From NCBI GenBank assembly GCA_029856145.1, contig JAHQWK010000001.1, positions 1-64,000 on the forward strand: a DNA stretch of 64,000 nucleotides, given 5' to 3'. The notes beneath the pieces were generated by a model. It did no database searches. It was not told the DNA's origin and saw nothing but the letters and a program-made list of their open reading frames with translations. The stretch is from Promethearchaeia archaeon (GTDB taxonomy: Archaea; Asgardarchaeota; Lokiarchaeia; Sigyniarchaeales; SOKP01). The position numbers and the translations under genes were made by a program. This document shows positions 1-64,000 of the stretch, piece by piece (positions within the stretch are counted from its first letter, which is position 1; every line of letters begins with the position of its first letter).

Positions 1-161
1 GGTTTTTTTGTAAGCATTGAAGAAATTTCTTCAGTTAATTCATCTTCCTCTAATTTAAGTTCTTCGCAAATTTCATCTAAAAGTTCTTGTTTTATTTTTT
101 CTTTTATTTTCCTCTTAATTACATCTTTGATTGATTTATTCGCTAGATCATTATTTTCCAT
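1..161 (-). CDS. 5' part of a gene running off the window; next gene of the Ubl-E1-E2 operon (MENNDLANKSIKDVIKRKIKEKIKQELLDEICEELKLEEDEL...)
   Basis: ATG at 161 lies 7 nt after the E2 stop; open to the window edge; charged helical sequence. Confidence 0.7.
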   Translation of the reverse strand, partial: MENNDLANKSIKDVIKRKIKEKIKQELLDEICEELKLEEDELTEEISSMLTKK

Positions 162-168
162 GTAAAAA

Positions 169-696
169 TCACCATTTTTTATTTGCATACTTCTTAACAA
201 GGTTCTTTACTTTTTTCTCAAAAAACTTTTGATTTTTCATCATTTCTATCGCGGCTTTTTTGTTAAAAACATCTGTTGGATTTACATATTTACCACGTGT
301 ATTTAACATAGCAATTATTGCTTGAACGACAGTCACTGCTGTTTTTGAAGGACTCCATCCACCTTTTTTACCAACTAATGAGGGATCTACTAAAGCAAGA
401 CAAATATTTCTCTGTCCTTTATATTCTGATGGTTTTGGCCAGAAATTTGGATGCCAAATAGGAGTATGAAATCTTACAAAAGGAGGTTTTTTAGGGTATT
501 GACCAGGGAATTTCATTTCTAATCTAAAAAGACCACCTGCATAAACAGTACCTTTAGGACCTTTAAATGAGATTGCTAGATGATCAATACTTTTCCTTTT
601 TGGATTAAATGGTTTTAATTGAACAATACTACCTTCTGTAAGCATTTTTTTTAATCCTGCAAAATCTCGGGAAATACGACTACTTCTTATACTCAT
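169..696 (-). CDS. E2 ubiquitin-conjugating (UBC) enzyme
   Basis: GPKGTVYAGGLF, FPxxYPxxPP, WHPN motif, catalytic NICL, WSPS motif. Confidence 0.95.
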   Translation of the reverse strand: MSIRSSRISRDFAGLKKMLTEGSIVQLKPFNPKRKSIDHLAISFKGPKGTVYAGGLFRLEMKFPGQYPKKPPFVRFHTPIWHPNFWPKPSEYKGQRNICLALVDPSLVGKKGGWSPSKTAVTVVQAIIAMLNTRGKYVNPTDVFNKKAAIEMMKNQKFFEKKVKNLVKKYANKKW

Positions 697-792
697 TTTC
701 TCAACCCTTTTTATTATCTCTAATTTTATATTGAAAATATTATTATATATTTTTTTATAATTTTTAAGTTAAAACCTTTTTTGATTGAAATC

Positions 793-2028
793 TTATTTTA
801 ATTTTAAGGTTACAAAAATTTCACCATCTTTAAACCCCGCCGCTGTCATAAGTTCGTAATTTCTTAATCCATTTTCAATTGGATTCTTTTCTAATTCAAC
901 TATCTTAACATCATTAAAATCCAGTAAAGTTAAAATTGGCTCAGAATCTGGATCTAGTTTAAATCCATTTTTCGTTAATATTTTAATTATGTTTAGACAA
1001 GGTGATTGGGCTCTCAATTTTATTGATACTCGGCGAACTTTTTTACTACATTGAGAACAATCTGGGTTTCTTGGTTTTTCGATATGATAGAATCTCATTG
1101 TAATTGCATTATAGATCACATAATTTCTTATAGGCTCACCTAATCCTTTATGACCTTTTCTCCAATGAAGTATTTTAATTGTTTCATGTGACTGTAAAGC
1201 TGAAATAACAGCATTTATAGTTATAATGCCAGGATCATGCCTATCAATAATTTTTACAATATCATCCTCAGTATATTCAGGCAAGAAATCATGTGTATTT
1301 ACTAGCTCATTTGTAACCTTTTGAATGAATTTAATATCATTTATGTCTTTTGGATTCGGATCACGATCAAACTTTTCTTTAAATGCCATATCTCCTTTAA
1401 AAACGCAATGAATCCTTTTTCGGGGCACTCCAACTACCGTACAGGCTGCCATCTCATCACTCTCACCTACTGGTAATGGATTACATTCATAACAAGCGTT
1501 TTTGTAAGGAAATATTGTATAAACATGGCCATGATAACCGGAAACTCCACCATCTACTAATGGTTTTTTAAATCTTATACATTGTGCATTTAAATTTAGA
1601 CGAGCATTCATCGAATCAAGTCCTCCAACAACAACATCAGCAGCTTGATATAATACAGGATTCAATCGCTCTAAAGAGGTATGATATCCCTTAACTATAA
1701 TATTGGGATTAATTTCTTTGAGCTTTCTCGCCGCCACAACTGCCTTAGGTTCTCCTATCTTTGCTCCAGTAAAAAGAACTTGACGGTTTAAATTAGAATG
1801 TTCAATAATATCTAAATCAATAAGATCTAAATGACCAACACCTAACATGGCAAAATTTTTAGCAATTTCACAACCTAAACCTCCAACACCAACTATCAAC
1901 ACCCTTGAGGCCTTTACTAATTTCTGAGACCAACCTTCCAAACGAAATTGGCGGTCATACAAGCCTCTCTCTTCCGCTGATAATTCTTTTGCAAAAAAAT
2001 CTGAATCCTTATCCAATATTATCACCAT
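793..2028 (-). CDS. E1 ubiquitin-like activating enzyme (eukaryote-type, Uba2/Uba3-like with catalytic Cys)
   Basis: YDRQ, GVGGLGCE, DLDIIEHSNLNRQ, CYEC and CSQC Zn ligands, ACTVVGVPRKRIHC catalytic motif, C-terminal extension. Confidence 0.95.
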   Translation of the reverse strand: MVIILDKDSDFFAKELSAEERGLYDRQFRLEGWSQKLVKASRVLIVGVGGLGCEIAKNFAMLGVGHLDLIDLDIIEHSNLNRQVLFTGAKIGEPKAVVAARKLKEINPNIIVKGYHTSLERLNPVLYQAADVVVGGLDSMNARLNLNAQCIRFKKPLVDGGVSGYHGHVYTIFPYKNACYECNPLPVGESDEMAACTVVGVPRKRIHCVFKGDMAFKEKFDRDPNPKDINDIKFIQKVTNELVNTHDFLPEYTEDDIVKIIDRHDPGIITINAVISALQSHETIKILHWRKGHKGLGEPIRNYVIYNAITMRFYHIEKPRNPDCSQCSKKVRRVSIKLRAQSPCLNIIKILTKNGFKLDPDSEPILTLLDFNDVKIVELEKNPIENGLRNYELMTAAGFKDGEIFVTLKLK

Positions 2029-2107
2029 ATATTTTTAAAAAAAAAATAAAAAAAATTAAAGAGCTTAAAGCCCTTATATTATAATTCATGAAGAAACTTT
2101 TATAAGT

Positions 2108-2440
2108 CTACCCAGCTGTACTAGCTGGGATTAAAAGAATATCATCGCCATCATTTACATCATAGTCTCTTAAATTGCTATTTTCATCCATTGTAACTCC
2201 ACCTGAAGATAAATGAAAATCATTGGGATCCAAACCATACAAGTTACCTAAGGTTTGTTTAATATCACTTACTTGATTGCTGTCATTTACAGTTAATTTT
2301 TCTTTCTTTTCCCCAGGTCCAATAGTTGACATGAAATATAAAGTCAATTTCTTTCCTCCAGCAGGAGTTTTACCAGCAGGAGTTTTAGATTTTACTGGTT
2401 CTTCTCCTCCTAAATCCTCATCAAATTCATCAAAACTCAT
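2108..2440 (-). CDS. Ubiquitin-like modifier 1 with acidic N-terminal tail, ends ...LLIPASTAG
   Basis: Beta-grasp pattern (VSDIKQTL, LRDYDVNDGDDILLI), terminal Gly, directly upstream of E1 and E2. Confidence 0.9.
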   Translation of the reverse strand: MSFDEFDEDLGGEEPVKSKTPAGKTPAGGKKLTLYFMSTIGPGEKKEKLTVNDSNQVSDIKQTLGNLYGLDPNDFHLSSGGVTMDENSNLRDYDVNDGDDILLIPASTAG

Positions 2441-2707
2441 TCACATCACTTCCAATTTTTTTTTATTTTACAATCTGTAATTTTGTTATACTTAATAAAA
2501 TGGCATTAAAAAATTATTATAAAACCCTTTGGAATGATTTTGAAGTTTTTTCAGTTATAATCAAAACCAACAGTAAGAAAATTAGGATCCTCAAGAAATT
2601 ATATTATATATTGTATGAATGCCTATCAATATATATAAGACATAATATATTGGTTTAGAGAGAATACGTAATTATAAAAACAAAAAATTTCAACCCAATT
2701 TAAATAT

Positions 2708-3385
2708 ATGCTCATGAGTTCTCTGGATAAAGCGGAATCTATTGTTCTTGAATTAGTAGAAGAGTATTTGACGAAAAAAACCTTCTTCTCAATTAGAGAA
2801 ATTACATCATATATAAGTAATAGGGTGAGATACAATCCTAATATAAATGAGAATAGAATAGAGTTAATCTTAAAGGAATTAATTAAAAGAAGAATTATTA
2901 TTCCAGGAACTCGATTAATGAAAAATAATATTGTTGAACATCCAAAAAGAAATGAAATTTTTAATTATATTAAAAAGAATCCCTCAAATATTAATGAAAT
3001 AATGAGAGCTCTAAACATTGGTAGTAATCAAGCATTATGGCATTTATCATGTTTAGAAAAATTCAAATTCATTAGATCAAAACAACTCAACAATCATAAA
3101 TTTTTCTTCAAATTTGACTCTAACCCAAAACTTGATCCATTATACTTTTATTTGAAAAAAGAGATCGTTCAAAAAATAATTAATTTTATAAAAAACAAAA
3201 ATAAAGCATTTAAAATTACAGAAATAGCAACTGGTTTAAAAAAAAATCATAGTACTATTAAAAAATATTTAGATATTCTAAATGATCTGGAATTAATAAA
3301 CATTGAAAAAGAAAAAAATAGAAACATATTCAAATTAGATTTCGAGAAATATTCTAAGGCTAGAAAATCAATAGAAGGTGCATGA
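2708..3385 (+). CDS. Multi winged-helix (ArsR/HTH-like) protein, probable transcriptional regulator
   Basis: HPKRNEIFNYIKKNP..INEIMRAL..ALWHLSCLE and KITEIATGLKKNHSTIKKYLDIL wHTH repeats plus an N-terminal wHTH-like segment. Confidence 0.75.
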   Translation: MLMSSLDKAESIVLELVEEYLTKKTFFSIREITSYISNRVRYNPNINENRIELILKELIKRRIIIPGTRLMKNNIVEHPKRNEIFNYIKKNPSNINEIMRALNIGSNQALWHLSCLEKFKFIRSKQLNNHKFFFKFDSNPKLDPLYFYLKKEIVQKIINFIKNKNKAFKITEIATGLKKNHSTIKKYLDILNDLELINIEKEKNRNIFKLDFEKYSKARKSIEGA

Positions 3386-3470
3386 AATTGAAAACTCCAA
3401 TTTTATTCCAATCCCATTTAAATTTTAGATTATATATTTTAAATTCAGAAAATAATCTAATCAAAAAATC

Positions 3471-4265
3471 ATGAAAAAGAATTATAGAATTTTAATTGTT
3501 ATTGCTCTTTACACTGTTTGTATATTGTTCTATGTATTTTTTTTCCTATTTCGTATACAAAATACTCCCTTCTTTCTTTTTCTAACTATTGGTAGTGTTG
3601 CAGTATTATCAACTAGTACCATTTATACAGTTATACAGTCTAAAAGCAGTCAAGATAAGAGGTTAAAAGAAAAAAAATCTTTTGCAAAACCAAAGTCAAT
3701 TCAAACGGAAACTATCGATATGATTGAAGATTATATTGATGCAATGCCTTCAATAGAAGAATATATTGAATCAGATGAGTCATATAAGGATATGCCTATA
3801 ATTGATAAATACATTTTTTCAATCTTTAGTAAAGACGAATTAGATAAAATAGACCTTTTAGAGTTACCGAAAATGGATAAGATTTTATTCATCCGAGAAA
3901 TGCTATATTACGATCCAAATGAGAGAAAGGCGTTAATCGAAAATATGCTGAAAAACAAGGATAAAACTGATGGAGAAATAATTTATACACCACCTATGAA
4001 TCCCATTGAAATGGAAGACCAGATCCGTGTTTATGTAAGATCATTACTTGAGCCTGGTGAGAAAACGAAAATAATTATTGTTGATATGACTGATTTCATC
4101 GGGATAACTAAGGATAAAATTGCAGTATTATTTGATTATGATCTAGAAGATTTTCTCATATCTAGCGGAGGGATATTGCTAAAAGAGAACTTACTAATAA
4201 AAGATTATGATATCGATGATGATGATGAAATCGCTCTAATCCCCTCAAGAAAAGAAAAAAATTAA
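3471..4265 (+). CDS. Membrane protein: two N-terminal TM helices, acidic helical linker, C-terminal Ubl domain without terminal Gly
   Basis: Hydrophobic residues 7-55; C-terminal ~80 aa align with both Ubls (PGEK, DFxxSSGG, DYDxxDxDxIxLIP). Confidence 0.85.
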   Translation: MKKNYRILIVIALYTVCILFYVFFFLFRIQNTPFFLFLTIGSVAVLSTSTIYTVIQSKSSQDKRLKEKKSFAKPKSIQTETIDMIEDYIDAMPSIEEYIESDESYKDMPIIDKYIFSIFSKDELDKIDLLELPKMDKILFIREMLYYDPNERKALIENMLKNKDKTDGEIIYTPPMNPIEMEDQIRVYVRSLLEPGEKTKIIIVDMTDFIGITKDKIAVLFDYDLEDFLISSGGILLKENLLIKDYDIDDDDEIALIPSRKEKN

Positions 4266-4282
4266 AAAAAGAACCTAATTTT

Positions 4283-4696
4283 TTAACCAGCTATACTTGC
4301 TGGAATTAAAAGTATGTCATCTCCGTCAGAAACATTATAATAGGTTAATGAGTTAGTTTCATCCATAGTTACACCACCAGATGATAAGTAAAAGTCAGCA
4401 GGATCTAAACCAAATAAATTGGCTATAGTTTCTTTTATATCTCCAACAAGGTTCCCATCATTAATAGTTAATTTTTGTTTTTTCTCACCTGGACCGATAG
4501 TAGACATAAAAAATACCGAAATCTTCTTCCCCCCAGTAACAACCTTTGTAGTAGGAGTTTTAGATTCAACTTCATCCTCAGGAATCTTTGCTAAAGTTTC
4601 TTCTATTCCATCTTCATATTTCTCTTCAAATTCTTCATCTAAATCTTCCAAATCTTCATCAAATTCTTGTTCATTAAACTCATCATCAAAACCCAT
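4283..4696 (-). CDS. Ubiquitin-like modifier 2 with long acidic N-terminal tail, ends ...LLIPASIAG
   Basis: Close paralog of 2108..2440 (FMSTIGPGEKK, LSSGGVTMDE, DGDDILLIPAS). Confidence 0.9.
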   Translation of the reverse strand: MGFDDEFNEQEFDEDLEDLDEEFEEKYEDGIEETLAKIPEDEVESKTPTTKVVTGGKKISVFFMSTIGPGEKKQKLTINDGNLVGDIKETIANLFGLDPADFYLSSGGVTMDETNSLTYYNVSDGDDILLIPASIAG

Positions 4697-4904
4697 AAAA
4701 TAAACCTCAATAAGTTAGATAAATTTTTTTAAAATATATTTTTGTCAAATCTTTTACTATAATTATATGAAAATAATAGAAACTAAGTTATATAAATAGA
4801 TTTAACAAAAAGAAAATTTAATAATTTTAGCTTTGTTTTGCAAACACTTTAGAGTCAATATTCATATGAATTTATTAATAGAGTAAGTTTAAAATTGAAA
4901 CATT

Positions 4905-6062
4905 ATGAATGATAAGCCTATTCCCAAGTATCAAATTCGAGAAAAAACTCCAGATGAAGAACTAGACACAATTCCAGAAAAAAAATTACTGAAAAAAATA
5001 AAAAAAGAAAGAATTAAGTTAGATAAAGAAAAAAGCGAATGGGAAAAAGTTATTAATCAAATTGAGGATTACAAAGAAAATATCGAAGACCTTGAAAAGA
5101 AAAGGAAAGAAAAAGAACTTAAAATTAAATTTCTTCTAGAACAACGAAATAACTTGAAAGAGGAGCTAGAGAGAACGAAAAATCAAATAGAGCAACAAAA
5201 AAATGAATTAGATGCTAAAGAACGGCGATTTAGAGAAAAAATTAAAAGTAAGAATGAAGAATTAAATCAAAAAAATACTGAATTAGAGAGGTTTCAAGAA
5301 AAATTAGATAAATTAAGAGAAGATATTGCTACTCAAAAAAAGAATTTAGATTGGGAAAAAGAAAGAACGGAAAAACGAATAAAGGAAATTAAAACGAAAA
5401 TTCCCGGAATGGAAAGAAGAGAAAATGCCTTAGAAAGAACTATTAATGATTTAGAAAATAATTTAATGGATTTAAGAAATGAAATTAAATATTTAACTAA
5501 AGAAAGGGATAATCTAAATAGGGAAATTAATAACTTAAGGAGAGAGATAACTGACGAAAAAAATCGAATTTCTGATGAAAAACAAAAACTTAAAGAAGAA
5601 AGAGAAAAAACGCGTTATAAAAAGCAAGATTTAGATCTTAGAACTCGTGAACTCGATAAGAAAAGAACAGATCTAAAAAAGTATAGATATAAAGCAGAAA
5701 AGGATGTAAATAATTTAGAAAAAAGAAGACGACAACAAGAAGCGAGATTTAAAGAATTAAAAAGAAAAGTTCCTGCTGCAGAGAAGAAGTTTCACTCCTT
5801 AAATAACAAAATTCCGAATTTAGAGGAAAAATTTAGAAAATTGAATAATGAATATAGACAATTAGAAAAAGAAAAAACAAACTTAGAAAGGGAAAAAAGT
5901 ACTATTAAACGTGAAAGAGAAAAACTAGAAAAGGATAAACAAAGATTTCTAAATGAAAAAAGAGAATTTGAAAGAGAACTAAGAAGGATTAAATCTAAAA
6001 CTCCTTCAATTAAAACAAAGACTCCTTCACATATTAAAACGAAAACTCCCTCAAAATATTAA
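4905..6062 (+). CDS. Long coiled-coil protein with C-terminal KTPS repeats
   Basis: ~330 aa of K/E/R/L heptad-rich sequence; tail IKSKTPSIKTKTPSHIKTKTPSKY. Confidence 0.85.
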   Translation: MNDKPIPKYQIREKTPDEELDTIPEKKLLKKIKKERIKLDKEKSEWEKVINQIEDYKENIEDLEKKRKEKELKIKFLLEQRNNLKEELERTKNQIEQQKNELDAKERRFREKIKSKNEELNQKNTELERFQEKLDKLREDIATQKKNLDWEKERTEKRIKEIKTKIPGMERRENALERTINDLENNLMDLRNEIKYLTKERDNLNREINNLRREITDEKNRISDEKQKLKEEREKTRYKKQDLDLRTRELDKKRTDLKKYRYKAEKDVNNLEKRRRQQEARFKELKRKVPAAEKKFHSLNNKIPNLEEKFRKLNNEYRQLEKEKTNLEREKSTIKREREKLEKDKQRFLNEKREFERELRRIKSKTPSIKTKTPSHIKTKTPSKY

Positions 6063-6073
6063 TTACTAATATT

Positions 6074-7120
6074 GTGAAATTCATGAGGATTGTTGATCCA
6101 ACTGAAGGAGATTATATAGAAACAAAAAAAGAAAACCTGTTTTTTGATGTAAAAGGTCTTCTCCATCCAAATGATTATATCATATGCTTTTTACGATTTT
6201 TTCCTCATCCAAACGGAGAAAGAAAAAAAAATGGAATCGTCTTTAAAAAAATTTACAAATTAAACGAAAGATATGACCTTTTGAGAAAAAATTATCCCAA
6301 ATATCTTTTCTTTTCTGAAGAACTAGATTTAGAGGTTCAAGGAGTTAAAAAAGATGAAATTAAAAAAATTTATACTCCTAGATGCTTCTTTGAAGATTTA
6401 TTAAAAACCCCCCAGTTATCCAGTAGTGAAAAACGTTCTAAGAGCTTATGTGAATTATTTATTACTGAGGGAAATCTTTCTGAGAATTCAATAGGTATTA
6501 CAGGATCAATAATGGTGGGATTAAATACTGAAGATTCTGATATTGATCTAGTAATATATGGTACAGAAACAAGTATAAAATTTCAAAAGAAATTGAAAAA
6601 AATATTTAAAAAGTCAGATGATTGTCGGAAATATACTATGGATGAATATAGAACCCATTATGATTGGAGAGCTAGTGGTTCCAATATTCCATTTGAAGAT
6701 TTTCTTAAAAGTGAGGAACGGAAACAGCATCAAGGGAAATTTTTAGGTCATGACTTCTTTATTAGATATATTAAAAGTCCTAAAGATTGGAAAGGGAATT
6801 TTTATGATTATCAATATAAAAATGTTGGAAGAATTAAACTTAAAGTAGACATCATAGATTCAAAAGATTCTATTTTTACCCCTTGTTCATATAAAATAAA
6901 TCCTATAAAAATTCTCAAAAGTGATATTAAACCAAATACTGTTAATATAAAAGACATAAATGAAATAAACTCGTTCAGAGGACGTTTTTGTGAGCAGGCT
7001 AGAAAGGGTGAAAAGGTATTTGTCGAAGGAAAATTAGAAAAAGTAAATTTTAAGAATGAATTAGAATATTTTAGGATTTTATTAAGTGATCCTATTAATG
7101 ATAAAATGATTATTATTTAA
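6074..7120 (+). CDS. Predicted archaeal nucleotidyltransferase (Pol-beta superfamily, COG1665-like)
   Basis: GITGSxxxG...SDIDLVIYG motif. Confidence 0.8.
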   Translation: MKFMRIVDPTEGDYIETKKENLFFDVKGLLHPNDYIICFLRFFPHPNGERKKNGIVFKKIYKLNERYDLLRKNYPKYLFFSEELDLEVQGVKKDEIKKIYTPRCFFEDLLKTPQLSSSEKRSKSLCELFITEGNLSENSIGITGSIMVGLNTEDSDIDLVIYGTETSIKFQKKLKKIFKKSDDCRKYTMDEYRTHYDWRASGSNIPFEDFLKSEERKQHQGKFLGHDFFIRYIKSPKDWKGNFYDYQYKNVGRIKLKVDIIDSKDSIFTPCSYKINPIKILKSDIKPNTVNIKDINEINSFRGRFCEQARKGEKVFVEGKLEKVNFKNELEYFRILLSDPINDKMIII

Positions 7121-7188
7121 TGACAAATAAAAGACTCTTAATTAGATTGAACTTAAAATATATATAAAATCAATTTTTTATAAAAGAA

Positions 7189-8499
7189 ATGGATATTTAT
7201 AACGCAGATTTACATATACATTCTCCGCATTCAATAGGAGTATCGAAATCATTGAATCTTGACACGATGATCGATACATGTAAAAAAAAGGGTTTAAACA
7301 TTTTAGGGACTGGAGATGTCTTACAACCAGAGTGGTTAAAATATTTAGAAGAAAAATTAGAGAAAGATAAAGATGGAGCCTATTATTATAAGGAAATTTA
7401 TTTTATCCTTCAAACTGAAATAGAAGATCAAGAAAGTGTACATGAAGTTGTCTTTTTCGAAGATTTCGATATGGTAAGAAATATTCAAAATAAACTCGAA
7501 CCTTACTCAAAAAATATTTTAAATGAATGGGGTGGGCGCCCAAGAGTTAATCTATCCCCCGCAGAATTAGCTGATGTTATCTCAGATGAGGGTGCTTTAA
7601 TTGGACCTGCTCATGCCTTCACACCTTTTAAAGCTATTTTTCGACAAAATAAATTTGAAACGCTTGAAGAATGTTATGGTGATGCTACAAAGAAAATTAA
7701 TTTCATTGAATTAGGGCTTTCTGCTAACACTGATCTTGCAGATAGATTAGAATGTTTAAAAGATATTGCTTTTCTGAGCAACAGCGATGCCCATTCACAA
7801 AATCCTCGTTCTTTAGGAAGAGAGTTCAATAAATTCGATATTGATAATCCCTCTTTTAATGAAATTTTGCAGGCAATTCAAAGGAAAAATGGAAGAAAAA
7901 TAGCTTTAAATGTAGGTTTAAATCCAAAACTAGGAAAATATTATGTAATGTTCTGTAATAAATGTAGAAGAAGGATAATATTTAAGAAAGTGAAAAAGCA
8001 AGTAAATACAATCTTTAATCAATATTCAATAACAGATAATTTTGTTATCTATTATACAAGTGATCCTAAATCCTCAAGGTTAGACTATTTAGAACAAGTT
8101 TCTAAAAATAAGATGAGCTGTCCAGCATGTAAAGAACAGTTAAATAAAAATTTTAAAGTTAAATTAGGAGTAAGTGAAAGAATTGAAAAAATTTCTACAT
8201 TTATAGAACCTAAACATCCAAATCATAGACCTCCATATGTCAATGCCGTACCATTGATTGAAATTATTCGAGCTGTAAAAGGTATTAAAAGTACAACTAG
8301 TAAAACAGTTTTAAATGAATACAATAGACTAATTCAAGAACTTGGGACTGAATATGAGATATTATTAGATCTTCCTATTACTAAAATTGAGGATTTTGAT
8401 AATAATATAGCCTTAGTTATAAATACCCTTAGAAATAATGAGGTGGAATATACTCCTGGAGGAGGAGGTACTTACGGGCATATAAATATTGATGTCTAA
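7189..8499 (+). CDS. Endonuclease Q family PHP protein with Zn ribbon (TIGR00375-like)
   Basis: ADLHIHS, GTGD, PAHAFTP, ELGLSA, SNSDAHS, LGRE, CNKC/CPAC, PGGGGTYG. Confidence 0.85.
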   Translation: MDIYNADLHIHSPHSIGVSKSLNLDTMIDTCKKKGLNILGTGDVLQPEWLKYLEEKLEKDKDGAYYYKEIYFILQTEIEDQESVHEVVFFEDFDMVRNIQNKLEPYSKNILNEWGGRPRVNLSPAELADVISDEGALIGPAHAFTPFKAIFRQNKFETLEECYGDATKKINFIELGLSANTDLADRLECLKDIAFLSNSDAHSQNPRSLGREFNKFDIDNPSFNEILQAIQRKNGRKIALNVGLNPKLGKYYVMFCNKCRRRIIFKKVKKQVNTIFNQYSITDNFVIYYTSDPKSSRLDYLEQVSKNKMSCPACKEQLNKNFKVKLGVSERIEKISTFIEPKHPNHRPPYVNAVPLIEIIRAVKGIKSTTSKTVLNEYNRLIQELGTEYEILLDLPITKIEDFDNNIALVINTLRNNEVEYTPGGGGTYGHINIDV

Positions 8500-8523
8500 C
8501 TTATTATAAATAAAAAACAAGAT

Positions 8524-8763
8524 TTATACATTAAACTCTAAATCTAATTTTAAAAGGTCTCCACACTTGTTACATGTAAGCCAATCAAAAATTTTAATAC
8601 AAGTGACTAATAGTTCCATTTGATTCCGAGGAAATTGATTTCTAAACTTCCTTTTGTAGCCGCAATTTGGACAGCTAATTATAGCTCTTACATGGATTAA
8701 ATCGCTGTGCTCTGAAGCACCTTCAGATTTACCGCTACTTTTTTTAGTATTATCAATTTCCAT
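8524..8763 (-). CDS. Small Zn-ribbon protein
   Basis: CPNC and CNKC pairs. Confidence 0.7.
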   Translation of the reverse strand: MEIDNTKKSSGKSEGASEHSDLIHVRAIISCPNCGYKRKFRNQFPRNQMELLVTCIKIFDWLTCNKCGDLLKLDLEFNV

Positions 8764-9014
8764 GTTTTATACCCCAAGCATGATATTTATGAAAATATAG
8801 GTTTATAAATTTATTCTCTATAATTTTTTGTCTTCTTTTTCAAACGAAAAAAAATGATCTTATCAGAAATAAGTGTATTATGGATTTAGGAAATAAATCT
8901 AAAGATCTGAGAGGAGATGACTCTGTCGTATTATCTTCATATTACTTTCATATATTATTCTGATATCGTTCTCGTATTATAAAGCATATAACTCATTTTT
9001 TGTGATGATGTCTA

Positions 9015-10166
9015 TTGAGTGATGATATTTTTGATTTAGTTGAATTGGCTAAAAAAAGATCCTCAGTAAGAGAAAGGTTTAATGAAATAGCGCAAAATAA
9101 CCAAAATCCTAATTCAAATCCCAGTTGCGATGATGACCAATTTTTAGCAGATCTATTAAAAGTTTTAAAAATTAAAACATTAGTAGTTGGTGTTGGTGGA
9201 GCCGGAAATAATACAGTTTCTCGCTTAGATGATATGGGTATCAATCATGCTGAAACTATAAATATTAATACTGATGCTCATGACCTATATTATTCAAGTT
9301 CAAAACTTAAAATATTAATTGGAAAAGAGCAATGTAATGGACTAGGATCAGGAAACGATCCTAAAATTGGAGCTAAAGCAGCAGAAGAAGATCGCGAAAG
9401 GTTAAATCAAACATTACGTGCAGATATTATTTTTTTAACATGTGGTTTAGGTGGTGGAACAGGTACTGGAGCCGCTCCTGTTATTGCTGAAGAAGCAAAA
9501 AAAAATAATGCTATAGTTGTTACTTTTTGCTCGCTTCCATTTAACTCTGAAGGTAAACAACGATCAGCAAGAGCTCAACTAGGTTTAAAAAACCTTGCTA
9601 AATATTCTGATTTTCTAATTCCAATTCCAAATGATAACTTGTTAGGAATTGTCGGAAAAATCCCTATGATAACAGGGTTTAAAATTATGGATGAAATTTT
9701 AATAAGAAATATAGGGGAAGTTGTGAATTTAATCAATAATTGTGGTTTAGTCAACATTGATTTTGCAGATGTGAAAAAGACCTTGTTGGAAAACCCAAAT
9801 GGAAAATACCCTTCTGGATTAGTGGGAATAGCCGAATGTTTAGGCGAAGAATCAGATTTAATTGAAAAAGCAAAGTTAGCTCTAAATAATCCTCTTTTAA
9901 AGCCAGATCCTAGCCAAGTGAATAGATGTTTGGTATCTGTTACTGGTGATCATACCTTAACATTATCTAAAGTTGATAAAGTTGTATCAACCATATCAAA
10001 TATGATCCCCGAGGAAGCTCAATTAAAATTTGGTGTCCAAAACAAGCCTGATATGGGGTCGAAAATAAAAATAATGGTCTTGGCAAATGGGCCGGTATCA
10101 CCATATGTACGAGCTGCCGTGGATTCAGATATTCATTTCACACCAACAAGTATAGTAGGGTTTTAA
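9015..10166 (+). CDS. ftsZ: Cell division protein FtsZ
   Basis: GVGGAGNN, NTD, GGGTGTG signature, T7 loop GLVNIDFAD. Confidence 0.95.
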   Translation: MSDDIFDLVELAKKRSSVRERFNEIAQNNQNPNSNPSCDDDQFLADLLKVLKIKTLVVGVGGAGNNTVSRLDDMGINHAETININTDAHDLYYSSSKLKILIGKEQCNGLGSGNDPKIGAKAAEEDRERLNQTLRADIIFLTCGLGGGTGTGAAPVIAEEAKKNNAIVVTFCSLPFNSEGKQRSARAQLGLKNLAKYSDFLIPIPNDNLLGIVGKIPMITGFKIMDEILIRNIGEVVNLINNCGLVNIDFADVKKTLLENPNGKYPSGLVGIAECLGEESDLIEKAKLALNNPLLKPDPSQVNRCLVSVTGDHTLTLSKVDKVVSTISNMIPEEAQLKFGVQNKPDMGSKIKIMVLANGPVSPYVRAAVDSDIHFTPTSIVGF

Positions 10167-10252
10167 AAAAAAAATGAACTATTCTTCCACCAATCCTTAA
10201 AGATTTATCTAATTTTATTCATTTTCAATTACAATTACAATTAAATATATAA

Positions 10253-10711
10253 GTGATTTTAAGAATGAGTAAGCAAAAAATGTCTGAGGAAGATCTTAAA
10301 AAAGAAATCCGTAATTTTTTAGATAAAAGGAAGGTATTAGTTCTCTGTACTTGTGGTAATAACATTCCTCGTGCAACTCCAATGGATTTTTATACAGAGA
10401 AAGATAGTTTTAATATCTATGTAGGGCCCGCTCCAGGAAGAAAAATAAAAAATATGGAAGAAAATCCAAATATTAGCATTGGGATATATACACCAATGTC
10501 AGAGGGTAAAATACAAGGAATGCAAATAACAACTTCAGGTAAAGATAGATTGGTATTTTTAAAAGAAGGAGATGAAGAATTCAAAAAAGCTCAAAAAATT
10601 GTACGAGGAAAGAGAAAATTGATTTTAAAGATAATACCTGAAAAAATTGAACTTCTTGATTATGATTTTATAAAAAACGGCTATTCAAGACTTCAGGTTT
10701 TAGAATTATGA
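10253..10711 (+). CDS. Pyridoxamine 5'-phosphate oxidase-like FMN-binding protein (likely start ATG 10265)
   Basis: LVLCT...PRATPM...KIKNMEENPNISI. Confidence 0.75.
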   Translation: MILRMSKQKMSEEDLKKEIRNFLDKRKVLVLCTCGNNIPRATPMDFYTEKDSFNIYVGPAPGRKIKNMEENPNISIGIYTPMSEGKIQGMQITTSGKDRLVFLKEGDEEFKKAQKIVRGKRKLILKIIPEKIELLDYDFIKNGYSRLQVLEL

Positions 10712-10732
10712 AAAAAAATGATTTTAAATCTC

Positions 10733-12028
10733 TTAACTTAAAATTAAAGTGTAAATCATTGTATATCCCAATATAATGAAGAAGTGAATCATTGCGAAAA
10801 ATGCACCATTTTTTAGTAGCCGCTTGTAATCCAAATTCGCCACTTTGTATTTTTTAGCCAATGACAGGGTGAGAAGATCACATGCAGAACCTTGCGGTAA
10901 AAAATTACCTGCCATATTAACACCGCTTATGAAAGCAATGATGATCGGGTTAGGAAAGAAACCTTCTCCTATGAAAGCCGAAATAATCGGGAGAAGGATG
11001 ATGGTAACGGGTGTACCCGCAAGAAATGCGGATAAGAAAGAAGACAGGCTTAATGTTAACAACACGGCGAAATAAATGTTGTAATTTAATAAGTTTACCA
11101 AACCTGTGGAGATCAACTCTGAAAAGCCGAAATATGATAAAGAATTCGAAAGAATGAATAAAATTGCAAATAGAATGATGATTCTCCACTCGATATCGTT
11201 TATAAGATCTGAGAATTTAGTTTTCTTAGAGTGAATAAGAAGAAAAATTGCTGCAGATATGATCGCGACAAGGGCAGGTTCGAATCCTAATAACATGAAC
11301 GCGAAAGTGGTTAGAATAATGATAATTGTTACTAAAAAGTACTTTTTATTCTCGATCACAATTCCCGGGTCGAGCATTGATAATAGTATCTTCTTGTTTT
11401 TTTCAGTTGGTTTTTCTTCTTTTTTCAATATGAACCGATCCATCAAGAAAATGGTGGATATAAACGTGATTATAAACAAAATACCCATATTGGCAAGATA
11501 CTGACCAAAACCCCACCCAAATTCCTGGCCGATTATCAAATTTTTTAAGCTCGAGATAGGCGTGAGTATTGCACCAATGTTTATAGTTATGGTCATCCCC
11601 ATCATGTAGGTGCCAGCAGGTATCTCTAAAACTCGGCATGTCCTGTAGATCAATGGAATCAATATCAATGAGAGGGTTAAATCCTCGATAAAGGCAACCA
11701 TAATACCTGTAAACATGCAAATCATATAAAAAAATAAACGGTTATTCCCTTTCGTTATATGAATCGATTTGATCGCGATATATTCTAAAACCCGGTTATC
11801 AGTTGCAAAATAAATGATTATCTGCATGGCAAATATGAAGATTAATGTGTTAAAATTGATAAATCCAAGAATTTCTTCCTTTCCAACATTAGTAAGTGTG
11901 AGCATTGAAACTACTACGATGGCTCCTATGATTAGTGCAATAGGAAAATAATCGAACTTAGATTGAGAAAAAAAAGCCATCAATATGGCAAATAAAACCA
12001 ATATCAACAATATTGCGGGTAAGTTCAT
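10733..12028 (-). CDS. SLC13/ArsB/NhaD-family (ion transporter superfamily) permease
   Basis: Multi-TM; NIGAILTPISSLKNLII and GVNMAGNFLPQGSA motifs; paralog of 54378..55733. Confidence 0.8.
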   Translation of the reverse strand: MNLPAILLILVLFAILMAFFSQSKFDYFPIALIIGAIVVVSMLTLTNVGKEEILGFINFNTLIFIFAMQIIIYFATDNRVLEYIAIKSIHITKGNNRLFFYMICMFTGIMVAFIEDLTLSLILIPLIYRTCRVLEIPAGTYMMGMTITINIGAILTPISSLKNLIIGQEFGWGFGQYLANMGILFIITFISTIFLMDRFILKKEEKPTEKNKKILLSMLDPGIVIENKKYFLVTIIIILTTFAFMLLGFEPALVAIISAAIFLLIHSKKTKFSDLINDIEWRIIILFAILFILSNSLSYFGFSELISTGLVNLLNYNIYFAVLLTLSLSSFLSAFLAGTPVTIILLPIISAFIGEGFFPNPIIIAFISGVNMAGNFLPQGSACDLLTLSLAKKYKVANLDYKRLLKNGAFFAMIHFFIILGYTMIYTLILS

Positions 12029-12187
12029 TCAATAAAAAGAAATGGTTTTTATTTTAAAAAGTATCCTTAGTATTACTTTAATAAGATAATATTCCTCTTG
12101 ACCATTGAACAAAACGCAAATTAGTGTTCACTGTTAACATTCTAGACTTCAGTTTTAGAATTATATAAAAAAATAAAATTATTAATT

Positions 12188-12490
12188 TTAAAGGAGAAGT
12201 TTAATTGCTTCTTCAGCATCCATTAATGTTTCAGCATAGTATCTATAACCCTCTACTGAAGCGTATAAAATATATCTTTTACCAAGTGCTTTCAGCGTTT
12301 CCATTATTTTATCATCCGGACATTCGTACACGGCATATGTTTTATAATGACCATCTGAAGACACTGTTGTCCAATGATGTACTTTTTTTACGAAATCGGG
12401 GTATGCTGGTTTATCTTTTGACATATATACTTTCAGTAATTCTTTAGCCTTATTTGGCGGGTACCAACCTGTAACTAACATATGAGCCAT
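12188..12490 (-). CDS. Small hypothetical alpha/beta protein
   Basis: Clean ORF with GAGGT SD; no diagnostic motif. Confidence 0.65.
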   Translation of the reverse strand: MAHMLVTGWYPPNKAKELLKVYMSKDKPAYPDFVKKVHHWTTVSSDGHYKTYAVYECPDDKIMETLKALGKRYILYASVEGYRYYAETLMDAEEAIKLLL

Positions 12491-12749
12491 TTGATTTCTA
12501 CCTCATTTTATATTTCAAAATTAGACTTTATTGTAAGTAAAAATTAATTCTATTGTTTAAAAGCTTTACCTACAAACTGCTACTGAAAAAACTACTATAA
12601 ATTACACAATACCTAAATAAGAAAATGAGTAATAAAATTGTTAAGAAAAAATAAGTCCTAAATGGAATTTAGATATATAATTCTAATTCTTTTAATTATA
12701 TCATAAATTGTGTAAATCTTCATATTTTAGATAAAAAAGTATTCTAAGA

Positions 12750-13262
12750 TTATTGTTCTTTACTAAGACGTTTTAGCTCATATTTTTTTAATTTTGCTAG
12801 ACCTTTATTTGTGAGCTTTATTTTTCTCTTTGTACTCTTACCATCAGTATTCTGATTTTCCTCTAACCACTTTTCTTTTTTCTCAATTAAGATTGGACGA
12901 AATCTTGCGACGAATTCTTGTTTTCGTTTTTTAAAATCTTCTGTAGATTCGCCCTCTTTAAATCTATAAAACTCGTAAGTGAAACCCTTTACATTAATAA
13001 CCGTTCTTCTAGTTATTTTTATTATTGAATCAACATCATCCCATAGGGTATAATCAGAAATTATTGGATTTCCCTTGGTATAAATATCAGGATATACATG
13101 TGCTATGCCATTATTTGATATTAATATGTGTGAAACCCAATTATAAGTCTTATTTCCATAAATTATATTTCCTTTACATAAAGTACTATATACTATTTCA
13201 TCTCCCTCTGGAATAGTCGACTTAAGGTTTGAATATTCAATAGGTACTAAAAAATCTGAAAT
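12750..13262 (-). CDS. Unannotated 170-aa protein with probable ATT start ((M)SDFLVPIEYSNLKSTIPEGDEIVYSTLCKG...KYELKRLSKEQ)
   Basis: 513-nt stop-free frame with no ATG/GTG/TTG; GAGGAG SD at 13276-13271; in-frame TAA at 13280. Confidence 0.7.
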   Translation of the reverse strand: MSDFLVPIEYSNLKSTIPEGDEIVYSTLCKGNIIYGNKTYNWVSHILISNNGIAHVYPDIYTKGNPIISDYTLWDDVDSIIKITRRTVINVKGFTYEFYRFKEGESTEDFKKRKQEFVARFRPILIEKKEKWLEENQNTDGKSTKRKIKLTNKGLAKLKKYELKRLSKEQ

Positions 13263-13615
13263 GATATGATCTCCTCTTTAATTTAATTTTGTTTTTATCT
13301 TTTTTGTAAGTTAAACCATTTCTAGTAAGTAATTATCTAAAATTAGATAAGTATATAAATTTATTTTTATTGGTATGAACGTCTAGAAATTGATCCTCTT
13401 TAGTGTGAGAAAGATCTAGAAGATTAAATTTTATTATTAGATAATATATTCTTTTAGTCTTTAATCTCTCACTGGATTATAATAACTAATTATATAATTC
13501 TTAATTCAGAAAATGTATAATAAAATTGTTAAGAAATGATATATTAAATGAAATTATTATAGGAGAATCATAATTCTTTTATTTATTATTTAAAATAGTT
13601 TTAGATTGTCATAAT

Positions 13616-16591
13616 TTGATAAAAGTGCTCTCAGATAAAGAACAGTTAGAACTTAAGGATGCTCACACAGATAAAGAGTTAAAGCAAGTTTTTAAAATAA
13701 TTGCCTCAAAAAATCCGGAATCTTACTTTCCTACTAAGGAACTTAAAGGATTGGGGTATATAAGAAAAAAATGCGAATGCTGCGGCACATTTTTCTGGAC
13801 TACACTTAAAGATAGGGAGGTATGTGGAGATCCTGCATGTTCAGGAGGTTTTCAAGTTGTAGTTGATAACCCTTCTAAAATAAAATTATCTTTTATTGGT
13901 GTTTGGGAAAAAATCGTTGAGATTCTAGAACCTCGAGGTTATGTTCCAATTAAAAGATATCCCTGTGTAGCTCGATGGAACCCAACATCAGAGTTTACAA
14001 TTGCCTCTATATCAGCATTTCAGCCTTATGTAATAACTGGAGAAGTAGAACCACCAGCTAAAAAGCTTGTAATCCCTCAATTTTGTTTAAGATTTAACGA
14101 TATTGAGAACGTTGGTGTTACTGGAAGCCATTGTACTGGGTTTGTAATGATAGGTCAACATGCTTTTGTATCTCCAGAAGAATGGGATCAAGATCAACTT
14201 TTCATGGATATACATGATTTTATTCATAAAGGAGTAGGACTTCCTTTAGAAGAAATCACAATTCATGAAGATTCATGGGCAGGTGGTGGTTCTTTTGGCT
14301 GTAGTCTCGAATTTTTCAGCAGGGGTGTAGAAATGTTCAATCAAGTATATACAATGTTTGAACAGACTCTTGAAGGCCCAAAGGAACTAAAACTAAAAGT
14401 TCTTGATATGGGACTTGGTCAAGACCGTGTTGCATGGTTTTCTCAAGGTACACCTAACATTTATGAAGCGATTTTTCCATATGTTTTATCAAAATTAAGG
14501 GATATTACGAAAATCGAATTAGAATTAGAGTTATATGATCAATTTTCTCAATATTCAGCTTATTTAAATATCGATGAAGTAGATGATATGGATGAAGCTT
14601 GGCAGCGAGTTGCTAAAGAATTGAATATTAGTGTAAAGGAACTCAGAAATAAAATAATGCCTATGACTGCTCTTTACTCTATCGCTGAACACGCGCGTAG
14701 CTTATTATTTGCTATTAATGATGGAAAGTTACCTTCTAATGTTGGTGGAGGGTATAATTTGAGAGTTATTTTCAGACGTGCTATAAGTTTTATCGATAAA
14801 TTCAAGTGGGATATTGATATGGCTAATGTATGTGTCTGGCATGCTAAAGAATTAAAAGGTATATTTCCAGAAGTATCTGAACATTTGGATGAAATTAGAG
14901 AAATACTGGATGTCGAGAGAGAGAAATTTTATGCTACTAAGAAAAAAGCGGGAAAAATTTTAGAAAAAATGCTGAAAAAGGGGGAAGTTTCTACTAAAAA
15001 ACTTATAGAGTTATATGATTCTAACGGAATAAGTCCTGATATGGTAAAATCAACAGCTAAAAAATATGGGATGAAAGTAAACATTCCAGATGATTTTTAT
15101 AAATTAGTAGTTGAAAGACATGAAATAACTGAGCAAGATCATGCCACAAGAAAAGAAGTCGAATTAGATTTAGAAGTAATCCCTGAAACAAAATCTCTCT
15201 ACTATTATGACTATACCGATACTTCTAATGAAGCGAAAGTTTTGAAAATCATTGATAAAATGGTTGTTTTGGATAAAACAGTTACATATCCTACTTCTGG
15301 AGGTCAACTTCATGATGTAGGAACGATAAATGGGCAAAACTTCTCTGATGCTTTTAAACAAGGTAATTATACCGTTCATGTTATGGATGATAAACCTAAT
15401 TTTACGGAGGGAGACACCGTTAAAGTAGAAGTTGATAAAGATTGGCGTATTCAACTCTCCCAACATCACACAGCTACTCACATCGTAAACGCAGCAGCAC
15501 GAGACGTTTTAGGAAGCCATGTGAATCAAGCAGGAGCTAAAAAAACATTAAAAAACTCTCACTTAGATATAACTCATTATGAACAAATTCCAAGAGATAA
15601 ACTTCTTGAAATTGAAAAGAAAGCAAATCAAATAGTTGTTGAAGGCATAGATATTCATCTAGACTTCATACCTCGTGCTGAAGCAGAACAACAATATGGT
15701 ATGACAATATATCAAGGAGGAGCTGTGCCTGGGAAAAATTTAAGAATTGTTGAGATACCTGGGGTAGATGTAGAAGCTTGTGGGGGCACACATTTAAATA
15801 ATACTTCAGAAACAGGTTACATCCATATTACAAAATCACAAAAAATTCAAGATGGTATTGTAAGACTTACATTCACCGCTGGTAAGGCTACAAACAAGTT
15901 AAAAGAAAAACATAAAAGAATTCTTGATGAATTAAAGGTTATTTTGAATGTTGATCGTAAGCAACTCGTGGACCGTGTAAAAGAATTATTTGAAAAGTGG
16001 AAAAACATAAATAAAGCATTAAAATCTGGTAAAGTAGATGAAAATGATTTACAATTAACTTCCTCTGAAACATTTGAAGGTGACGTACTATCAGAAATTT
16101 CTCAATTTTTAAATACCAAGAAAGATGATGTTCCAAATAAAATTCAAAAGCTTAACGATGAATGGAAAGAGGGAAAACAAAAATTATCTGAAATCAAGAA
16201 TTTGTTTAGCGATAAAGCGATTGAAAAAAGGATAAAAAATGCTTGGATTTATCATAGTATTAAATTAATTTTTGAATCTATAGAAGGGTTAACTCAAAAT
16301 GATGTAAAAAATTTAAGTCAAAATATCCTAAAGAAAGATCCAAATATTATCATATTTATAACAAATCAAAGTGAAAAAGGCATAATGCTTATGGGTATGT
16401 CAGGTAGTAAATTACCATTAGAGTTAGATATTAATATTGGTAATATTGTCTCAACAGTAGTTGAACATTATAGCGGAAAGGGAGGCGGTAAATACGATTT
16501 TGGGCAAGGATTCATAACTAAAAAAGGAGTAAATTCTACAGATGTTTTGAATCATATAAAAGATAAATATTTTAAAGTCAAAAAAAAATAA
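13616..16591 (+). CDS. alaS: Alanine--tRNA ligase (archaeal type)
   Basis: N-terminal CxxC/CGDPAC Zn motif, DMGLG, PSNVGGGYNLR, editing HTATH and CGGTH, C-terminal GKGGG. Confidence 0.95.
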   Translation: MIKVLSDKEQLELKDAHTDKELKQVFKIIASKNPESYFPTKELKGLGYIRKKCECCGTFFWTTLKDREVCGDPACSGGFQVVVDNPSKIKLSFIGVWEKIVEILEPRGYVPIKRYPCVARWNPTSEFTIASISAFQPYVITGEVEPPAKKLVIPQFCLRFNDIENVGVTGSHCTGFVMIGQHAFVSPEEWDQDQLFMDIHDFIHKGVGLPLEEITIHEDSWAGGGSFGCSLEFFSRGVEMFNQVYTMFEQTLEGPKELKLKVLDMGLGQDRVAWFSQGTPNIYEAIFPYVLSKLRDITKIELELELYDQFSQYSAYLNIDEVDDMDEAWQRVAKELNISVKELRNKIMPMTALYSIAEHARSLLFAINDGKLPSNVGGGYNLRVIFRRAISFIDKFKWDIDMANVCVWHAKELKGIFPEVSEHLDEIREILDVEREKFYATKKKAGKILEKMLKKGEVSTKKLIELYDSNGISPDMVKSTAKKYGMKVNIPDDFYKLVVERHEITEQDHATRKEVELDLEVIPETKSLYYYDYTDTSNEAKVLKIIDKMVVLDKTVTYPTSGGQLHDVGTINGQNFSDAFKQGNYTVHVMDDKPNFTEGDTVKVEVDKDWRIQLSQHHTATHIVNAAARDVLGSHVNQAGAKKTLKNSHLDITHYEQIPRDKLLEIEKKANQIVVEGIDIHLDFIPRAEAEQQYGMTIYQGGAVPGKNLRIVEIPGVDVEACGGTHLNNTSETGYIHITKSQKIQDGIVRLTFTAGKATNKLKEKHKRILDELKVILNVDRKQLVDRVKELFEKWKNINKALKSGKVDENDLQLTSSETFEGDVLSEISQFLNTKKDDVPNKIQKLNDEWKEGKQKLSEIKNLFSDKAIEKRIKNAWIYHSIKLIFESIEGLTQNDVKNLSQNILKKDPNIIIFITNQSEKGIMLMGMSGSKLPLELDINIGNIVSTVVEHYSGKGGGKYDFGQGFITKKGVNSTDVLNHIKDKYFKVKKK

Positions 16592-16852
16592 ATAACAATC
16601 CTTTTTTGAACAATTCATTTTTTCTATATAGACTATATAGACTTTATATAATATGACGAGAATGCTTAAAACACTAAATTTTTTAATAATAATTAAGGAA
16701 GTAAAGAAAAACTATATATTAAAAATGTTTAATCAGATGTCATGGACCTTATTGGGTCAAAAGGAAGATTATATTAAATTAAAAAAAGAGGTATAGTGCA
16801 AATACCTCTCGAGAAATCAATTAAAATTACAAATTTGGAGGAGAAGAAAATT

Positions 16853-17035
16853 ATGAAGACTGTATATAAAGAGTTTTGTTGCACACAATGTGGAAAATTA
16901 CGCTATATTAACGTTAATGGTATCTGTTTTGATTGTAGTAATGAAAACACTTTAGTATCATTAGCAAAACAGCGTAAATTACAGTCAAAACTCAATATTT
17001 CAATGGAATCTCTCAGTCTAGAGAGTTATAACTAA
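16853..17035 (+). CDS. Small Zn-finger protein (MKTVYKEFCCTQCG...CFDC)
   Basis: CxxC pairs; GGAGGAG SD before ATG 16853. Confidence 0.65.
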   Translation: MKTVYKEFCCTQCGKLRYINVNGICFDCSNENTLVSLAKQRKLQSKLNISMESLSLESYN

Positions 17036-17197
17036 ATCTTTTTTTGAATTGTATTTTATTTAAAATTTTAAAGATTGTACTTTTTCTTTATGCTTTTTTT
17101 ATCAAAAACATTTTAAATTTAACACTTATTATTAAATTTATATTTAATAGAAAATCTCTTCTAATTTATAAGTATAATTTGAGAGGGTGCTTAATAA

Positions 17198-18019
17198 TTG
17201 GTTGAATTAATACATATCAGTGACCTCCATTACGGAAGTGAATTCCGAGAGGACCTTATTGAAAATATTATTAGTTATATTGATAAGACTCGCCCCGATG
17301 CAGTAATTTGTACAGGAGATATTGTACATAAAGGAAGGGTTGTTCAATTTAAGAAGTTTCAACCTTATCTTGATCGAATAAGAGAAATCTCTAACTTTAT
17401 AGCAGTACCAGGGAACCATGACGTGAAAAACTCAGGTATAATATTCTTTGAGAAAATTATTGGCCCTAGACGCTCACGATTACTTCTTGAGGATAAGGAT
17501 ACTATTATTGTTGGAGTATGTTCCGCTAGAGATGATATGGCAGAAGGAAGGATTGGGGATGAGCAATTGGATTGGTTAGGTCGCCAATTTAATAAGAATT
17601 TAGAAAATAGAATAATGGCATTACATCACCATCTAATCCCTATTCCAATGTCAGGACAAAAATTCACAACAGTTCGGGATGCTGGAGAAATTTTAGAATT
17701 CACCCAATTATTTGAAATAGATTTAGTTTTAATGGGGCATCGTCACGTTCCTCATGCTTATACAATTTCTTGGAAGAATTCATCAAGTACAACTTTTCTT
17801 TATAGTGGTACTTCGACTTCAAACAAAGTACGTGCTGATGATTCACCCAGTTTTAATCGTATTTATCTTGATGAGGGCGATTTAGAGGTTTATATAGTCA
17901 ATTCAACAAATCTTGAGGAGACATTATTATTGGAACGTAAAGAACATCATACAGAATTTATTAGGCCAAGGAAAACAAGAATTGAACATCTGCTTGCATC
18001 ATCAGTATGGGATGAATAA
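17198..18019 (+). CDS. Calcineurin-like metallophosphoesterase (Icc/CpdA-like)
   Basis: SDLH, TGD, PGNHD, LHHH, GHRH motifs. Confidence 0.9.
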   Translation: MVELIHISDLHYGSEFREDLIENIISYIDKTRPDAVICTGDIVHKGRVVQFKKFQPYLDRIREISNFIAVPGNHDVKNSGIIFFEKIIGPRRSRLLLEDKDTIIVGVCSARDDMAEGRIGDEQLDWLGRQFNKNLENRIMALHHHLIPIPMSGQKFTTVRDAGEILEFTQLFEIDLVLMGHRHVPHAYTISWKNSSSTTFLYSGTSTSNKVRADDSPSFNRIYLDEGDLEVYIVNSTNLEETLLLERKEHHTEFIRPRKTRIEHLLASSVWDE

Positions 18020-18023
18020 GACT

Positions 18024-18452
18024 ATGCCTAAACCTATAACTCCACTTCTTACTGTTGATGCGGTCATTCTGGTAAATAATGAAAAAGATTTAGTTCTAAT
18101 TCAAAGAAAGAATCCTCCTTTCCAAGGAGAGTTAGCATTACCAGGGGGGTTTGTTGATATAGGAGAAACTGTAGAAGAAGCGTGTACTAGGGAAGCATAT
18201 GAAGAAACTAATATTAATGTGAAAATTCTAAAACTTATAGGAGTCTTCTCTGATCCAAACAGAGACCCTAGAGGACATAATATCAGTGTGGCATTTCTTT
18301 GCGAACCAAAAACAAAAAATGAAAGACCAAAAGCAAAAGATGACGCTGCTGCGTTAGAAATGGTACCTTTAATAAAAATTTCTTCTTTAAAATTAGCTTT
18401 CGATCACATGAAAATTATTAAAAGTTCAGGGATTTTAAATTACTCAGATTAA
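18024..18452 (+). CDS. NUDIX hydrolase
   Basis: PGGFVDIGETVEEACTREAYEETN Nudix box, RDPR; start moved to ATG 18024. Confidence 0.9.
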   Translation: MPKPITPLLTVDAVILVNNEKDLVLIQRKNPPFQGELALPGGFVDIGETVEEACTREAYEETNINVKILKLIGVFSDPNRDPRGHNISVAFLCEPKTKNERPKAKDDAAALEMVPLIKISSLKLAFDHMKIIKSSGILNYSD

Positions 18453-18457
18453 TCCTC

Positions 18458-18880
18458 TTATCTTTTTTCTATAATTTCATAGAGATTTTGAAAGGAATCT
18501 TTAATAAAAAGATAGTATCCATCACCATCTTTCCTTGGAACTTTCACCACATCAAAACCCATTGAGGATGCTTTATCAACAAATTCATCACGATTTTCTA
18601 TTACTAAACAGGAATGAGTAAAAACATCTTTAGCTTTACTCTTGTCATTAGTTATAAATACTTCGAAATTCGAATCTCTATTTCCATATCTAACAAATTT
18701 GTGTTCTCTTTTTACACCAAAGAATTTTTCCATCAAATCAGGGGGAACAGATTTCGATCGGATTTTTTTAAGCCCTAGCAATTCAATAAAAAATTCATCA
18801 GATTCTTCTTCTGAATTGTATCCTACTGCTATATGTTCAATTCTCATTTTTTTCACCTTTTTCCAAAGAAATTTATACAT
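18458..18880 (-). CDS. VOC/glyoxalase-family protein (likely start MRIEH at ~18847)
   Basis: IEHIAV...FFIELLG...HSCLVI...FIKDSFQNLYEI. Confidence 0.75.
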   Translation of the reverse strand: MYKFLWKKVKKMRIEHIAVGYNSEEESDEFFIELLGLKKIRSKSVPPDLMEKFFGVKREHKFVRYGNRDSNFEVFITNDKSKAKDVFTHSCLVIENRDEFVDKASSMGFDVVKVPRKDGDGYYLFIKDSFQNLYEIIEKR

Positions 18881-18954
18881 AAAAATCTAGAATAATTTTA
18901 TTTAATCTCTCATAAATATATATATCATTTTGTAAATTCAAATAAAAAAAATTA

Positions 18955-19410
18955 GTGGGCAATAATATGAAAATTAATGAAACAGTACGAATAATAGCTG
19001 GATCTTTATGTATTTTAGTAGCAATAATACGTATCTTATTCATCTTTTTCGATTTAGGTGGAGCAATGATTTATTCATTTCTCCTTCTTGATCCAAATCA
19101 GGTAGTAAATATTTTTGAAGCTCTAATAATAATTATTTTCGCACTTTTTATGTCGATCATTGCTACTATATTTTCCGTAATAGTGTACACTGTCTTAGGA
19201 ATACTTCAAATTGCATTGAGAAAACAAAAAACACCGAGTATTATATGTACAGTTTTTAGCTCCATAAGCATTGTATTAAGTATTAGAGCTACAATTCTTT
19301 TAGCTAGTATAAATGAGTTTGACATATTTATTACAATTTTAATGATTATGTATATCGTGATTCTATCTCTCTGTATCGTTTCATACATAAAATTTAGAAA
19401 ACAAGATTAA
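18955..19410 (+). CDS. Hypothetical 4-TM membrane protein
   Basis: Hydrophobic segments. Confidence 0.6.
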   Translation: MGNNMKINETVRIIAGSLCILVAIIRILFIFFDLGGAMIYSFLLLDPNQVVNIFEALIIIIFALFMSIIATIFSVIVYTVLGILQIALRKQKTPSIICTVFSSISIVLSIRATILLASINEFDIFITILMIMYIVILSLCIVSYIKFRKQD

Positions 19411-19603
19411 AAGAATAAAGCCTTCTTGAGTAAATTATCAAGGAGCTATTAATTACTTTTTTTTTATAAATTTAATTAAATAGAATCTGTACTATTGCTA
19501 TGTTATCGCATCTGATTTTTTGTTTAAAATTTAAAAATTGTTAGGTTATAATATTATTAATAGTCAAAAAAAAAAAAATAGAATAAGGTTAGGTATTTAG
19601 TGG

Positions 19604-20473
19604 ATGACTGAAGTATCTGAAACAGAATTTCTAAATAAAATTTTAGAGGTTGTATATAAGCTCTCAAACATAGTAAAAACCCAATCTCCTCGTTTTAAGA
19701 AAAAATGGGATAATTATTTAAAACCTCTAAATGAAAAACCTCATATAATCCGCCAAATACCACTTGAAAAAAAAAAGTTTTTAGATGATATTAATTACAG
19801 AATTAAAGTCTTAAAAAACGTTGAACAAGCAACTCTTGATGGTTTTTATTCAGTAAAAACATTACTACAAACCTTTTATGGTTCATATTTTGATTCTGAA
19901 TTATTTAAAAAAGATTTCTCTGAAGATGATCAATTAATCCTAAAATATTTTGTTGCAAAAGAGATTTTAGGTAATCTAATACAATATAATAAATTAGATC
20001 ATGAATCTGTTCCTTTGAAATACAATGTAATTGCCAGAAATTACACATTGATCAAATTAAAAGGCCAAATGAATATTGAAATTCTAGATAGTTTGAAGAA
20101 ATTAAATATAAAAGATGTAAAATTGGCTGATGTAAATAATATTATGAAAGAAATTGAATCAGATGGAATTATTAAAATCGAAAAAAAGGGTAAAAGATTT
20201 CATTATAAATTGAAAAAAGAACTAGAGATAAGTAAAGAGGGAAAAAAATACTATAGTCAAGTACTCCAGCCACTCGTTGATTTTCCCACTTTATTCTTTC
20301 GTAGCTTCTTCAATATCAGAGAATTAAATGTTACTCTTGATAAAGATTTTAAGTTTCGTGATTTCTTGCTTAAAGTATTGGCTAAATCAGCCACTCAAGG
20401 TTTCTCTCCAACTAATTACGTCTTTAAAAATTTAATCAAATATTATGAAAAGATTCAGGAAGAGTCTAAATAA
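19604..20473 (+). CDS. Hypothetical protein with possible C-terminal winged helix
   Basis: Long clean ORF; VNNIMKEIESDGIIKIEK wing-like segment. Confidence 0.6.
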   Translation: MTEVSETEFLNKILEVVYKLSNIVKTQSPRFKKKWDNYLKPLNEKPHIIRQIPLEKKKFLDDINYRIKVLKNVEQATLDGFYSVKTLLQTFYGSYFDSELFKKDFSEDDQLILKYFVAKEILGNLIQYNKLDHESVPLKYNVIARNYTLIKLKGQMNIEILDSLKKLNIKDVKLADVNNIMKEIESDGIIKIEKKGKRFHYKLKKELEISKEGKKYYSQVLQPLVDFPTLFFRSFFNIRELNVTLDKDFKFRDFLLKVLAKSATQGFSPTNYVFKNLIKYYEKIQEESK

Positions 20474-20503
20474 CCCCAATTAGAATTAGTAGATTCACTA
20501 ATA

Positions 20504-21379
20504 TTAGAACTCTTTCGTTTTCTTTATTGGAATATTTAGTTCTTCTAAAAGAGGGATTAAATGTTTTTTATCTTCAGAATTCGTTCCTTTCCAATCAATT
20601 ATAAAGTAATCAACTTTTTCAGAAGTGTTATCAATCATTTTCTTAATTAACTCGTTATTCAATCCTTGAATATAATACTTTGGGCATATAAACGACATGG
20701 CAATATTTTTGTTCCTAATTAATCTATGAAAATTTGGTGCGTAATGTGTTCCACCAAAACCTAATCCTATTATTTGACTACATTCTTTTTTAAGTTGAAT
20801 AAATTTATAAATTGTGTTAATAATTGCGTTTGTTAATAACTCACCGGCGTCATTAATTTGCCATTCCTCCTTGCTACTCCCTAATTCTATGAATATTAAA
20901 GGTTTATCTAATTTTGTGGGACCATGATGAGTTACTTCAATATCAAGTGAAAATTGTGTTAATAATGGAGAAAATTTTTGCTCTATCAATGAGATAAATC
21001 CTGCTTTATGAAGTAATGCACTTGTTTTTGATAATTCCAGAGGATCTCCGCCAAAATCTGCATTTTCACTCCAATTTCCAGTTGTATGAACTAAAAACGC
21101 TGGTCGAGCAGTTTTTGATGTATGTCGGCTTGCAAAAATAAGACTATCGGGCTTCAATTCTGATTCATCTAACTTTAAATCATTCAAAAAAATGAGATGT
21201 TCTCTTGTTAAACCAAGAAATATTTCATTTTCAGTTAGATTGCTTTTGAGTTTGAAAACTGGATGATTATGCCAGCTGAAATCAACTTTTTCAAATTCAA
21301 AAAATTGAGAGTTTAAAAATTTATCACGAATATTCATTGAAGCCTTATCTTCTGTTGAGGTGATTATTAAGAATTGAAT
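20504..21379 (-). CDS. dtdA: D-aminoacyl-tRNA deacylase (archaeal DTD2), extended to ATT start at 21379
   Basis: IFASRH, VHTTGN, EVTHHGPT, FIELGS, GFGGTHYAP; conserved N-terminal strand IITSTEDKASMNI lies upstream of the ATG. Confidence 0.9.
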   Translation of the reverse strand: MQFLIITSTEDKASMNIRDKFLNSQFFEFEKVDFSWHNHPVFKLKSNLTENEIFLGLTREHLIFLNDLKLDESELKPDSLIFASRHTSKTARPAFLVHTTGNWSENADFGGDPLELSKTSALLHKAGFISLIEQKFSPLLTQFSLDIEVTHHGPTKLDKPLIFIELGSSKEEWQINDAGELLTNAIINTIYKFIQLKKECSQIIGLGFGGTHYAPNFHRLIRNKNIAMSFICPKYYIQGLNNELIKKMIDNTSEKVDYFIIDWKGTNSEDKKHLIPLLEELNIPIKKTKEF

Positions 21380-21497
21380 AACTTTTCACCAAAGAATTAT
21401 AATTTTACGAACTTATTAATCAAAATCAACATAGAATTTTATATTTTATAGTCAATATCTTAAAACTTTAATAATTTCAAAAACAATAACATTAGTA

Positions 21498-22460
21498 ATG
21501 ACGGAGAATCTAATAGTAGTCTTAGTCCTTTCTTTTACTTTTGGGTTTTTCTTCTTTATTGCTGATTATTATGAACATAAAATCATTCAATTACACGCAT
21601 CATTTATAGCAGGAATATCAGTAGCTTACTTTTTCCTTATTGTTCTTCCTGAGATTGCACTGAGATTACCAGAAGCTCCTTTTGATTTAACTTTGTTAGA
21701 ATATATCTTCGTACTTGTAGGATTTACTTTTGTTCATATAACAGAAAAATTCATTTTACAAAAGGTTGAAAGTAAAACACAGAAAAAAATGCGAAAATTG
21801 CTTGAGAAAGAAAAGATACTTGAAAGTGTTGAGCGAAATATGGAAAAAATTCTTACTGAAGAATTAACCCATGAGAATCTAGATGAAATTGCATTGAAAG
21901 ATATTGCTCAAACCTTATCTTCCCTAAATGACAAAGAAGAAGCAATGAACATTGAAATTAATAATTATAAAATTAAAATTCAAAATCGAATTAACAAAGA
22001 ATTGAGGAGGTTCAGATTTTTTACGGATTATATTTATCATTTTCTTGTAGGTATCATTTTAATAGGACTTTTAAGAATTGAATTAGTAGGGGGGATTCTC
22101 TTTTTCATATACGCTTTTCTCAGAACTGTTATAACAAAAAGATCTGAAGCACATCTTATATTCACCGATTTAGAAATCTATGAGGAAGTAAAATACGACG
22201 AAAGAATTACTATTAAATGTATTCTAGGGGCTTCAGCTTTAACCGGGATCATTATAGGGTTAATTATTAATTCAATCTTTCTACCTAATTTAGAACTCTT
22301 ATTTATCTTCTATTCCTTTATCTCTGGCGTGATTTTATATGTTATTGTAAGGGAAGTTATTCCTGAAAAAGAGAAAGGAGATCCATTGAAATTTCTTATT
22401 GGCTTAGTAGGATTCGCTGTAGTAATAATTGTTATCAATATTTTTACTAAAGTATTATAA
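21498..22460 (+). CDS. ZIP/ZupT-like membrane protein with cytoplasmic coiled-coil insert
   Basis: AGISVAYFFLIVLPE and SGVILYVIVREVIPE ZIP-like TM motifs. Confidence 0.6.
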   Translation: MTENLIVVLVLSFTFGFFFFIADYYEHKIIQLHASFIAGISVAYFFLIVLPEIALRLPEAPFDLTLLEYIFVLVGFTFVHITEKFILQKVESKTQKKMRKLLEKEKILESVERNMEKILTEELTHENLDEIALKDIAQTLSSLNDKEEAMNIEINNYKIKIQNRINKELRRFRFFTDYIYHFLVGIILIGLLRIELVGGILFFIYAFLRTVITKRSEAHLIFTDLEIYEEVKYDERITIKCILGASALTGIIIGLIINSIFLPNLELLFIFYSFISGVILYVIVREVIPEKEKGDPLKFLIGLVGFAVVIIVINIFTKVL

Positions 22461-22609
22461 ATCGATATATCACTTCTCAACTTCAGTTCATTAAAACAAT
22501 AAATTTCTTATAAATTAGAATATAGAGACGAAATACTCTTTATTTCAATAACTGTACTCTTTATAAAAATTTAAATTCATTAAAACTAAGTTTAAATTAT
22601 TGCGAGGTT

Positions 22610-23173
22610 ATGAATTTTATGGATATGAAGAAAAAAAGTTTTAATGAAATTTTATCAATTGATAATGATGATAAAAAAATCATCGAAATGATTGAAAAAG
22701 ATCCTGGTATAACCCATAGCGATATTGCTAAAGAAATTGAAAAGTCACAGCCTGCTGTAGGCGCCCGAATTATTAAATTGGAAAGAAAACATCTTATAAC
22801 TAAACAAGTTGGATTCAATATTAAGAAAGTTGATATAAAAGTTGCTATAGTTTATGTTTCTACTAAAGATGTTGATGAGATTGTTCATAAGATTGAAAAT
22901 TGCCCTTTTATTAATCATGCTTTCAAAATCTCAGGAGAATTTAATGTACTCTGCTTTATTGCTGCGTCAGACCTACAAACCATTGAAAAACTTGTGGATT
23001 TGTGTTTTAGAAGGGATAAAAATGTTATAAACGTAAAAACCAACATTATAATTGAGTCTATTCATGACTTTGTAGTTCCAATTGATTTTCAGATTGAGGA
23101 TTTCGATGGAAGATATTGCGGACCAGGTTGTAACATGGCTGAAGATCTATCAAAGTTTAAATTCAGTCAATAA
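22610..23173 (+). CDS. Lrp/AsnC-family regulator with Cys-rich tail
   Basis: HTH THSDIAKEIEKSQPAVGARI, RAM domain, tail YCGPGC. Confidence 0.85.
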   Translation: MNFMDMKKKSFNEILSIDNDDKKIIEMIEKDPGITHSDIAKEIEKSQPAVGARIIKLERKHLITKQVGFNIKKVDIKVAIVYVSTKDVDEIVHKIENCPFINHAFKISGEFNVLCFIAASDLQTIEKLVDLCFRRDKNVINVKTNIIIESIHDFVVPIDFQIEDFDGRYCGPGCNMAEDLSKFKFSQ

Positions 23174-23245
23174 AATCATGATAAAATAGATTAAGTGCTT
23201 TCTTTTTAATACTTGTAAATATCGGAAAGAAAAAAGATTAAACTA

Positions 23246-23785
23246 TCAAATTAATCCGTTAGCTTTTGCGAGTTTAACCTTACATTTTTTTCCGCATCCA
23301 TCTTCCAAAGTAGGATCATGATCTTCAGAATCAAAATCAATTGGTAGAATGAAATCCTTAGCAATATCAAGAACGATTTCCATGGAAACACTGCTTATTT
23401 GAGAGTTATTTCGAAAATGATAATTAACAATATTATCAAGCTTTTGAAGTTTTGAACTAGCGAGTAAGATGCAAACGTTATGCTCCCCTGAGAGTTTAAA
23501 CGCGTTGAGCATAAAAGGACAGTGCTTAGCCATGTCCATAATTTCTTCTGGATTCTTAGTTTTTATCTCAACAGTCGCGAGATTTAAATCTACTTTCTTA
23601 AAATTAATCCCCGGCTGGAATTGCAGAATTCCATTTTTTTCCAGCTTTTTTATGCGCATACCAACAGTTGGTTGTGATCTGTTTATTTTTGTAGCAATCT
23701 CTGTATGTGTAAGGTTAGGATCTTCTTGAACAAGAGTTATTATTTGCCTATCAATATCATCGAGCTTTAATTTTTCTGATATCAT
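23246..23785 (-). CDS. Lrp/AsnC-family regulator with Cys-rich tail
   Basis: LDDIDRQII, SQPTVGMRI, tail GCGKKC. Confidence 0.85.
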   Translation of the reverse strand: MISEKLKLDDIDRQIITLVQEDPNLTHTEIATKINRSQPTVGMRIKKLEKNGILQFQPGINFKKVDLNLATVEIKTKNPEEIMDMAKHCPFMLNAFKLSGEHNVCILLASSKLQKLDNIVNYHFRNNSQISSVSMEIVLDIAKDFILPIDFDSEDHDPTLEDGCGKKCKVKLAKANGLI

Positions 23786-23932
23786 ATTATTCTCATTAAG
23801 TGTTTTTTTTCACTTCTAATTATGTTATAACTTTAACAATTTATAAAATATTAGGATGAATTTATAAAAAATTAGTATTTGTTATTATAAGTTCTAAACA
23901 CAATATAATAAAGGAATTTTTTCTTGATTTAA

Positions 23933-24619
23933 TTAAAAATCCGACAATGGAATTTTCTTATGATAGAAGATTGTATTTCCATCAAAACTGACTTGAACAG
24001 GGATAATTTTAATCCCTCTTTTTCTTGCTTCACTTAATCTTTTTGAAAATTTAGGATCCATTTCCCAGTTTGGAGCAAAACTTTCTGCTCTACGTACAAT
24101 TAATAATAGAATAATACCATTATGTTCAATAATTTCTTTTACATGTCTTGCCCCACGTTCGGTAGGAGCGTCAGGAAAAAGAGAAAGACCATCTTTGACC
24201 AACGAAACACCTTTTACTTCTAATGGTACACCATCAAGAACAAAATCGATTCTACTATTTCCAATTTTAACTTCTTTCCTAATTTCTTTCACTTTAGAAA
24301 ATTCAGGTAAATACTCGAAAATTTTCATGGCAATCTTAGAATGTAAAGCTGTGTCTATAAGTACCCACTCATCATTAGTTTTAACAGCTTTTATATAATA
24401 TTTTAATTTACCTTTCGAATGTGTAAATAAGACCTCAGCACCTTCAATAAGTAATTCTTTTAATCTACCCGGATCATGAATGTGAGCGTTTTCGATACGT
24501 CTCTTATATTTAATTTCCCCGATAAATCTATTAGGTCTTGAGATAAATGTCCCTTTCATTAGATTTGGAATTTCAAAAAGCGCTTTTTTAGCATTATTCA
24601 TGTATGATATTTTATCCAT
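23933..24619 (-). CDS. sfsA: SfsA-family DNA/RNA nuclease-fold protein
   Basis: RPNRF, HDPGRLKEL, SRIDF, EVKG, FPDAPTERG. Confidence 0.9.
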   Translation of the reverse strand: MDKISYMNNAKKALFEIPNLMKGTFISRPNRFIGEIKYKRRIENAHIHDPGRLKELLIEGAEVLFTHSKGKLKYYIKAVKTNDEWVLIDTALHSKIAMKIFEYLPEFSKVKEIRKEVKIGNSRIDFVLDGVPLEVKGVSLVKDGLSLFPDAPTERGARHVKEIIEHNGIILLLIVRRAESFAPNWEMDPKFSKRLSEARKRGIKIIPVQVSFDGNTIFYHKKIPLSDF

Positions 24620-24722
24620 CAGTATAAATTATAATAAGTCTAATTTTCTTCCAAAATTAATAGATTTTATTATAGAATATAACCTTAATAGATAAAAAGA
24701 GTTTTTTATTTGATTAATTATA

Positions 24723-24962
24723 ATGTGTGTAGCAGAAGATCAAGCTAATATTGATAGCTATAAATTTCATCATATTGATACTTCAAAATGTGTTCAATGC
24801 CAAGATTTTTCCTGCGAGGAAGCTTGCTTTAGAGGTATTTATGAAGTTATTAATAAACAAACTACTCCTAAATGTATTGTGGTGCAAGATCGTGAGGATA
24901 GGTGTGTAAAGTGCCACATCTGTACAACCACATGTAAATATCGAGCTATTACAATTGATTAA
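24723..24962 (+). CDS. 2x[4Fe-4S] ferredoxin
   Basis: CVQCxxxxCEEAC and CVKCHICTTTC. Confidence 0.85.
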   Translation: MCVAEDQANIDSYKFHHIDTSKCVQCQDFSCEEACFRGIYEVINKQTTPKCIVVQDREDRCVKCHICTTTCKYRAITID

Positions 24963-25046
24963 TCTCTTATAAGATTTATTTAAATTTTGTTGGAGATTTT
25001 ATTTGGTATATGAAAGATTAAAAAAGTTTAGATTAATAAAGGGAAT

Positions 25047-25559
25047 TTAACAAGTAAATTTTCCACAACAAGTTCCTTTAAAATTAATTTGACCATATTC
25101 AAGATTCAAATCTATTGGTAAAACGAAATCGCCTGTAACATCTTCAATAATATCCATATGAACATTAATAACTTCTGCATTGCCTCGAAAATGATGATTT
25201 ACTACATGATCGAGTTCCTTTACTGATAAACCTACCATTAAAACGCTGATATTTGTATTTCCGCTCAATCTAAACGCTGTAAGCATGAAAGGACAGTCTT
25301 TTACAATAGTAAATATCTTTCTTGGATTTTTTGTTTGGAGTTCAACTCTAGCAAAACAGAGGTCCGCTACTTTGATATTTATACCTGCCTGATATTTTAA
25401 AACACCTAATTTTACTAATTTTTTAATACGCATTCCTACAGTGGGCTGACTACGATTTACATGCTGCGCAATTTCAGTATGTGTGAGATTCGGCTCTCTT
25501 TGAATTAAATCCATTATTCTACAATCAACTTCATCAATTCCTATTTTTTCGCTTATCAT
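25047..25559 (-). CDS. Lrp/AsnC-family regulator with Cys-rich tail
   Basis: Paralog of 23246..23785; tail TCCGKFTC. Confidence 0.85.
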   Translation of the reverse strand: MISEKIGIDEVDCRIMDLIQREPNLTHTEIAQHVNRSQPTVGMRIKKLVKLGVLKYQAGINIKVADLCFARVELQTKNPRKIFTIVKDCPFMLTAFRLSGNTNISVLMVGLSVKELDHVVNHHFRGNAEVINVHMDIIEDVTGDFVLPIDLNLEYGQINFKGTCCGKFTC

Positions 25560-25600
25560 TTCCTTTACCTTTTAATATTAAAAAATAGATTAATATTCAC

Positions 25601-25628
25601 ATATCGCGATATAACGATATTACGATAG
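25601..25628. promoter_or_regulatory. Putative operator between divergent lrp and arsR genes
   Basis: Perfect palindrome ATATCGCGATAT (25601-25612) plus CGATA repeated with 8-nt period. Confidence 0.5.
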
Positions 25629-25730
25629 CATAATATTTAAATCTTTGTGATTTTCGTATTAATAATGAATTATTAATATTCCATTAAAACAAGCTTTAAA
25701 AACTAGTAAAAAGAATAAACTAATAAATCG

Positions 25731-26066
25731 ATGAGCGAATTAAGAAAATATATGGTTGAGTTTTTAAAAGTATTAGCAGATGCAACAAGATTAGAAATCT
25801 TGGATCTTTTAAGAAACAGTGAAAAAAACTCAGCAGAAATTCAAAAAGAACTGAGGAGATCTCAATCAACCATTTCCAAACATCTCAATATGCTTTTTGA
25901 GAATAATTTAATAAGTTTTGAAAGAAAAGAAAATATAAGATACTACAAAATAAAAAATATGAATATTTTCAATTTGCTCTCAAATATAAACTTGATAGTT
26001 ACGGATATTAACAAAGAAAAACTTAAAGATTTATGGGATGTTGATATATACGACACGTTGTCTTAA
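25731..26066 (+). CDS. ArsR/SmtB-family regulator
   Basis: FLKVLADATRLEIL...SQSTISKHL. Confidence 0.9.
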   Translation: MSELRKYMVEFLKVLADATRLEILDLLRNSEKNSAEIQKELRRSQSTISKHLNMLFENNLISFERKENIRYYKIKNMNIFNLLSNINLIVTDINKEKLKDLWDVDIYDTLS

Positions 26067-26108
26067 TTTTTTTAATTTTATCCTACTATAAATCACTTTA
26101 AAACAATT

Positions 26109-26657
26109 ATGAAACCAATAGAAGTCAATGGCTCAAAAGCTCCTGTAAGAAAATTAGTTTTAATTGGATTGGACAACAGTGGAAAAACCTCAATTTTAAA
26201 ATGTTTAAAAGGAATTAAGGGTTTATCAGCCTTTAATTCTCCAATGCCCACAAAAGGTGTTGATGTTCAAGAATTTAAAGCATTAAATTCAAAATATGCA
26301 ATTTGGGATCTTGGTGGTCAAAAAGCATACCTTGATGACTTTTTTAGGGACGTTAAGAAATATATAAAGGGAACTAATAAAATCATTTACATTATTGATA
26401 TTCAAGATGTAAGACGTTATAGTATTTCGCTAGAATATCTCAAAAAAGTAGTAAATTCAATTGATAAACAAAATGGTATTGATTTTTCTGTTTTTCTTCA
26501 TAAATTTGATCCAGACTTGGTATTTGATATTGATTTAAATGAAAAAGTAATTGTGAATCTTATTAAAAATATTAAAGAGATTTTTCCTCCAAAATTTGAA
26601 TATTCCATAAATAAAACTACAATCTACGCTATCTTTGAAAAAAATCTAGTTGTATAG
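26109..26657 (+). CDS. Small GTPase, Arf/Rag-like
   Basis: G1 GLDNSGKTS, G2 PT, G3 WDLGGQ, G4 HKFD. Confidence 0.9.
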   Translation: MKPIEVNGSKAPVRKLVLIGLDNSGKTSILKCLKGIKGLSAFNSPMPTKGVDVQEFKALNSKYAIWDLGGQKAYLDDFFRDVKKYIKGTNKIIYIIDIQDVRRYSISLEYLKKVVNSIDKQNGIDFSVFLHKFDPDLVFDIDLNEKVIVNLIKNIKEIFPPKFEYSINKTTIYAIFEKNLVV

Positions 26658-26810
26658 ATGATTTTTAATATAACTTTTTTTATATTAAATAAGATGGATT
26701 TTTTAAATTATTAATATTAAAAATATTAATTATTATCGAATATAAGTATTATATTTTCTTCAGTTAGTCTTATGGTGTCGTAAGAAGATAAAAATGAAAT
26801 CCCAAGTCGA

Positions 26811-28946
26811 ATGAAGTATAGAGCTTCTATAATTATTTTTGTTGGAATAGTCCTTCTTATTTATCTAACTAATTTCTATAATTATCTCTTATTTCATACC
26901 ATCTCTGAATTATTTAGTGTAGTTATAGCATTTGGAATTTTTGTGATAGGGTGGAATACTCGAAAAAATATAGAGAGCTCTTTATTTTTGGTTCTTGGAG
27001 TTAGTTTATTATATATTGGCTCAATCGATTTAATCCATACTTTAGCATATAAAGGAATGGATATATTTGAAGGATATGATGCAAATTTGCCTACTCAATT
27101 ATGGATCGCAGCCAGATATCTTCAAGCAGGTTCATTTCTCATGGCATTTCTTTTAATGCATAAAAAAATTAATCCAAATACTTTAGTAATTGGATACACG
27201 CTTCTAACTATCCTTTTGGTAGTATGTATCTTTACTGAGCTTTTTCCGGTCTGCTATATTGAAGGGATTGGTCTAACACCTTTTAAAATTATCAGCGAAT
27301 ACATAATTATTGGAATTTTGGCAGTTTCTATAATGGTATTATATAAAAATAGAAAGGAGTTCAATTTATCCTTGCTCCATCTTATAATTTTTTCGATTTT
27401 ATTAACTATAATAGCAGAGTTAGCTTTTACATTTTATATTGGTGTATATGATCTTTCTAATTTAATAGGGCATATCTTGAAAATAATCTCTTTTTATCTT
27501 ATTTATTTAGCAATTGTCCAAAAGGGACTTGAGGATCCCTTAAATACTTTATTCTTAATGTTAAAGCAGAGTGAGGAATTTACTACATCTGCATTAAAGG
27601 CTCAAATCGATACTTTTTTTGTGTTTAATCCAAAGAACGGTAAGGCAATAAGATGGAATAAAGCCTTTAATGAGATAAGTGGATACACTGATGAGGAAAT
27701 ATTATCTATGAAAGCACCTGATTCATATTATAGTCAAGAAGATTTAATAAGAGCTGAAGAGGCTACACGAGAGATCGTAGAAAGAGGAAATGCTACAGTT
27801 CTAATGGATTTAATTACGAAAGATGGAAAAAAAATCCCTTTCGAATATTTAGGTTCAAGTATTATTGATGATCAAGGAGATATTAAATATATAGTTTCAG
27901 TTGGGCGAAATATTACTCAACGTATAAAGGCAGAAGAAGAAATTAAGAGTTTAGCTAAGTTTCCTTCAGAGAATCCAAATCCAATATTAAGAGTCAGTGA
28001 TGAAGTTGTCCTTTATACAAATGCTGCTGGTCAAAAACTGTTTAATATCGAGATTGGGAATAAAATACCCCGCAGTTTAAATGGAATAGTAGAGGGAGTC
28101 TTTCATACTCAAGTGATTCAACAAATTGAGCTTGAAATAAATAACCAATTTTACTCGTTTACTATAACCCCTATAGCTGAAAAAAAATATCTAAATATTT
28201 ATGGGCTCAATATATCAGAGAGAATTTTAGCAGAAAGAAAAATTAAAAACTTGGTGTCAACAGTTTCTCATGAATTAAGAACACCTATAACTGTTCTAAT
28301 GATGTCATTAGATTTATACAAACAAAAAAAGGATTCACTAACCCCTGAACTACAAAACTATATTATTGAGACAGGAGAAAGGAATATTTCGCTTCTAAAA
28401 GATTTATCAGAAGATATTCTCATGCTCTCTCAAATCGATGAAAAAAAAATAGAGCTTAATTTAGAATATTATAATCCATCAAAGATATTACAAAATATGG
28501 AAAAATTCTTAGCTCCTTTTGCTCAAGAAAAAAATCTTACTTTTCAAAATGATATCAATGAAGAAATCAATCTGAAAGGGGATATTAAAAGGATTGAGCA
28601 AGTCTTTCGAATTCTTCTTGATAATGCAATAAAATATTCCTTTGAAAATACAATTATCAAGATTAATGTGATTGAAAGTTACAAAGGAAGATTTAATTCT
28701 AAAGGAGAAAATGGGATTTTATTTCAATGTAAAAACCATGGTATAGGAATAAGTAAAGAAGAACTCCCTCATATTTTTGAAAGATTTTATAGAGGTTCAA
28801 ATGTAAGAGATTCTTCTGGAACCGGATTAGGCTTATCAATAGCAAAAGATATAATCGAACTTCATCAAGGGGAAATTTTTGTTGAAAGTAAATTAGGAAA
28901 TGAAACAACTTTTTCTATTTTTTTTCCAAGAATAGATAATGTTTAA
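26811..28946 (+). CDS. Sensor histidine kinase (MASE3 membrane domain, PAS domains, HisKA, HATPase)
   Basis: NYLLFHTISELFS MASE3 start, SHELRTP, NAIKY, GTGLGL. Confidence 0.92.
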   Translation: MKYRASIIIFVGIVLLIYLTNFYNYLLFHTISELFSVVIAFGIFVIGWNTRKNIESSLFLVLGVSLLYIGSIDLIHTLAYKGMDIFEGYDANLPTQLWIAARYLQAGSFLMAFLLMHKKINPNTLVIGYTLLTILLVVCIFTELFPVCYIEGIGLTPFKIISEYIIIGILAVSIMVLYKNRKEFNLSLLHLIIFSILLTIIAELAFTFYIGVYDLSNLIGHILKIISFYLIYLAIVQKGLEDPLNTLFLMLKQSEEFTTSALKAQIDTFFVFNPKNGKAIRWNKAFNEISGYTDEEILSMKAPDSYYSQEDLIRAEEATREIVERGNATVLMDLITKDGKKIPFEYLGSSIIDDQGDIKYIVSVGRNITQRIKAEEEIKSLAKFPSENPNPILRVSDEVVLYTNAAGQKLFNIEIGNKIPRSLNGIVEGVFHTQVIQQIELEINNQFYSFTITPIAEKKYLNIYGLNISERILAERKIKNLVSTVSHELRTPITVLMMSLDLYKQKKDSLTPELQNYIIETGERNISLLKDLSEDILMLSQIDEKKIELNLEYYNPSKILQNMEKFLAPFAQEKNLTFQNDINEEINLKGDIKRIEQVFRILLDNAIKYSFENTIIKINVIESYKGRFNSKGENGILFQCKNHGIGISKEELPHIFERFYRGSNVRDSSGTGLGLSIAKDIIELHQGEIFVESKLGNETTFSIFFPRIDNV

Positions 28947-29007
28947 AGTAACATTTAAATATAATTCTAATTAATATTTTCACTATAAGAGCATCAAGCG
29001 TATCATT

Positions 29008-29919
29008 ATGCAAGTTAAGACCCAAACGGTAATACTCATAGTTGACGATAATAAAGATATCTTATTTCATTTAAAATTCTTATTGGAAGAAAATAACTAT
29101 GTAGTCAAAACTGCAGTAAATGGTAAAGATGCATTAAAACTTTTATCTGAAATAATTTCACCTCCAGATTTAATTATTAGTGATATTATGATGCCGGGAA
29201 TGAATGGTTATGATTTTTTTGCGGCAATATCTAACACCCCACTTTGGAATCGAATACCATTTCTATTTCTGACAGCTAAATCAACTCCTTTAGATATTCG
29301 ATTAGGTAAAATGTTGGGAGTGGATGATTATATAACAAAACCATTTAAAAAAGAAGACCTAATTGCATCAATTTCGGGGAAAATTGCACGAAATAATAAA
29401 TCTAATCTTATTGATAAGGAGATTAAACAATTACTCTCCTCTTTAAATATTCAAATGCAATCCCCCATTCTTGATAAAGGTCAACAATTTTTATGTTTAT
29501 TAATTGTGTATTGGAATGATATTACTGGGCCTACTGTAAAGGAAGCTTATCCTCCTGAAAAGAATTTACCTATAGCGATTAATACAATTGGCAAGCAATT
29601 ATTTCATGCCGCAACTTCGATCTATGGGCATGAAAAAATTACGAAATCTCAAGGTATATTACTTAACATTGAAAATATTAATAATAAGGGGTATTTATTT
29701 TTTGATTCTTTTCCCGATGAAAATGAAAGATTTGGAGAAAAACAATATATGTTATCAGTAATCACACCAAATTTGACTTATTTTAATTCGCTTAAAATTA
29801 GAGAAATTCTGAAAGATATCTCTGAAAAAGTAAAAATGAACCAGGAGTGGGTTTTAAAAGAATATTGGGAAAAAATTTTAGAAATTTTATCAGTAAACTC
29901 AGTTTTACTACAAACTTGA
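29008..29919 (+). CDS. Response regulator with C-terminal longin/uDENN-like domain
   Basis: IVDD, IISDIMMP, FLTAK, TKPF; output domain begins LLIVYWNDITGPTVKEAYP. Confidence 0.85.
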   Translation: MQVKTQTVILIVDDNKDILFHLKFLLEENNYVVKTAVNGKDALKLLSEIISPPDLIISDIMMPGMNGYDFFAAISNTPLWNRIPFLFLTAKSTPLDIRLGKMLGVDDYITKPFKKEDLIASISGKIARNNKSNLIDKEIKQLLSSLNIQMQSPILDKGQQFLCLLIVYWNDITGPTVKEAYPPEKNLPIAINTIGKQLFHAATSIYGHEKITKSQGILLNIENINNKGYLFFDSFPDENERFGEKQYMLSVITPNLTYFNSLKIREILKDISEKVKMNQEWVLKEYWEKILEILSVNSVLLQT

Positions 29920-30095
29920 TATAATTCTGTAGTACTTAAAGATCTATAATGTTATAAATTAAAAATAAATCAGAATTTTAATCTAATAATTAAGCGAGAA
30001 AACTCACTTTTTTTAATAATATCTAGAAAGAACTTTTAAATCAGCTCTTTTAGTTGAAGTTGTCAAGAAATAAAACTATAATTTTAACCGTCTAG

Positions 30096-30419
30096 GTGAA
30101 AAATATGTCTGAAGTAAAGGAAGAAGAAAAGTATTTAATATCTCCAGAGGTGTGTTCTTGGGCTGATGACGAAGATAATATTTACAAAATCGAGATTCAG
30201 TTGCCCGGAGTAGAGAAAGGTACAATTAATCTTAAAATGCATGACGATAGCTTTTTCATTAAAGGAGAAACTGAAGATACTATCTATATAGGTTCCTATA
30301 CTGTTTGCTGTCCAATAAAACCAGAAGAAGCAAAAGCAATATATAAAAATGGACTTCTAAAGATTGAAGTGCCTTTCAAAGAGCCCGAGTTCCATAGTAT
30401 TGAGATTGAAATTGAATAA
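30096..30419 (+). CDS. Small heat shock protein Hsp20
   Basis: IQLPGV...AKAIYKNGLLKIEVP. Confidence 0.85.
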   Translation: MKNMSEVKEEEKYLISPEVCSWADDEDNIYKIEIQLPGVEKGTINLKMHDDSFFIKGETEDTIYIGSYTVCCPIKPEEAKAIYKNGLLKIEVPFKEPEFHSIEIEIE

Positions 30420-30562
30420 ATCAACTTTTTCTTTTTTTTATTTTTAATTTTAAGAAAAATTTATTAAACATTTTACCTCTATTTCAAATTATAAAAATTT
30501 TTGAAAATTAGAAATACTTATTGTTCTAAATCAGTTCATTTAAACAGCTATGAGTGTAACTA

Positions 30563-31090
30563 TTGAATATTATTCAAGTTGAAAATGATGAATATAACAC
30601 TAATTTGAGGGATTTGTTCTCAGAATATCTCGAATGGGTTTTAAAAATGTGTGAAAGAGAGTTCAATATCACTCTTAACATAAAAGAAATGGTTAATGAT
30701 GCCGTTAATCACTCAATTGAAGGTTTAAATAGATATCTTCCTCCAGAGGGGCATTTATTTTTATGTAAATATGATAATCATATTGTAGGAACAGCTTCTA
30801 TGAGAAATAATGGAGATAAAATCGGTGAGATTAAAAGGATGTATGTACTACCTGAATATCGAGGCATGGGAATAGGTAGAACTCTATTTGAAAGATTGAT
30901 CAAAGAAGCACAAAATCTACAATATTCAAAAATTAGGTTAGATACTGGTCCTTTTATGCAAAAAGCTATTGGGCTCTATCATTCAGTTGGCTTTCGTAAT
31001 ATTGAACCTTATCCCGAAAGCGAAGTTCTTCAAGAAGGAGTTCCCGTAGAAATAGGTAAAAACTGGATCTTTTTAGAAATGACTTTATAA
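30563..31090 (+). CDS. GNAT acetyltransferase
   Basis: EIKRMYVLPEYRGMGIG, AIGLYHSVGF. Confidence 0.9.
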   Translation: MNIIQVENDEYNTNLRDLFSEYLEWVLKMCEREFNITLNIKEMVNDAVNHSIEGLNRYLPPEGHLFLCKYDNHIVGTASMRNNGDKIGEIKRMYVLPEYRGMGIGRTLFERLIKEAQNLQYSKIRLDTGPFMQKAIGLYHSVGFRNIEPYPESEVLQEGVPVEIGKNWIFLEMTL

Positions 31091-31124
31091 AAAGAACTAA
31101 ACAAAAATAGATATAAAAAATATA

Positions 31125-32069
31125 TTAATATTCTATATTCATTTCTTTAACATAATCAAAAGCAGAATAAGCTGCTATTACACCTTCAGAAACACCTGTA
31201 ATAGCTTGTTTAAAAGGTGCATCAGCTACATCTCCCGCCGCAAAAATACCGGGAACATTGGTTTCTGACGTACGATTAATTTTAATTTCACCTTTTTTAT
31301 TAGTTTCTACTCCAATACCTTTTGCTAAATCAGAATTAGGAATTGATCCAATTTCAATAAAAACTCCATCAATCTCAAATTCTTTTCCATTATCGAAGAC
31401 AACAGATTTTACTGTCCCCTCCCCTTTGATTTCTACTATTTGTGTTTCATAAATTATCTCAATTTTATCATTCTCATATACTCGTTTCTTATTAATTGGT
31501 TCCGCTCTGATTTCTTCTCCTCTATAAATAATATAAACTTTCTTAACGCTTTGGGCTAAGAATAATGCTTCCTTGGCAGCAGAATCACTTCCTCCAATCA
31601 CACATACATTTTTATCCTTATAAAATGGTCCATCACATGTCGCACAATACGAAACACCTCTGCCAGCAAACTCTTCTTCACCAGGAATGCCTAATTTCTT
31701 CCTATCTGAACCAGTTGCTAAACAAATTGAATAAGTTTTAAAATTTTGAAAAAATGAATGAAGCTTGAAGTGATCTTCAACTCTTTCAATCTTTCGTATC
31801 TCATCTGATATATAGGGTATCTTAAGTGAATCCATATGATCTCTAAACATGTCCATTAATCCTTGCCCACTTATTGATGTAATAGCTGGATAATTTTCAA
31901 CAAGATGAGTCGTTGCTATTAATCCTCCAAAGGTCTTCCCTACAATTAGTATATCCATAGCAAATCGAGCAGCATAAATTGCACATCCAATCGCTGTTGG
32001 TCCACCACCTAACACGATTAAATCATAGGTTTTTTCTAAATCGATACCTTCCATATCAATATTAAACAT
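31125..32069 (-). CDS. trxB: Thioredoxin reductase
   Basis: GGGP, VENYP, GVSYCATCD, FAAGD. Confidence 0.92.
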   Translation of the reverse strand: MFNIDMEGIDLEKTYDLIVLGGGPTAIGCAIYAARFAMDILIVGKTFGGLIATTHLVENYPAITSISGQGLMDMFRDHMDSLKIPYISDEIRKIERVEDHFKLHSFFQNFKTYSICLATGSDRKKLGIPGEEEFAGRGVSYCATCDGPFYKDKNVCVIGGSDSAAKEALFLAQSVKKVYIIYRGEEIRAEPINKKRVYENDKIEIIYETQIVEIKGEGTVKSVVFDNGKEFEIDGVFIEIGSIPNSDLAKGIGVETNKKGEIKINRTSETNVPGIFAAGDVADAPFKQAITGVSEGVIAAYSAFDYVKEMNIEY

Positions 32070-32120
32070 CTTTTTCTCCCCTTCCTATATTAAATTATTA
32101 TCACAAATTATTATTTTATA

Positions 32121-32777
32121 TTATAATATTACCATATTCTCTCCAATAAGTTCCTCTAGTAATTCATTAGGACCATAACAACCAATCAACGGTTCTTTTT
32201 TATTTATGATTGTATAAGGAACACTGGAGGTATTATATAGTTTTCCAATATCCGGATTTTCCATTATGTCTATTATCTCAACTCTAATTTTTCCTCCCGC
32301 AGCAAGCGCAAATTGGGAAGTAAGACTTACCATCTGAGGGGAGTAAGCACATGAATTAGTTATCATCACTTTAATAGTTGAAGGAACTATCTTATTAAGA
32401 TTCTTTTTAATAGCAGGTTCATAATAATTCAAAGCTCCCCCGAAAATTAATAAAGCTTGAATAAATGGTTGGGTTTCGCTGCCTTGTGGAGCTGATAAAT
32501 ATCGAATGAGCTCATTCCCCTCATTGTCAATTAATAATACTGTTGGGTCTCTTTCAATATTATATCTTTTCTCTAAATCTGGGTTCTTTCCGATCGGTAG
32601 CTCTACAATGGTTAACATTTCATTGGAATTCTCTTCATAAATTTTTAGAATTGACATCGTATACTCATAATTTTGAGATTTCTTATTTTTATCTATAAAT
32701 ACGTGTAGCTTAACAGGTTTAGAAAGCTTTTTCATCTCATCACGTATCATTTTTTTGAATATATATGAAGCCGGCAA
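32121..32777 (-). CDS. Protein disulfide oxidoreductase (AhpF-N/PDO) paralog, degenerate
   Basis: Two thioredoxin folds; N-terminal CxxC lost, C-terminal CAYS. Confidence 0.8.
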   Translation of the reverse strand: MPASYIFKKMIRDEMKKLSKPVKLHVFIDKNKKSQNYEYTMSILKIYEENSNEMLTIVELPIGKNPDLEKRYNIERDPTVLLIDNEGNELIRYLSAPQGSETQPFIQALLIFGGALNYYEPAIKKNLNKIVPSTIKVMITNSCAYSPQMVSLTSQFALAAGGKIRVEIIDIMENPDIGKLYNTSSVPYTIINKKEPLIGCYGPNELLEELIGENMVIL

Positions 32778-32837
32778 TTTTATCTCCTCTTACAAATAAT
32801 TATTTTCATAATTTTTAACATAATTAAATTAAAAGGA

Positions 32838-33521
32838 TCAATATTGAACGCGAATATTACCTCCAATCAAAGCTTGTAAAATTTTATTTGCCCCCACCAT
32901 TCCAACTAAGGTCTTTTGATCGTTTATAATAGTATATGGCACACCAGCCGCGTCATAATATTGACCGATATCAGGATTAGCTATAATATCAATAATAATT
33001 GTTCTTATTTTTCCTTCTGAAGCTATGGCAAATAAACTACAGATATTCACTATCTGAGGGCAGTATGGACAAGTCTCAGTTATCATTACCTTTATTGTAG
33101 AAGGTTGAATTCTGTCTAAATTTTGTTTTATCGTCGCTTTATAATAATTGGGTGCCCCAGCAAAAACAAATATAGCTTGGATAAAGGGTTGAATTTCACC
33201 TCCTTGAGGGGCTGCTAAATAACGTATAATCTCCTTTTCTTTCTCATCAATGAATAAGATTGTGGGTACTCTTGAAATATCATAACTCTTAGCAAATTCA
33301 GGATTTTCATCAATACATAATTCCTCAATTGCTAACATTCCATTTGAGTTTTCTTCATAAACTCTCAATAATGCCATAAACTGATTACAATCCATACATT
33401 CTCTTATTTGGCTCCCAGGTGGCTGTTTCTCTTTACATGTAAATACTTTTAATTTAACTGGTTTCCTTAATTTTGCCATTTCTCCCTTGATTATTTCTCT
33501 ATATTTATCATCTTGAGTCAT
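32838..33521 (-). CDS. Protein disulfide oxidoreductase (PDO)
   Basis: CMDC and CPYC. Confidence 0.85.
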   Translation of the reverse strand: MTQDDKYREIIKGEMAKLRKPVKLKVFTCKEKQPPGSQIRECMDCNQFMALLRVYEENSNGMLAIEELCIDENPEFAKSYDISRVPTILFIDEKEKEIIRYLAAPQGGEIQPFIQAIFVFAGAPNYYKATIKQNLDRIQPSTIKVMITETCPYCPQIVNICSLFAIASEGKIRTIIIDIIANPDIGQYYDAAGVPYTIINDQKTLVGMVGANKILQALIGGNIRVQY

Positions 33522-33544
33522 TAACTAAAATCACCTTAAATTAA

Positions 33545-34252
33545 TTATGCGTAGATTCCTCCAAAATCTCGATCTTTCGAACCGACAAGTTTCTCTAGTA
33601 AATCTTGAGGAGTAAACATTCCGTGAATAACTTCTTTTTCATTTATTACTGTCATGGGGACACCTTGAACTTGGTATTTCATACCGAGCTCTGGGTTTAA
33701 ATTAACATCAATTACTTCCGCTGAAATCTTTCCTTTAGAAACTAAAGCGAATAATGTTAAAACTGGAACAGTAGCAGGACAATAGGGACACGTTGGAGTT
33801 ATAAAGATTTTCATATTTGACTTTCCTATCTTTTTAAGATGAGTAAGGATTTGATCCGTATAATAAGGTCTTACTCCTGAGAAGTATTGTATACTATTAA
33901 GAAATGGTACAAATTCAGATCCTACAGGTTGTGCTAAGTATCGAATAATTTCTTTATCATTTTCATCTACAAATAATATAGCAGGGATCTTAGTAACATT
34001 GAATTTTTTTGCTTCTTCTTCATTTTCTTCAGTGGAGATTTCCTCAATTTTAAGTTTTCCATCAGATAAATCCTCAAGAGTTTTTAACAGCTCATACGTC
34101 CCACCACAAGCCATACACTTTCTAAATCTTGTTCCATCTTCATTGGTTTTAAAATCAGTAAACAGTTTAAGTACAACCTTTCCTTTTAATTTACTCATTT
34201 CTCTTTTAATATTATCCATTTCATTTTCAGAAAATAACATAAAATCACCCAT
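33545..34252 (-). CDS. Protein disulfide oxidoreductase (PDO)
   Basis: CMAC and TPTCPYCP, GVP. Confidence 0.88.
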   Translation of the reverse strand: MGDFMLFSENEMDNIKREMSKLKGKVVLKLFTDFKTNEDGTRFRKCMACGGTYELLKTLEDLSDGKLKIEEISTEENEEEAKKFNVTKIPAILFVDENDKEIIRYLAQPVGSEFVPFLNSIQYFSGVRPYYTDQILTHLKKIGKSNMKIFITPTCPYCPATVPVLTLFALVSKGKISAEVIDVNLNPELGMKYQVQGVPMTVINEKEVIHGMFTPQDLLEKLVGSKDRDFGGIYA

Positions 34253-34370
34253 TAATTCAATCTATTATGAATATTTGCTATCTTACTTAAAAGAATTTTT
34301 CGTTTAAATTATAAAAAAAACTGGTTCTAAATTGTTATTGAATAAAATTGAATAAAATAACATTAATAAT

Positions 34371-35552
34371 TCAAAAGATATCTTTCAATGACTTATTATT
34401 AGTCTCCTCAATTAGTTTTTTAAAAATAAAATACAATATCAACCCAATTAGAAAACCAATTGCTATATTAAATAAGTAGCAAAGAATTGCTGAGATTAAT
34501 ATTATAGGGAACGATTTAATATTAAAATCTTTGAAAGCCATTTTACCTAATAGAAGGGCAGTATAAATAAGCATAGCACCTAAAATAGCCATAGGAAACT
34601 CTTTGAAAAGTAGAAGTAATGTTTCAGAGAAAAATAAACCAAGCATTAGTTCCATTATCCCCTCCATTATCATTGATCCCCCAGTTCTAGCTCCAAATGC
34701 GTATTGTGCCATTAACCCTCCAGATCCATGACATAAAGGCATTCCTACTAAAAAAGGATTAATTAAATTCATCGCACCCATATTAAAAGCTAAAGTATTA
34801 GCATCAATCCCTTCTTTCTCTGGAAAAAGCTCTTTAATTAACACGACAGTAGCAATCATAACATTTGTTAATGTTAAAAATAATTGTGCAATTCCCGCAT
34901 ATAACATACCTAGTAAAAAATTTTCCCAAGTTGGAAATTGAAAGCTTAAACTTGGCAATCCAAATTTCAAATTTGTTATACTAATAGTACCAGTAATAAA
35001 CATTATCAAAATACCCCCAAATGTAAGGATAATCGCCGAAGGAATTGGTTTATTCTTTATCAATAATAAAATAATTAAGATTGATATAATACCTAAAAAC
35101 AAGTTTTCACCAAAGAATAAAATTCCTGTCCATCCTAAAATAAGTGCTAAACCAAGTTGGATTCCCCTAACTGCTATAATAGGTACTTTACTTACGATTT
35201 TATTAAGTTTTTTTGAGAATCCAAGAACAAACCATACAACTCCGGTACCAAATCCAGTAGAGATAACCATGTTAGGATTCCAACCTTTTGATATAGCCAC
35301 AGCACCAATCGTTTTTTGGGGTTGCACAGGAAGTGGGAGATTGAATTTTAATCCTAATATGACATTTGTAATTCCCAAAGTAAGAAAGATTCCTGCAGGA
35401 TTTAAACCTACAATTGAGATATATCCAATTATAAAAGGAATTAATGTTCCCCAATCTCCAAAAGAGCCCCCAAATTCTCTTAAAGTAAATTTCTTATATT
35501 TCTCTTCGCTTTCTTTTTCAATGCCATTAATATTAGGGACCAAATTAATCAA
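34371..35552 (-). CDS. MOT1-like molybdate/sulfate transporter
   Basis: GSFGDWGT, PLPVQP, MPLCHGSGGL..QY.FGARTG. Confidence 0.85.
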   Translation of the reverse strand: MINLVPNINGIEKESEEKYKKFTLREFGGSFGDWGTLIPFIIGYISIVGLNPAGIFLTLGITNVILGLKFNLPLPVQPQKTIGAVAISKGWNPNMVISTGFGTGVVWFVLGFSKKLNKIVSKVPIIAVRGIQLGLALILGWTGILFFGENLFLGIISILIILLLIKNKPIPSAIILTFGGILIMFITGTISITNLKFGLPSLSFQFPTWENFLLGMLYAGIAQLFLTLTNVMIATVVLIKELFPEKEGIDANTLAFNMGAMNLINPFLVGMPLCHGSGGLMAQYAFGARTGGSMIMEGIMELMLGLFFSETLLLLFKEFPMAILGAMLIYTALLLGKMAFKDFNIKSFPIILISAILCYLFNIAIGFLIGLILYFIFKKLIEETNNKSLKDIF

Positions 35553-35749
35553 ATATAAAAAAAATTCTAAATTTATTAAATTTCTTAAAATAAATCAAAA
35601 TAATTTATATTCATTTAGTAAAATTACACTTCGAAACGTTCTTTTTAACTTTCAATAAATTTAAAAATATTCAATTTATCATATTTGCAGATTTAGCTTT
35701 ATCTAATAAATCTTAATAACCTTAAGAATTTTTTATCCATTCTTTTGAT

Positions 35750-36089
35750 TAAGAGTATTTCAGTGTCTCTCTTACATAATGCAATAAAATATAATCAAAT
35801 TCAGCTTATTAAAATTCAAATTACTATTTGTAAAACCGAAAATAGTAGAAAGAACTATATTGTGATGGAATTTAAGGATATCGGTATAAGCATTATTGAT
35901 TACTAGAAAGAATTAATATTCCAAAAAGGACATAAGAACGACAATCATTTAAGAGGAATGGGAATTGGGCTATCTCTTGTGAAAAAGATTATTGAAAGCT
36001 ATAATGGTAAAATTTGGGTCGAAAATCGCATAAAAAATGATTAGAGTCAGGGAAGTAATTTTGTAGTAGAAATTCCAGAAGCAATCTAA
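35750..36089 (+). pseudogene. Remnant of a histidine kinase HATPase domain
   Basis: LLHNAIKY...FKDIGI...*KELIF...GMGIGLSLVKKIIESYNGKIWVE...*SQGSNF; in-frame TAG at 35904 and 36042; no start or HisKA domain. Confidence 0.8.
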
Positions 36090-36133
36090 AAGTAAATATT
36101 TTTGAAACTCATATAAAACTTTTTTAATCCAAT

Positions 36134-37123
36134 TTATAGTAATAATTCAAATAAATCTATAGCTTTTGGGTGAATTTTGCATTGTTTACTAAATCGACGA
36201 AGAATCCACCAACAAGAAGGACAATATGTTGTAACATAATCAAGATCTTCTCGATTAAAATCAGACATTCTCTTATGTGCAATTTGTTCTATTACGTCGG
36301 TTCGCCCCATCCATCCAGAACCACCACCACAACACCAATGAGGAACATTTACAACATCATATCCAATCTTTTTAAGGATATTATCAATAATCTCATCCAC
36401 TCCTTCTTTACCTCTATTCTTTAATTGACATAAATGTTGTACTCCTACTCTACCTGATTTACGTCCATTTGAAGGTTTCAAGTAATCAGAAATATATTTT
36501 ACTTCAGCATTTAGACCCTCCATTTCATTTTTAAAAAGATAATAACAAGCAGGGCACAAACAAATTATTTCTTTAAATTTTCTTGTATTAAAAATCTCTC
36601 TATTCTCCTTTACACATATTTCATATTCATTTCTTAATCCACTGATTTTAAGGTGCCATCCACAACAGATTTCCGTATCCAAAATAGTGAAATCAATCTC
36701 TTGCTGTATTAGATATTGAAGAGCATGTTGCGTGTACTGAGGAATTCTTATCGTAGAAAGACAACCCATAAAAAAAAGAGTATCTGATTCGCTTGAAATT
36801 CCTTTATATCTTTTTATTCGCATTTTATTAGTAGGATAGGGCGATCTATATTTTTCAAAATATTCACGCATTTCATTAATTCCTTCGAATGAATTTCCAT
36901 CTTCAATATATTTTTGTTTTAATGAAATTCGTTCACTTTCAGTCTCACATTCTCCACAATGAACACAATTATAGAGTTTATAATAATCATCTGAGCTAAA
37001 TTTAAAAGTGTCTTTTTTACTAAGAAGATCCTTTACTGATTCATCATTGATGAAATTTTTTGAATCAACCTCATCAGTGGGGTAATTCTTTCTTCCTACT
37101 ATTCGTTCTTTTATTGTAATCAC
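36134..37123 (-). CDS. Fe-S oxidoreductase, CCG-domain (HdrD/GlpC-like)
   Basis: CVHCGEC, FFMGC, EICCG, CPAC, WCCGGG, YCPSC. Confidence 0.85.
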   Translation of the reverse strand: MITIKERIVGRKNYPTDEVDSKNFINDESVKDLLSKKDTFKFSSDDYYKLYNCVHCGECETESERISLKQKYIEDGNSFEGINEMREYFEKYRSPYPTNKMRIKRYKGISSESDTLFFMGCLSTIRIPQYTQHALQYLIQQEIDFTILDTEICCGWHLKISGLRNEYEICVKENREIFNTRKFKEIICLCPACYYLFKNEMEGLNAEVKYISDYLKPSNGRKSGRVGVQHLCQLKNRGKEGVDEIIDNILKKIGYDVVNVPHWCCGGGSGWMGRTDVIEQIAHKRMSDFNREDLDYVTTYCPSCWWILRRFSKQCKIHPKAIDLFELLL

Positions 37124-37293
37124 CTATTAATTTCAAATTTATGTTAATAATTAAAGATTTATGTTAAAGATTATAAGATTTATAAAGAAAACTGAATTCT
37201 AAAGCGATAGTTTATATTATTTTGAAGCTTATTTGTATAATTAGGAAACATTATGAATCTATTAGCTATAATAAGATTAAACTCCAAATAACG

Positions 37294-38400
37294 ATGATTG
37301 AAGATTTATTAATTATTAATGAATCAGGAGCACTTTTATATAATTGGCATCCAGAAGGTTATAAAGGCAACATGAACGATGATTTACTTAGTGGCTTCTT
37401 GACTGCGATTAATAGTTTTGCCACTGTAGAAAGGGGCGAGGATCTAAAGTCTCTTAAGATGAAAGAAACTCAAATTATTTTTGAAAAGTATGAAGAGTTT
37501 TTCCAAAAAATAACCTTTGTGATTACTACTAAAAATGAGGAATTAATTGAATTATTACATGCAGTTATTCATGAAATTATGGAAAGCTTTGCAAAACTTT
37601 TTAGCGAAAGCCTTAATAAAAAATTTAATGGTTTGGTATCAGAATATCAAATATTTGATAATTATGTTAAGCAAATAATTAACTCACATGGTTTGGATAT
37701 ATTAAATGACTCTATAAAGAAAATTGATATGGATACACCTTTAAAAGCCATTATGTTTCTCGAACCGAAAGGAGGTAATGTCTACTATATCCACGCTAAA
37801 CAATATGTTAACAAAGATAAAATCAGTTTTCTCATTCCTCTGATCATAAATTCTTCGAAATTATTGTACCAAAATAATCTTAATGAAAAATTATATTGGA
37901 TTCTTCTTAATACTGTTCGTAATGAAAATCTAATAGTCGAACCTCGGAATAACATTCTGATTGCAAAACAATATCAATTATCAGAAAATTTTGAAGATGA
38001 ATATTTAGGATTGGAATTTTTCAACGAAAAAGATAAGTATGTCAAAAAGCCTAAAAAATTAATTGAAAAATTTGAAAGTGTAGATTGGAACCCTAAAATC
38101 AAACAAATTTATTTAATAGATATGGTAGGTAAAATATTTTATTCAGAAATTTTTGATAAGGCTTATGATTGTTCCGATTATATTCCAGAGACTATAAGCT
38201 TTTTGACAGCTTCAAAGAAAGCAAGTGAAGAAATCTATAATAGAATATTATTTAATGCAAGTATTGGTGGAGAAAAATTAGCTACTATATGTATGAATTT
38301 TAATAACTTTGCTTTAACTTTGATTGGTAAAATTCAGGATTTTACCGATTATAAAGTAATTCAAAAGACTTGTCTGGACATTTATCAACAATTAATATGA
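37294..38400 (+). CDS. Longin/roadblock multi-domain protein
   Basis: MIEDLLIINESGALLY...LLSGFLTAINSF longin N-terminus followed by two similar alpha/beta units; start moved to ATG 37294. Confidence 0.7.
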   Translation: MIEDLLIINESGALLYNWHPEGYKGNMNDDLLSGFLTAINSFATVERGEDLKSLKMKETQIIFEKYEEFFQKITFVITTKNEELIELLHAVIHEIMESFAKLFSESLNKKFNGLVSEYQIFDNYVKQIINSHGLDILNDSIKKIDMDTPLKAIMFLEPKGGNVYYIHAKQYVNKDKISFLIPLIINSSKLLYQNNLNEKLYWILLNTVRNENLIVEPRNNILIAKQYQLSENFEDEYLGLEFFNEKDKYVKKPKKLIEKFESVDWNPKIKQIYLIDMVGKIFYSEIFDKAYDCSDYIPETISFLTASKKASEEIYNRILFNASIGGEKLATICMNFNNFALTLIGKIQDFTDYKVIQKTCLDIYQQLI

Positions 38401-38527
38401 TATAAATTGTATATAACTAAAATTAGTTTAAATTATAAATGAAAGATTCATATTTGGGATTATTATATTATAAAATTATATAGATTTTAAATTCAATAAA
38501 ACAAACTAAAATTAGGAGAAATTTTAA

Positions 38528-39583
38528 ATGTCCGCTCTTGAATTATGGATTGAATTAATGATATTACAAACAATAATAGGTTATTGCTTTGTTTTGGCAA
38601 ATGATTTCATCGGAATATATAATATAAGAGATCTAAATCTCATGAAGGGAGATTTTGTTATAGTCAAATATCATAAGAGATTTGGATGGATTGAAGTTAC
38701 TATTTTTTACGCTTTATTTGCTCAGTGCATGTACATGCTTGCTCAACATATCATCGCTTCTGATCCATTATTACTAATTCCCTCCGGTGTTTGGTCACAT
38801 ACTTGGATCGGAGGTTTAATTGCCACTATTTTAGTAAGTTTTAAGTTTATTGTTGCTCGATTTAAAAAAGATAGTATCTATTTATATGGCAAATACATTG
38901 GCCCTATTGGATTTTTAGGGTGGAGTCTATCTCACTGGACAAGTCTTTATAACTTTTATTTTGTCGTATTACCATATTGGCAGTCTTTAGGGCGCTCAAC
39001 TATAATTGCACCTTCTTCCTTTATATGGGCAGCTATTATTCCATTTATAGGGGGTGCTGGACTATTCCTTTTAGTTCTTTTTAAAAGAGGCTCAACCTTA
39101 AAAGAAAAAACACGCTTTGCATTCAATCAGATTGCCTTTCTGCTTCATGGAGTTACTTTTGGATATGAAAAATCCGCCAAGGAGCTACTTGGGACACCAA
39201 CCTTATTCAAATATGTTGTACCAAGAACTTACGAATTTATTGAGAAGATGATGACTATGTCAGGATTGAATATGAGAAAATTAGAAAAATTGAGTCTATC
39301 TGATGCCTTAAATGAATTTATAAAAATGGCAGAAAAAATTGGGATGGCAGAAAAAGTTAAGGTAAAATGGGAGTCAGAAAAATCTTTTACAATTGAATCT
39401 GTAAATTGTTCAACAGCCCAAGTTAGAAGTGTTATGACAAAGGAAGAATTAACTAATGCTGTTTGTCCATGGGCCATATTTGCTGCTTCTATCGCAAACA
39501 AAATAACTGCAAAAGAATTAAGAATGGAGCCTTCAGAATTTAATGAAATTGGAGCTATTACAAAATTAACTTTAGTAGATTGA
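38528..39583 (+). CDS. Multi-TM membrane protein with C-terminal V4R-like domain
   Basis: ~5 TM helices, then FTIESVNCST...VCPWAIF. Confidence 0.6.
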   Translation: MSALELWIELMILQTIIGYCFVLANDFIGIYNIRDLNLMKGDFVIVKYHKRFGWIEVTIFYALFAQCMYMLAQHIIASDPLLLIPSGVWSHTWIGGLIATILVSFKFIVARFKKDSIYLYGKYIGPIGFLGWSLSHWTSLYNFYFVVLPYWQSLGRSTIIAPSSFIWAAIIPFIGGAGLFLLVLFKRGSTLKEKTRFAFNQIAFLLHGVTFGYEKSAKELLGTPTLFKYVVPRTYEFIEKMMTMSGLNMRKLEKLSLSDALNEFIKMAEKIGMAEKVKVKWESEKSFTIESVNCSTAQVRSVMTKEELTNAVCPWAIFAASIANKITAKELRMEPSEFNEIGAITKLTLVD

Positions 39584-39614
39584 ATATTTAATAAAAATAG
39601 AAAATTTTTTTTTT

Positions 39615-39770
39615 TTAATCTTCTTTTAATTTTACATCAGTTCGCTGAACTCCTACTTCCTTATTGCTTGGTATAGGAGATCCACAATGATCTCTTAACC
39701 TTTCGCTATCTTTAAATGCTTTATCAAGTTCGTCTTCTAATTCATCATCAGTTACTTCTTTATCTGACAT
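39615..39770 (-). CDS. Small acidic protein (51 aa, MSDKEVTDDELEDELDKAF...HCGSPIP)
   Basis: ATG-TAA frame filling an intergenic gap; below the ORF-track cutoff. Confidence 0.5.
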   Translation of the reverse strand: MSDKEVTDDELEDELDKAFKDSERLRDHCGSPIPSNKEVGVQRTDVKLKED

Positions 39771-39887
39771 AATAAATAAAGAGAATCTGTACTATTTAAG
39801 GATTTTATTTATAAAAAATTGACCTTAGATATCAAACCATTTTCTAAAAATTAAGAAAAATCAAAGAAATAATAATATTAAAAAAAT

Positions 39888-40253
39888 TTACACGTTAAAA
39901 TATTCAGAAACAGCCTTCTCTTTTTCAATAGATCTCCTTTCAGGAACAGCTATGTAATCTTTCTTAATCGTCTCATAAAAATCTTCACGCATATATAAAT
40001 TGCAATAACAAGCACCAAATTCTTTTACATCAAGAGGAGCATAATTACATGGACATATTAAATCCCTATCTAATTCTCTTTTTCCTGATGCTAAACGACA
40101 TGGACAAGATTGGTAACCTAAATTAATCTTATTATCCACTAATCCATCTATCAAATCATTAAAAGTATTGCTATCCATATTTAAGATCCAGTTGTTTTTT
40201 TCACTTACTTGTTCAACATATTTAGTCATACCTTCCTTAGATTCCATATCCAA
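39888..40253 (-). CDS. Ferredoxin-thioredoxin reductase catalytic (beta) subunit
   Basis: CPC...CPC...CYC motifs. Confidence 0.9.
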   Translation of the reverse strand: MDMESKEGMTKYVEQVSEKNNWILNMDSNTFNDLIDGLVDNKINLGYQSCPCRLASGKRELDRDLICPCNYAPLDVKEFGACYCNLYMREDFYETIKKDYIAVPERRSIEKEKAVSEYFNV

Positions 40254-40254
40254 T

Positions 40255-40566
40255 TTAATTACCTCCAGATTTCACTAATTCCTCATATTTGCCTGGGTTG
40301 TATCCAACAACAAAATCATCATCACAAATCATAAAAGGATAAGAGATTCTAGATTGATAATTTTCTCGCAAGTGGGCTAAAATTTTCGATTTTTCTTCAA
40401 ACTCAATTTTATCTACATCCACATATTTGTATTGGACATCACGATCCTTCAACCAAGCTTTACATTTTTTGCACCACATACACGTAGATAAGGTTAGAAT
40501 GGTTACATCTCTACTTTTATTTGAACCCTCAACTGTCTGGGCTAATTTATCAATAATTTCAGACAT
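40255..40566 (-). CDS. Glutaredoxin (NrdH-like), partner of FTR
   Basis: LSTCMWC, SYP, VVGY; adjacent to FTR. Confidence 0.88.
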   Translation of the reverse strand: MSEIIDKLAQTVEGSNKSRDVTILTLSTCMWCKKCKAWLKDRDVQYKYVDVDKIEFEEKSKILAHLRENYQSRISYPFMICDDDFVVGYNPGKYEELVKSGGN

Positions 40567-40604
40567 AATATAATTTACTCCTTATTTTTAAATAACTTTT
40601 TGCT

Positions 40605-41054
40605 TCATGCAGTTTTAACATTCATTTTCCAATTTGGATCTATACACTCAAAAGCCTCTTCTGTGAGCTTTCTTATATCATTATGACACGAATCTAATAG
40701 GATACCTAAATGCTCAAGTGCTCTTTTGTCTCCTATTTTCATTAGACTCTCAATGATAATAAACAATCTTGTTTTATTTTGTTCTTCTTCTGGTTTCTCC
40801 AATTCATCTTTTAAAAAATCTATAATTAATATAGTAGCTTTTGGATCTCGAATTTCACCCATAGCTTCAATAATTCGATTTATAACGACAATATCCTTTT
40901 CAGATTTTAGAGCTCTTGACAAAATATTTGTTGCTCTTCCCTCTTTCATTTGTCCTATAGCTTGTGCTGCTATTGCTCTGTCCTTCCAATTAGAACTACT
41001 AAATAAAATTTTTACATGCTTATTATATGCTTCATTTTGAGCTTTATGATCCAT
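40605..41054 (-). CDS. HEAT/PBS-lyase repeat protein
   Basis: WKDRAIAAQAIG, EAMGEIRDPKA, KIGDKRA repeats. Confidence 0.85.
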   Translation of the reverse strand: MDHKAQNEAYNKHVKILFSSSNWKDRAIAAQAIGQMKEGRATNILSRALKSEKDIVVINRIIEAMGEIRDPKATILIIDFLKDELEKPEEEQNKTRLFIIIESLMKIGDKRALEHLGILLDSCHNDIRKLTEEAFECIDPNWKMNVKTA

Positions 41055-42185
41055 CTTAAGATTAGAATAAGCATAAGGAATAAGAATCTGATCATAATAA
41101 TTTATTAATAATTAATGAAAAATGGATTAAATGAAAAGCGAAAATAGGTTTTTATTTTAATTTTAAATTAATTCTATAAAAAATAGTAGACTGAATTTGG
41201 GCTTAATCTGAATCTAATTTTTTGATAATCACTACAATGACTTTCTACAAAAAAACCTTTAAATAGTTTCTTCCTTTATTATTGACATAAAGAGAAATCC
41301 ACTTAAAATGATTAATATTAAAGAACTAATTTAGGGGAAGATATTTGACAATTATTTTTCATTTTTGGTTTAGTTCCTTCGCATATTTTTTACCACTCGC
41401 TATGTATACCGCATATACAATCGCCTTTAATGTTTTTTTAATTAATGCAAGTAAAGAGAAAGATCGCGAAACATTACATAAAAACCTCTTGAAAATTGCA
41501 GCGATCGTTAACATTATCAACACAGGAATTTTGTTTTTTTTTCCAGTAGGTGCTACCACTTATAGTGCTACTGAGCAGGAAAGGGTGATACTTAATGTTC
41601 TCATTTATATAATCCCACCATTAATAACTTTTATTCCTAATATCTTTTCGTATGGTGTAGTTTTTTTAATCTATGGCTATAAAAATAGAACACAAATTGG
41701 AAATTATCTTCTGTACACCGGCATTTTTTGGCTTTTTTTTACGACTTGGGCTTCTCTTTCTCTATTCTCGCCATTGGGGCGTGTGCCCTACTTACCATTC
41801 TTGTTAAATGACATTTTTAACTTTCCAAACCCCAGTATTTATATGATACTAGTACAAATTTTAGCAGTTGGTTATGGTTTTAGTTCATTCGCAAATATCT
41901 TTCTACTAATTCATGCTTTTGTAAACAAAGATCAATCATTAAAAATCGCTGGATTAATCTTTTTGATTGGAAATATGACAATTGGGCTTAGCCTTATTCC
42001 ATCTTACATTTCATTGTGGTTATAAAATGGTAATTGGATTAAAAACTTATTATATGCTTCATTTTGTGTTTTGTAATCCATCTTAAGTTTAGAATAAGAA
42101 TAAGGAATAAGAATCTGATCATAATAATTTATTAAAAATTGATAAAAATTGGATTAAATGAAAAGTAAAAATAGGTTTTTATTTT
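41019..42185. repeat. ~140-bp imperfect direct repeat (41019-41158 and 42046-42185) flanking a membrane-protein gene
   Basis: Shared CTTATTATATGCTTCATTTTG...ATAAGGAATAAGAATCTGATCATAATAA...GGATTAAATGAAAAG...AAAATAGGTTTTTATTTT. Confidence 0.9.
41345..42025 (+). CDS. Hypothetical multi-TM membrane protein
   Basis: ~6 hydrophobic segments. Confidence 0.65.
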   Translation: MTIIFHFWFSSFAYFLPLAMYTAYTIAFNVFLINASKEKDRETLHKNLLKIAAIVNIINTGILFFFPVGATTYSATEQERVILNVLIYIIPPLITFIPNIFSYGVVFLIYGYKNRTQIGNYLLYTGIFWLFFTTWASLSLFSPLGRVPYLPFLLNDIFNFPNPSIYMILVQILAVGYGFSSFANIFLLIHAFVNKDQSLKIAGLIFLIGNMTIGLSLIPSYISLWL

Positions 42186-42329
42186 GGTTTTTAATAGTCT
42201 TTTTAGGAAGTTTTTATAAATGAAATATAAGGTTTTCTAGATTTATTTTATTGAATCACCCATTTAACCTTAAAAAATTTATAACTTAGAACCTAAACTT
42301 TTTTTATCATTTGTGTTTATTTTTTTAGT

Positions 42330-42623
42330 ATGGAATCAAAAACACCAATAGTAATTACCAAAGAAGATTGTCACAGGTGTCATGAATTAAAAGAATGGCT
42401 TGATGAACGGGATGTTAGATACATTGAACGAGATATAAATGACGAGGAATTTGTTCATGAATTACTTCATGATGACAATTTTTTAAAGACATTTTGCGAT
42501 GCTGACGGATGTATTGTGAATACTCCAGTAGTAATTCATAAAGGAAAATACTGGTTTAAAGAACTCTGGGGTATTTCTGGTCTTAGAGAGAAAGAAGCAA
42601 AAAAGCTATTCGGAGTAAAATAA
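42330..42623 (+). CDS. Glutaredoxin-like protein with a second Cys pair
   Basis: CHRC, FCDADGC, NTP cis-Pro motif. Confidence 0.8.
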   Translation: MESKTPIVITKEDCHRCHELKEWLDERDVRYIERDINDEEFVHELLHDDNFLKTFCDADGCIVNTPVVIHKGKYWFKELWGISGLREKEAKKLFGVK

Positions 42624-42773
42624 TTTTTTTTAACATTCTTTAATTTTTTATTATATAAATTTTCTACCTTTCAAAATCTAACTATTTTTTAAGTAAAAAT
42701 TTCAATTTATATAACCATCTTTCCACATACAGAACAAATTTTTTGTTCTTTTGTAAGTTCATCTTCATCTTTT

Positions 42774-43934
42774 CTATATTTTCTTCCCACAGACATGACA
42801 AACTGCTTGGCCTGGCGGGAGTTCAGCACCACAATGCTTGCAATATGGTTTATCTTTTAAGATATCTATGGTAATAGGTCGTTTGGTTTGTGGTTCCCCC
42901 GCTAGTCCTAGATCTCCAGGTGGAGTAGGGGGCTTGAAGACATAAGGATATGGAAGATCTCCACCTTCACCATCACTTTTTTCAGTAGAAATTACTGAAA
43001 TATGCTTATAGCGTTCATCAGATTTGATAAATTGATAAAACTCATATATATTAAGTCCTGGCATCATTGGATTCAGAAAAATTATAGCAATATCATTATA
43101 TCTTTCCTCTATAAGTTTTAATGTTTCATTTACACTACTACACGTAATAGTTTCAAAATCTTCTAATTTTAAGAACTTCTCAGTAAGATCTTCTAATTTT
43201 AAGAACTTCTCAGTAAGATCTTCTAATTTTAAGAACTTCTCAGTAAGATTCAAAATATCTGGCTCATTGTCAATTATGAGAATTGTATTTCTAACAAATT
43301 CCTTAAAAAATAAACATATTCTTTTATTTTTTAATAAGAATGCTATCTTATCTTCTTCTATTTTTTCCCTAGTTGCTTCAATTAGTGCCCAGTATAAATT
43401 CATAACCCACTCGCGTATTGAAGACTCGTTCTTTATTATGCTTTTTTGATCTTCTTCATCAAAATTATTTACATCATTTATATAAAATGCCTTAAATATC
43501 TCTTTATTTGACTGTAGCTGATCTGAAAATTCAGTACATAATTGTGATATTTTCTCTTCCACTTCTGTAGGGATTTGTTGATCAAGAATTAATGAAACCA
43601 TCACCATTTCTTTTTTACCTCGAGCCCACTCCGAGTTTAATTGAAAATAATAGTTCAACAATTTTACATTATCGAAAGATTGGGTCAAGAATTCTTCCTT
43701 ACTCGGTTGGTCCATGACATCATATATAGTAGCGGATAATGCTTTATCCAACTGTTTTTTTGGAAATGAATAAAATATTGATGGACCGATTTTGCGATTA
43801 AAATATGATAAAACGATAATTGTCTTGCCTACTCCTTCAGGAAACAATTGGTAACCCTTAACACATACGATTCTAGCTCCGGGATTCTGCTTTAGGAGTT
43901 CAATTAATGCGTTTAATATATCATCCCATCTCAT
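42774..43934 (-). CDS. Longin/uDENN-like domain + pseudo-receiver + C-terminal Zn ribbon protein
   Basis: IVLSYFNRKIGPSIFYSFP; ILIIDNE...IIFLNPMMPG (Asp to Asn); CKHCG...CHVCG. Confidence 0.7.
   Translation of the reverse strand: MRWDDILNALIELLKQNPGARIVCVKGYQLFPEGVGKTIIVLSYFNRKIGPSIFYSFPKKQLDKALSATIYDVMDQPSKEEFLTQSFDNVKLLNYYFQLNSEWARGKKEMVMVSLILDQQIPTEVEEKISQLCTEFSDQLQSNKEIFKAFYINDVNNFDEEDQKSIIKNESSIREWVMNLYWALIEATREKIEEDKIAFLLKNKRICLFFKEFVRNTILIIDNEPDILNLTEKFLKLEDLTEKFLKLEDLTEKFLKLEDFETITCSSVNETLKLIEERYNDIAIIFLNPMMPGLNIYEFYQFIKSDERYKHISVISTEKSDGEGGDLPYPYVFKPPTPPGDLGLAGEPQTKRPITIDILKDKPYCKHCGAELPPGQAVCHVCGKKI
43158..43247. repeat. Perfect 3 x 30-bp in-frame tandem repeat (LTEKFLKLED x3)
   Basis: ATCTTCTAATTTTAAGAACTTCTCAGTAAG x3. 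Confidence 0.95.
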
Positions 43935-43940
43935 AATTTT

Positions 43941-44048
43941 CTAACCAACCCTTTTTCCACATACATGGCAGATTGTTTGTTCCGCTGGGAGTTCAGCACC
44001 ACAATGCCTACAATTGAGTAGTAGTATACCGCAATTTTCACAATACAT
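43941..44048 (-). CDS. 35-aa Zn-ribbon microprotein MYCENCGILLLNCRHCGAELPAEQTICHVCGKRVG
   Basis: Three CxxC motifs; near-copy of the C-terminus of the downstream gene. Confidence 0.6.
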   Translation of the reverse strand: MYCENCGILLLNCRHCGAELPAEQTICHVCGKRVG

Positions 44049-44227
44049 AATTTACTCGAAGTCGTTAAATTTACACCCATTTGAAATATTTGTAAAACAA
44101 ACCTCTATGCAAGATCAAATAATTATGGTTTTATAAATATTACAATTGTGTCAGAATTTGTAAAATTTAGATAAGTGGAGAGTGTACTAAATTGATTTTA
44201 GAAAGTTAAAATGTTTAATATTATAAC

Positions 44228-44827
44228 TCATTTTTTAAAATCTGCCATTCTTTTTATTACTTTTCGGATGGTTCTTAACCCTTCTTCATCTTTTTCAATG
44301 CCTTCTTTTCCCAAGTCTCTACTCCATAAACCAGCACCCAGATTTGCTCCAAAAGCGCCACCAGATACTGGTATAATATGATTTTGTTGATAAAAATCTA
44401 AAATGCTTCTTATAGCAATTTCTTGTCCTCCGCTTCTGTCTCCCCCAACAGCCAATGCTGCTCCTATTTTGTTTTTAAATACATTAGGATTCTTAGCAAT
44501 TATAGCACGACACCGATCCATTACTGTTTTTAGTTGACCTGATAAATTACCTTGAAATATTGGAGTACCGTATAGATAGAATTTAGCTTCTTCCAATTTA
44601 GAATAAAGATCTTCCATATCATCCTTATTGACACAACCTTTTTTCTCTCGAATACAATAATCGCAATGAAGGCAGAAATTAATTTTTTTATTTCTAACAC
44701 TCCAAAACTCTGTGTCAAAACTATATTTTTCAGAAGCATAGTTTAAGGCATACTTGATAGCATATTCGGTGCCCTGCTTTCTTGGACTTCCACATATTCC
44801 TAAAAGTAGATTCTTCTTTTCGACCAT
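44228..44827 (-). CDS. Iron-sulfur flavoprotein (Isf/multimeric flavodoxin)
   Basis: GSPR, CLHCDYC...C, GTPIF, GGQE. Confidence 0.88.
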   Translation of the reverse strand: MVEKKNLLLGICGSPRKQGTEYAIKYALNYASEKYSFDTEFWSVRNKKINFCLHCDYCIREKKGCVNKDDMEDLYSKLEEAKFYLYGTPIFQGNLSGQLKTVMDRCRAIIAKNPNVFKNKIGAALAVGGDRSGGQEIAIRSILDFYQQNHIIPVSGGAFGANLGAGLWSRDLGKEGIEKDEEGLRTIRKVIKRMADFKK

Positions 44828-44914
44828 AATAATGCATTTAACTTGCTTTTATTAATAATTAATCATTATTGTATAAAATAAAAGTTTTAAAATCTAAAAT
44901 CCTAATATTAAAAG

Positions 44915-45568
44915 ATGGATGCAACTAGACCGAGCTTAGCTAGAATTAAGATTAAGTTTCCGGATCAGATATGGATTTCTGAAATTTTTAAGAACTATCA
45001 TGATATAAAAATGGAAATTTCCTATTTTCTGCCTTATGATCTTGAGAAGTCCATCGGAAATAGTCTAATTGAGATTTTACATTACGATATCGATTCTATT
45101 ATAGAAGAAATTAGGAATCATCCTTCTGTTTTCGAGTTAAGTGTATTAGAGAAGAAACAAAACAAAGTTAAATTTAACGTGAAAACAAAAGATCCTTATT
45201 TATTATATGCGATAATAAAATGTGGAGTCCTTATTGACTTCCCAGTAAGAGTTGAGGATGGATTTGCATATTGGAGGTTGATATCGAGTAGAGAACGAAT
45301 AGATGAATTATTAACACTTTTTGAAGAAAAAAACATTAATTTTGAGTTATTAAGAATTGGATTATCTCCATACACTATTGAAGAGGATAAAAGTAAATTA
45401 ACATTTGATGAATCAAGTATACTTGATAAGGCTATCTCTTTAGGTTTTTTTGAAATTCCAAGAAAAATTTCTTTAGAAGAATTAGCTAACGAAATAGGCA
45501 AATCTAAATCAGCATTATCCGTAATGCTTAGAAAAATAATTAAAAAGAAAGTCTTATTCGAAAAATAA
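44915..45568 (+). CDS. Bat/HTH-10-type transcriptional regulator
   Basis: AISLGFFEIPRKISLEELA...SKSALS..LRK. Confidence 0.85.
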   Translation: MDATRPSLARIKIKFPDQIWISEIFKNYHDIKMEISYFLPYDLEKSIGNSLIEILHYDIDSIIEEIRNHPSVFELSVLEKKQNKVKFNVKTKDPYLLYAIIKCGVLIDFPVRVEDGFAYWRLISSRERIDELLTLFEEKNINFELLRIGLSPYTIEEDKSKLTFDESSILDKAISLGFFEIPRKISLEELANEIGKSKSALSVMLRKIIKKKVLFEK

Positions 45569-45591
45569 TAAATAAAAAATATAAAAAAAAT

Positions 45592-46377
45592 TTATACCCA
45601 TTCTTCTTTTAAAATATTTCCTTGTATGCCCACGACAACATATTTTATTGGAACTTTTCGGTTTGCTCTTTTAGCTCCTTCTTGAGCTAAAGCTAATAAA
45701 CCAGAACAACAAGGGACTTCCATAATAGCAACTGTAAGTGTATTTATTTTTGCTTCATCAATTAAAGATTTAATTTTTTCTATGTAAACTTCTTTACCTT
45801 GGTCGAGTTTCGGACAAGCAATTGCTATGGATTTCTGTTTTAGGAAGTCTCTATGAAAATCTCCGTATGAAAATCCCACACAATCTGCCGAAAGGAGTAC
45901 ATCTGCTCCTTGGTAATAGGGTGCTCTAGGATTGATTAAATGCATTTGAACAGGCCATTGTCGTAGAGCTGAAGGTATCTTTCCAGTTACTTCTGTTTGC
46001 GTTTCCGTCTCCTCAAAAACCATTGTTTGAGCAGAAGGACAACCACATTGGTGGGTGTGCTCAGTAAGAATTTCTTTTATTTGTTCCGTTTCAGTTTGTT
46101 CATTATGTTTCATAGATTCTAAATGTTTCTCAACAGCTTCTTCATCGAACTCTAAAGCTTCTCTTTCGATTATTTCAAGCGCGCCCTCAGGACAACCAGA
46201 AATGCACGCACCAAGACCATCGCAGAATACTTCATTTATAACCCTAGCTTTTCCATCGATTACTTTTAAAGCTCCCTCTGCACAATCTACCACACAATTT
46301 CCGCATCCTGTACAAAGATCTTCATCAATCTTGATGATTTTTCTTTTTACTGCTTCATATTGTTTTGTTTCAGTCAT
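45592..46377 (-). CDS. 4Fe-4S dicluster protein of the type found beside hcp/cooS
   Basis: CTGCGNCVVDC, CDGLGACISGCP, QWPVQ, ACPKLD, MEVPCC. Confidence 0.88.
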   Translation of the reverse strand: MTETKQYEAVKRKIIKIDEDLCTGCGNCVVDCAEGALKVIDGKARVINEVFCDGLGACISGCPEGALEIIEREALEFDEEAVEKHLESMKHNEQTETEQIKEILTEHTHQCGCPSAQTMVFEETETQTEVTGKIPSALRQWPVQMHLINPRAPYYQGADVLLSADCVGFSYGDFHRDFLKQKSIAIACPKLDQGKEVYIEKIKSLIDEAKINTLTVAIMEVPCCSGLLALAQEGAKRANRKVPIKYVVVGIQGNILKEEWV

Positions 46378-46416
46378 GATTAAATCAAATGGAAGTGATT
46401 ATATATTTTTAATTTC

Positions 46417-46426
46417 GAACATGTTC
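46417..46426. promoter_or_regulatory. Palindrome GAACATGTTC upstream of the Fe-S gene
   Basis: The AACATGTTCA sequence recurs at 48514 upstream of cooS. Confidence 0.5.
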
Positions 46427-46537
46427 AAATAGAAACGTGAGATAGGCTCACGAAAAGTATTCTGCAAAATGAAAAATATATTCTACTAAACAGCTTAAAA
46501 CCAATGAATATAAGAAAATAAATTTTTTTTTTATTAA

Positions 46538-48442
46538 TTAAATACCTAATTTTTCCCTATTCTTCTCAATATGGGCTAGCATTGCATCGACGGCTTGAAT
46601 TGGATCAGTTTCAACATGCAATATTCCACCTGTTAAATCTTTACAATCTTCGGTTAAGAGTTTAACTAAATCGGTACCTCCAGTGACTGTAGGTACTGGA
46701 TTGACATATGTATATAGACCAAATGCTAAAGCGAATATAGCATCAATCGTGGCTTTCTGCTCCATATATTCTGGAGCTGCTGCTACTACTGGTAAATCTG
46801 AAATTGGTACGCCACCAAGTGCAGCAGAGATAGCTCCTATCAAATCGGCAACTCTACCTGTATCTGTGCATGTTCCATAACTAAGAACTGGAGGAATACC
46901 TAATTTTTCACAAACAGCTTTAAGTCCAGGTCCAGCCATATCCTTTGCTTCTGGTACACATAATCCTCCAACTTGTAAAGCACCGTTACCGCACCCCATT
47001 GATAATACCAAAACATCTCTTTTAATTAATTCTTTAGCCACTTGAATTGTATGCACATCTTGTCCATAATCTCTAAGTGTAGTACAAGATATTAATCCGG
47101 CAATTCCTCGAATAGTGCCATTTTTAATTACATCTAGTAATGGATCAAGTGTCCCTCCAAGAGCAGCAAGAATACTTTCACTCGAAAATCCAACTACAGC
47201 TTCATTCATGTCTAAACCCATAATAGGTTCCACACTTGCTTTACGTTCCTTGAAATTATCAATTGCCATTTGAATTAATGTCGCTGCTTGCGCTTCAGCT
47301 TTTTCAGGTTTATAATCCACTCGTTCAGTTATGCCCTCAAAAACCACGACTTCTGAAACCGGAATTAACTTGAATTTATATTTTTCAGCATATATAGGGT
47401 CAATTGGCATACAACAATTCATATCACAGATAAAGGCATCAATGCAGCCACTTGCCAAAATTGCTTCTTGCATAATCCAATTTCCTGTAAATCCATAAAA
47501 AACATCATCCATTTCCCATCTTTGTATCATTTCTTGTCCAGTCTCAATATTTGCTAGAATTCTTAATCCTTTTGCCCCAACTGCCTTCGCCTTTTCTTGC
47601 CATTCAGATTTTCGTGCAAGCTGGACCATTGCAAATCCTAGAAATGGTTCATGCCCATTTGGAAGTATGTTTACATAATCTGGGTCTAATACTCCTAGAT
47701 TAACTCTCATTTTATGTGGTCTGGGAATATTAAATAAAATATCCTGAGTGAATTCATTAACAATTTGGCTTTGATAAGCCATCGCAATCCCAAGCCTCAT
47801 TGCTTTAAGAGCTAAACTTGCATAATATCCATCAACATTTGTAAGGCAAGAGCTTGTTGAGAACATCATTTCACCATAAATTCCGCCTGGGAATATTCCT
47901 AATTTTTTCCATACTTCTTGTCTTTCGGGTGGTGCTAATTTCTCAACAATTTTACTTTGTTCATCATAAGGTATATTAAAATCTTCCTTTGCAAAATTAT
48001 ATAATCTAAGTGCAATATCTTTTTCTGAACCATACGTATCTAAACCAAGACGCCCAACAAAACTTTTTAGTTTCTCGGGTTCAGAAATTTTAAAAGGAGT
48101 TAGACCTTCTACCGTTGCCTTTAAGGTTTTTAAAGTTGTTTCAGTATGATAATGATAAGTAGATGCCCCCATTACATTTCTAAGAAGCATCATTCGCATT
48201 GCCATTCCATCCGCGGTAATTCCACATACACCACGTTTATCTATTGATGAGTCAGCTCTACATGGACCATTAGAACATAAATCACAACGAGCCCCTTTTA
48301 AACAAAATGGACATCGTTTATCAGGATCTCCTCCAAAACCTTGTGCTTCAAATCGATCCCAGATATTATTCATACCATCTTTTTTAATTCTCTCATAAAC
48401 TTTTTGAACAGATTTATGATAAGAAATTCTTTCGTTTTCCAT
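46538..48442 (-). CDS. cooS: CO dehydrogenase catalytic-subunit homolog, divergent (CooS-V/clade D-like)
   Basis: B-cluster CDLCSNGPC...VCG; GHEP, IETG (Cys to Glu), DMNC, SCTT, MGCG, GTCTD, EQKA. Confidence 0.9.
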   Translation of the reverse strand: MENERISYHKSVQKVYERIKKDGMNNIWDRFEAQGFGGDPDKRCPFCLKGARCDLCSNGPCRADSSIDKRGVCGITADGMAMRMMLLRNVMGASTYHYHTETTLKTLKATVEGLTPFKISEPEKLKSFVGRLGLDTYGSEKDIALRLYNFAKEDFNIPYDEQSKIVEKLAPPERQEVWKKLGIFPGGIYGEMMFSTSSCLTNVDGYYASLALKAMRLGIAMAYQSQIVNEFTQDILFNIPRPHKMRVNLGVLDPDYVNILPNGHEPFLGFAMVQLARKSEWQEKAKAVGAKGLRILANIETGQEMIQRWEMDDVFYGFTGNWIMQEAILASGCIDAFICDMNCCMPIDPIYAEKYKFKLIPVSEVVVFEGITERVDYKPEKAEAQAATLIQMAIDNFKERKASVEPIMGLDMNEAVVGFSSESILAALGGTLDPLLDVIKNGTIRGIAGLISCTTLRDYGQDVHTIQVAKELIKRDVLVLSMGCGNGALQVGGLCVPEAKDMAGPGLKAVCEKLGIPPVLSYGTCTDTGRVADLIGAISAALGGVPISDLPVVAAAPEYMEQKATIDAIFALAFGLYTYVNPVPTVTGGTDLVKLLTEDCKDLTGGILHVETDPIQAVDAMLAHIEKNREKLGI

Positions 48443-48513
48443 AAATTACCACTTTTTACATATTTTTTAAAATTGATTTCTTTAAAATATAATATCATTT
48501 AAGTTTAAATTTA

Positions 48514-48523
48514 AACATGTTCA
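48514..48523. promoter_or_regulatory. AACATGTTCA motif in the cooS / oxidoreductase divergent promoter
   Basis: Matches the site at 46418. Confidence 0.5.
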
Positions 48524-48593
48524 TAAGGGTATTACTTTAAGATTACAATATATAATAAAAACTTTAAAATAAGATGCAAAAACTAATAATTCT

Positions 48594-49946
48594 ATGAAAG
48601 TTGTAATAATAGGGAATAATGTTTCTGGGACTTTTACTGCCCAAAACATAAGAGCTCTCAAGGATGATATAGAAATTGATATATTTACGCAAGAAAGTTA
48701 TCCTTACTATACTAGAGTCAATTTACCAGAATTAATATCAGAAAAAGTTACAATTGATGACTTAGTCGTTTTTAAAGAAGATTGGTATAAAAATAGGCAA
48801 TTAAACTTACACTTAAATAAAAAAGTAAATAAGATCGATTCTAATGCAAAAATAATACAAATTGAGGGTGATAGTATGCCTATTGATTATGATAAACTTA
48901 TTTTAGCACTTGGAAGCGTACCCAATATTCCTCCTATTAAGAACGCGGTTGAAATGAAAGATCAAAAGAAAGGAGTATTCACATTACGAAGTATTGATGA
49001 TGCTTTAGAAATACGAGATTATCTCAAAAAGTCCGCAATTGAAAAAGCTATTATTATTGGTGGAGGTTTACTAGGCTTAGAATTAGCTAATCAAATTAAA
49101 GATTGTAATTTGAATACAACAGTAGTAGAATTCTTTCCTCGATTATTACCAAGACAACTAGATGAAGAATGTGGTGCTATGTTAAAAGAAGAAATTGAAA
49201 ACAGAGGAATCAAAGTAGTTTTAGATGCAGCTACTGAAGAAATATTAGGAAATGGTAGAGTTACAGGAATTAAATTAAAAGGTGGAGAGCAATATGATAC
49301 AGATGTGGTTTTAATCCAAGCAGGTATTAGCCCAACAATAAGATTAGCTAAAGAAGCAAATATCCAAACAAATAGGGGAATTATTGTTAATGATTTTTTA
49401 GAAACCAGTGAAAAAGATATCTACGCTGTTGGTGATTGTATAGAATATAAAAATCAAATTTGGGGTATTATCCCTGCTTGCATGGAACAATCAAAAATAG
49501 TTGCTGCCTCTGTACTTGGGTTAAAAAAAGTAGATTATAAAGGAACAACTCCAAAAAACACGCTTAAAATAGTTGGATTAGAATTAACTTCAATAGGAAT
49601 TATAGATCCTACAAAAGAAGAAGGCGGTGGTTGGGAAATCTTGAAAAAAGCTGATAAAAAAGATTGCTGTTATCAGAAATTAGTGTTAAAAGGGAGTAGA
49701 CTAAAAGGCGCCATTTTATTCGGTGAAAATAAAGCAATTTCTTATGTTTATAATAAAATGGAAGAAGATGTAGATAGGGAAGATTTAAGAAAATTGTTAG
49801 AATTGTATATTTATGTATGTAATAATTGCGGAAAGGAATATGATGAGGCTAAAATGGGCATTCTTTTTAAAGATTTGCCAGAAGATTTCAAATGTCCGGG
49901 ATGTAATGGACCTAAAGAAAAATTTAAGAAAAAAGATAATTCTTAA
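48594..49946 (+). CDS. NAD(P)H:rubredoxin oxidoreductase-like flavoprotein with fused C-terminal rubredoxin
   Basis: GGGLLGLE, YAVGDC; YVCNNCG.EYD...LPEDFKCPGC. Confidence 0.88.
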   Translation: MKVVIIGNNVSGTFTAQNIRALKDDIEIDIFTQESYPYYTRVNLPELISEKVTIDDLVVFKEDWYKNRQLNLHLNKKVNKIDSNAKIIQIEGDSMPIDYDKLILALGSVPNIPPIKNAVEMKDQKKGVFTLRSIDDALEIRDYLKKSAIEKAIIIGGGLLGLELANQIKDCNLNTTVVEFFPRLLPRQLDEECGAMLKEEIENRGIKVVLDAATEEILGNGRVTGIKLKGGEQYDTDVVLIQAGISPTIRLAKEANIQTNRGIIVNDFLETSEKDIYAVGDCIEYKNQIWGIIPACMEQSKIVAASVLGLKKVDYKGTTPKNTLKIVGLELTSIGIIDPTKEEGGGWEILKKADKKDCCYQKLVLKGSRLKGAILFGENKAISYVYNKMEEDVDREDLRKLLELYIYVCNNCGKEYDEAKMGILFKDLPEDFKCPGCNGPKEKFKKKDNS

Positions 49947-49972
49947 ATATATTAATAGAGAGGTGATAAACA

Positions 49973-50122
49973 ATTTCTATATATCGATGTAAGAGATGTA
50001 ATTATCTTTATATTAACGATGAAAAGGATAAACCTTTCGAGGAATTAGATGAAGGAGAATTTAGATGTCCTAAGTGTCGATCTTCAAAAAAATTTTTTGT
50101 GAGGAAAGAATCCCCTTCCTAA
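49973..50122 (+). CDS. Rubredoxin-like protein, ATT start ((M)SIYRCKRCNYLY...FRCPKC)
   Basis: GAGGTGA SD; in-frame TAA at 49967; two CxxC motifs. Confidence 0.75.
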   Translation: MSIYRCKRCNYLYINDEKDKPFEELDEGEFRCPKCRSSKKFFVRKESPS

Positions 50123-50260
50123 TTTTTTTCATTATTATTTAAAGCTTATAAATATTTGAAATGGATTATCTTTATAAAATATTAAATTAATATTTTTAAT
50201 ATATTTTCAATTTAAATCCATAAGAGTCTTCAATTTAATCAATAATAAAGGTGAAAGAAT

Positions 50261-50398
50261 ATGGCAGTTTGGGAATGCACCGCGTGTGGTTATCTCTATG
50301 ATGAGGAAAAAGAAGGAACTAAATGGGAAGACCTCCCTGATGATTGGACATGTCCAGTCTGTGGTGTCGGCAAAGACATGTTCGAAAAAATAAGTTAA
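50261..50398 (+). CDS. Rubredoxin ([45 protein letters not shown])
   Basis: Canonical rubredoxin motif; GGTGA SD. Confidence 0.95.
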
Positions 50399-50576
50399 TC
50401 AAATCAATACTCTTCTTCAATTTTTTTTTATTAATTTTATTCAATTTCAAGTAATTTAGTTGTAACTTAAAATACTGTAATATTCTGCAAAAATTTTTTA
50501 AATATTTCAATTTTTAAATATAAGAGTAAAAAGTAAAAATAAAATCTAAAAACAACAGACCTAATGAATATTTAAT

Positions 50577-50957
50577 ATGAATGAAATAAAAAAGATTATT
50601 GACGAATTGGGAATTGCTGCACTAGAAGCTAACACAAAAATTGCTGGACTCGCAGTTGTGTCTGATTCGGGAAAGTTAGTTTTCCAGACAGACAATTGGG
50701 ATCTAACCAATCACACGAACATGATACTGGATGTCATTAAAGGAGACCGCACTTTTGTTTTGAATGATGGAGAATTTTCGGTTGTTGAAACTAAAACTGA
50801 AGGAATTATTGGAACCAGTCATAGCGGGATGGGACATATAATATTCGCTCTATTTCAAGGAGGTGTGCTTGTATCATATGCCATGCCTCAAGCAGATCCA
50901 CCCAAAGTATTAACTTTTCTCAAAAATTTTGCGATGAGATTGAATGGGAAGGTATAA
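50577..50957 (+). CDS. Asgard profilin
   Basis: GLAVVSDSGKLVFQTDNWD...IIGTS..GMGHII...LVSY pattern typical of Loki profilins. Confidence 0.8.
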   Translation: MNEIKKIIDELGIAALEANTKIAGLAVVSDSGKLVFQTDNWDLTNHTNMILDVIKGDRTFVLNDGEFSVVETKTEGIIGTSHSGMGHIIFALFQGGVLVSYAMPQADPPKVLTFLKNFAMRLNGKV

Positions 50958-51343
50958 TTGAAAATTATGCTTGTTCAATCACCTTCATACTTTCTTCTTT
51001 TGTAACTGTTGATTTTTTCAACACTCTTTTAGCAAGATAAATTTAACAAGTTATCATCTCTTTTAAGGGGTGGCCCTATAAAGAATATTAAGTATTAATG
51101 CAACATAGTTTCGCTCTCTTGGATTGTGAGGACTAAATCATTTGCAAGATGGTGAACAATTTGTAGGTAAAGATATGTTTGAAATAATTGAATGACTAAC
51201 AATTCAATATACTTTTTTAATTTTTTATTTATTGCTTAATTTTCTGCAAAATTTTATAATATATAGAATATAAGTTTTTAACTTGATTCAAATTAATATT
51301 ACAAAATAACCATTAAATCCTATTAAATTAAGGTGAAATTAAA

Positions 51344-52549
51344 ATTACACATTTAGAATTAATGAAAGATGTCTATTATGTTGGTTATATAGATTGGGAA
51401 GTAAGGAATTTTCATGGATATTCTACTAATCGAGGTAGTAGTTATAATGCATATATAGTTAAAGGAGAGAAAAATGTACTGATTGACACTATTAAACGTC
51501 CTTATTTTGATTACTTTTTGGAAAACATTAAAGAAGTGTGCGATCCTTCTGAAATTGATTATTTCATTACAAACCATGTTGAGTTGGATCACTCTGGGTC
51601 ATTTCCATTAATTCTTAAGTATCTTCCCAATACTGAATTACTTGCTTCAAAGAGTGGGGTTGATATTTTAAAAGCCCACTTTCATGGGGAAGTTGATGAA
51701 GATTCATTTAATAAAATTAGAGCTGTCGAGGAAGGGGATACTTTAGACATTGGAAATGGTAAAAAGTTTACATTTGTTCCCATTCCGATGATTCACTGGC
51801 CTGATTCCATGGTGTCTTTTATGACTGATGAAAATGGGAAAAATATACTTTTTTCTAATGATGCTTTTGGACAACATTATGCAACATCCAAACGTTGGGA
51901 TGATGAAAATGATCTTGCTGAAATTTTTCAGGAAGCAGAAAAATATTATGCGAACATTTTACTTCATCTTTCTGGGCTAATAGCAAAGGCAATACCAAAG
52001 GTTGGAGCATTACCAATCGAAGTTATATGTACCTCTCATGGGATTTGTTGGAGAAAGCATATCCCTGAAATTTTAGAAAGATATACCAAATGGAGTAAAG
52101 GGGAAATTGATGAAAAAAGTGTACTCATCGTATACGACACAATGTGGGAAAGCACGGCAAAAATCGCCAAAGCCTTAACTAAGGAAATTAAACATCGAGG
52201 AATTCCGGTAAAAAGGTATAATTTAACTCATGCTGATTATTCAGACGTAATCACAGAAGCTATGAAATCAAAAGCTATCATAGTTGGGAGCCCTACCCTA
52301 AATAATGGATTATATCCTACAGTTGCAGAATATCTTTCATATCAAAAAGGACTGAAACCTATGAATAAGGTTGGATTAGCTTTTGGTTCATACGGTTGGG
52401 GCGGAGGTGCTGTAAAAGAAATTGTGGAATTAATGAAGGCGGCAAAGATTGATGTTATGGAAGAAACCATAGAGATTAAATTTGTACCAAAGCCAGAAGA
52501 TTTAGATTTCAAAGAAATTGTTGATAAATTAATTAAGAAAATGGACTAA
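51344..52549 (+). CDS. fprA: Flavodiiron protein FprA (ATT start at 51344 proposed; first ATG 51362)
   Basis: SYNAY, NHVELDHSG, HWPD, FSNDAFG, flavodoxin YDTMWEST and FGSYGW. Confidence 0.93.
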   Translation: MTHLELMKDVYYVGYIDWEVRNFHGYSTNRGSSYNAYIVKGEKNVLIDTIKRPYFDYFLENIKEVCDPSEIDYFITNHVELDHSGSFPLILKYLPNTELLASKSGVDILKAHFHGEVDEDSFNKIRAVEEGDTLDIGNGKKFTFVPIPMIHWPDSMVSFMTDENGKNILFSNDAFGQHYATSKRWDDENDLAEIFQEAEKYYANILLHLSGLIAKAIPKVGALPIEVICTSHGICWRKHIPEILERYTKWSKGEIDEKSVLIVYDTMWESTAKIAKALTKEIKHRGIPVKRYNLTHADYSDVITEAMKSKAIIVGSPTLNNGLYPTVAEYLSYQKGLKPMNKVGLAFGSYGWGGGAVKEIVELMKAAKIDVMEETIEIKFVPKPEDLDFKEIVDKLIKKMD

Positions 52550-52563
52550 AAAAGGTTAAGAAA

Positions 52564-53742
52564 ATGGATTTTTCACTTTCAGAAGAACAAAAAGTTTTAC
52601 AAAAAAAGGCAAGAGAGTTTGCAATTCGTGAAATACTACCAGTTGCACGAAAATATGATGAATCTGAAGAATTTCCTCTACCAGTTATTAAAAAAGCTTG
52701 GGAAGAAGGATTATTGAATTTAGGAATCCCTAAAGAGTATGGTGGCCCTGGTTATAGCTTATTAAGCTCTTGTGTTGTTGTTGAGGAAATCTCATCTGCA
52801 TGTCCTGGCATTGCTACTTCTATTTTTGATAATAATCTCGGTGCTGAACCTATAGTTATCGGAGGAAATGAAGAACAAAAGCAGAGAATTTTAACTGAAC
52901 TAGTTAATGAGTTTAAATTGATCGCATTTGCCACATCTGAGCCAACGATGGGTTCTGACGTCGCAGGAATGAAATGTCTAGCAGAAAAAGATGGAGATGA
53001 ATATATTTTAAATGGAAATAAGTTTTGGATCACAAATGGAGGATATGCTGATTATATCACTGTATTTGCAACGATTGATCCTGAGAAAAAACACAAAGGG
53101 ATAGCAGCATTTATAGTAGATGCTAAAAGCGAAGGAGTAAAATTAGGTAAACATATACCAAAATTAGGTCAAAGATCATCAAATACTGTATCAGTTGGTT
53201 TAAAAGATGTACGAATTTCTAAAGAAAATGTTCTTGCTAAACCGGGAAGAGGATTTGTATTAGGTATGCAAACCTTTGCTCATACTCGCCCAGCGATAGG
53301 TGCTTTTGCATGTGGTTGTGCGCGTTCTGCGATGGAATATTCCATTGACTACGCACATAAAAGAGAGGCTTTTGGAAGACCAATTGGAAATTATCAAGTA
53401 ATTCAAGAAAAAATAGCCAATATGTATAAAGATATTGAAGCAGCACGGCTATTAACATATAAAGCAGCGTGGGACGCTGATCAAGGTATAGATAATAATT
53501 TGAGTTCTTCAATTGCCAAAGCTTTCGCTTCGGATGTTGCGATGAATGTAACAACAGAAGCAGTGCAAATATTTGGGGGATATGGATATCTAAGAACATA
53601 TCCAGTTGAAAAACTATTTAGAGATGCGAAATTGTACCAAATATATGAAGGAACAAGTGAGATTCAAAGAATCGTTATCTCTCGATTTGTTATGAAAGGA
53701 TATGAACATGCAATGCCTTTTCTTGGAAAAAAAAGAGCTTAA
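52564..53742 (+). CDS. Acyl-CoA dehydrogenase
   Basis: SEPTMGSD, LNGNKFWITNG, QIFGGYGY, IYEGTSEIQ. Confidence 0.95.
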   Translation: MDFSLSEEQKVLQKKAREFAIREILPVARKYDESEEFPLPVIKKAWEEGLLNLGIPKEYGGPGYSLLSSCVVVEEISSACPGIATSIFDNNLGAEPIVIGGNEEQKQRILTELVNEFKLIAFATSEPTMGSDVAGMKCLAEKDGDEYILNGNKFWITNGGYADYITVFATIDPEKKHKGIAAFIVDAKSEGVKLGKHIPKLGQRSSNTVSVGLKDVRISKENVLAKPGRGFVLGMQTFAHTRPAIGAFACGCARSAMEYSIDYAHKREAFGRPIGNYQVIQEKIANMYKDIEAARLLTYKAAWDADQGIDNNLSSSIAKAFASDVAMNVTTEAVQIFGGYGYLRTYPVEKLFRDAKLYQIYEGTSEIQRIVISRFVMKGYEHAMPFLGKKRA

Positions 53743-53778
53743 AATTATTTTTTTATATTAATTTTAATTTTTTCTCTC

Positions 53779-54333
53779 CTAAATTACCATTTTTTTTAAT
53801 ATTATTTTTGCTGTTACTAAGAAATTATCACATATTAGAGTTGGTTTTATTCCAAGAGAATGCAATTCTTCTAGGTGTTTATCACCATGTCCAGTAGTAA
53901 GAAAAATTGTTCTGCAACCTGCATTTATCCCAAATTGTATATCTGAAGGGTGATCACCAATCATCCATGATCGGCTAATATCGATGTTAAACTCATTAAT
54001 GATTTCAGAAATAAATTTTGTTTTAGGTTTCCTACATTCACAATTATCCTCCTTTAAATGAGGACAGAAATATGTCTTTAAAATTTCTATTTTTTGTTTT
54101 TTCAAGATGTGTATTAAATGATTATTGAAATTTTGAAAATCTTGTTTTGTATAATAACCTCTCCCTATTCCAGATTGATTTGTTACAATAAGAAAGAGAA
54201 AATCATTCTGGAGTAATTTTAATCCTTCAATCACCCCATCTAATAATTCAAAATCTTCTATTTTATAAGCATAATTTTTGTCTTCGATTAATGTACCATC
54301 TCTATCCAAAATAATTGCTTTTTTTTTAGTCAC
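53779..54333 (-). CDS. HAD phosphatase, GmhB/HisB-N family
   Basis: LDRDGT, TNQSGIGRG, CPH...CECRKP, MIGD. Confidence 0.9.
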   Translation of the reverse strand: MTKKKAIILDRDGTLIEDKNYAYKIEDFELLDGVIEGLKLLQNDFLFLIVTNQSGIGRGYYTKQDFQNFNNHLIHILKKQKIEILKTYFCPHLKEDNCECRKPKTKFISEIINEFNIDISRSWMIGDHPSDIQFGINAGCRTIFLTTGHGDKHLEELHSLGIKPTLICDNFLVTAKIILKKMVI

Positions 54334-54377
54334 TATTTAATAGATTCCCTCTATTTTTTATTCAAGATTATTAAGTC

Positions 54378-55733
54378 TTAAAAAAATATAAATATAATAA
54401 ATGCGAGATAGGCTATTCCTAATATGATATGTAGAAGCGCAAATAAACCACCAATCTTTAATAATTTCTTGTAATTCATATCATCAACACAATATTTTGT
54501 AGAAAGTTCTAATGTCATCATATCAGCAGCGCTACCTTGTGGTAAGAAATTACCCCCTAAATTTATCCCTAAAATAAAAGCTATTAACAGAGGAACTGAG
54601 GAAAATCCAGTACTTATTAAAACTTGAATAATAGGTATGAAAAGGACTGTGACAGGAAGATTATCAAGAAACCCTGAGAGAATAGATGTTATAATTAGTA
54701 TTAAAACACACAAGAAAAATAAATTAGCGGGTGCTATACTCACTACAAAATTTTTTATGATATCAATGAGCCCCACTTTTTCAAAACAGAATACCAGAAC
54801 AAATAAACTTATAAAAAAGAATGGTAATTTAAAATCAACTTTTCTAAAGTAATAAGAAATATCAGGTTTTTTTCTACCAGACTCACTTCTCCTCGGGTTA
54901 ATAAATACAAATAAAAGCATTCCAAGAAGTCCTACAAACAAAATATCCGGAATAATAATTAACAAGATGAAAAAGATAAATAAAGTGCCTAAATTTCTGT
55001 AAAAAACCTTACGATTAATTGGTTCTTCTATTATTATTAATTCATGTTCCTCTATATGTTCACTTTCTAAAGGCTCATCATATTCGTCGCAGTGAGGAAT
55101 CCAAATTTCCGTTAAGTGTTTTCTGAGAACAAAATAATCTAAAAGAGATAAAGTCAGTAATGTTCCGATAATAAAATAAATCGAAAGGTATGTAAAAAAC
55201 CAAGTTGTTGAAAGCGTAAATCTATTCGCTATTAAAATATTCTGCGCAGACCCAAAAGGAGTCAGAGTTGAGGCAAGATTAATACAGATTGTCATTCCTA
55301 ACAATATTGGAGTAGGATTTATTCTCATTTTTTCACTCGTACTTATAATCATTGGAATGAAGATAACTGCAACTGAAATATCTTCAATGAAAGCAGCGCT
55401 TAAAGTTGAAATTAAACAAATGACCCAAAAAAACTTTCGGGTATTAGTATGGAATTTTTTCGTTATTTTTAAAGCAATTTCTTGAAAAATAAGCTGTTCC
55501 TCTAATATTACAACAATTGTAAATAGACAAATAAGGAAAAAAATGACTGGCCAATCTATTGCCAAAATGAATTCTTCAATAGTAAAAGGCGTTGGTGAGA
55601 AAAGGAAGGTAGCAGTAGCTGCAGCAAGCATAGCTAACACACTATAAGTTAAAAAATCTGTTTTCTCACGAAAAAGCGCTATAATAACAATAATAAAACA
55701 GAAGATTACAAATATTTGTAAAAAGAAAATCAT
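54378..55733 (-). CDS. SLC13/ArsB/NhaD-family permease
   Basis: LTPFGSAQNI, SGFLDNLP, GINLGGNFLPQGSA. Confidence 0.85.
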   Translation of the reverse strand: MIFFLQIFVIFCFIIVIIALFREKTDFLTYSVLAMLAAATATFLFSPTPFTIEEFILAIDWPVIFFLICLFTIVVILEEQLIFQEIALKITKKFHTNTRKFFWVICLISTLSAAFIEDISVAVIFIPMIISTSEKMRINPTPILLGMTICINLASTLTPFGSAQNILIANRFTLSTTWFFTYLSIYFIIGTLLTLSLLDYFVLRKHLTEIWIPHCDEYDEPLESEHIEEHELIIIEEPINRKVFYRNLGTLFIFFILLIIIPDILFVGLLGMLLFVFINPRRSESGRKKPDISYYFRKVDFKLPFFFISLFVLVFCFEKVGLIDIIKNFVVSIAPANLFFLCVLILIITSILSGFLDNLPVTVLFIPIIQVLISTGFSSVPLLIAFILGINLGGNFLPQGSAADMMTLELSTKYCVDDMNYKKLLKIGGLFALLHIILGIAYLAFIIFIFF

Positions 55734-55859
55734 TATTTATCTTAGGGAATGGGATATATAGATAATTCCAATATTAACAATTGTGTTTTAAAAGCTTAAA
55801 ATTTCATTATTTTAAAATATTTAAAAAATAAAAAAAAAGAATAATAGGTAATTTCAAAT

Positions 55860-56246
55860 TTAACTTTTCCATAAAAAGTGTAAATTACAATATTCTCGTG
55901 CCCAAAGGCCTTCTGGATTAGCAACAGAAAAAGTTGCTTTAGGTTCAGCTCCAGGTTTTAAGAATCTTCTTTCGTAACATCCGTCTTTACAAATTATTTC
56001 AATCCACATAATATAATGCTCATCGGTCATAGGATGAGGAGTTCCCATTGAGATCCCTATATCAACAGTGACTTTATTACCTTCAACAGTTATTTTAGGA
56101 ACATGCTTTTCTGATTTCCATTCAGCAATTTGTTCTTCCATAAGTTTCATTGGTTGACCACAACAAATAGTTTCTGGGACACCTGGATTCAATATTTCAA
56201 TTACTTTTCCACAAATACTACATCTATATATTTCTTTTTGTTTCAT
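55860..56246 (-). CDS. dfx: Desulfoferrodoxin (2Fe superoxide reductase)
   Basis: CSIC...CC, EKHVP, HPM, EYCNLH. Confidence 0.95.
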   Translation of the reverse strand: MKQKEIYRCSICGKVIEILNPGVPETICCGQPMKLMEEQIAEWKSEKHVPKITVEGNKVTVDIGISMGTPHPMTDEHYIMWIEIICKDGCYERRFLKPGAEPKATFSVANPEGLWAREYCNLHFLWKS

Positions 56247-56334
56247 AATTATTTCACGTGTTCTTTTTTTATCTTAAAATCAGATAGTTTAATTTTTAAA
56301 AATTTTGATTTTAAATTAAAAATTCATAGTTTTT

Positions 56335-56925
56335 CTAGAAATTTTCACATTTCTTTCTATAGTATGCTCTAGGATGATCACAAGATGGGCATTTGAAATC
56401 CTTAGGTAATTCATCCATTTCTACTTCATAACCGCATTCCATACACACCCATACAACTTTCTTTCCTCGTTTAAAGAAAGCATCATCACCAATTAATTTT
56501 AAAAGCTTCCCATATCTCTCAGAGTGATGTTTTTCAGCAACCATAATTGCACGTACTCTTTTGACAATATCGGGATACCCTTCTTTATCAGCAGTCTTAG
56601 CAATATCAGGATACAGTGTTTGCCATTCCATGTTTTCTCCCTTTATTGCAGATTTTAGATTTTCAATTGTGGTTCCATGGGTTGTTGGAAATTCAGCATC
56701 GGGGAGAACTTTCATATCATCAAATGGTTCTTCTTTCTTGAACTGTTGTAGCATTTTATAAAACCAGCTGCCATGTTCTTTCTCTTGATCCGATGTCTCG
56801 TCAAAAATTTTAGATATAAATGCATATCCTTCTTTTTTAGCAATTTTAGAAAAATAATTGTATCTATTTCTAGCTTGTGATTCACCGACATATGCGGTAT
56901 ATAATTTTTTAGGTGTTTCTTTCAT
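56335..56925 (-). CDS. rbr: Rubrerythrin
   Basis: GESQARNRY, EKEH, GE, EKHH, CMEC...CPSC. Confidence 0.95.
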   Translation of the reverse strand: MKETPKKLYTAYVGESQARNRYNYFSKIAKKEGYAFISKIFDETSDQEKEHGSWFYKMLQQFKKEEPFDDMKVLPDAEFPTTHGTTIENLKSAIKGENMEWQTLYPDIAKTADKEGYPDIVKRVRAIMVAEKHHSERYGKLLKLIGDDAFFKRGKKVVWVCMECGYEVEMDELPKDFKCPSCDHPRAYYRKKCENF

Positions 56926-57095
56926 AGTTTTTAACCTCCATTTTTAAAATTGGAAATTCGATATATATGAATATATTTGGATTTAAATTATTTCGCCTAT
57001 TTTTTAACTTTTTTACTTATAATTTAAAGAAAAAGCATATTTGATATGAATACAATAAAAGTTATAATAAACTAGTCTAATTTTGCCTTCATAAT

Positions 57096-58046
57096 ATGAT
57101 CGGTTATGAGGAATCAAATCCGAGTGATGTGGATATAAATCAAGTGATTAAAGAATTTTCAAAATTTTTTCCGAACATATCAAAAAATCAAATTAAATTC
57201 CTGTATCATGGAACCCATAATGTTTTCGAAGTTAAAATGAAATACATATTTAGAATTCCAGATCGATTATTCAGAAATGAAAAAGGCGTTGATTTAATTC
57301 AAAAGGAATCTAGCATATTGAATTTTCTAAAAAATCATATTTCAATACCCATTACACAGCCTTTATTCATTTCTCTAACTGAGGATTTTCCATTCATCGG
57401 ATATGAAAAGATTCCCGGTGTATCCCTTTCGAGTATATTTTCTAAGACTAGCATATCTTATAGATGGAAAATAGCTGAACAAGTGGCATCTTTTCTAAAT
57501 GTTTTACATTCAAAATCGATCTGTAAAAGGTTTACTGAATTATTTCAAATTCGGGAACCATTGAGAGGAGATTCGTACAAGCACTACTGGTTAAAAAGAC
57601 TAGAGAGATTGAGGAAAAAAATTTTCTCAGAAATAAAACCCTTTGAACAAGAATGGTTAGAAAGAGTTTTTGATGATTTCCTTTCGAATGAAAAAAATTT
57701 TCATTTCTTACCAAATCTCATCCACGGAGATTTCGATACTTCAAACATTCTAGTGAATTCTGATACCACTATACCAGAAATCACAGGCATCATTGATTTT
57801 GAGGAATGTTCTATATATGATCCTGCATATGACCTCCAATTCTTCGATGAAGGTCCTGAATTTCTAAACTCACTCCTTTTAAAATATGAGTATTCTGATG
57901 ATCCTTCTTTACTGTCTCGGATGAAATTTCTCTATTGTAGAACCTGTATTGAATACTTAGAATTCGGTATTGATCACAATCGTATGGGCATGATCGAAGC
58001 TGGAAAACGGATTTTAAAGAAAAATATGAGAATATTTCCTGTTTAA
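57096..58046 (+). CDS. Aminoglycoside phosphotransferase/choline kinase-like protein
   Basis: LIHGDFxxxNIL, GIIDFE, DPAYD. Confidence 0.85.
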   Translation: MIGYEESNPSDVDINQVIKEFSKFFPNISKNQIKFLYHGTHNVFEVKMKYIFRIPDRLFRNEKGVDLIQKESSILNFLKNHISIPITQPLFISLTEDFPFIGYEKIPGVSLSSIFSKTSISYRWKIAEQVASFLNVLHSKSICKRFTELFQIREPLRGDSYKHYWLKRLERLRKKIFSEIKPFEQEWLERVFDDFLSNEKNFHFLPNLIHGDFDTSNILVNSDTTIPEITGIIDFEECSIYDPAYDLQFFDEGPEFLNSLLLKYEYSDDPSLLSRMKFLYCRTCIEYLEFGIDHNRMGMIEAGKRILKKNMRIFPV

Positions 58047-58068
58047 TTTGCCAATGAAAAAAGATGGA

Positions 58069-60459
58069 TTAATAATAAGTTTCTGTCATTCTACTTTCTT
58101 CTAGCTCTACAGGATAACCTTTTCTGTACCACATCATCATTCCTCCAGTTAAATTTCTGATATCCTTATATCCCGCTTGTGCTAGAATTTGAGCAGCCAT
58201 CATGGACCGAGAACCAGAGTGACATATTGCGATTATTTCCTCATCTTTATAATCCTTAATAACCTCTGGATTATTTAACAACTCTCCTAAGGGAATTAAT
58301 TTTGTATTTCTAATATGACCATGTGGACCAAAGTATTCTTGAGTTGTTCTAACATCAATCATAAGTGGTGGTTCTTCTTCTGTACTAATACGTTCGAAAA
58401 GCTCATCAGGACTAATATCTGAAACGGGAGGTGCATCATGAGGTCTTAGTTCTTTTCTAGTTTTCTTTTTGACAGGAGCTATAACTTCAATAGGTTGAAC
58501 CCTTTGTAATGTAGCAGCTAACATTCCCTTTTCTTTTCCAAGATTTAATAACTTTGCTGCTTCGTTCAATTGAGAATAAGCTTCAACACTAGATTTAAAT
58601 CCAGGATCCGTTGCGTATACTTTTAATTTCTTATTTTCCGGTAACGTGTCAAAGGCTTTAATTAGAGCATTTAAAGGACCGGGACATGAAAGCCCACAAG
58701 CATCCACTTCTATATAATCTTCAGTTTCAGTAGCCTTTTCATGTACAAATTCTTCGATAACATTTTCAGAACCTCCACATGCTGCCATTATTTCTTCTGT
58801 TGTGGCATTGGCCATTTCATAAATTTTAAAACCTCCAGTTAGTTCATATACTTCTTTAAAGCCACTTTGTAATAGAATTCTAAGTGCTAAATAACTCCTA
58901 TATCCTACTTCACAGTAAACATAGATTGATTTATCATTAGGAATTTCATCTAAACGGGCTCTAAGTTCCTCTATTGGAACATTTATTGAGCCTTCAATAG
59001 CTCTAGTAGAAAATTCTTCTTTTGTCCTAACATCTAATAAAACAGCTCCATTATTATTAATACTAGTTAAATCATGCCAATACCAAATAGGCATATCTTC
59101 TCTAAGATAGTTGGATGCAACAAATCCTGCCATATTTACTGGATCCTTTGCAGAACCATAAGGAGGAGCATAGGTTAATTCTAATTCTTCTAAATCATAA
59201 ACAGTACCATTAAATTTAATTGCTGTCGAGATGACATCAATTCTTTTTTCTGTGCCTCGTCCTCCAACAGCTTGAGCTCCTAATATTTTTCCACTTGGAA
59301 CTTCAAAAATTAATTTTAGAGTTATTGGAATAGCTCCAGGATAGTACCCTGCATGATTATTGGGATGAATATATATTTTATCATAATTGAAACTTAAATC
59401 TTTTAATTGTTTTTCTGTTAATCCTACGGAAGCAACGGTTATATCAAAAACTTTAACAACTGATGCGCCCAAAACCCCCTTATATTCTGAATCCCTCCCA
59501 GCAATATTATCTGCAGCTATTCTTCCTTGCTTATTTGCAGGTCCCGCTAGAGCTATTGAGATTGGATTCTTAGTTTGAAAATGCTGGACTTGAATAATAT
59601 CACCCACAGCGAAGATATTGGGATCAGATGTTTGCATTCTTCTGTTAACCTCAATATAACCCCTTTCTGTTAAATTCAAACCTGCATCTTTAGCTAATGA
59701 AATTTCTGGTCTAATCCCAATAGATAAAATTATTAAATCGGTTTCTATTATACGACCACTTTTTGTTTTAATAAATGGTATATCTTTATCAGTTCTTCCA
59801 AAAGAGTCTACAGGATCTTCTAAAACCAAACAAACTCCATTTAATATTAATTCTTGATGAATAAATTGAGCAATTTCCTTATCAATAGGTGGCATAACTT
59901 GATCCAACATTTCAACAATTTTAACTTTCACTCCTTTTTCTGTCAAGTTTTCTGCCATTTCTAGTCCAATAAATCCACCTCCAACGATAACTGCCTTTTT
60001 TATATGAGTTTTTTCAGCATAGTTGCGTATTTTTATAGCGTCTGGAATTGTCCATACAGTAAAATATGGAACTGTATCAAGCCCTAAAAACGGAGGAATT
60101 ATTGGTTTTGACCCAGTTGCTAGAATTAAATAATCATAATCAAGAATATATTCATTTAATTGCTTTAAATCCTTTACTTTAACATTCTTTTTATCTTTAT
60201 TGATTGAAACTACTTCATTATTAACTCGAACATCAATATTAAATCTCTCAAGGAATGTTTCTGGTGTCACCAATTCTAATGACTCACGATCTTTTATTAT
60301 ATTTCCTATATAGTAAGGTAATCCGCAATTCGCAAATGATACATAAGGACCTCGATCTAACATAATTATTTCGAAATCTTCTCTTAATCGTCTTAATCTA
60401 GCTGCAGCAGAAGCTCCTCCTGCTACACCACCAACAATTACTACTCTTTTCATAGACAT
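58069..60459 (-). CDS. CoA-disulfide/persulfide reductase fused to rhodanese, TusA and a second rhodanese
   Basis: SFANCGLPY, YAPPY; VYCEVGYRS; DACGLSCPGP; ICHSGSRS. Confidence 0.92.
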   Translation of the reverse strand: MSMKRVVIVGGVAGGASAAARLRRLREDFEIIMLDRGPYVSFANCGLPYYIGNIIKDRESLELVTPETFLERFNIDVRVNNEVVSINKDKKNVKVKDLKQLNEYILDYDYLILATGSKPIIPPFLGLDTVPYFTVWTIPDAIKIRNYAEKTHIKKAVIVGGGFIGLEMAENLTEKGVKVKIVEMLDQVMPPIDKEIAQFIHQELILNGVCLVLEDPVDSFGRTDKDIPFIKTKSGRIIETDLIILSIGIRPEISLAKDAGLNLTERGYIEVNRRMQTSDPNIFAVGDIIQVQHFQTKNPISIALAGPANKQGRIAADNIAGRDSEYKGVLGASVVKVFDITVASVGLTEKQLKDLSFNYDKIYIHPNNHAGYYPGAIPITLKLIFEVPSGKILGAQAVGGRGTEKRIDVISTAIKFNGTVYDLEELELTYAPPYGSAKDPVNMAGFVASNYLREDMPIWYWHDLTSINNNGAVLLDVRTKEEFSTRAIEGSINVPIEELRARLDEIPNDKSIYVYCEVGYRSYLALRILLQSGFKEVYELTGGFKIYEMANATTEEIMAACGGSENVIEEFVHEKATETEDYIEVDACGLSCPGPLNALIKAFDTLPENKKLKVYATDPGFKSSVEAYSQLNEAAKLLNLGKEKGMLAATLQRVQPIEVIAPVKKKTRKELRPHDAPPVSDISPDELFERISTEEEPPLMIDVRTTQEYFGPHGHIRNTKLIPLGELLNNPEVIKDYKDEEIIAICHSGSRSMMAAQILAQAGYKDIRNLTGGMMMWYRKGYPVELEESRMTETYY

Positions 60460-60564
60460 AACCAGGTTTTTTACATGTTTACAATCTCGTTAACTATTTT
60501 TATAAAGCGATTAATTTAAATTTGGTTATTATAAGTTAGAAAGATTAGTATATAATCTAATATT

Positions 60565-61716
60565 ATGATAAATGATATTGATATGGATCTTAATAGATTA
60601 TTAGCCGAAATTAATTCATGTATAGACTGTAAGGAGTGTAATGAAATATGTGACACTTACAGGGTTACTAATGATGAATTAAAATCCCCTAACGGAAGAT
60701 TAAAAATAGCTGAAAAAGTTTTTTCTAATATTCAGATTACAGAGGAACAACGCATAGGACTCTATACTTGTACATTATGTGGATTATGTGATTTAACTTG
60801 TCAACAAGAAATTCGAATATCAGAAATTATTCATTCATCAAAAGTTAGACTTGTGAAAGAAGATAAAGCACCATTAGAAATACACAATAAAATCATAAGA
60901 GGAATAATTGAAAAAGATAACTCCGTGGGTGGAAATCCAGAAGAGAGATTAAATTGGTTGCCTGAAAGTTATAAAACAAAAGAATTGTTTGAAAAAAAAG
61001 ACTCAGATACTCTATTATTTTTAGGTTGCATGTCTTCATTTCGAGTAACAGAAAGTGCTCTTGCTCCCTATGAAATTTTAAAACTTGCTGATTTTGACTT
61101 TAAAATTTTAGAAAGAGAACCATGTTGTGGAGAATATGTATATTCTGCTGGAAATCTTGACATAGCAAAGAAAATCTTTCAAGAAAACATTGAACTTTTT
61201 AAAACGTTAGGAGTAAAGAACTTAATAGTTACATGTGGGGGTTGTTTATATGCTTTTGATAAAATCTACAGAAAATATTTTAAAGACTTCAACATAAAAG
61301 TGAGACACATAATTGAGGTTATTTATGAGTTAGAAGAAATTAATAAAATCACACTAAAACCATTGAATAAACGAATTACTTATCATGATGCTTGTCGAAT
61401 TGGAAGAAAATATAAAAGTGGGCCTCTATATTCTGAACCTCGAAAGCTTTTAGATAAATGTGGTATAGAAGTTAAAGAATTATCCAAAAATCCAGAAGAA
61501 TGTCCTTGTTGTGGAGCGGGTTCGGGAATTAGGGGTGTTGATAGCAGTATTTGTATTAAAATAGGGAAAGAATTATTCAGCAATGTCGAATCTAAAGAAA
61601 TAGTTACATCATGTCCATTATGCGTATTTAATTTTAGATATGTTAATTATAAGAATCAAATGGATAAAGAAAGTAAATATATAACTGATTATATTTTAGA
61701 TTCAATGAAAAAATAA
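60565..61716 (+). CDS. Fe-S oxidoreductase, HdrD/GlpC-like (2x4Fe-4S + 2 CCG)
   Basis: CIDCKEC, CTLCGLC, EPCCG, YHDAC, CCGAG, CPLC. Confidence 0.88.
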   Translation: MINDIDMDLNRLLAEINSCIDCKECNEICDTYRVTNDELKSPNGRLKIAEKVFSNIQITEEQRIGLYTCTLCGLCDLTCQQEIRISEIIHSSKVRLVKEDKAPLEIHNKIIRGIIEKDNSVGGNPEERLNWLPESYKTKELFEKKDSDTLLFLGCMSSFRVTESALAPYEILKLADFDFKILEREPCCGEYVYSAGNLDIAKKIFQENIELFKTLGVKNLIVTCGGCLYAFDKIYRKYFKDFNIKVRHIIEVIYELEEINKITLKPLNKRITYHDACRIGRKYKSGPLYSEPRKLLDKCGIEVKELSKNPEECPCCGAGSGIRGVDSSICIKIGKELFSNVESKEIVTSCPLCVFNFRYVNYKNQMDKESKYITDYILDSMKK

Positions 61717-61722
61717 AAAAAA

Positions 61723-62523
61723 TTAACCTCTATAATCTAATATGATGACTGCGTCCACAAAAAGCTCATATTTCTCGTCTTCATCGAAATCATGAATAAC
61801 AACCTTTTCAACTTCATCTAACTCCCCTTTGATTTCATGAAGTTCTGATTGTTGCACGACTTTTACATCAGATTGTTTCAATTTTTTTGCGATTTCCACA
61901 GTCCCGGGGATCTCTTTTGCGGAAGTAACCACTATTACTCTCCCTGTATATTCAGTTAATTTGAGGGCTAATTCTAAAGAATCATCCCCTGTATCAACAA
62001 TCAAGGTTCTCTTCTCCCTTAGTTCTTCGAGATTAGGAACTTCTGTATAGACCCCTTTCCCCTTGAACTCATCAACACCGAGTATTACTCGCACATCCAG
62101 CTGACATGAAGTAACTATTTCTACTTCTGGGTTTGTTCCCTCACGATAGTTATTTATCGCAGCTTTTAATGCATCTGCGGCTAGATTTGAACAATGCATT
62201 TTGATTGGAGGTAAACCGTCTAATTCCTCCGCTACATTGCTTCGAGTAATTTTATAGGCATCTTCAAGAGTCATACCTTTAGCCATCTCAGTTACCATTG
62301 AAGAAGTCGATACTGCAGATCCACAACCAAAAGTTTTGAATTTAATATCATCTATGATATCTTCCCCTTTGTCATTTTTCCCTACTTTTATGAATATTTC
62401 CATTAAATCTCCACATACTGGATTTCCAACCTTCCCATATCCATCGGGATTCTCAATTGACCCTACATTTCGTGGATTCCGAAAATGGTCCATTACCTTA
62501 TCGGTATATTTATGTACACTCAT
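61723..62523 (-). CDS. iscU: IscU/NifU Fe-S scaffold fused to a degenerate TrxB-type NADPH-binding domain
   Basis: DHFRNPRNVG, CGD, FGCG, LPPIKMHC; C-terminal half aligns with the TrxB NADPH domain. Confidence 0.88.
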   Translation of the reverse strand: MSVHKYTDKVMDHFRNPRNVGSIENPDGYGKVGNPVCGDLMEIFIKVGKNDKGEDIIDDIKFKTFGCGSAVSTSSMVTEMAKGMTLEDAYKITRSNVAEELDGLPPIKMHCSNLAADALKAAINNYREGTNPEVEIVTSCQLDVRVILGVDEFKGKGVYTEVPNLEELREKRTLIVDTGDDSLELALKLTEYTGRVIVVTSAKEIPGTVEIAKKLKQSDVKVVQQSELHEIKGELDEVEKVVIHDFDEDEKYELFVDAVIILDYRG

Positions 62524-63714
62524 TTAATTTTCCTCCTCTTCTAATTTTTTTAATAAATCTGAAGGCGTTAGTGGTGATAAAATTCTTAATTTTCTTACTA
62601 TTCCCGGTAATACTTTTATAATTTTAACAATATCTTTTTCTTCTGTAAATCTCCCTAAAGTTAATAATAAACTCCCATGTGCTTCCTCATGTAATAAACC
62701 ACACGAGATAAGTGTATGGGATGGTTCAAGAGTCTTTGAAGAACAAGCAGAACCTGTTGCTACCTCCACTTTTTCATCCTTTAAGGAGAGAAGTAAAGAT
62801 TCACCTTCAATATAATCAAAACGGAAATTAGCATTATGTGGCGTCCTTTTCTCAGGATGCCCATTTAAATATGATTTAGGTACCTTTAAAACTTCCCTAA
62901 TTAATTTATCCTTAAGAATTTTTAATCTAGCAGCTTCTTCATTTATTTCCACCTTCATTATTTGAGCGGCTTTAGCAAATCCTATTATCCCAGGTATATT
63001 TTCAGATCCAGATCTTATACCTTTCTCTTGACCTCCTCCAATAATTACAGGATTCACTCGTACTCCTTTCTTAAGATATAAAGCACCTATACCCCTTGGA
63101 CCATAGATATCGTTCGAAGATAAAGTCAATAAATCAAAAGGAACTTTTTGTACATCAATAGGTATGGTACTTTCACTTGCTACAGCATCAGAATGAAACC
63201 ATATGTTTTTGTTTTGAGCAATTTCCGCAATTTCTTCTATAGGCTGAAGTGACCCAATTTCATTACTAGCTGTAGAAATCGAGATTAAAATTGTCTCATC
63301 AGTTATAAGTCGCTCTAATTTTCCGAGATTAATAATACCAAATCTGTCCACGGGAACCCTGCTCACTCTAAAGCCTTCTTTCTCTAAATATTTACCAATA
63401 TTTAATATCGAGATATGCTCAATCTCTGAGATGATAATATGATTTCCTTTTCTTCGATTTCGAAGAGCTGCACCGATTATTCCTAAATTATTTGATTCGG
63501 TAGCTCCAGAAGTAAAAATGATGTTATCTGGACTTGGAGCATTTATAAACTCAGCAACTTTAAGTCGACCGTCTTCTAAAGAATTAGTAGCCTTATATCC
63601 ATAATTATGTAATGAAGATGGATTTCCAAAATCTTGAGTGAAATATGGTTTCATAGCCTCAAATACACGAGGATCCACTGGTTTAGCTGCTTGGTAATCT
63701 AAATACGCACTCAT
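62524..63714 (-). CDS. iscS: IscS/NifS-family protein lacking the PLP-binding Lys
   Basis: FGNPSS, FTSGATE, EH, SSNDIYGP in place of SxHKxYGP, GGGQE, GSACSS. Confidence 0.9.
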   Translation of the reverse strand: MSAYLDYQAAKPVDPRVFEAMKPYFTQDFGNPSSLHNYGYKATNSLEDGRLKVAEFINAPSPDNIIFTSGATESNNLGIIGAALRNRRKGNHIIISEIEHISILNIGKYLEKEGFRVSRVPVDRFGIINLGKLERLITDETILISISTASNEIGSLQPIEEIAEIAQNKNIWFHSDAVASESTIPIDVQKVPFDLLTLSSNDIYGPRGIGALYLKKGVRVNPVIIGGGQEKGIRSGSENIPGIIGFAKAAQIMKVEINEEAARLKILKDKLIREVLKVPKSYLNGHPEKRTPHNANFRFDYIEGESLLLSLKDEKVEVATGSACSSKTLEPSHTLISCGLLHEEAHGSLLLTLGRFTEEKDIVKIIKVLPGIVRKLRILSPLTPSDLLKKLEEEEN

Positions 63715-63732
63715 CTTCTAATCCTCGAATCA

Positions 63733-63987
63733 TTATTTTAATTTTTTAAATACGAATATTAAATCATCGCCATCTTTATTAAACTCCACTACCTTAGTGT
63801 CGGTTCTCTTTGCCCATCTTTTAAGATCCTCTTCAGCAGCAGGGTCATCAGCAATAACTTTAAAATACTGTCCTACAGTAAGAGTTTCACTTAAATTCCT
63901 AACTTCAAACAATGGTTCTGGACAAAATAAACCACGAGTATCCAATTCTTCATCAATTATAGTTCCATCAATTTCCTCATGACTCAA
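63733..63987 (-). CDS. tusA: TusA/SirA sulfur carrier
   Basis: LDTRGLFCPEP, ADDP. Confidence 0.9.
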   Translation of the reverse strand: MSHEEIDGTIIDEELDTRGLFCPEPLFEVRNLSETLTVGQYFKVIADDPAAEEDLKRWAKRTDTKVVEFNKDGDDLIFVFKKLK

Positions 63988-64000
63988 TTTAAAAACCTCT

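Follow-up and report, generated by a model that had tools for sequence, protein, structure and literature searches.

Asgard ubiquitin-type modifiers that end in a single glycine preceded by alanine, and their relation to UFM1

Two genes in a 64,000-nucleotide stretch of a Promethearchaeia genome (contig JAHQWK010000001.1; the whole stretch is hereafter called the window) encode small ubiquitin-like proteins that stop at a single glycine. The initial annotation named UFM1 and ATG8/ATG12 as the single-Gly modifiers, a list that needs at least one addition, since bacterial BilA ends in Val-Ala-Gly (PMC10557695), and it proposed that the two proteins are intermediates between ubiquitin and UFM1. 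Do they belong with ubiquitin, with UFM1, or between the two?

The Ala-Gly modifiers and their operon

UblA (2108–2440, minus strand) is an open reading frame of 110 residues that opens a Ubl-E1-E2-JAMM run. UblB (4283–4696, minus strand; an open reading frame of 137 residues) is its paralogue, with a core 72% identical, and is found at the corresponding place in about 50 of 80 loci. The reading frames confirm that UblA ends in LLIPASTAG followed by a TAG stop codon and UblB in LLIPASIAG followed by TAA, neither protein having a Gly-Gly pair or a pro-tail. The beta-grasp domain of UblA, of ubiquitin type, is encoded by 2111–2356 (Pfam ubiquitin, 2.7e-7), and the AlphaFold model of the protein has a pLDDT of 92; the domain of UblB is also called ubiquitin by Pfam. 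Within UblA, the IPASTAG tail (2111–2131, minus strand) has an invariant Pro, Ala and Gly, while the STIGP loop between beta1 and beta2 (2315–2329, minus strand) emerges from profile alignments and a complex model. Both modifiers begin with an acidic N-terminal extension, which in UblA is about 28 residues long and contains KTP, and which is longer in UblB. One or two KTP motifs are found per N-terminal tail in 120 of 120 close homologues, and KTP repeats also form the C terminus of a coiled-coil protein encoded nearby (4905–6062, plus strand; an open reading frame present in 49 of 80 loci and also in distant loci). The motifs of both proteins are possible modification or binding sites, and the coiled-coil protein is a possible substrate or adaptor. 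A non-coding block upstream of UblA (2491–2551, minus strand), kept in 49 upstream regions, is probably its promoter or operator. The block is retained by a solo UblA copy that lies without enzymes on contig C26 of the same genome (60440–60769; L003).

Conservation indicates that the single glycine is a property of the family. Ala-Gly is kept in all 120 closest homologues, 113 of which stop there while seven carry a short tail, and in all 132 copies from 80 genome loci (113 ending at the stop codon, 19 with 1–7 extra residues). An alignment of 42 rows, trimmed at AG and extending down to 32% identity, shows no variation at Pro(-6), Ala(-2) or Gly(-1). The terminal Gly is thus conserved among homologues, and since Ala-Gly persists with varied codons, sequencing error or chance is ruled out as the cause of the missing second Gly. 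That no protease maturation is needed holds for UblA and UblB but, given the 19 tailed copies among the 132, not for the family as a whole.

Of 400 Asgard genomes, 192 contain a match to a profile of the Ala-Gly family, a few of the faintest matches perhaps reflecting only the membrane-anchored paralogue described below. The modifiers are thus present in roughly half of the genomes covered, among them 24 of 31 genomes of the family containing Ca. Heimdallarchaeum, and they occur in the cultured Ca. Lokiarchaeum ossiferum; the profile search gave no match in two single-contig genomes of the same order. Several copies are present in the Loki lineage of the window's archaeon, and about 20 of the 80 loci are solo copies. 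Published Asgard ubiquitin biochemistry concerns di-Gly modifiers; literature searches returned no description of the Ala-Gly family, which is apparently undescribed in the literature searched.

The domain also occurs in other settings. Larger proteins, among them a HerA/FtsK-type ATPase, end in an Ala-Gly family domain with Ala-Gly intact (L126:10075–11829, L123:1030–1743; further cases are P0127–P0137, P0152 and P0157), and whole enzymes might be conjugated through it. P0121 and P0122 contain tandem copies. An unrelated and more ubiquitin-like modifier (L335:3902–6365; L161) ends in SIAG plus a tail and has its own Ubl-E1-E2-JAB operon, suggesting more than one origin for Ala-Gly ends.

The enzymes of the operon are of the canonical type, as the initial annotation had held, and not those of UFM1. 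The E1 (793–2028, minus strand; ThiF, 1.8e-60) resembles UBA2, UBA3 and UBA1 rather than UBA5, with PDB sequence matches to UBA2 at 1.5e-38, UBA3 at 1.8e-36 and UBA5 at 5.8e-15, and its catalytic Cys196 is invariant. In the E1 tree the E1s of the Ala-Gly family form their own clade (100/99), a tree that cannot reject their union with UBA5-like E1s (p 0.15). The E2 (169–696, minus strand; UQ_con, 1.1e-25) has a canonical UBC fold, not that of UFC1, with an HPN motif at 82–84 and Cys99, and its PDB matches are UBC E2s. The contig end cuts the next gene, a JAMM/Rpn11-like protease of which the window holds the N-terminus (3–161, minus strand), nearly identical to a full copy on contig C28 (Pfam JAB, 1.2e-17). 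There the protease is followed by a membrane protein whose Cys and His residues form a RINGv-like C4-H-(E)-C2 pattern, a RING candidate for which Pfam gave no match. The order Ubl-E1-E2-JAMM-membrane RING is the usual one and recurs in distant families. On the plus strand lie a double winged-HTH regulator divergent from UblA (2708–3385; HTH_5, 3.9e-9; 55 of 80 loci) and a membrane-anchored paralogue (3471–4265; 53 of 80 loci) whose C-terminal Ala-Gly family domain ends in IPSRKEKN and which, having no terminal Gly, is predicted not to be conjugatable.

The C28 genes belong to a second copy of the operon at a contig end (C28:74966–79286; L132:4966–9287), 88% identical in DNA. Most of the differences between the two copies are synonymous (31 codons, versus 8 that are not), and the second copy stems either from duplication or from a contaminating strain, the contamination of the genome being 5.4%. 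Besides the Ala-Gly system the genome has two further E1-E2 sets and one di-Gly Ubl. Contig C32 (40262–42542; L134:2263–4542) carries a separate JAB-E1-E2 cluster and, convergent to it, a Ubl of divergent sequence that ends in VIGG plus FLKE and is not detected by Pfam. Contig C31 (L133:2273–5743) carries another E2 and a 527-residue E1 adjoining a 2119-residue protein; this E1 is sister to the Ala-Gly E1 clade (91/92), and no modifier gene was found beside it and its E2. A ubiquitin of the Lokiarch_37670 type was not found in the genome assembly. Elsewhere in the window, 9015–10166 is an FtsZ/tubulin-like reading frame with a GGGTGTG motif recognized by eye.

Comparison with ubiquitin and UFM1

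To which modifier is the family closest? Pfam ubiquitin matches 42 of 42 family members and Pfam Ufm1 none of them. Profile-profile alignment (hhalign), for which comparison sets including 15 eukaryotic UFM1s and 44 Asgard di-Gly ubiquitins were recovered, pairs the family with Asgard di-Gly ubiquitin at 98.0%, with eukaryotic ubiquitin at 97.2% and with Loki di-Gly ubiquitin at 91%. Its match to eukaryotic UFM1 is about 4–5% (4.9%), whereas ordinary Asgard di-Gly ubiquitin reaches 46.6% and the Asgard UFM1-like proteins 91.9%, so that the family is no more similar to UFM1 in profile than other ubiquitin-fold proteins are. The UFM1 HMM scores the family at a median of 0.6 bits. In structure comparison the UblA model retrieves Caldiarchaeum ubiquitin first in Foldseek, ISG15 and ubiquitin at the top in VIA, and ubiquitin clusters in Atlas. 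UFM1 is absent from the best 60 PDB sequence matches and from the best 50 Foldseek or VIA rows obtained with this model, VIA being uninformative here because it did not list UFM1 for a UFM1-like positive control either. As a comparison of ranks only, the top-ranked solved structures are ubiquitins for the UblA model and UFM1 for the control.

A sulfur-carrier (ThiS/MoaD/SAMP) identity was also considered and rejected. The family matches the genome's own four MoaD/SAMP proteins, which have their own MoeB, at only 24% in hhalign; of the 42 members 4 match ThiS, with a best E of 0.007, and an E2 is present.

The features that had been read as signs of UFM1 were then weighed individually. In a global profile alignment to the 15 eukaryotic UFM1s the proposed register stands, with STIGP on TSDP, IP-x4-G on IPRDRVG and one 1-residue gap in 82 columns, but its probability is only 4–5%. 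The loop and the IP motif are moreover not diagnostic. STIGP also pairs with the S/T-A-I-G-G of Asgard di-Gly ubiquitin; a long loop is found in Loki di-Gly ubiquitin (equally long, T-G-V-P) and in MoaD/SAMP, and over the loop region alone ubiquitin outscores UFM1 (10.8 versus 5.2). The single terminal Gly and Pro(-6) are present in the Ala-Gly family as in UFM1, but Pro(-6) occurs in 2 of 4 MoaD/SAMP proteins and is rare among Asgard UFM1-like proteins (2 of 59), and BilA has a single Gly. Other characters are shared with ubiquitin or differ from UFM1. The LRDYDV segment is ubiquitin-like, as had been said, and ubiquitin and the family have equal spacing between the last strand and the Gly. 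The helix before the last strand has 4 residues in the UblA model and 8 in the UFM1-like control, the one-residue insert of the UFM1 group in the beta3-beta4 turn is absent, and the residue before the Gly is Ala in all copies of the family versus Val or Leu in the UFM1 clade.

Pfam Ufm1 misses archaeal members, so that a Pfam blank alone proves little, and controls were therefore built. Across 400 Asgard genomes Pfam Ufm1 gave nothing over the cut-off, several of its ten weak matches looking spurious. A different Asgard family, ending in D-x-L-G, behaves as a UFM1 should: its model ranks UFM1 at Foldseek places 1–11 and first in Atlas, the profile of the Asgard UFM1-like family finds UFM1 first in the PDB, and the adjoining E1 has UBA5 as its best match. 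The operon, seen in Asgard family f24 (L097:87–1791, L098:65–1764, L099:1492–3254, L101:3–1773), combines the UBA5-like E1 and the D-x-L-G modifier with an E2-fold protein nearest an archaeal UFC1 cluster, a UFC1-like assignment that is weak (Atlas TM 0.57, no PDB or Pfam match). Related genes of this operon occur in Asgard families f22, f21, f25, f13, f15 and f6, and UFM1-like genes in 22 of the 400 genomes.

PMC12962969 reports Ufm1 homologues in nine Asgard clades by structure search, and the Ala-Gly family, being widespread, might be the orthologue meant there. I regard this as extremely unlikely. The UFM1 profile, fold and UBA5-like partner belong to the D-x-L-G family, which would fit the homologues of that report, and which coexists with the Ala-Gly family; moreover, searches of the window's genome (97% complete) with Pfam Ufm1, Pfam UFC1 and the eukaryotic and Asgard UFM1 profiles gave nothing convincing. 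Since three genomes (G014, G031 and G051) hold Ala-Gly, di-Gly ubiquitin and UFM1-type modifiers together, these are paralogous systems. The Ala-Gly family is therefore not archaeal UFM1, whose counterpart is a separate Asgard gene family, and, its best profile and structure matches being ubiquitins, the proposed intermediate position is not supported. The Ala-Gly system is one of at least three parallel Asgard tagging systems, which implies that several insulated modifier pathways already existed in Asgard cells, as they do in eukaryotes.

A possible deeper link to UFM1

An older relation is a distinct question. UFM1 could have arisen from single-Gly modifiers, or be their sister, and only later have changed its C-terminal half and switched to UBA5 and UFC1. 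That such a true link between ubiquitin and UFM1 exists seems to me unlikely, and it is just as doubtful that the Ala-Gly family survives as a sister or ancestral stock of UFM1, the two having parted inside Asgard archaea, with the common N-terminal half retained in the Heimdall UFM1-like proteins. The nearly gap-free register and the common Pro(-6) and loop length speak for a link, but are offset by the occurrence of the same characters in Loki di-Gly ubiquitin or MoaD/SAMP, by the loop scores and by the shorter helix. When eukaryotic UFM1 is scored by HMMs, that of the Ala-Gly family gives 8.3 bits versus 3.2 for that of di-Gly ubiquitin. By mean pairwise BLOSUM the family is the ubiquitin-type group nearest eukaryotic UFM1, at 29.8, which is as close as UFM1 comes to the Asgard UFM1-like proteins (28.2 at best); yet the family is twice as close to ubiquitin (55–59).

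The likeness is greatest to one subfamily. The Heimdall UFM1-like proteins (L148–L155, P0273–P0282, P0322) end in RGVVG and have a Y-F-x-S/T/N-x-I/V-G loop motif in common with the Ala-Gly family. In hhalign they match the family at 91% (85–91%; E 1e-6) versus 7.6% for di-Gly ubiquitin, and the two are alike in their N-terminal two thirds. This match and the shared motif, as Y-F-x-S/N-T-I-G, favour the link, whereas the three other Asgard UFM1-like groups match the family at 2.7% or less. Used on its own, the Heimdall profile failed to retrieve UFM1 from the PDB, and the placement of these proteins rests on the tree, a wider profile and a UBA5-like neighbour. Their likeness to the Ala-Gly family may reflect shared ancestry, exchange between paralogues, or noise from a profile of low diversity.

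The modifier trees, built on 80 columns, could not place the Ala-Gly family. A UFM1 clade of eukaryotic and Asgard UFM1-like proteins excludes it (100/99; 99/96 without the Heimdall subfamily; 46/96 without the tail columns). In one tree the family stands beside this clade at 88/86, but in a second alignment the grouping drops to 0% of bootstrap trees without seven tail columns and to 8% without the Heimdall subfamily. Phylogeny thus puts the family outside UFM1 and leaves a sister placement standing, AU tests rejecting neither position (p 0.41, 0.29 and 0.47). It is these tests and the N-terminal likeness to the Heimdall proteins that keep a deep sister relation under consideration; if true, it would explain the origin of the single-Gly end of UFM1, although the odds are low on present evidence. 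Under the favoured ubiquitin-type reading, the UFM1-like register would consist of features kept from older beta-grasp proteins together with an independent loss of the second Gly.

Proposed conjugation through the Ala-Gly end

UblA and UblB are likely to be Asgard-specific ubiquitin-type modifiers of a lysine-conjugation system, in which the single-Gly end would act as a specificity tag. Sequence and predicted models show a modifier with a ubiquitin-type fold and an invariant Gly, encoded in one conserved operon with a dedicated canonical E1 and E2 whose catalytic Cys are intact, a JAMM protease, and a RING-like protein of the membrane. The E1 would adenylate the terminal Gly of the Ubl, which would form a thioester at Cys196 and then be passed to Cys99 of the E2. 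The membrane RING-like protein would guide formation of the isopeptide bond with lysines of substrates close to the membrane, and the JAMM protease would remove the tag and trim the copies made with a tail, as in Caldiarchaeum (PMC5654768).

The first step was modelled as a complex of the E1 dimer with the Ubl. In this model IPASTAG lies on the glycine-rich loop and the 160–168 strand of the E1, Gly110 of UblA, the predicted adenylated residue, sits in the nucleotide pocket, and the STIGP loop touches E1 residues 166, 305, 307 and 314 (305–314). The score was 0.61 (best control, 0.00), with contact agreement of at least 78% and a partner pLDDT of at least 80; the mark set for such scores was reached by 58 of 80 solved pairs and 2 of 110 mismatched pairs. 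Because like complexes are already solved, the model may show likeness only, and it supports E1 binding only.

Would an Ala-Gly end suffice? BilA forms Ala-Gly-lysine isopeptides with a canonical-like E1 and E2 and is trimmed by a JAMM protease (PMC10557695), a precedent by which such an end is chemically sufficient. Since the reaction involves the last Gly only, Ala at -2 would be tolerated, and it probably insulates the system from other modifiers. A Val-Gly C-terminus is characteristic of UFM1, and the Val reportedly keeps other proteases from recognizing UFM1 (PMC10952357); in the same way, Ala may insulate the Ala-Gly pathway in a genome that has the two further E1-E2 sets and the di-Gly Ubl. 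The system is compact and testable. Di-Gly proteomics would miss its conjugates, the remnant of which would differ.

Single-Gly ends are also typical of ATG8. The modifiers might accordingly be activated yet attached to a lipid head group, as ATG8 is, or to hydroxyls, or serve as sulfur carriers, and the operon does hold membrane proteins. Such fates appear very unlikely: the canonical E2 with its HPN motif, the RING-like E3 candidate and the JAMM isopeptidase point to lysine conjugation, and the low match to the genome's MoaD/SAMP proteins, with their own MoeB, to something other than sulfur transfer.

Among known systems, lysine conjugation by UblA and UblB would find its nearest model in the Caldiarchaeum subterraneum ubiquitin operon (CsUb, E1, E2, small RING, Rpn11; PMC5654768, PMC6043591). 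CsUb is the best structural match of UblA, and the set of Ubl, canonical E1, UBC E2, JAMM and RING-type protein is the same. CsUb, however, has Gly-Gly and a 9-residue pro-peptide, whereas the Asgard modifiers have Ala-Gly, are mostly born mature and start with an acidic extension; there are two free paralogues and another anchored in the membrane, and the RING candidate is itself membrane-bound. With Ala-Gly in place of di-Gly, the system is a variant of the archaeal ubiquitin system and not a plain member. UFM1, with UBA5 and UFC1 (PMC10952357, PMC12962969), shares the single terminal Gly, the Pro six from the end and the loop length, but has Val or Leu before the Gly, a longer second helix, a different E1 and E2, and a weak profile match. 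Bacterial BilABCD (PMC10557695), likened here by its published description, has the same Ala-Gly reactive end, a variable short tail cut by a JAMM protease, a canonical-like E1 and E2, and a demonstrated lysine isopeptide; it differs in being a bacterial anti-phage system and in having no RING E3. The di-Gly ubiquitins of Asgard archaea (Heimdall, Odin and Hel, ESCRT-linked; PMC9192718) give the best profile match, 98%, and share the S/T-x-I-G loop and the distance from the last strand to the Gly, but the Ala-Gly modifiers are a separate family with their own E1 clade. Lokiarch_37670, the Loki ubiquitin used in PMC9192718, ends in TQAGG and belongs to a family other than Ala-Gly.

Follow-up and report, generated by a model that had tools for sequence, protein, structure and literature searches.

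A lysine-centred [IV]-x-[ST]-K-T-P motif shared by Asgard ubiquitin-like modifiers and a coiled-coil neighbour, and its possible role as an E3-independent conjugation code

The tails of two ubiquitin-like modifiers (Ubl1 and Ubl2) and of a coiled-coil protein (CC) encoded beside them in an archaeon of the Lokiarchaeia share a short consensus, [IV]-x-[ST]-K-T-P, which is retained across 39 related loci. The aligned sequences and the structure models give good support to the view that it is a functional short linear motif. Its meaning may be that of an Asgard conjugation code which works independently of an E3 and is read by the E2 on the Ubl tail, where chains would be built, and on CC as a two-ended substrate; we put this forward tentatively, with more doubt than belief.

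Organization of the locus

The genes and motif copies in the window (the whole stretch of 64,000 nucleotides that was analysed) are collected in Table 1. A ThiF-type E1 and a UQ_con E2 adjoin the Ubl gene both in the window and in its relatives, and the operon order is Ubl-E1-E2-JAMM-membrane protein. The JAMM protease is Rpn11-like, with PF01398 matches at 3.5e-14 and 1.2e-17, the latter from the 270-aa paralog on C28 (Pfam JAB), and it is also present in distant loci. A conserved membrane protein of ~390 aa is encoded 3´ of the JAMM gene; in this genome it matches no Pfam family, and in a relative it reaches only a below-threshold match. Searches of the operon and related loci by Pfam and by gene neighbours found no RING E3. 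The solved structures nearest to the E2 are of the Ubc15, Ubc13, UBE2T and Cdc34 types. Net charges computed from sequence are +26 for the E2, about -10 and -24 for the Ubls and +8 for the C-terminal tail of CC.

Table 1. Genes of the operon region and copies of the motif, with positions in the window
Feature	Position	Strand	Basis
JAMM/MPN protease gene, N-terminal fragment, truncated by the contig start	3..200	-	translation matches the N-terminal part of a 270-aa paralog (C28)
E2 (UBC fold), inserts flanking the catalytic Cys	169..696	-	Pfam UQ_con 1.1e-25
E1 (ThiF family)	793..2028	-	Pfam ThiF 1.8e-60
Ubl1, Ala-Gly-ending ubiquitin-fold modifier, disordered N-tail of ~30 residues	2108..2440	-	Pfam ubiquitin 2.7e-07
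Ubl1 tail PAGKTP, candidate acceptor K24	2363-2380	-	sequence
Ubl1 tail VKSKTP, candidate acceptor K19	2378-2395	-	sequence; within 2363..2395
Membrane-anchored Ubl copy without Ala-Gly end and without motif	3471..4265	+	Pfam ubiquitin match, residues 189-256
Ubl2, Ala-Gly-ending paralogous modifier, acidic tail longer	4283..4696	-	Pfam ubiquitin; in Ubl alignment
Ubl2 tail VESKTP	4553-4570	-	sequence
Ubl2 degenerate TLAKIP, upstream of VESKTP	4580-4597	-	sequence
CC, coiled-coil protein, 385 aa, divergent to Ubl2	4905..6062	+	AF2 helices, synteny
CC N-terminal IREKTP, candidate K14	4935-4952	+	sequence
CC internal degenerate IKTKIP, at helix break	5388-5405	+	sequence, AF2
CC C-terminal tail, three tandem I-K-[ST]-K-T-P (IKSKTP, IKTKTP, IKTKTP)	5988-6050	+	sequence

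In the AF2 model, residues 31–105 of Ubl1 form a beta-grasp with a core pLDDT of ~90, and the modelled fold is that of the ubiquitin family. Caldiarchaeum ubiquitin ranks first among the Foldseek matches, and the TM-scores (normalised to the target) range from 0.78 to 0.91 against archaeal and eukaryotic ubiquitin, NEDD8, ISG15 and SUMO1. Most of the tail ahead of the beta-grasp has pLDDT values below 50 (residues 4–6 and 11–26). Binding of the tail to the beta-grasp of its own Ubl finds no support in the model, which leaves residues 1–30 unstructured. The C-terminus reads A-[ST]-x-A-G in each of the 48 Ubls aligned, some of which carry 0–5 residues more; the end is not Gly-Gly, as the 48 proteins have one terminal Gly that is preceded by Ala. 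Every unit of the natural tandem poly-Ubl precursors has its own acidic KTP-bearing tail, which suggests that the tail is probably part of the mature modifier. A search for close homologs of Ubl1 gained names but not diversity, all of the matches listed being at least 84% identical.

CC is predicted to contain helices at residues 25–162 and 172–364, with disordered tails, which like that of Ubl1 score mostly below 50 in pLDDT, and a sole helix break at residues 163–171; the AF2 pTM is 0.27, and the packing of the helices is untrustworthy. Its synteny is kept within the genus (24 of 24 loci), and in other families it adjoins a Ubl gene, with an identity between families of just 27–37%. Pfam returns sub-threshold coiled-coil matches only, and its neighbours in the protein atlas are generic coiled coils with scores of at most 0.84. 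No coiled-coil protein with KTP ends was found in five related genomes that lack this Ubl.

Distribution of the motif

The KTP strings that the first-pass annotation quoted from Ubl1, Ubl2 and the CC tail are all present in the sequence, and the sharing proves stronger than it stated. The N-terminal IREKTP and the internal IKTKIP of CC had been missed. The upstream copy in Ubl2 reads SSKTP, SKAP or EKIP in orthologs. The internal CC copy is kept within the genus as IKTK[IL]PGMERR, and the C-terminal copies number from one to three among orthologs.

Counted over ~1.04 million residues of crude ORFs, [ST]KTP occurs at 21 sites in the genome, nine of which lie in the Ubl paralogs and CC, and [IV]x[ST]KTP occurs at 11 sites, seven of them in the five Ubl/CC proteins. 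Outside these proteins, [IV]xxKTP is found at 31 sites against 25.6 expected from shuffling; this is near expectation, and the carriers are ordinary enzymes, for instance a radical SAM protein, an ABC ATPase, a CoA transferase and OST3. L060, a zinc-ribbon protein of 356 aa, has the best-looking outside copy (VESKTP), the one outside instance tested for conservation, and its position is kept in none of the orthologs of that protein. Enrichment in homologous loci, which had been proposed as a check on the motif, is clear: in the 39 related loci KTP occurs 176 times in 20,656 residues of Ubl and CC and 13 times in 109,588 residues of other ORFs, a ~70-fold enrichment over the neighbouring ORFs, with the proviso that, given the paralogy of the Ubls and the tandem repetition in the CC tail, the copies are not independent and raw counts overstate. 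The KTP pattern in Ubl and CC is well beyond chance. As the copies are not independent, we place the weight on conservation across families rather than on raw counts.

Conservation and substitution pattern

Among the 48 Ubl tails, which come from four families, K19 and P21 never vary, and conservation at S18 and T20 is 90% or higher. K14 and P16 are likewise invariant in 31 CC orthologs, where they are among only seven invariant columns of the alignment; conservation of 90% or more is seen at I11 and T15 and also at the C-terminal I377, K380 and P382. The invariance of the lysine and the proline spans genera and families. Conservation in orthologs, whose lack, together with modification mapped elsewhere, the first-pass annotation had regarded as fatal to its proposal, is found in the Ubl tails and the CC N-termini alike. 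KTP is encoded by 20 different codon combinations, which indicates that selection acts on the protein and not on the DNA, and an element at the nucleotide level is ruled out.

The motif lysine is never replaced by arginine. The tails hold 187 instances of [ST]KxP and none of [ST]RxP, whereas Lys and Arg are swapped at the -2 position of the CC copies (55 vs 36) and Arg accounts for 27% of basic residues at the two ends of CC. The +1 position is occupied by Thr in 196 cases, by Ile or Val in 23 and by Ser in five. The motif also goes together with the Ala-Gly end: it is present in 47 of the 48 Ubls with this end and in Ala-Gly-ending Ubl fusion proteins, and neither KTP nor [ST]KxP appears in any of 23 membrane-anchored orthologs without it, the membrane-anchored copy in the window being the negative comparator. 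The tails are predicted to be disordered and should therefore be accessible. Ubl subfamilies of Hodarchaeales and Helarchaeota retain the tail motif with no CC neighbour in the loci examined, which suggests that the primary role of the motif is intrinsic to the Ubl system and that substrate marking is not required for it.

Interpretation of the motif

Our preferred reading, which we hold at a little under an even chance, is that the motif is a SUMO-style acceptor-lysine consensus for the E2 of the operon, with the Ubl tail as the chain site and CC as a dedicated substrate. The motif lysine would be the acceptor recognised by a very basic E2 charged with a very acidic Ubl, and a separate E3 would be unneeded. 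The copies in the Ubl tail would serve chain building, as Lys11 of SUMO2/3 and Lys11/15/19 of yeast Smt3 do; CC would offer dedicated attachment sites at both ends, and perhaps at the hinge too; and the JAMM protease would reverse the modification. The computed charges are compatible with a putative attraction of the basic KTP tails to the charged E2~Ubl. The absence of arginine, the restriction to Ala-Gly-ending Ubls and the failure to find a RING E3 in the operon are in favour of an acceptor lysine. A complex prediction of the E2 with the last 40 residues of CC gave 'no answer' (score 0.02) and weighs neither way. Several observations count against the acceptor-lysine reading. Strict conservation of a lysine occurs in pure docking motifs too, and the last KTP lies ~9–12 residues ahead of strand 1 of the Ubl, a fairly constant spacing that an acceptor does not need and that a positioning or docking element might. 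The retention of the tail motif in the Hodarchaeales and Helarchaeota subfamilies without CC also counts here. Moreover, four lysines that are invariant in the Ubl core of the 48-protein alignment (K45, K46, K48 and K61) could build chains instead, and the E2 is not specifically Ubc9-like.

A docking motif is nearly as likely as an acceptor-lysine consensus. A shared reader (the E1, the E2, JAMM or the ~390-aa membrane protein) might bind the Ubl tail non-covalently, while CC, with copies at both ends, might act on the same site as a multivalent scaffold, a competitor or an E3-like adaptor; we consider this explanation somewhat unlikely. The conservation and the disorder suit docking equally well. 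The near-constant spacing to strand 1 and the presence of the motif in Ubl subfamilies without CC also fit it, the tandem copies suggest avidity, and the motif tracks conjugatable Ubls as would be expected of an element that docks to the E1 or the E2. What speaks against docking is the lysine itself, as a position from which Arg is wholly absent, though Lys and Arg swap two residues away, is more typical of a chemically required lysine. We know of no candidate reader domain for the motif, and AF2 does not fold the Ubl tail back onto its own beta-grasp, so the Ubl core is unlikely to be the reader.

The remaining explanations carry less weight. Another modification might co-regulate the modifier and CC: the Thr, or else the Ser/Thr at -1, would be a target of Pro-directed phosphorylation, or the Lys would be methylated or acetylated. 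We judge this improbable. Thr-Pro is formally a Pro-directed site, the CC copies read T-P-S-K, Ser/Thr is strongly preferred at -1, and a Lys-specific invariance is also compatible with methylation or acetylation. The substitutions at +1 are the opposite of what is expected of a phospho-acceptor, since Thr gives way to Ile or Val far more often than to Ser and the two hydroxyl residues are not interchangeable before the Pro; in the CC copy with the strongest conservation, Glu occupies -1; and no kinase, phosphatase or methyltransferase is conserved across families among the neighbours examined in the locus. Pro-directed kinases of the CMGC type are, to our knowledge, eukaryotic. The first-pass annotation had read the shared KTP as a short linear motif that marks either an acceptor lysine or a Pro-directed phosphorylation site. 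Its notion of a functional short linear motif is well supported, given the invariant Lys and Pro, the disordered tails and the selection on the protein; phosphorylation does not fare well, given the +1 residues (Ile/Val 23, Ser 5) and the lack of a conserved kinase in the locus. Still less probable are basic Lys/Thr/Pro-rich tails of the histone H1 or SPKK type, which would bind polyanions, whether nucleic acid or the acidic tails of the Ubls, without any residue-specific code. The CC C-terminal tail, at +8, resembles S/T-P-x-K repeats, and the motif-bearing segment of Ubl1 has a charge of +5 and follows an acidic stretch. Against this, acidic residues come after the copy that is conserved best, the N-terminal one of CC (KTPDEE), other families have copies in non-basic contexts such as IASKTPNVAQAP, and invariant I, K, T and P positions with no Arg misfit pure electrostatics. 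That the resemblance arose by chance, by convergence of low-complexity sequence or from a repeat at the nucleotide level, without a common function, is very improbable indeed. The CC tandem repeat and the Ubl paralogy inflate the apparent independence of the counts, but the motif is invariant over four families while its flanks diverge, the codon usage and the enrichment over neighbouring ORFs oppose it, and the control instance in L060 is not conserved; the conservation data already contradict this explanation.

Literature searches on the KTP motif and on acceptor sites of Asgard Ubls turned up nothing relevant, and the papers found describe no natural substrate or attachment code for the E1/E2 Ubl systems of Asgard or other archaea. 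If the acceptor-lysine reading is true, a SUMO-like 'attach here' logic predates eukaryotes, consensus-site targeting and tail-mediated chain building are not eukaryotic inventions, and a natural substrate is named for the first time for an archaeal E1/E2 system; CC would then give a first handle on the cellular role of the system. If the motif is a docking site instead, it still points to a physical partner of the modifier.

Comparison with known conjugation systems

The ubiquitin operon of Caldiarchaeum subterraneum encodes Ub, E1, E2, a small RING E3 and an Rpn11-like JAMM (PMC5654768, PMC6043591). Its ubiquitin is the closest solved fold to Ubl1, and both operons contain E1, E2 and JAMM. 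In contrast to it, the operon described here has no RING E3 that we could find and has the conserved membrane protein after the JAMM gene instead, and its Ubls have long acidic KTP-bearing N-tails and an Ala-Gly end. The papers found describe no acceptor consensus for this Caldiarchaeum operon.

The chain-building E2s Cdc34/UBE2R, UBE2G and Ubc15, which have an insert in the active-site loop, rank with the best matches to the E2 in sequence. The E2 here likewise carries inserts, which flank the catalytic Cys, although the insert is basic (…GKKGG…) and not acidic, within an E2 of net charge +26. We infer that the insert may have a role in the choice of the acceptor.

The SUMO pathway uses the consensus psi-K-x-[D/E], which is read directly by the E2 Ubc9, and SUMO chains are formed through consensus lysines in the flexible N-tail (Lys11 of SUMO2/3; Lys11, 15 and 19 of yeast Smt3). 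The code described here (consensus [IV]-x-[ST]-K-T-P) differs: its hydrophobic residue stands at -3, -1 is Ser/Thr and Thr-Pro occupies +1/+2, whereas in SUMO psi is found at -1 and the acid at +2. Nor is the E2 Ubc9-like; the modifier ends in Ala-Gly and not in Gly-Gly, and the lysine is here a putative acceptor. Both systems nevertheless have a short Lys-centred motif, sometimes repeated, that lies in disordered regions of other proteins and of the modifier itself, in the N-tail before the beta-grasp (here with pLDDT mostly below 50), and in both an E3 is dispensable in principle.

Genomic setting of the Ubl operon

The source genome (3.55 Mb, 30% GC) encodes proteins whose close relatives in public sources are labelled Promethearchaeota, Lokiarchaeota and other Asgard MAGs. 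The window lies on contig C9, which begins inside a JAMM gene, indicating that the assembly broke in an operon repeat. A second operon copy (C28:72000–79315, locus L066) has the order membrane protein-JAMM-E2-E1-Ubl1; its Ubl is 93% identical to the Ubl1 of the window, and contig C28 stops 29 bases beyond it. Both copies are read from contigs broken inside the repeated region, and the C9 operon is incomplete. A third Ubl1 paralog (C26:60437–60769) stands alone. The nucleotidyltransferase-domain protein lies directly 3´ of the coiled-coil protein (CC) in 23 of 24 same-genus loci, the remaining contig ending within CC, and is not found at this position in other families.

Features of the window discussed in the text
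Feature	Position	Strand	Remark
JAMM gene	3–200	minus	N-terminus only (cut)
E2	169–696	minus	UQ_con 1.1e-25
E1	793–2028	minus	ThiF 1.8e-60
Ubl1	2108–2440	minus
F-D-E-D-L element, Ubl1	2396–2440	minus	alignment A1
Double winged-helix protein	2708–3385	plus
Membrane-anchored protein with terminal Ubl domain	3471–4265	plus
Ubl2	4283–4696	minus
F-D-E-D-L element, Ubl2	4598–4696	minus	alignment A1
CC, 385-aa coiled-coil protein	4905–6062	plus	divergent from Ubl2
LKRKVP	5757–5774	plus	CC helix 2
LNNKIP	5799–5816	plus	CC helix 2
Nucleotidyltransferase-domain protein	6074–7120	plus	3´ of CC
PHP-like protein	7189–8499	plus	3´ of the preceding gene

The KTP motif is concentrated in Ubl and CC proteins

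All motif strings quoted in the first-pass annotation are present in the sequence, and CC carries two copies that it missed, IREKTP (residues 11–16) and IKTKIP (residues 162–167). Among ~3,300 crudely called ORFs (1.04 million residues), [ST]KTP occurs at 21 sites, nine of which fall in CC, Ubl2, Ubl1 and the two Ubl1 paralogs on C26 and C28; for [IV]x[ST]KTP, the share is 7 of 11. Outside the Ubl and CC proteins, [IV]xxKTP is near expectation (31 sites versus a shuffle mean of 25.6). As a control, a motif-like VESKTP elsewhere in the genome, in an unrelated protein of 356 aa, was compared with its orthologs, none of which keeps the motif at that position. CC helix 2 also contains two K-[VI]-P sites, LKRKVP and LNNKIP, which are predicted to be helical and are kept within the genus.

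The Ubl was searched for in 40 relatives and is present in 33, including all 24 same-genus genomes; 39 loci were fetched. Same-genus loci retain the gene arrangement NTase-CC-Ubl2-membrane Ubl-HTH-Ubl1-E1-E2. The core in three further families of the order consists of CC adjoining Ubl-E1-E2-JAMM-membrane protein, with one family in which CC adjoins a VWA-Ubl fusion instead. All these loci carry the motif. K19 and P21 are invariant in 48 aligned Ubls, with S18 and T20 at least 90% conserved; beyond these positions the tail varies, except in the F-D-E-D-L element. Identity between families is only 27–37% for the 31 aligned CC proteins, whose seven invariant columns include K14 and P16; at the C-terminus, I377, K380 and P382 reach at least 90% conservation. 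The counts come from related genomes and thus overstate independence. The consensus has [IV] at position -3 and [ST] at -1 (Glu in the N-terminal CC copy), followed by K, T and P. KTP is encoded by twenty codon combinations, which indicates that the constraint acts on the protein. In the fetched loci, KTP occurs 176 times in the 20,656 residues of Ubl and CC proteins and 13 times in the 109,588 residues of all other ORFs, five of these 13 belonging to one CC fragment truncated by a contig end. In our judgement it is close to certain that KTP is a functional short linear motif, and chance resemblance is extremely improbable.

The motif follows the Ala-Gly end of the modifiers. It is present in 47 of 48 Ubls ending Ala-Gly. 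The membrane-anchored Ubl lacks this end, and all 23 of its orthologs are without the motif. Fusions ending Ala-Gly carry it as well. A ~274 aa protein, encoded distant from the operon in same-genus loci L054–L057 (e.g. L054:6009–6833, minus) and not in the source genome, has IRTKTP…I[KQ][SA]KTP immediately ahead of a Ubl domain ending SSTAG. In the ~585 aa VWA-Ubl protein adjoining CC (L045:9691–11448, minus; L058:2213–3964, plus), a CDC48_N-like region and a VWA domain occur together with two KTP motifs and a Ubl whose STAG end is followed by a short extension. Most Ubls in L040 and L043–L051 stop at Ala-Gly, and some have 1–5 extra residues (AGM, AGR, AGK, AGKCIC, AGIITYRK); those paralogs thus need processing and the others do not.

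The motif is older than its CC copies

When 1.84 billion cluster representatives were searched with a profile, the same Ubl family was recovered outside the order, recognized by a STIGPGE core and an IP[AS]STAG end; some members are labelled Hodarchaeales or Helarchaeota. These Ubls bear I-x-S-K-T-P or a degenerate [ST]-K-x-P about 10–15 residues ahead of strand 1. Their loci comprise Ubl-E1-E2-JAMM, and no CC was found in them. On these grounds, the motif is ancestral to the Ubl and was copied by CC. Among the lineages sampled here, only the Loki-type order has CC. For five genomes of this order that lack the Ubl, several of them incomplete, the best CC-alignment matches are unrelated coiled-coil or zinc-ribbon proteins without KTP, and E2 matches score far below the level expected for orthologs.

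Natural poly-Ubl precursors, with units joined head to tail, occur among metagenomic proteins: P0121 (372 aa; L099:59–1177) comprises three units and P0122 (250 aa) two. Every unit comes with an acidic stretch, I-K-S-K-T-P and an IPHSTAG end, so the tail is probably part of the mature modifier. By analogy with polyubiquitin, these precursors would need processing after Ala-Gly.

Possible functions of the motif

The motif lies in regions predicted to be disordered. An AF2 model of Ubl1 (own alignments) places the beta-grasp at residues 31–105 and leaves residues 1–30 without structure (pLDDT <50 at 4–6 and 11–26); in the CC model, helices span residues 25–162 and 172–364, both ends are disordered, and the only helix break coincides with the internal IKTKIPG. 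The requirement for Lys is absolute: the tails contain 187 [ST]KxP versus no [ST]RxP, whereas Lys and Arg are exchanged at position -2 (55 versus 36 in CC), and 27% of the basic residues at the CC ends are Arg. A tail that binds polyanions in the manner of H1 is accordingly a distant candidate. Where Thr is replaced, Ile or Val (23) is much commoner than Ser (5), which argues that it is not treated as a phospho-acceptor and weakens the Pro-directed phosphorylation that the first-pass annotation offered as an alternative; another modification of the motif is unlikely.

We tentatively rank first the other reading of that annotation, in which the KTP Lys would be an acceptor lysine, because no other reading explains jointly why Lys is absolutely required, why the motif sits on the flexible tail of the modifier itself, why among Ubls only conjugatable ones carry it, and why no RING E3 was found in the operon. 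SUMO2/3 and Smt3 likewise carry consensus lysines in their own flexible tails. Ranked second, and nearly as likely, is docking of E1, E2, JAMM or the membrane protein on the motif, a reading favored by the occurrence of the motif in lineages without CC and by its almost constant distance to strand 1.

The E2 is very basic (net charge +26 over 175 residues; Ubl1 about -10, Ubl2 about -24, CC C-terminal tail +8). Its catalytic Cys is separated from HPN by ~4 additional residues and followed by a basic insert (…PSLVGKKGG…); alignment A3 (88% mean column identity) shows both to be nearly invariant over four families. Upstream of KTP, the Ubl tails hold a second conserved element with an acidic F-D-E-D-L core (L10 invariant, D7 and E8 at least 90% conserved in 48 Ubls), of which Ubl2 has many repeats (EFDEEFDEEFDEQEFDEDL). 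This element may act as a docking motif in its own right, e.g. for the E2. A conserved ~390 aa membrane protein 3´ of the JAMM gene (L066:2966–4129, minus; orthologs in L045–L052 and L111), found as far as Helarchaeota, has no Pfam match in the source genome and only a below-threshold one in a relative; it may be the missing E3 or a receptor of the system.

Comparison with known systems

Literature searches found no paper describing the KTP motif. The logic resembles that of the SUMO consensus, but with a different sequence code, and the E2, a generic UBC-fold enzyme, has Ubc15, Ubc13, UBE2T and Cdc34 types as its closest solved matches. Caldiarchaeum ubiquitin is the nearest match to the Ubl core. 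In contrast to the Caldiarchaeum operon, no RING was found in the present one, and its modifiers end in Ala-Gly and carry long tails.

Follow-up and report, generated by a model that had tools for sequence, protein, structure and literature searches.

We found that TM-Ubl, a gene lying in a 64,000-nucleotide stretch of DNA (the window), encodes a membrane protein in which two transmembrane (TM) helices are followed by a middle domain predicted to bind the product of the adjacent winged-helix (wHTH) gene, and by a ubiquitin-like (Ubl) domain that is non-conjugatable. The locus is real and conserved, and its regulation is built from an undescribed module. We propose that TM-Ubl is an anti-activator at the membrane, part of a feedback loop controlling how strongly the Ubl system is expressed, a reading that we place slightly above even odds (about 0.52); its core, which some of the other readings share, is that TM-Ubl binds the regulator of the Ubl regulon, and this we regard as probable. 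A fuller version, in which the tethered, dead-end Ubl would read the free-Ubl pool or the pathway capacity and release a transcription factor for the Ubl regulon, is held tentatively, at a little under even odds; the locus would then be a Lokiarchaeial ubiquitin-homeostasis circuit that arose by swapping the ectodomain of an undescribed surface-receptor/wHTH signalling module, found across the lineage, for an internal Ubl sensor. The features of the locus are these:

3..200, minus strand: JAMM protease gene, 5′ end, cut by the contig start
169..696, minus strand: E2 (UQ_con), with HPN at 82 and a single Cys99
793..2028, minus strand: E1 (ThiF family), with GxGxxG at 47 and Cys at ~196
2108..2440, minus strand: Ubl1, a free modifier ending in ASTAG, first gene of the operator-bearing operon
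2529..2549, minus strand: operator-like site ahead of the Ubl1-E1-E2-JAMM operon; the TATA-like box comes next, at ~2524-2517
2714..3385 (alternative start 2708), plus strand: triple winged-helix protein with ArsR/HVO_0163-like HTHs, the predicted tail partner and candidate regulator
3391..3411, plus strand: operator-like site ahead of TM-Ubl, 59 bp from the ATG; the TATA-like box comes next, at 3417-3423
3471..4265, plus strand: TM-Ubl gene, 264 aa (two TM helices, tail domain predicted to bind the wHTH protein, non-conjugatable Ubl)
3489..3548, plus strand: TM helix 1 (~residues 7-26), signal-anchor-like by hydropathy, model and charge
3570..3635, plus strand: TM helix 2 (~residues 34-55), small-residue-rich, with unusually high conservation (0.95) over residues 41-50
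3696..3971, plus strand: middle helical domain (residues 76-167), a cytoplasmic tail module of Lokiarchaeial surface proteins and predicted triple-wHTH binder
4020..4244, plus strand: ubiquitin-like beta-grasp domain (residues 184-258), matched by sequence, Pfam and structure
4245..4262, plus strand: basic tail SRKEKN in place of ASxAG, with no Gly at the G76 position
4283..4696, minus strand: Ubl2, ending in ASIAG and without an upstream operator; occupies the ancestral position across from the coiled-coil gene
4905..6062, plus strand: coiled-coil protein, the ancestral divergent neighbour of the Ubl operon

The initial annotation had described two N-terminal TM helices, and topology prediction agrees: hydropathy is maximal over residues 7-25 (2.85) and 34-52 (1.73), and helices span residues 3-26 and 32-59 in an AlphaFold2 model. 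Since the K/R-rich flanks carry charges of +3 ahead of TM1 and +6 past TM2 and the loop between the helices is short, the protein is predicted to be N-in/C-in, with its remainder in the cytoplasm. Hydropathy, charge bias and the model thus predict a membrane anchor bearing a cytoplasmic non-conjugatable UBL, as in proteins of the HERP/TMUB1 type. TM-Ubl was matched in 35 of 36 same-genus genomes, mostly at full length, and has orthologs in 3 further genera, 4 genera in total within one Lokiarchaeia family (candidate orthologs in ~85 of the 127 family genomes searched), so it is not unique to this genome and the conservation within Lokiarchaeia, which the initial annotation had suggested checking, is borne out. 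No full-length TM-Ubl was found outside this family in the genomes searched, and homologs with a source name are mostly labelled Promethearchaeota or Lokiarchaeota. The dN/dS ratio is 0.10-0.20 across the TM, middle and Ubl domains; on this and on the conservation in genus and family, we rejected a pseudogene or assembly artefact. One gapped scaffold (L009; G022 C1:529393-533178) carries TM-Ubl with its operator and without adjacent wHTH or Ubl genes, an arrangement that is either a rearrangement or an assembly artefact.

The C-terminal domain of TM-Ubl is a beta-grasp of the ubiquitin type. Residues 173-260 are 33-34% identical to Ubl1 and Ubl2 (pairwise E 6e-16) and match Pfam PF00240 (E 4e-5), and a model of the domain retrieved ubiquitin-family structures both in Foldseek (E ~1e-5; rmsd 1.1-3 Å) and in VIA (Z 12-14; ISG15 at Z 13.9 and rmsd 1.6 Å over 77 residues); Pfam, Foldseek and VIA therefore agree with the earlier claim of kinship to the free Ubls. 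That the replacement of ASxAG by SRKEKN leaves the protein non-conjugatable had also been claimed, and it is upheld by the orthologs: Gly at the ubiquitin G76 register, which characterizes a conjugatable (type I) Ubl modifier, is present in 95 of 95 free Ubls examined and in 0 of 50 TM-Ubl orthologs. The ortholog tails are basic (R260 is kept in 92% and K261, which bears on the Lys acceptor site suggested in the initial annotation, in 84%), and one has a terminal Gly, shifted one residue past the G76 register. Many free Ubls carry 1-6 residues beyond the Gly (e.g. L052, L061-L066, L069), which implies maturation by JAMM and marks that Gly as the conjugation site.

The β1-β2 loop, the S231-G233-G234 strand and I257-P258 of TM-Ubl are identical to those of the free Ubls, and a decoy or binding role for the domain is plausible from its sequence. 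The surface positions that differ between TM-Ubl and free Ubl (L192/T, L229/H, A255/L) suggest that its partner may be another than that of the free Ubl. On the tree the domain forms a separate long branch outside Ubl1 and Ubl2, a placement made tentative by the few columns and the long branch, and it is nearer to soluble Ubl fusions (39% identity), which together argue against Ubl2 having been copied and inverted recently. The suggestion in the initial annotation that Ubl2 was locally duplicated and inverted thus finds no support in the tree, in the soluble-fusion identity or in synteny, and on tree and synteny we rejected it. The same Ubl, its AG end retained, also occurs in soluble fusions with an N-terminal CPKC domain or a longin-like domain, and tandem di- and tri-Ubl proteins were also seen (L031:5332-6156, L036:4621-5454, L040:5557-6237, P0142, P0157).

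The most constrained part of TM-Ubl is its middle domain (dN/dS 0.105), which was absent from the initial annotation. This domain recurs C-terminally, sometimes in tandem, in many single-pass proteins of 270-2000 aa that consist of a signal peptide, an ectodomain (WD40, beta-helix, LamG-like or unknown) and a TM helix, and TM2 of TM-Ubl aligns with the TM helix of these surface proteins. There are up to 20 tail matches per Lokiarchaeial genome and weak ones elsewhere in the phylum. A co-oriented triple-wHTH homolog adjoins the tail gene in 30 of the 32 assessable loci, which were chosen by the tail alone, with ectodomains that are beta-helix, LamG-like or unknown; about 10 of the paired loci form one orthologous group and the remainder differ in architecture, and since most are related the counts are not independent and amount to some ten distinct architectures. 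No significant match to a known family was found in Pfam, PDB sequences, Foldseek, VIA (best Z 4.8) or Atlas features, and in an Atlas shape search every cluster above TM 0.5 was from Promethearchaeota; such blanks do not prove a new fold, and the stand-alone model is moderate (pLDDT 74). The tail shows no homology to the wHTH protein, and no tail-wHTH fusion proteins, longer fused forms included, were found in our search, which is weak evidence. We infer that TM-Ubl is a surface receptor whose ectodomain was cut to a loop and to which a Ubl was added on the inside. Free-standing tail domains of 74-98 aa without a TM helix also occur (L094:1274-1498, which is G000 C13:148273-148497, and L133:8739-9002) and are either soluble anti-regulators or fragments. 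Weak tail-profile matches (E ~1e-6) lie at the cytoplasmic ends of surface proteins of 1350-1570 aa at L123-L125, in small genomes (1.3-1.4 Mb) of another family.

The candidate partner of the tail, considered also as an ESCRT-II (Vps22/25/36) protein, matched only HTH profiles of the ArsR/HrcA/HVO_0163 type in the profile searches made; its match to the SdpR autorepressor model was weak (E 1e-8, below the cut-off). The source genome holds only 5 members of this wHTH family. Three stand alone, each beside a membrane protein: TM-Ubl in one case, a protein that weakly matches the tail in another and one without a match in the third. The other two are fused to TM segments (C9:557937 and C19:70593), lacking the N-terminal wHTH and keeping the WHL helix. 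Complex prediction for the tail and the wHTH protein gave 0.79 (best of 3 controls, 0.00), passing a mark that admits 58 of 80 solved complexes and 2 of 110 mismatched pairs, a calibration that holds only roughly here because our own alignments were used; contacts agreed between runs at 93% or more and partner pLDDT was at least 83. The predicted interface is centred on F116 of the tail, which is invariant among TM-Ubl orthologs. In the model the F116 segment packs on the N-terminal wHTH (F26-S28, I64-G67), the very domain that is missing from the TM-fused members and that makes most of the predicted tail contacts. The tail in addition lies over four residues, S106, N107, L110 and W111, in the recognition helix that belongs to the second wHTH. 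The predicted interface is more conserved than the rest (0.75 versus 0.66; 0.63 versus 0.56). The complex prediction supports, at the level of a model, binding of the wHTH protein by the tail domain. As the WHL motif is kept in the TM-fused members, its helix probably serves DNA binding, and with that helix covered by the tail a bound wHTH protein would be off DNA.

A conserved 21-bp block in the gap between Ubl1 and the wHTH gene (AAAACTTCAAAATCATTCCAA; 2529-2549, minus strand) is followed 4-5 bp on by the Ubl1 TATA box. A matrix built from Ubl1 upstream DNA alone picked out another site, at 3391-3411, within the 85 bp that separate TM-Ubl from the wHTH gene. Its distance to a TATA box is the same, and these are the only two matches in the window (0.01 expected). 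The site scores at least 15 ahead of 45 of 50 TM-Ubl orthologs, its distance from the ATG being 55-60 bp in most; among 2473 control genes, 3 reach that score. The pattern is present in 31 of 36 genus genomes (reversed-pattern controls, 0); in one ortholog (L026) the site has decayed. Across the genus the site precedes Ubl1 (orphan copies too), TM-Ubl, two small ORFs and, in part of the genomes, an RtcB-containing operon, and weaker variants precede some other tail-bearing genes. It is absent ahead of Ubl2, of the wHTH gene (best score 4.5) and of the Ubl genes of cassette-less genomes, the last being weak evidence as those genomes are more distant. The genus with a separate cassette has the site at Ubl1, weakly at TM-Ubl and not at the enzyme operon, and the oldest output therefore seems to be the supply of free Ubl. 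Co-occurrence suggests that the wHTH protein reads this operator.

The site is asymmetric, with TTC/TCC repeats 10 bp apart. Between it and the TATA box the sequence deviates from VRAAA, the BRE consensus (A at -3 in 3%), and its last bases extend to -6 of the TATA box. The layout, a conserved site immediately ahead of a weak BRE and a TATA box, is of the TFB-RF1 type, and the site also touches the BRE edge. Promoters of tRNA genes, tried as a control for BRE strength, were too noisy to be informative, and a sigma-70 promoter scan, irrelevant to archaea, gave chance level. A third operator site (L091:1124-1762; G000 C22:114123-114761) lies before two small paralogous ORFs of 71 and 78 aa that have no Pfam match and are conserved together with the site in three other genomes. 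At L095, L097 and L099 the operator stands ahead of a protein of 243 aa, whose C-terminal part weakly matches an HTH, and of the RNA ligase RtcB, and this arrangement in three genomes hints at a stress regulon. A second conserved block surrounds the TATA box of the wHTH gene (2591-2640 of the window) and is possibly a separate control site.

In the mechanism that we favour, free regulator would bind the operator beside the weak BRE and activate Ubl1, the enzymes and its own inhibitor, and the induction of TM-Ubl by the regulator would give negative feedback. The tail would grip the N-terminal wHTH, cover the recognition helix of the second wHTH and hold the regulator at the membrane, away from DNA. 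The least certain step is the input, which would be the tethered dead-end Ubl: TM-Ubl might rival free Ubl for a pathway partner (E1, JAMM, a membrane RING E3 or a Ubl-reading unfoldase), and a shortage of free Ubl or removal of TM-Ubl would then release the regulator. Only by reasoning from these features do we infer what the Ubl senses and the sign of the regulator, activator or repressor; two points speak for activation, namely the weak BRE position, as for TFB-RF1 (PMC5937170), and the lack of a site ahead of the wHTH gene itself.

Alternatively, the wHTH protein could be a repressor seated at the edge of the BRE, and TM-Ubl, as its anti-repressor, would normally undergo turnover, its Ubl and Lys tail serving as a degron for the operon’s membrane RING E3 and the proteasome; under overload TM-Ubl would accumulate, sequester the repressor and induce itself together with the Ubl genes, in the manner of SdpI and SdpR (PMC2910880). 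Repression fits a site that reaches to -6 ahead of the TATA box and so touches the BRE edge, and it accords with the multi-TM RING-like protein in the operon (in relatives and on C28), with the retention of R260 and K261 (92% and 84% of orthologs) and with the match, weak as it is, to the SdpR autorepressor model. The BRE position is nevertheless weak at nearly all sites, which suits an activator (PMC5937170), and the wHTH gene lacks its own site, unlike the genes of autorepressors; we consider a repressor unlikely. Another alternative is a pure adaptor or decoy function at the membrane, with TM-Ubl recruiting or inhibiting E1/E2 or a Ubl-binding ATPase as part of an ERAD-like pathway, the middle domain being a relic or spacer and the gene merely co-regulated. 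In its favour are the Ubl fold, in which the loop and strand residues are those of the free Ubls, the operator common to TM-Ubl and the operon, and the membrane RING-like E3 encoded there, but this role, which can coexist with a regulatory one, leaves the tail unexplained. No region is under stronger constraint than the middle domain, which accompanies the wHTH gene and passes the complex prediction, and one genus has the cassette away from E1/E2/JAMM. We consider it improbable as a full account. The initial annotation had likewise proposed a membrane receptor, decoy or adaptor, of which the anchor, the Ubl fold and the loss of the Gly stand, but the protein is not simply an ERAD-type adaptor: conservation is highest in the tail module, whose pairing with a wHTH gene shows in neighbourhood and predicted complex, and the operator is common with the Ubl operon. 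We give least credence to a split one-component TM regulator, in which the wHTH protein would stay on TM-Ubl and act on DNA from the membrane, as the TM-wHTH fusions of the source genome must, with the Ubl or TM2 controlling dimerisation. Those fusions (C9:557937, C19:70593) and the highly conserved, small-residue-rich TM2 are in keeping with it, but the modelled tail covers S106, N107, L110 and W111 of the recognition helix and should hinder DNA binding, and the search for longer fused forms yielded none (weak evidence).

HERP and TMUB1 are integral-membrane UBL proteins and ERAD adaptors in which the UBL is N-terminal to the membrane segments; HERP is stress-inducible, and eukaryotic membrane UBLs stand beside a membrane RING E3 pathway. 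TM-Ubl resembles them in its membrane-anchored, non-conjugatable ubiquitin-fold domain, but its order is TM-TM-tail-UBL where theirs has the UBL before the TM segments, and since the tree derives its domain from the Lokiarchaeial AG-ending Ubl family its origin would be independent of HERP/TMUB1. To our knowledge, no eukaryotic membrane UBL protein has this tail domain or holds a transcription factor. Eukaryotic supply of ubiquitin and proteasome is under transcriptional control through UBI4 induction, Rpn4 and Nrf1, the last of which is membrane-held until release; these circuits are like that proposed for TM-Ubl by analogy of logic only, with no homology.

In Bacillus subtilis, the membrane protein SdpI sequesters the adjacently encoded ArsR-like wHTH regulator SdpR and belongs to its regulon (PMC2910880), and we propose the same of TM-Ubl on the predicted complex. 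Synteny pairs TM-Ubl with a wHTH gene, and the common site places it inside the candidate regulon. Unlike SdpI, TM-Ubl is not polytopic and has 2 TM helices and a soluble tail, its partner is a triple-wHTH protein, its input would be a cytoplasmic Ubl domain and not an external toxin, and the sign is probably activation. Nor does it belong by homology to the SdpI family (3-12 TM), as ubiquitin is its sole Pfam match and NCBIfam gave no match. TFB-RF1 (PF1088) of Pyrococcus furiosus is an activator whose site lies just upstream of a weak BRE and TATA box and whose regulon includes the adjoining membrane-protein gene PF1089, a layout like that of TM-Ubl (PMC5937170). The TFB-RF1 site is palindromic whereas the TM-Ubl/Ubl1 site is asymmetric, and binding of PF1089 to the regulator is not reported (PMC5937170) whereas tail-wHTH binding is predicted here.

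The Ub-E1-E2-RING-JAMM operons of Asgard archaea and Caldiarchaeum (PMC9192718) have the same gene set as the regulated operon (Ubl, E1, E2, JAMM, RING-like); a keyword search of that paper gave no membrane-tethered Ubl, and position 44 is Ser here where a hydrophobic residue would stand. No description of TM-Ubl, the tail module or the regulon was found in the literature searched, which leaves out most subscription papers. For the study of how Asgard ubiquitin systems are regulated and used, the locus offers a candidate regulator, a DNA site, a small regulon and a predicted inhibitor. If the Ubl is the input, this would be prokaryotic feedback control of ubiquitin supply that evolved independently of the eukaryotic circuits. 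A wider two-gene Lokiarchaeial signalling family is also indicated, made of a conserved-tail surface protein and a triple-wHTH factor, for which we found no Pfam family or paper.

Three genera share the gene order JAMM, E2, E1 and Ubl1 (leftward), wHTH and TM-Ubl (rightward), Ubl2 (leftward) and coiled-coil (rightward). As the initial annotation had pointed out, TM-Ubl is tail-to-tail with Ubl2, across a gap of 17 bp. Outside those genera the coiled-coil gene adjoins a Ubl>E1>E2>JAMM operon without wHTH or TM-Ubl. In a fourth genus, a block of Ubl1, wHTH and TM-Ubl lies apart from an intact ancestral operon, so that insertion better explains the adjacency of TM-Ubl and Ubl2; judging from gene order, the simplest history would be insertion of the block between the ancestral Ubl (now Ubl2) and E1. 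AG-ending Ubls are the sole PF00240 matches in the genome. A multi-TM RING-like gene continues the operon in relatives and in a second copy on C28, where it follows a JAMM paralog with an intact JAMM motif; in this second Ubl1-E1-E2-JAMM-multi-TM RING-like operon (G000 C28:74965-79286), Ubl1, E1 and E2 have 90-97% amino acid identity. An orphan Ubl1 that has kept its operator precedes a bactofilin-like gene (C26:60437-60886). Contamination as the source of the extra Ubl1, E1 and E2 copies is unlikely, since relatives have them too, among them one whose genome is a single contig. Other E1/E2 loci lie at G000 C31:19317-22730 and C32:40280-42260, one of them with a JAMM-like neighbour.

Follow-up and report, generated by a model that had tools for sequence, protein, structure and literature searches.

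The window (the whole stretch of DNA that was analyzed, 64,000 nucleotides in length, C9:1-64000 of the genome referred to here as G000) contains five genes whose reading frames very probably begin at ATT or ATA rather than at one of the canonical start codons ATG, GTG, and TTG, each behind a ribosome-binding site. The genes and their ribosome-binding sites are as follows, with coordinates counted from the first nucleotide of the window.

12750..13262, minus strand: gene 1, 170 codons, of no known family; ATT start at 13262
13271..13276, minus strand: ribosome-binding site GAGGAG of gene 1, read directly; fits the consensus AGGAGGTGAT
20504..21379, minus strand: dtdA, archaeal D-aminoacyl-tRNA deacylase, 291 codons; Pfam PF04414
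21386..21390, minus strand: dtdA ribosome-binding site, GGTGA, separated from ATT by 6 nt; its TGA is in frame
36134..37114, minus strand: CCG-domain (HdrB/GlpC-like) protein, 326 codons from ATA at 37114; Pfam PF02754
37120..37125, minus strand: ribosome-binding site AGGTGA of the CCG-domain gene, 5 nt before ATA
49960..49966, plus strand: rubredoxin-like gene, ribosome-binding site GAGGTGA, separated from ATT by 6 nt
49973..50122, plus strand: rubredoxin-like zinc-ribbon protein, 49 codons, two CxxC motifs; ATT start at 49973
51332..51336, plus strand: fprA ribosome-binding site, GGTGA, separated from ATT by 7 nt
51344..52549, plus strand: fprA, flavodiiron protein, 401 codons; Pfam ODP and Flavodoxin

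Five genes with putative near-cognate starts

Four of these genes had been singled out in a preliminary description of this DNA, which claimed that gene 1 (13262, minus), dtdA (21379, minus), the rubredoxin-like gene (49973, plus), and fprA (51344, plus) all start at ATT, behind a Shine-Dalgarno (SD) site and just past an in-frame stop codon. Direct reading bore this out for all four, and alignment with a solved homolog (see below) agrees with the further claim that the ATT of fprA provides the usual N-terminus of the protein. In the case of gene 1, the ATT (13262-13260, minus) lies 8 nt past GAGGAG (13276-13271), and an in-frame TAA is found five codons before it (13280-13278, minus). As had been reported, ATG, GTG, and TTG are all absent from this frame across its 170 codons. 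When common start codons were used, no minus-strand open reading frame of at least 40 aa was listed at gene 1; the full start set of translation table 11 does call the gene. A second candidate start is the ATC at 13265 (minus), and we prefer the ATT because homologs have ATG on the ATT codon; in particular, four same-genus homologs read M-S-D or M-T-D at the position where G000 reads I-S-D. Gene 1 has no match to a Pfam family. The preliminary description had further predicted that standard gene callers would miss or truncate such genes. Consistent with this prediction, public calls for the gene 1 family begin at internal codons (156, 115, and 97 aa), and for the window's own copy no public call is on record within the 93-298 aa that were searched.

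The alternative in which translation starts at the first downstream ATG, GTG, or TTG, without a ribosome-binding site, and in which the open stretch upstream and its SD-like motif have arisen by chance, is one that we regard as very improbable. In gene 1 there is no canonical codon at which such a start could be placed, and in dtdA the earliest canonical codon is codon 15, which falls within the conserved DKASMNI motif. (When counted from the ATT, residue 4 of DtdA aligns with the N-terminal region of the solved homologs 2gfq and 1yqe.) A point in favor of a downstream start is provided by fprA, in which an ATG that is not preceded by a ribosome-binding site lies six codons past the ATT and could also serve as a start. 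Against this, the downstream ATG is missing from one of the three fprA orthologs that carry ATG at the upstream codon, so that in this ortholog ATG is present solely at the upstream position. Residue 8 of FprA, counted from the ATT, aligns with residue 8 of Moorella FprA (1ycf). The in-frame TAA upstream of the fprA ATT occupies 51329-51331 (plus), five codons before it. For the rubredoxin-like gene the corresponding in-frame TAA is at 49967-49969 (plus); its product gives a weak match to Rubredoxin over residues 4-42 that falls below the Pfam cut-off.

The gene at 37114 was not among the four of the preliminary description. Its next canonical codon is 81 codons downstream of the ATA, and an in-frame GTG is present within its ribosome-binding site, three codons upstream of the ATA. 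We therefore entertained a second alternative, in which in some cases the GTG inside GGTGA or AGGTG is the true start and the motif is not a ribosome-binding site. This GTG is in frame at spacing 5, as in the 37114 gene (GTG ATT ACA ATA); the alternative is inapplicable to the four sites reported originally and to any site at spacing 6, where the in-frame triplet is TGA. For the 37114 gene, 16 of 23 genus orthologs have ATG exactly at the codon that is ATA in G000 (MKERIKGRK in place of IKERIVGRK). The GTG ATT ACA context is also present in two close orthologs, with 74-76% identity in the first 80 residues, and both nevertheless have ATG three codons after the GTG. On these grounds, and on those given below for uS12, we consider a start within the motif improbable.

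Conservation of the start codons among orthologs

Comparison of orthologs, which had been put forward as a check on the ATT starts, revealed interchange between ATG and near-cognate codons at the very codon in question, with the ribosome-binding site kept, for dtdA, fprA, gene 1, the rubredoxin-like gene, and the 37114 gene. The orthologs of the four ATT genes came from up to 16 species of the genus. Across 16 genus sequences (including G000) the start codon of dtdA is ATC in eight, ATT in five, ATA in two, and ATG in one; GGTGA precedes it in 14 of the 16 and AGGTG in the other two. The start codon of fprA is ATT in 12 and ATG in three of 15 genus sequences (including G000), with GGTGA retained in 14 of the 15 and AGTGA found in one. 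Within a close group of eight rubredoxin-like sequences (L158-L165, including that of G000) there are six with ATT, one with ATC, and one with GTT, all eight of which retain GGTGA or GGTGG; remoter orthologs have ATG at, or adjoining, the ATT position.

The G000 assembly consists of 32 contigs and carries 5% estimated contamination, which could lend some weight to the idea that the unusual codons are sequencing or assembly errors, or that the genes are decaying pseudogenes. This idea is contradicted by conservation across genomes, and we give it almost no credence. In particular, 15-25 genomes that were assembled independently, closed chromosomes included (one same-genus genome, CP070831.1, is a closed chromosome), show the same codons with their ribosome-binding sites, and the reading frames are unbroken and conserved, their changes being synonymous. 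In fprA, for example, the peptide THLEL is conserved across the genus while its codons vary synonymously.

Genome-wide census of start codons behind strong ribosome-binding sites

The assembly of G000, from an uncultured archaeon, comprises 3.55 Mb at 30% GC and is 97% complete. A search with its uS12 gene matched records of Promethearchaeota (Asgard archaea of the Lokiarchaeia type) and no others, and the many small GTPases encoded in G000 are consistent with this placement. The assembled part of the 16S gene, at a contig end, covers positions 4-695 and lacks the 3′ end that carries the anti-SD; the consensus for the ribosome-binding site was instead derived de novo from the ATG genes of G000, and is AGGAGGTGAT. 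We located all 5-mers of AGGAGGTGAT genome-wide and tabulated the codon at every spacing, counted from the A of GGTGA, retaining frames that stayed open over 100 codons or more and were closed no further than 12 codons upstream. ATG, TTG, and GTG all peak at spacings of 4-8. Strong sites at spacings of 3-8 are followed by ATG in 220 cases, by TTG in 57, and by GTG in 24, in keeping with the earlier remark that TTG starts are frequent.

Sites with a canonical start behind them were then removed, and the remainder were examined for ATT, ATA, or ATC (collectively ATH). At spacing 6, ATT (22) and ATA (19) form a peak over baselines of 3-4, and ACG occurs 10 times at spacings of 3-7 and only once elsewhere, at spacing 0. 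At spacings of 5-6, 69 of 145 in-frame codons are ATH, as compared to 71 of 550 in downstream in-frame controls (Fisher p = 7e-18). Behind decoy motifs, in which the site was scrambled, ATH accounts for only 28 of 169 codons (p = 3e-9) and there is no peak. In the same census no peak was found for other AT-rich codons (AAT, TAT, TTT, TTA, and AAA). The ATH peak at 5-6 falls inside the ATG peak at 4-8; that is, ATH follows a strong SD at the spacing that is used by AUG genes, which argues against chance open stretches upstream of downstream starts, as does the lack of a peak behind decoys. Note that ATH sites are no stronger than ATG sites (mean matched run of 5.5 nt versus about 5.7 nt), and that no positional TATA promoter signal was found in the AT-rich G000 genome upstream of any class of gene, those with near-cognate starts included.

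A strict set was defined by frames of at least 100 codons, a spacing of 4-7, no in-frame canonical codon upstream, and a distance of 10 codons or more to the first canonical codon downstream. It contains 59 near-cognate genes (25 ATT, 21 ATA, 7 ATC, and 6 ACG), and in 32 of them this distance is 30 codons or more; 273 canonical starts behind equally strong sites are returned under the same criteria. The exclusion of any in-frame upstream canonical codon means that a GTG within the motif is not available as a start in any of the 59. (The sharp preference for spacing 6 within the strict set is partly made by the filter: when the TGA within GGTGA is in frame it already counts as the upstream stop, and an in-frame GTG removes spacing 5; for spacing we relied on the unfiltered peak at 5-6 alone.) Near-cognate starts thereby account for at least approximately 2% of all genes and for approximately 18% of those that have a strong ribosome-binding site. 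Such a site is present at about 273 of roughly 2,700 long open reading frames, and the fact that the majority of G000 genes lack one is a point on the side of unaided downstream starts. Taken together with the genes of the window, the census, which ran genome-wide as originally proposed, makes it very probable that the four genes first flagged, the fifth gene at 37114, and at least about 60 genes in the genome start at ATT, ATA, ATC, or ACG.

Domains upstream of canonical codons, and reach within the lineage

The near-cognate set includes L21e, IleRS, a polyferredoxin, and a reverse rubrerythrin, all with Pfam domains upstream of any canonical start. The Pfam match of L21e runs from residue 3, at profile position 3, and its first canonical codon is codon 52. 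In the polyferredoxin the first canonical codon is number 141 of 146, in the reverse rubrerythrin it is number 93, past the rubredoxin-like domain, and in IleRS it is number 23, within the catalytic domain. Initiation at downstream canonical codons would cut the conserved domains of these four proteins and of DtdA and aIF1 as well.

In ortholog pairs between G000 and G005, a second species of the genus, the near-cognate codon and its ribosome-binding site are kept in five of seven, and one pair has ATG in one member and ACG in the other. A 400-kb portion of G005 has 11 codons at spacing 6, of which 9 are ATH. Within 400 kb of G026, from another family of the same order, only three or four genes qualify and the excess is weaker. 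The ribosomal protein uS12 allowed a wider survey of 81 sequences (80 public Lokiarchaeia records and G000). At the codon that is ATA in G000, 21 of these have ATG, 15 ATA, 5 ATC, and 2 ATT, and many of the remainder have a GTG or TTG start a few codons away. Like the 37114 gene, uS12 is an ambiguous case, in that some sequences with ATA have an in-frame GTG inside the motif (GTG TTA AAT ATA), as a start within the motif would require; several orthologs have ATA or ATC and no in-frame GTG, which that alternative does not accommodate. The orthologs, G005, and G026 support the view that relaxed start choice is a trait of the lineage and not a quirk of four genes. The preliminary description had made this suggestion for ATT, a scope that proves too narrow: ATA is about as common, and starts at ATC and ACG occur as well.

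aIF1, the initiator tRNA, and position within operons

Inspection of aIF1 and of the initiator tRNA had also been recommended. The G000 assembly yielded neither aIF1, nor the initiator tRNA, nor the 3′ end of 16S rRNA, and the mechanistic parts of our interpretation therefore rest on same-genus genomes. The gene for aIF1 was found in 17 of 18 of these and is readable at its start in 16. All 16 have the same ATT start, preceded by a conserved AAGGTTGTGATAA, and in 5 of the 16 the sole canonical codon is number 89. Counted from the ATT, residue 5 of aIF1 aligns with residue 3 of M. jannaschii aIF1. G000 itself gave no match to Pfam SUI1 and no tblastn match with the proteins of 25 relatives; the gene is probably missing from the assembly, and we do not claim that it is absent from the organism.

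The initiator tRNAs of the same-genus genomes G004 and G002 have the A1:U72 pair, the GGG:CCC anticodon stem, and the anticodon CAU, with an intron adjoining position 37/38. Thus, an altered initiator anticodon is not the cause of the near-cognate starts, because the initiator tRNA of G004 and G002 is canonical. In G000, ARAGORN and Rfam found 19 and 25 tRNAs, respectively. No initiator tRNA emerged when G000 was searched for the pattern of an acceptor with A1:U72, a GGG/CCC stem, and a loop with CAU, and BLAST with the initiator tRNA of G026 gave matches in G004 and G002 and none in G000. (A relaxed ARAGORN run on G000 produced more than 2,000 noise matches.)

We also considered whether coupling between termination and reinitiation could cause the relaxed starts. 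A same-strand open reading frame ends between -12 and +30 nt of the start in 7 of 59 near-cognate genes (12%) and in 107 of 232 canonical SD-led genes (46%; p = 5e-7). Coupling of this kind was ruled out because near-cognate genes are seldom internal to operons.

Interpretation

The explanation that best accounts for these findings, and one that we hold to be highly likely, is that translation begins at near-cognate AUU and AUA codons, and less often at AUC and ACG. As judged from the sequences, a strong SD (AGGAGGTGAT) would pair with the 3′ end of 16S rRNA, and this pairing would set the codon that lies 5-6 nt (range 4-7) past the A of GGUGA into the P site. There, the ordinary Met-tRNAi, with its CAU anticodon, would read the near-cognate codon despite one mismatch, and the proofreading factor aIF1 would let the resulting complex pass, such that the protein begins with Met. 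The sequences themselves show the start positions, their conservation, and the interchange of ATG with ATH among orthologs; which tRNA decodes the codon, which amino acid is inserted, how efficient initiation is, and any control through aIF1 are inferred. The habit is fixed in this genus of the Lokiarchaeia (Promethearchaeota).

Near-cognate starts may be real and yet carry no regulatory meaning. AT-biased mutation would on this account erode ATG to ATA or ATT wherever a strong site keeps output adequate, and selection would tolerate the change, a scenario to which we assign somewhat less than an even chance. The GC content of G000 (28-33%), the excess of ATT and ATA over ATC and ACG, the variation of the third base among T, C, and A in orthologs, the higher number of TTG than of GTG starts, and the ATA of G000 at 37114, which is a lone change from ATG, are all in line with such drift. 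It fits less well with dtdA, in which ATC, a codon that runs counter to AT bias, is the commonest start (8 of 16), with the invariance of the aIF1 ATT in 16 species, or with the difference in operon position, where 12% of ATH genes as compared to 46% of canonical genes sit directly behind another gene.

A regulatory role, raised as a possibility in the preliminary description, is a more tentative proposal, for which the ATT of aIF1 in the genus supplies a concrete lead. aIF1 destabilizes complexes on non-AUG mRNA (PMC6237735), and eIF1 and infC regulate themselves through weak starts; by analogy, a feedback loop acting on aIF1 is a plausible candidate. Low start stringency across the lineage might then be tuned through aIF1, whose own mRNA has AUU, such that a drop in aIF1 would lead to more synthesis of aIF1 and to more output from a regulon of some 60-200 genes with AUH or ACG starts. 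We think this possible and, on balance, rather unlikely. If true, the regulon would span ribosomal proteins, tRNA synthetases, small GTPases, and oxygen-defense genes.

For annotation, gene finders limited to ATG, GTG, and TTG drop or shorten a few percent of Lokiarchaeia proteins, among them ribosomal proteins, IleRS, aIF1, small GTPases, and redox enzymes. Miscalled starts distort protein families as well as N-terminal signals and counts of gene content, in precisely those genomes on which reconstructions of the origin of eukaryotes draw. In addition, an archaeon with eukaryote-type factors that would accept AUU, AUA, AUC, and ACG behind an SD offers a natural system in which to study the stringency of aIF1 and eIF1, and the ATT start of aIF1 points to a feedback like that of infC or eIF1, a hypothesis that can be tested.

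Comparison with known systems

The closest parallels are bacterial. In E. coli, infC (which encodes IF3) and pcnB have SD-led AUU or AUA starts, and infC regulates itself through its AUU (PMC5499595, PMC4705826). The genes described here resemble these in having near-cognate AUU or AUA behind an SD, codons that in bacteria are read by the normal initiator tRNA. They resemble infC further in that the gene for a factor that rejects such codons is itself AUU-started (here aIF1, in same-genus genomes). In bacteria, however, a handful of genes is concerned, whereas here there are at least 59, approximately 18% of strongly SD-led starts. Furthermore, the organism is an archaeon with eukaryotic-type factors (aIF1 and aIF2), in which feedback through aIF1 is only a candidate.

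In eukaryotes, eIF1 regulates itself via a poor start context, the weak start on its own mRNA providing negative feedback (PMC6237735, PMC3326321). aIF1 and eIF1 are homologs, and both discriminate against poor or non-AUG starts. The eukaryotic eIF1 start is an AUG in poor context, whereas the putative start of aIF1 in this genus is not AUG and follows an SD-like element.

Among archaea, ribosome profiling of Haloferax volcanii found that approximately 30% of putative alternative start sites are near-cognate, and these were set aside as possible false positives (PMC7261190). Haloferax volcanii, too, is an archaeon; there the near-cognate sites are extra or alternative ones, whereas here near-cognate codons are the sole plausible starts of genes that are conserved, among them genes for ribosomal proteins. 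A review of archaeal initiation names AUG, GUG, and UUG as the only start codons (PMC7531240), and our search of the literature found no report of ATT or ATA starts in Asgard archaea.

NCBI translation table 11 already lists ATT, ATC, ATA, and CTG beside ATG, GTG, and TTG as starts; ACG, which is used here, is not on the list. Finally, in the AT-rich genomes of animal mitochondria AUA, AUU, and AUC are routine starts. Mitochondria operate without an SD mechanism and with a single modified tRNA-Met, whereas in the genus studied here a separate, canonical initiator tRNA exists.

Near-cognate starts in paralogs and relatives

Genome-wide in the window's own genome (G000), only 12% of the genes with near-cognate starts lie directly behind a gene on the same strand, compared with 46% of the canonical genes led by a Shine-Dalgarno site. 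Three paralogs in G000, whose N-termini read ISIDW/ISLEW, begin with ATT:

G000:C3:68920, minus strand, paralog with GGTGA upstream of ATT
G000:C3:69807, minus strand, paralog with GGTGA upstream of ATT
G000:C19:125390, plus strand, paralog with GGTGA upstream of ATT

The fact that all three combine GGTGA with ATT means that the near-cognate start was retained across gene duplication.

In the rubredoxin-like ortholog L163 (G016:C14), GTT occupies the start site, at the same spacing, where relatives have ATT. A G005 gene at 384940 (-) (position within a 400 kb sample of that same-genus genome) has an ortholog in G000 that likewise carries GTT, with spacing unchanged, in place of the ATT of relatives. 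Two readings fit: GTT, with two mismatches, serves as an additional start codon, or the start has shifted.

The aIF1 gene was not found in the G000 assembly, despite the 97% completeness rating of the genome. (Note that the 16S rRNA gene of G000 is assembled only over its first ~700 positions, at a contig end; L001, G000:C20:147429-148119.) In the aIF1 gene of G026:C1 (L190), which belongs to a different family of the order, CTA stands where aIF1 of G019, a relative in the same genus as G026, reads TTG; an ATA lies three codons upstream of this position in the G026 gene.

Small ORFs in the window

Window 16796-17035, plus strand, ORF of 77-79 codons with GAGGT upstream
Window 50264-50389, plus strand, second small ORF of rubredoxin-like type, open frame of 47 aa

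The first has two candidate starts, an ATA at 16802 that is well spaced from GAGGT and a GTG two codons before it that is too near. The second lies between the ATT-started rubredoxin-like gene (49973), to which it is weakly similar (E 0.001), and fprA. Because this tandem layout is also present in relatives, the arrangement looks like a small oxygen-defence cluster.

tRNA genes and introns

ARAGORN identified only 19 tRNAs in G000. Introns interrupt the following genes:

G000:C8:10419-10592 (L220:1364-1537), plus strand, tRNA-Ile(UAU), anticodon loop CTTATAA, at least one large intron
About L226:1485-1595 (G004:C78), and also L223 (G002:C30), initiator tRNA of the genus, intron of ~30 nt adjoining position 37/38

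The low count, taken with the intron in the initiator tRNA, means that intron-rich tRNA genes are largely missed here by standard finders. Given the existence of tRNA-Ile(UAU), AUA in elongation would have a UAU reader and not only an agmatidine-modified CAU tRNA.

Follow-up and report, generated by a model that had tools for sequence, protein, structure and literature searches.

GAPs built on longin domains are best described from eukaryotes, where C9orf72-SMCR8-WDR41, FLCN-FNIP2 and GATOR1 (NPRL2-NPRL3) act on ARF, RagC/D and RagA/B, respectively. These longin GAPs are heterodimers (PMC12290439; 10.64898/2026.01.05.697756). A GP motif and an arginine finger are the marks of GAP longins and are missing from most other longins (PMC12290439), and an arginine between strands β4 and β5 marks the DENN GAPs (10.64898/2026.01.05.697756). 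Asgard longins with the GP motif and the arginine finger have been published, and whether they are GAPs, with ArfR or Rag GTPases as partners, has been posed as a question (PMC12290439). Asgard genomes encode dozens of small GTPases and longins, and it has been described as difficult (PMC10933270) to match GTPases to their GAPs or GEFs by gene order.

Fusions of NPRL2-like longins to two-component domains in Asgard archaea are likewise on record (Liu et al., bioRxiv 10.1101/2020.10.19.343400, Fig. 5c), with the suggestion that growth control is built around two-component systems that include eukaryote-type regulators. The portion of that preprint dealing with the fusions mentions neither a GTPase partner or cassette nor an arginine finger or GAP mechanism. 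In Myxococcus, the MglA-MglB-RomR/RomX-Frz system is also a prokaryotic case in which a phosphorelay and a receiver protein converge on a Ras-like GTPase, there with a GAP of the roadblock fold.

The locus described here lies at positions 25,731-29,919 of a window of 64,000 nucleotides from Promethearchaeia archaeon (GCA_029856145.1, contig JAHQWK010000001.1). Four plus-strand ORFs, separated in order by 42, 153 and 61 bp, encode an ArsR regulator, a Rag-like GTPase of 182 residues and two bacterial-type signalling proteins, namely a histidine kinase with MASE3 and PAS domains and a response regulator of receiver-longin build (Table 1). Both the co-orientation and the identities given by the original prediction hold, the latter through Pfam domains for ArsR, GTPase, kinase and receiver. 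Arg241 of the regulator, the short C-terminus of the GTPase and Asn642 in the kinase are features that it had not mentioned. As in the fusions of Liu et al., the regulator joins an NPRL2-class longin to a two-component domain, so that the longin/two-component fusion, assumed at first to be new, is already published in that preprint as far as its Fig. 5c goes, as are Asgard longins with the GP motif and arginine. The motifs are those of the published Asgard longins, except that here the longin is the output of a response regulator and gene order names a candidate partner. The Myxococcus GAP (MglB) and receiver protein (RomR) are separate, whereas the cassette holds the receiver and the putative GAP in one chain, next to a Rag-like GTPase. 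A literature search, which most subscription journals fell outside, found no paper on this cassette.

Table 1. Features of the cassette; residue numbers refer to the encoded proteins.
Feature	Position	Strand	Details
Candidate promoter/operator	25673..25702	+	TTAAT-n5-ATTAA palindrome, then TATA-like TTTAAAAA ~30 bp 5' of the arsR start
ArsR/SmtB-type winged-helix regulator, 111 aa	25731..26066	+	Pfam HTH_5 E 2e-11; NCBIfam HTH_metalloreg above cut-off
Rag-like small GTPase, G domain only, 182 aa	26109..26657	+	Arf E 5e-20; Gtr1_RagA E 6e-15
Membrane sensor histidine kinase, 711 aa	26811..28946	+	MASE3 E 3e-86, PAS, HisKA, HATPase_c
Kinase domains			MASE3 21-243 (~7 hydrophobic segments), PAS 262-371, HisKA H487, HATPase_c 590-707
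Kinase G1-box change, Asp to Asn642	28734-28736	+	Box comparison across kinases
Response regulator, 303 aa: receiver, linker, longin output	29008..29919	+	Response_reg 9-122, E 1e-25
Receiver domain (9-122)	29032..29373	+	Phospho-acceptor D59 at 29182-29184
Longin/uDENN output domain (~162-300)	29491..29907	+	AF2 pLDDT 83; Foldseek, VIA-align, Atlas
W169-N-D-I-T-G174-P175 loop	29512..29532	+	W..GP spacing as in C9orf72 W33-D34..G38-P39 (PMC12290439)
Arg241, candidate arginine finger, β4-β5 loop	29728..29730	+	Between strands 4 and 5 of the AF2 model

The output domain had been called longin/uDENN-like from the motif Y-W-N-D-I-T-G-P-T-V-K-E-A-Y-P (W169-P182), which is present as written, and the fold agrees. 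In the AF2 model it forms a five-stranded sheet of topology b-b-a-b-b-b-a-a, which VIA-align matches to longins at Z 12.1-10; a Loki longin leads (Z 12.1, rmsd 3.4, 135 aligned), followed by Lst4 (12.0, 2.8, 123) and FLCN (11.6, 2.7, 133). The best Foldseek matches are GATOR1/SEA chains (E 1e-4 to 6e-4), and the Atlas search returns SMCR8-like proteins (TM 0.75), C9orf72 and Avl9 (both 0.71). Judged by its model, the output domain is a longin of the FLCN/NPRL2/SMCR8/C9orf72 class.

Sequence profiles fail to link it to longins, which is why the equivalence of Arg241 to the GAP-longin arginine is drawn from topology and the model. A Pfam scan of the regulator beyond the receiver gave no match, and among 64 members of the family no relevant Pfam family appeared; a broad output-domain profile found nothing by sequence in the PDB. 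An NPR2 profile matched nowhere, controls included, and a Folliculin profile matched two other proteins only, below cut-off. Bridging to FLCN in two steps, by way of one of the Folliculin-matching proteins, failed in the PDB search (hhalign probability 15%, with the arginine loops aligned), and no residue-level alignment of Arg241 to FLCN R164 or SMCR8 R147 was obtained.

Within the family the two motifs are well kept. The loop retains W in 99, G in 98 and P in 96 of 104 sequences of the broad alignment; the residue after the tryptophan is D in 78/104 and N in this copy. Arg241 is present in 64/64 close and 75/104 distant homologues. All but one of 56 GTPase-linked regulators keep the arginine, and the Arg-less clade, which counts as one event, has no GTPase nearby.

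The cassette regulator shares with C9orf72-SMCR8, FLCN-FNIP2 and GATOR1 the longin fold, the GP motif, the W-x-D loop and a β4-β5 arginine; in the predicted complex two longins would also form a pocket over the switches of the GTPase, although the model may echo the solved complexes. Unlike these GAPs, the regulator is the product of one gene and presumably a homodimer rather than a heterodimer, is fitted for control through a phosphorylatable receiver and is only ~7-16% identical. With the receiver at its start, the longin ending the chain at residue 303 and no DENN (or NPRL-specific) lobe, it is classed as working like the longin GAPs, not as their orthologue.

These features suggest that the regulator acts as a GAP on the neighbouring GTPase under the control of phosphorylation, in a unit running from kinase to receiver-longin to GTPase, a reading that we hold with moderate confidence. 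The predicted complex of a longin dimer with the GTPase supports contact: its score is 0.68, against 0.00 for the best control, and passes a mark reached by 58/80 solved pairs and 2/110 mismatched pairs. Between runs at least 75% of the contacts are reproduced, and the partner pLDDT is at least 79. The W169-P175 loop is the centre of the modelled interface, with the best contacts running from D171-P175 to D22, N23, P47 and Q71-Y74 of the GTPase and with R241 within the interface. The geometry is GAP-like and resembles ARF1 on C9orf72-SMCR8 (10.1101/2021.04.13.439632), but the pass may echo the solved FLCN-Rag, GATOR1-Rag and SMCR8-ARF1 complexes. Close cousins of true partners also pass, so the model does not single out this GTPase among the ~11 Rag-like paralogues of the genome. 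Taken together, the residues of the predicted interface show no more conservation than the remainder (p 0.66 and 0.30).

The same contact could instead be that of an effector, scaffold or exchange factor, with information flowing from GTPase to regulator through localisation or kinase access, a direction also proposed for MglA and RomR/RomX in Myxococcus. The majority of longin/DENN proteins serve as GEFs or platforms (PMC10933270), DENND1, TRAPP and Mon1-Ccz1 also match the output domain in VIA-align at Z 9-10, and RomRX has been re-read as an effector of MglA-GTP (PMC13408092). Neither the linkage nor the binding model fixes direction. The GP motif and β4-β5 arginine are nevertheless marks of the GAP class, and Gln71 and the P-loop lie at the heart of the contacts in the model, making this alternative unlikely.

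Linkage between regulator and GTPase is conserved. Members of the same GTPase clade lie within 4 kb upstream of the regulator in 40 loci (support 100/99), and the full four-gene order recurs in 32, this one included. A distance of 4 kb or less from a Rag-like GTPase gene applies to only 2.3% of the genome (12% when all small GTPases are counted), and the arrangement is more than chance. A separate clade of short GTPases is found directly downstream of the regulator in 9 loci (support 100/100), two hybrid kinase-receiver-longins precede a full Rag, and there is one GTPase-longin fusion. Three regulators from other classes adjoin kinases only. The linkage spans genera and extends into a second family; most loci come from one family, kin share gene order, and loci were chosen by best score rather than at random. 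Shared descent alone could in principle keep two functionally unlinked genes together, but the family has no fewer than three distinct GTPase clades as partners, in differing arrangements, and there is the fusion besides; adjacency outlasts both the absence of the kinase (three loci) and inversion of the GTPase gene, and the complex model passes with clean controls, so we regard this as extremely improbable. The longin tree has long branches and unresolved deep forks, hence the independent pairings are expressed as at least three GTPase clades and not as a tested count. With fold and linkage both found, and contact predicted, the phosphorelay-GTPase reading of the original prediction gains support, and its "regulates" can probably be sharpened to GAP activity.

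A GAP might still need a different second longin, or act mainly on GTPases encoded elsewhere, the short GTPase being co-regulated or one of several substrates. The eukaryotic complexes are heterodimers, this genome has an Arg-less receiver-longin paralogue (C9:217390) that could supply the second longin alongside its many Rag-like GTPases, and 12 regulators that carry the arginine lack a GTPase within 4 kb. Many related genomes, however, hold a single member of the receiver-longin family. Divergence of the GTPase also correlates better with that of the longin (r 0.85) than with that of the receiver (0.75) or the kinase (0.68), although the pairs are not independent and the sign is a weak one. 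In this regulator the W-x-D loop and the arginine occur on the same chain, which lets a homodimer take on the two roles, and we judge the two-protein or other-substrate reading quite unlikely.

The GTPase is of Rag type in G4 (HKFD 131-134, H-K-x-D) and G5 (170-173, T-S-I), and Arf-like in G1 (20-28) and G3 (67-71, with Q71) only; T48 is present. It lacks the Arf/ArfR marks looked for, having neither an N-terminal amphipathic helix (the N-terminus is variable and unstructured in the model) nor an N-K-x-D G4. Its closest sequences are LokiRagO (PDB 8yl2; E 3e-22) and LokiRagM (8zla/9m28; E 9e-21), and its structure is nearest to RagA/Gtr1, with matches to an Asgard Rag-like protein at Z 21.4, Gtr1 at 20.4 and the Arf family at 17.5-18.7. 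It shares H-K-x-D and T-[ST]-I-Y with LokiRagO, LokiRagM, RagA and Gtr1. Unlike these, it has no roadblock or longin domain, and thus no Rag-type dimer platform, and no α5 in the model, where the C-terminus is a β strand and the chain stops 9 residues past G5. More than 100 homologues share the length of ~182 residues without a roadblock, hence the description as Rag-like, G domain only; the short form is the conserved form, and a broken gene is rejected. The idea that the ArsR tail stands in for the missing α5 found no support, several loci having the short GTPase without arsR.

On the input side, the receiver keeps the full canonical set, D13/D14, D59, T89 and K111, bearing out the intact phospho-aspartate of the original prediction. 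Its nearest profiles are of PhoB/OmpR type, and its α4-β5-α5 face is largely invariant. The kinase retains H487, N605 of the N box and the G2 box. Asn642 replaces the adenine-binding Asp of the G1 box and, judged from sequence, may impair ATP binding; the same Asn occurs in 7/45 cognate kinases (this one and six relatives), all within one genus. The adjacent kinase might accordingly have ceased to autophosphorylate with ATP, serving as phosphatase or anchor or using another nucleotide, while the longin-GTPase link holds and another of the ~19 kinases of the genome feeds D59, as the three loci without a kinase would allow. The H, N and G2 boxes are conserved in the Asn-bearing kinases too, and we think this reading of the adjacent kinase very unlikely; the Asp is kept in 38/45, which leaves the general type of the cassette untouched. 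On G1-box Asn kinases and on MASE3 in archaea, the literature search, again with most subscription journals outside it, returned nothing specific.

Given the intact H487 and D59 and the conserved adjacency, the MASE3-PAS kinase would set the phosphorylation of D59. Receivers of the OmpR/PhoB family pair through the α4-β5-α5 face, and phosphorylation of D59 would most likely pair the receivers in this way and bring about a longin dimer. In the model the homodimer cups the GTP-bound GTPase, one copy placing its Arg241 and its W-x-D..GP loop against the P-loop and switches I and II and the other holding the far side, so that a single gene would fill both roles that are split between SMCR8 and C9orf72 in eukaryotes. 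Arg241 and Gln71 of the GTPase would then speed GTP hydrolysis and turn the GTPase off. We tentatively propose, as one possible whole, a self-contained pathway in which a membrane kinase turns on a homodimeric longin GAP, its subunits paired through phosphorylation, and in which the GAP acts on a dedicated minimal Rag-like GTPase that has neither roadblock domain nor helix α5; it would be a single-gene, symmetric counterpart of the FLCN, GATOR1 and C9orf72 GAPs, with histidine-kinase input replacing the eukaryotic nutrient sensors.

If true, this would place a longin GAP that acts on a Rag-like GTPase in a prokaryote, and would show a histidine-kinase pathway with a GTPase switch as its output instead of transcription. 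The family is found mainly in one Asgard class, so even a true GAP would not establish ancestry of the eukaryotic complexes. Because kinase, regulator and GTPase sit in one conserved cassette with a GAP-type longin, a likely regulator and its likely target can be tested as a pair; both proteins are small, and R241, W169/D171, D59 and Q71 offer themselves for point mutants.

Transcription of the unit would be controlled by ArsR, which probably autoregulates the cassette. The protein contains no cysteines and has a C-terminal D-x-x-D-T-L tail that is conserved among orthologues; arsR is dispensable, being absent from some loci. A scan for sigma-70 promoters and terminators, a method unsuited to archaea, gave chance-level results only. 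The candidate promoter/operator lies in an AT-rich background, and across 15 aligned upstream regions the columns of its palindrome and TATA-like element are mostly invariant.

The four co-oriented genes of the original prediction, encoding ArsR, a GTPase, a kinase, and a response regulator, are borne out as ORFs with intergenic gaps of 42, 153, and 61 bp. They lie in a 3.55 Mb genome (30% GC) whose contig C9 begins with the window. Upstream stands a divergent Lrp/AsnC gene; downstream are HSP20, an ORF resembling an acetyltransferase, and a thioredoxin reductase cluster in convergent orientation. The divergent gene, the nearest of three of its type, is conserved beside the cassette, and the repeats and box between it and arsR possibly constitute an Lrp operator and promoter. 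In many relatives, ORFs matching the thioredoxin reductase cluster in size and orientation adjoin the cassette, which may reflect a redox context or plain synteny.

The 303-residue regulator ends in an output domain that Pfam leaves unnamed. Its AlphaFold2 model (pLDDT 83, pTM 0.81) has the order b-b-a-b-b-b-a-a, and Foldseek matched it best to GATOR1/SEA chains (E 1.4e-4 to 6e-4), and also to Lst4 and FLCN. An independent all-representative structure search placed a Lokiarchaeal longin first (Z 12.1, rmsd 3.4, 135 aligned), with Lst4 (Z 12.0), FLCN (11.6), the C9orf72-SMCR8 complex (10.3), and DENND1A (10.2) also top-ranked, while an Atlas search returned SMCR8-like (TM 0.75), archaeal Folliculin (0.72), and C9orf72 and Avl9 clusters (0.71). 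The longin/uDENN-like fold proposed at the outset thus holds, and the modeled domain is securely assigned as a longin. Residues 140-303 have 133 close homologs, nearly all fused to a receiver; when relatives of the domain are counted as 50% clusters, there are 196. Named homologs of both regulator and GTPase are almost all labeled Promethearchaeota/Lokiarchaeota or other Asgard groups, which places the genome with Asgard archaea of Lokiarchaeia type. Within the class, 128 of 151 genomes contain the longin family; a phylum-wide draw recovered it from 23 of 121, mostly belonging to the same taxonomic family. NPRL2-like longins fused to two-component domains are reported to be numerous in Asgard archaea (Liu et al., bioRxiv 10.1101/2020.10.19.343400).

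What sets the GAP longins FLCN, NPRL2, and SMCR8/C9orf72 apart is an arginine finger together with a GP motif that precedes beta2, and C9orf72 has an additional W33-D34 ahead of G38-P39 (PMC12290439). The regulator carries W169-N-D-I-T-G174-P175, with the W-to-G spacing of C9orf72; among 104 distant homologs, W169 is conserved in 99, G174 in 98, and P175 in 96. Arg241, a candidate arginine finger kept in 64/64 close and 75/104 distant homologs, lies in the modeled loop between strands 4 and 5. DENN GAP arginines occupy the same loop (10.64898/2026.01.05.697756), a likeness of loop position rather than of residue-level alignment with human proteins. One chain therefore bears the marks that are divided between C9orf72 and SMCR8.

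A model of two longin copies with the GTPase, GTP, and Mg scored 0.68 (runs 0.70, 0.68, 0.68), whereas the highest-scoring of three controls reached 0.00. Of 80 solved complexes, 58 reach this mark, as do 2 out of 110 mismatched pairs, counts that hold only roughly here; because such complexes have already been solved, a pass signifies likeness and proves neither binding nor specificity. Runs shared at least 75% of contacts, with partner pLDDT of at least 79. The predicted interface comprises residues 169-176, helix 1, and 241-242 of one longin, 171-175 and helix 1 of the other, and D22-N23, switch I, and Q71-Y74 of the GTPase, a seating similar to that of ARF1 on C9orf72-SMCR8 (10.1101/2021.04.13.439632). 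The score does not extend to the ligand, nor therefore to an arginine-to-phosphate distance. Given the GAP marks, a longin serving as effector, scaffold, or GEF is rather unlikely.

The receiver is canonical, its best profile scores being PhoB/OmpR-type, though below cut-offs, and its alpha4-beta5-alpha5 face is largely invariant. The most likely scheme, proposed with moderate confidence, is one in which the kinase would set the phosphorylation state of D59, this phosphorylation would govern whether the longin domains pair or become exposed, and their dimer would act as an arginine-finger GAP for the neighboring GTPase.

Gene linkage bears on this scheme. Among 80 neighborhoods of the best-scoring longin-family members, a non-random sample biased to orthologs, the four-gene order recurs in 32 loci, and within the genus in 14/14 intact top loci. 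The conserved GTPase linkage anticipated originally is evident: the cassette GTPase clade lies up to 4 kb upstream of the regulator in 40 loci from several genera and one other family, and as background, 2.3% of this genome has a Rag-like GTPase gene no more than 4 kb away. In two loci the GTPase gene is inverted yet retained, and three lack the kinase, leaving 126-346 bp between GTPase and regulator. In nine loci, a second cassette has a distinct short GTPase clade directly downstream of the regulator; one Rab-like GTPase is fused to a longin of that cassette's clade, and two hybrid PAS-kinase-receiver-longin proteins stand upstream of a full-length Rag. Five loci of other classes comprise one with GTPases beside the regulator, three with kinases only, and one cut by a contig end. 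In MK-D1, GTPase genes generally lie outside the operons of their regulators (PMC10933270). That the regulator and GTPase of this cassette lack a functional connection is very unlikely.

Arginine is kept in 55 of 56 GTPase-near receiver-longins versus 12 of 17 assessable unlinked ones. Those lacking it form a single clade that includes this genome's paralog, possibly a non-catalytic partner or a protein of different function; neither GTPase nor kinase was found near its gene. Asgard GP/arginine longins have been noted and their GTPases posed as a question (PMC12290439). A longin acting as a heterodimer or on other substrates has a small chance. No publication on this cassette, or testing such a receiver-longin, was found in an incompletely covered literature; the cassette is real, conserved, and testable, and is built of known parts.

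The kinase contains MASE3, PAS, HisKA (H487), and HATPase_c domains; cognate kinases span ~580 to 1020 residues in total, with a variable sensory part. In GHKL ATPases, the G1-box Asp binds adenine. Here the box reads K-N-H-G-I-G, with Asn642 replacing the usual Asp. Since six congeneric relatives share this Asn while 38 other cognate kinases have Asp, it is neither an error nor a general trait. The substitution could weaken ATP binding or alter nucleotide preference; a scheme with an inactive cognate kinase in this lineage is improbable.

The GTPase has intact G1-G5 motifs, including T48 and Q71. Among solved structures it comes closest to Lokiarchaeal Rag-like GTPases and RagA/Gtr1, with Arf further off, and it is the sole G-domain-only member among ~11 Rag-like paralogs of its genome. 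The short form is conserved (>100 homologs of ~182 residues), and all clade members end 9-14 residues past G5, in a conserved I-Y-x-x-F-E-K motif modeled as a beta strand (local pLDDT ~70). Helix alpha5 of the Ras-type G domain thus appears, from the model, to be missing from the clade in all 40 loci, whereas other GTPase clades retain it. Elsewhere in the genome, the C13 gene may encode a GAP longin fused in cis to a Rag-like GTPase.

Locations of the cassette and of associated features (plain numbers, window positions; C, contigs of this genome; L, neighborhoods fetched for the longin family)
Feature	Location	Strand
Three Lrp/AsnC-type regulator genes (187, 179, 170 aa)	22610-25559	
Conserved CGATA repeats, including palindrome TATCGCGATA; TATTTAAA box	25590-25645	
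arsR	25731-26066	+
GTPase	26109-26657	+
Kinase	26811-28946	+
Asn642 codon	28734-28736	+
Regulator	29008-29919	+
One thioredoxin reductase-like and three protein-disulfide-oxidoreductase-like genes, running convergently to the cassette	31125-34252	
392-aa ORF, no Pfam match, N-terminus longin-like by eye	37222-38400	
Arg-less paralog, longer loop, among oxidoreductase genes	C9:217390-218346 (L001:7391-8347)	
Second island, a mix of ~five genes with GTPase domains, three for kinases, and two for receivers; also a 227-aa protein whose GP and R-G-G-K loops resemble those of a GAP longin	C3:172000-188600 (L149)	
487-aa Rag-like GTPase; N-terminal domain with GP and D-x-x-x-R-G loops, weak Folliculin match	C13:91871-93334	
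Other longin-family fusions (Rab-like GTPase-longin, PAS-kinase-receiver-longin hybrids, PAS-longin, TPR-longin)	L060:7890-9140, L137:6858-8918, L138:5676-7757, L102:7319-9001, L106:7092-8096, L127:2318-4399
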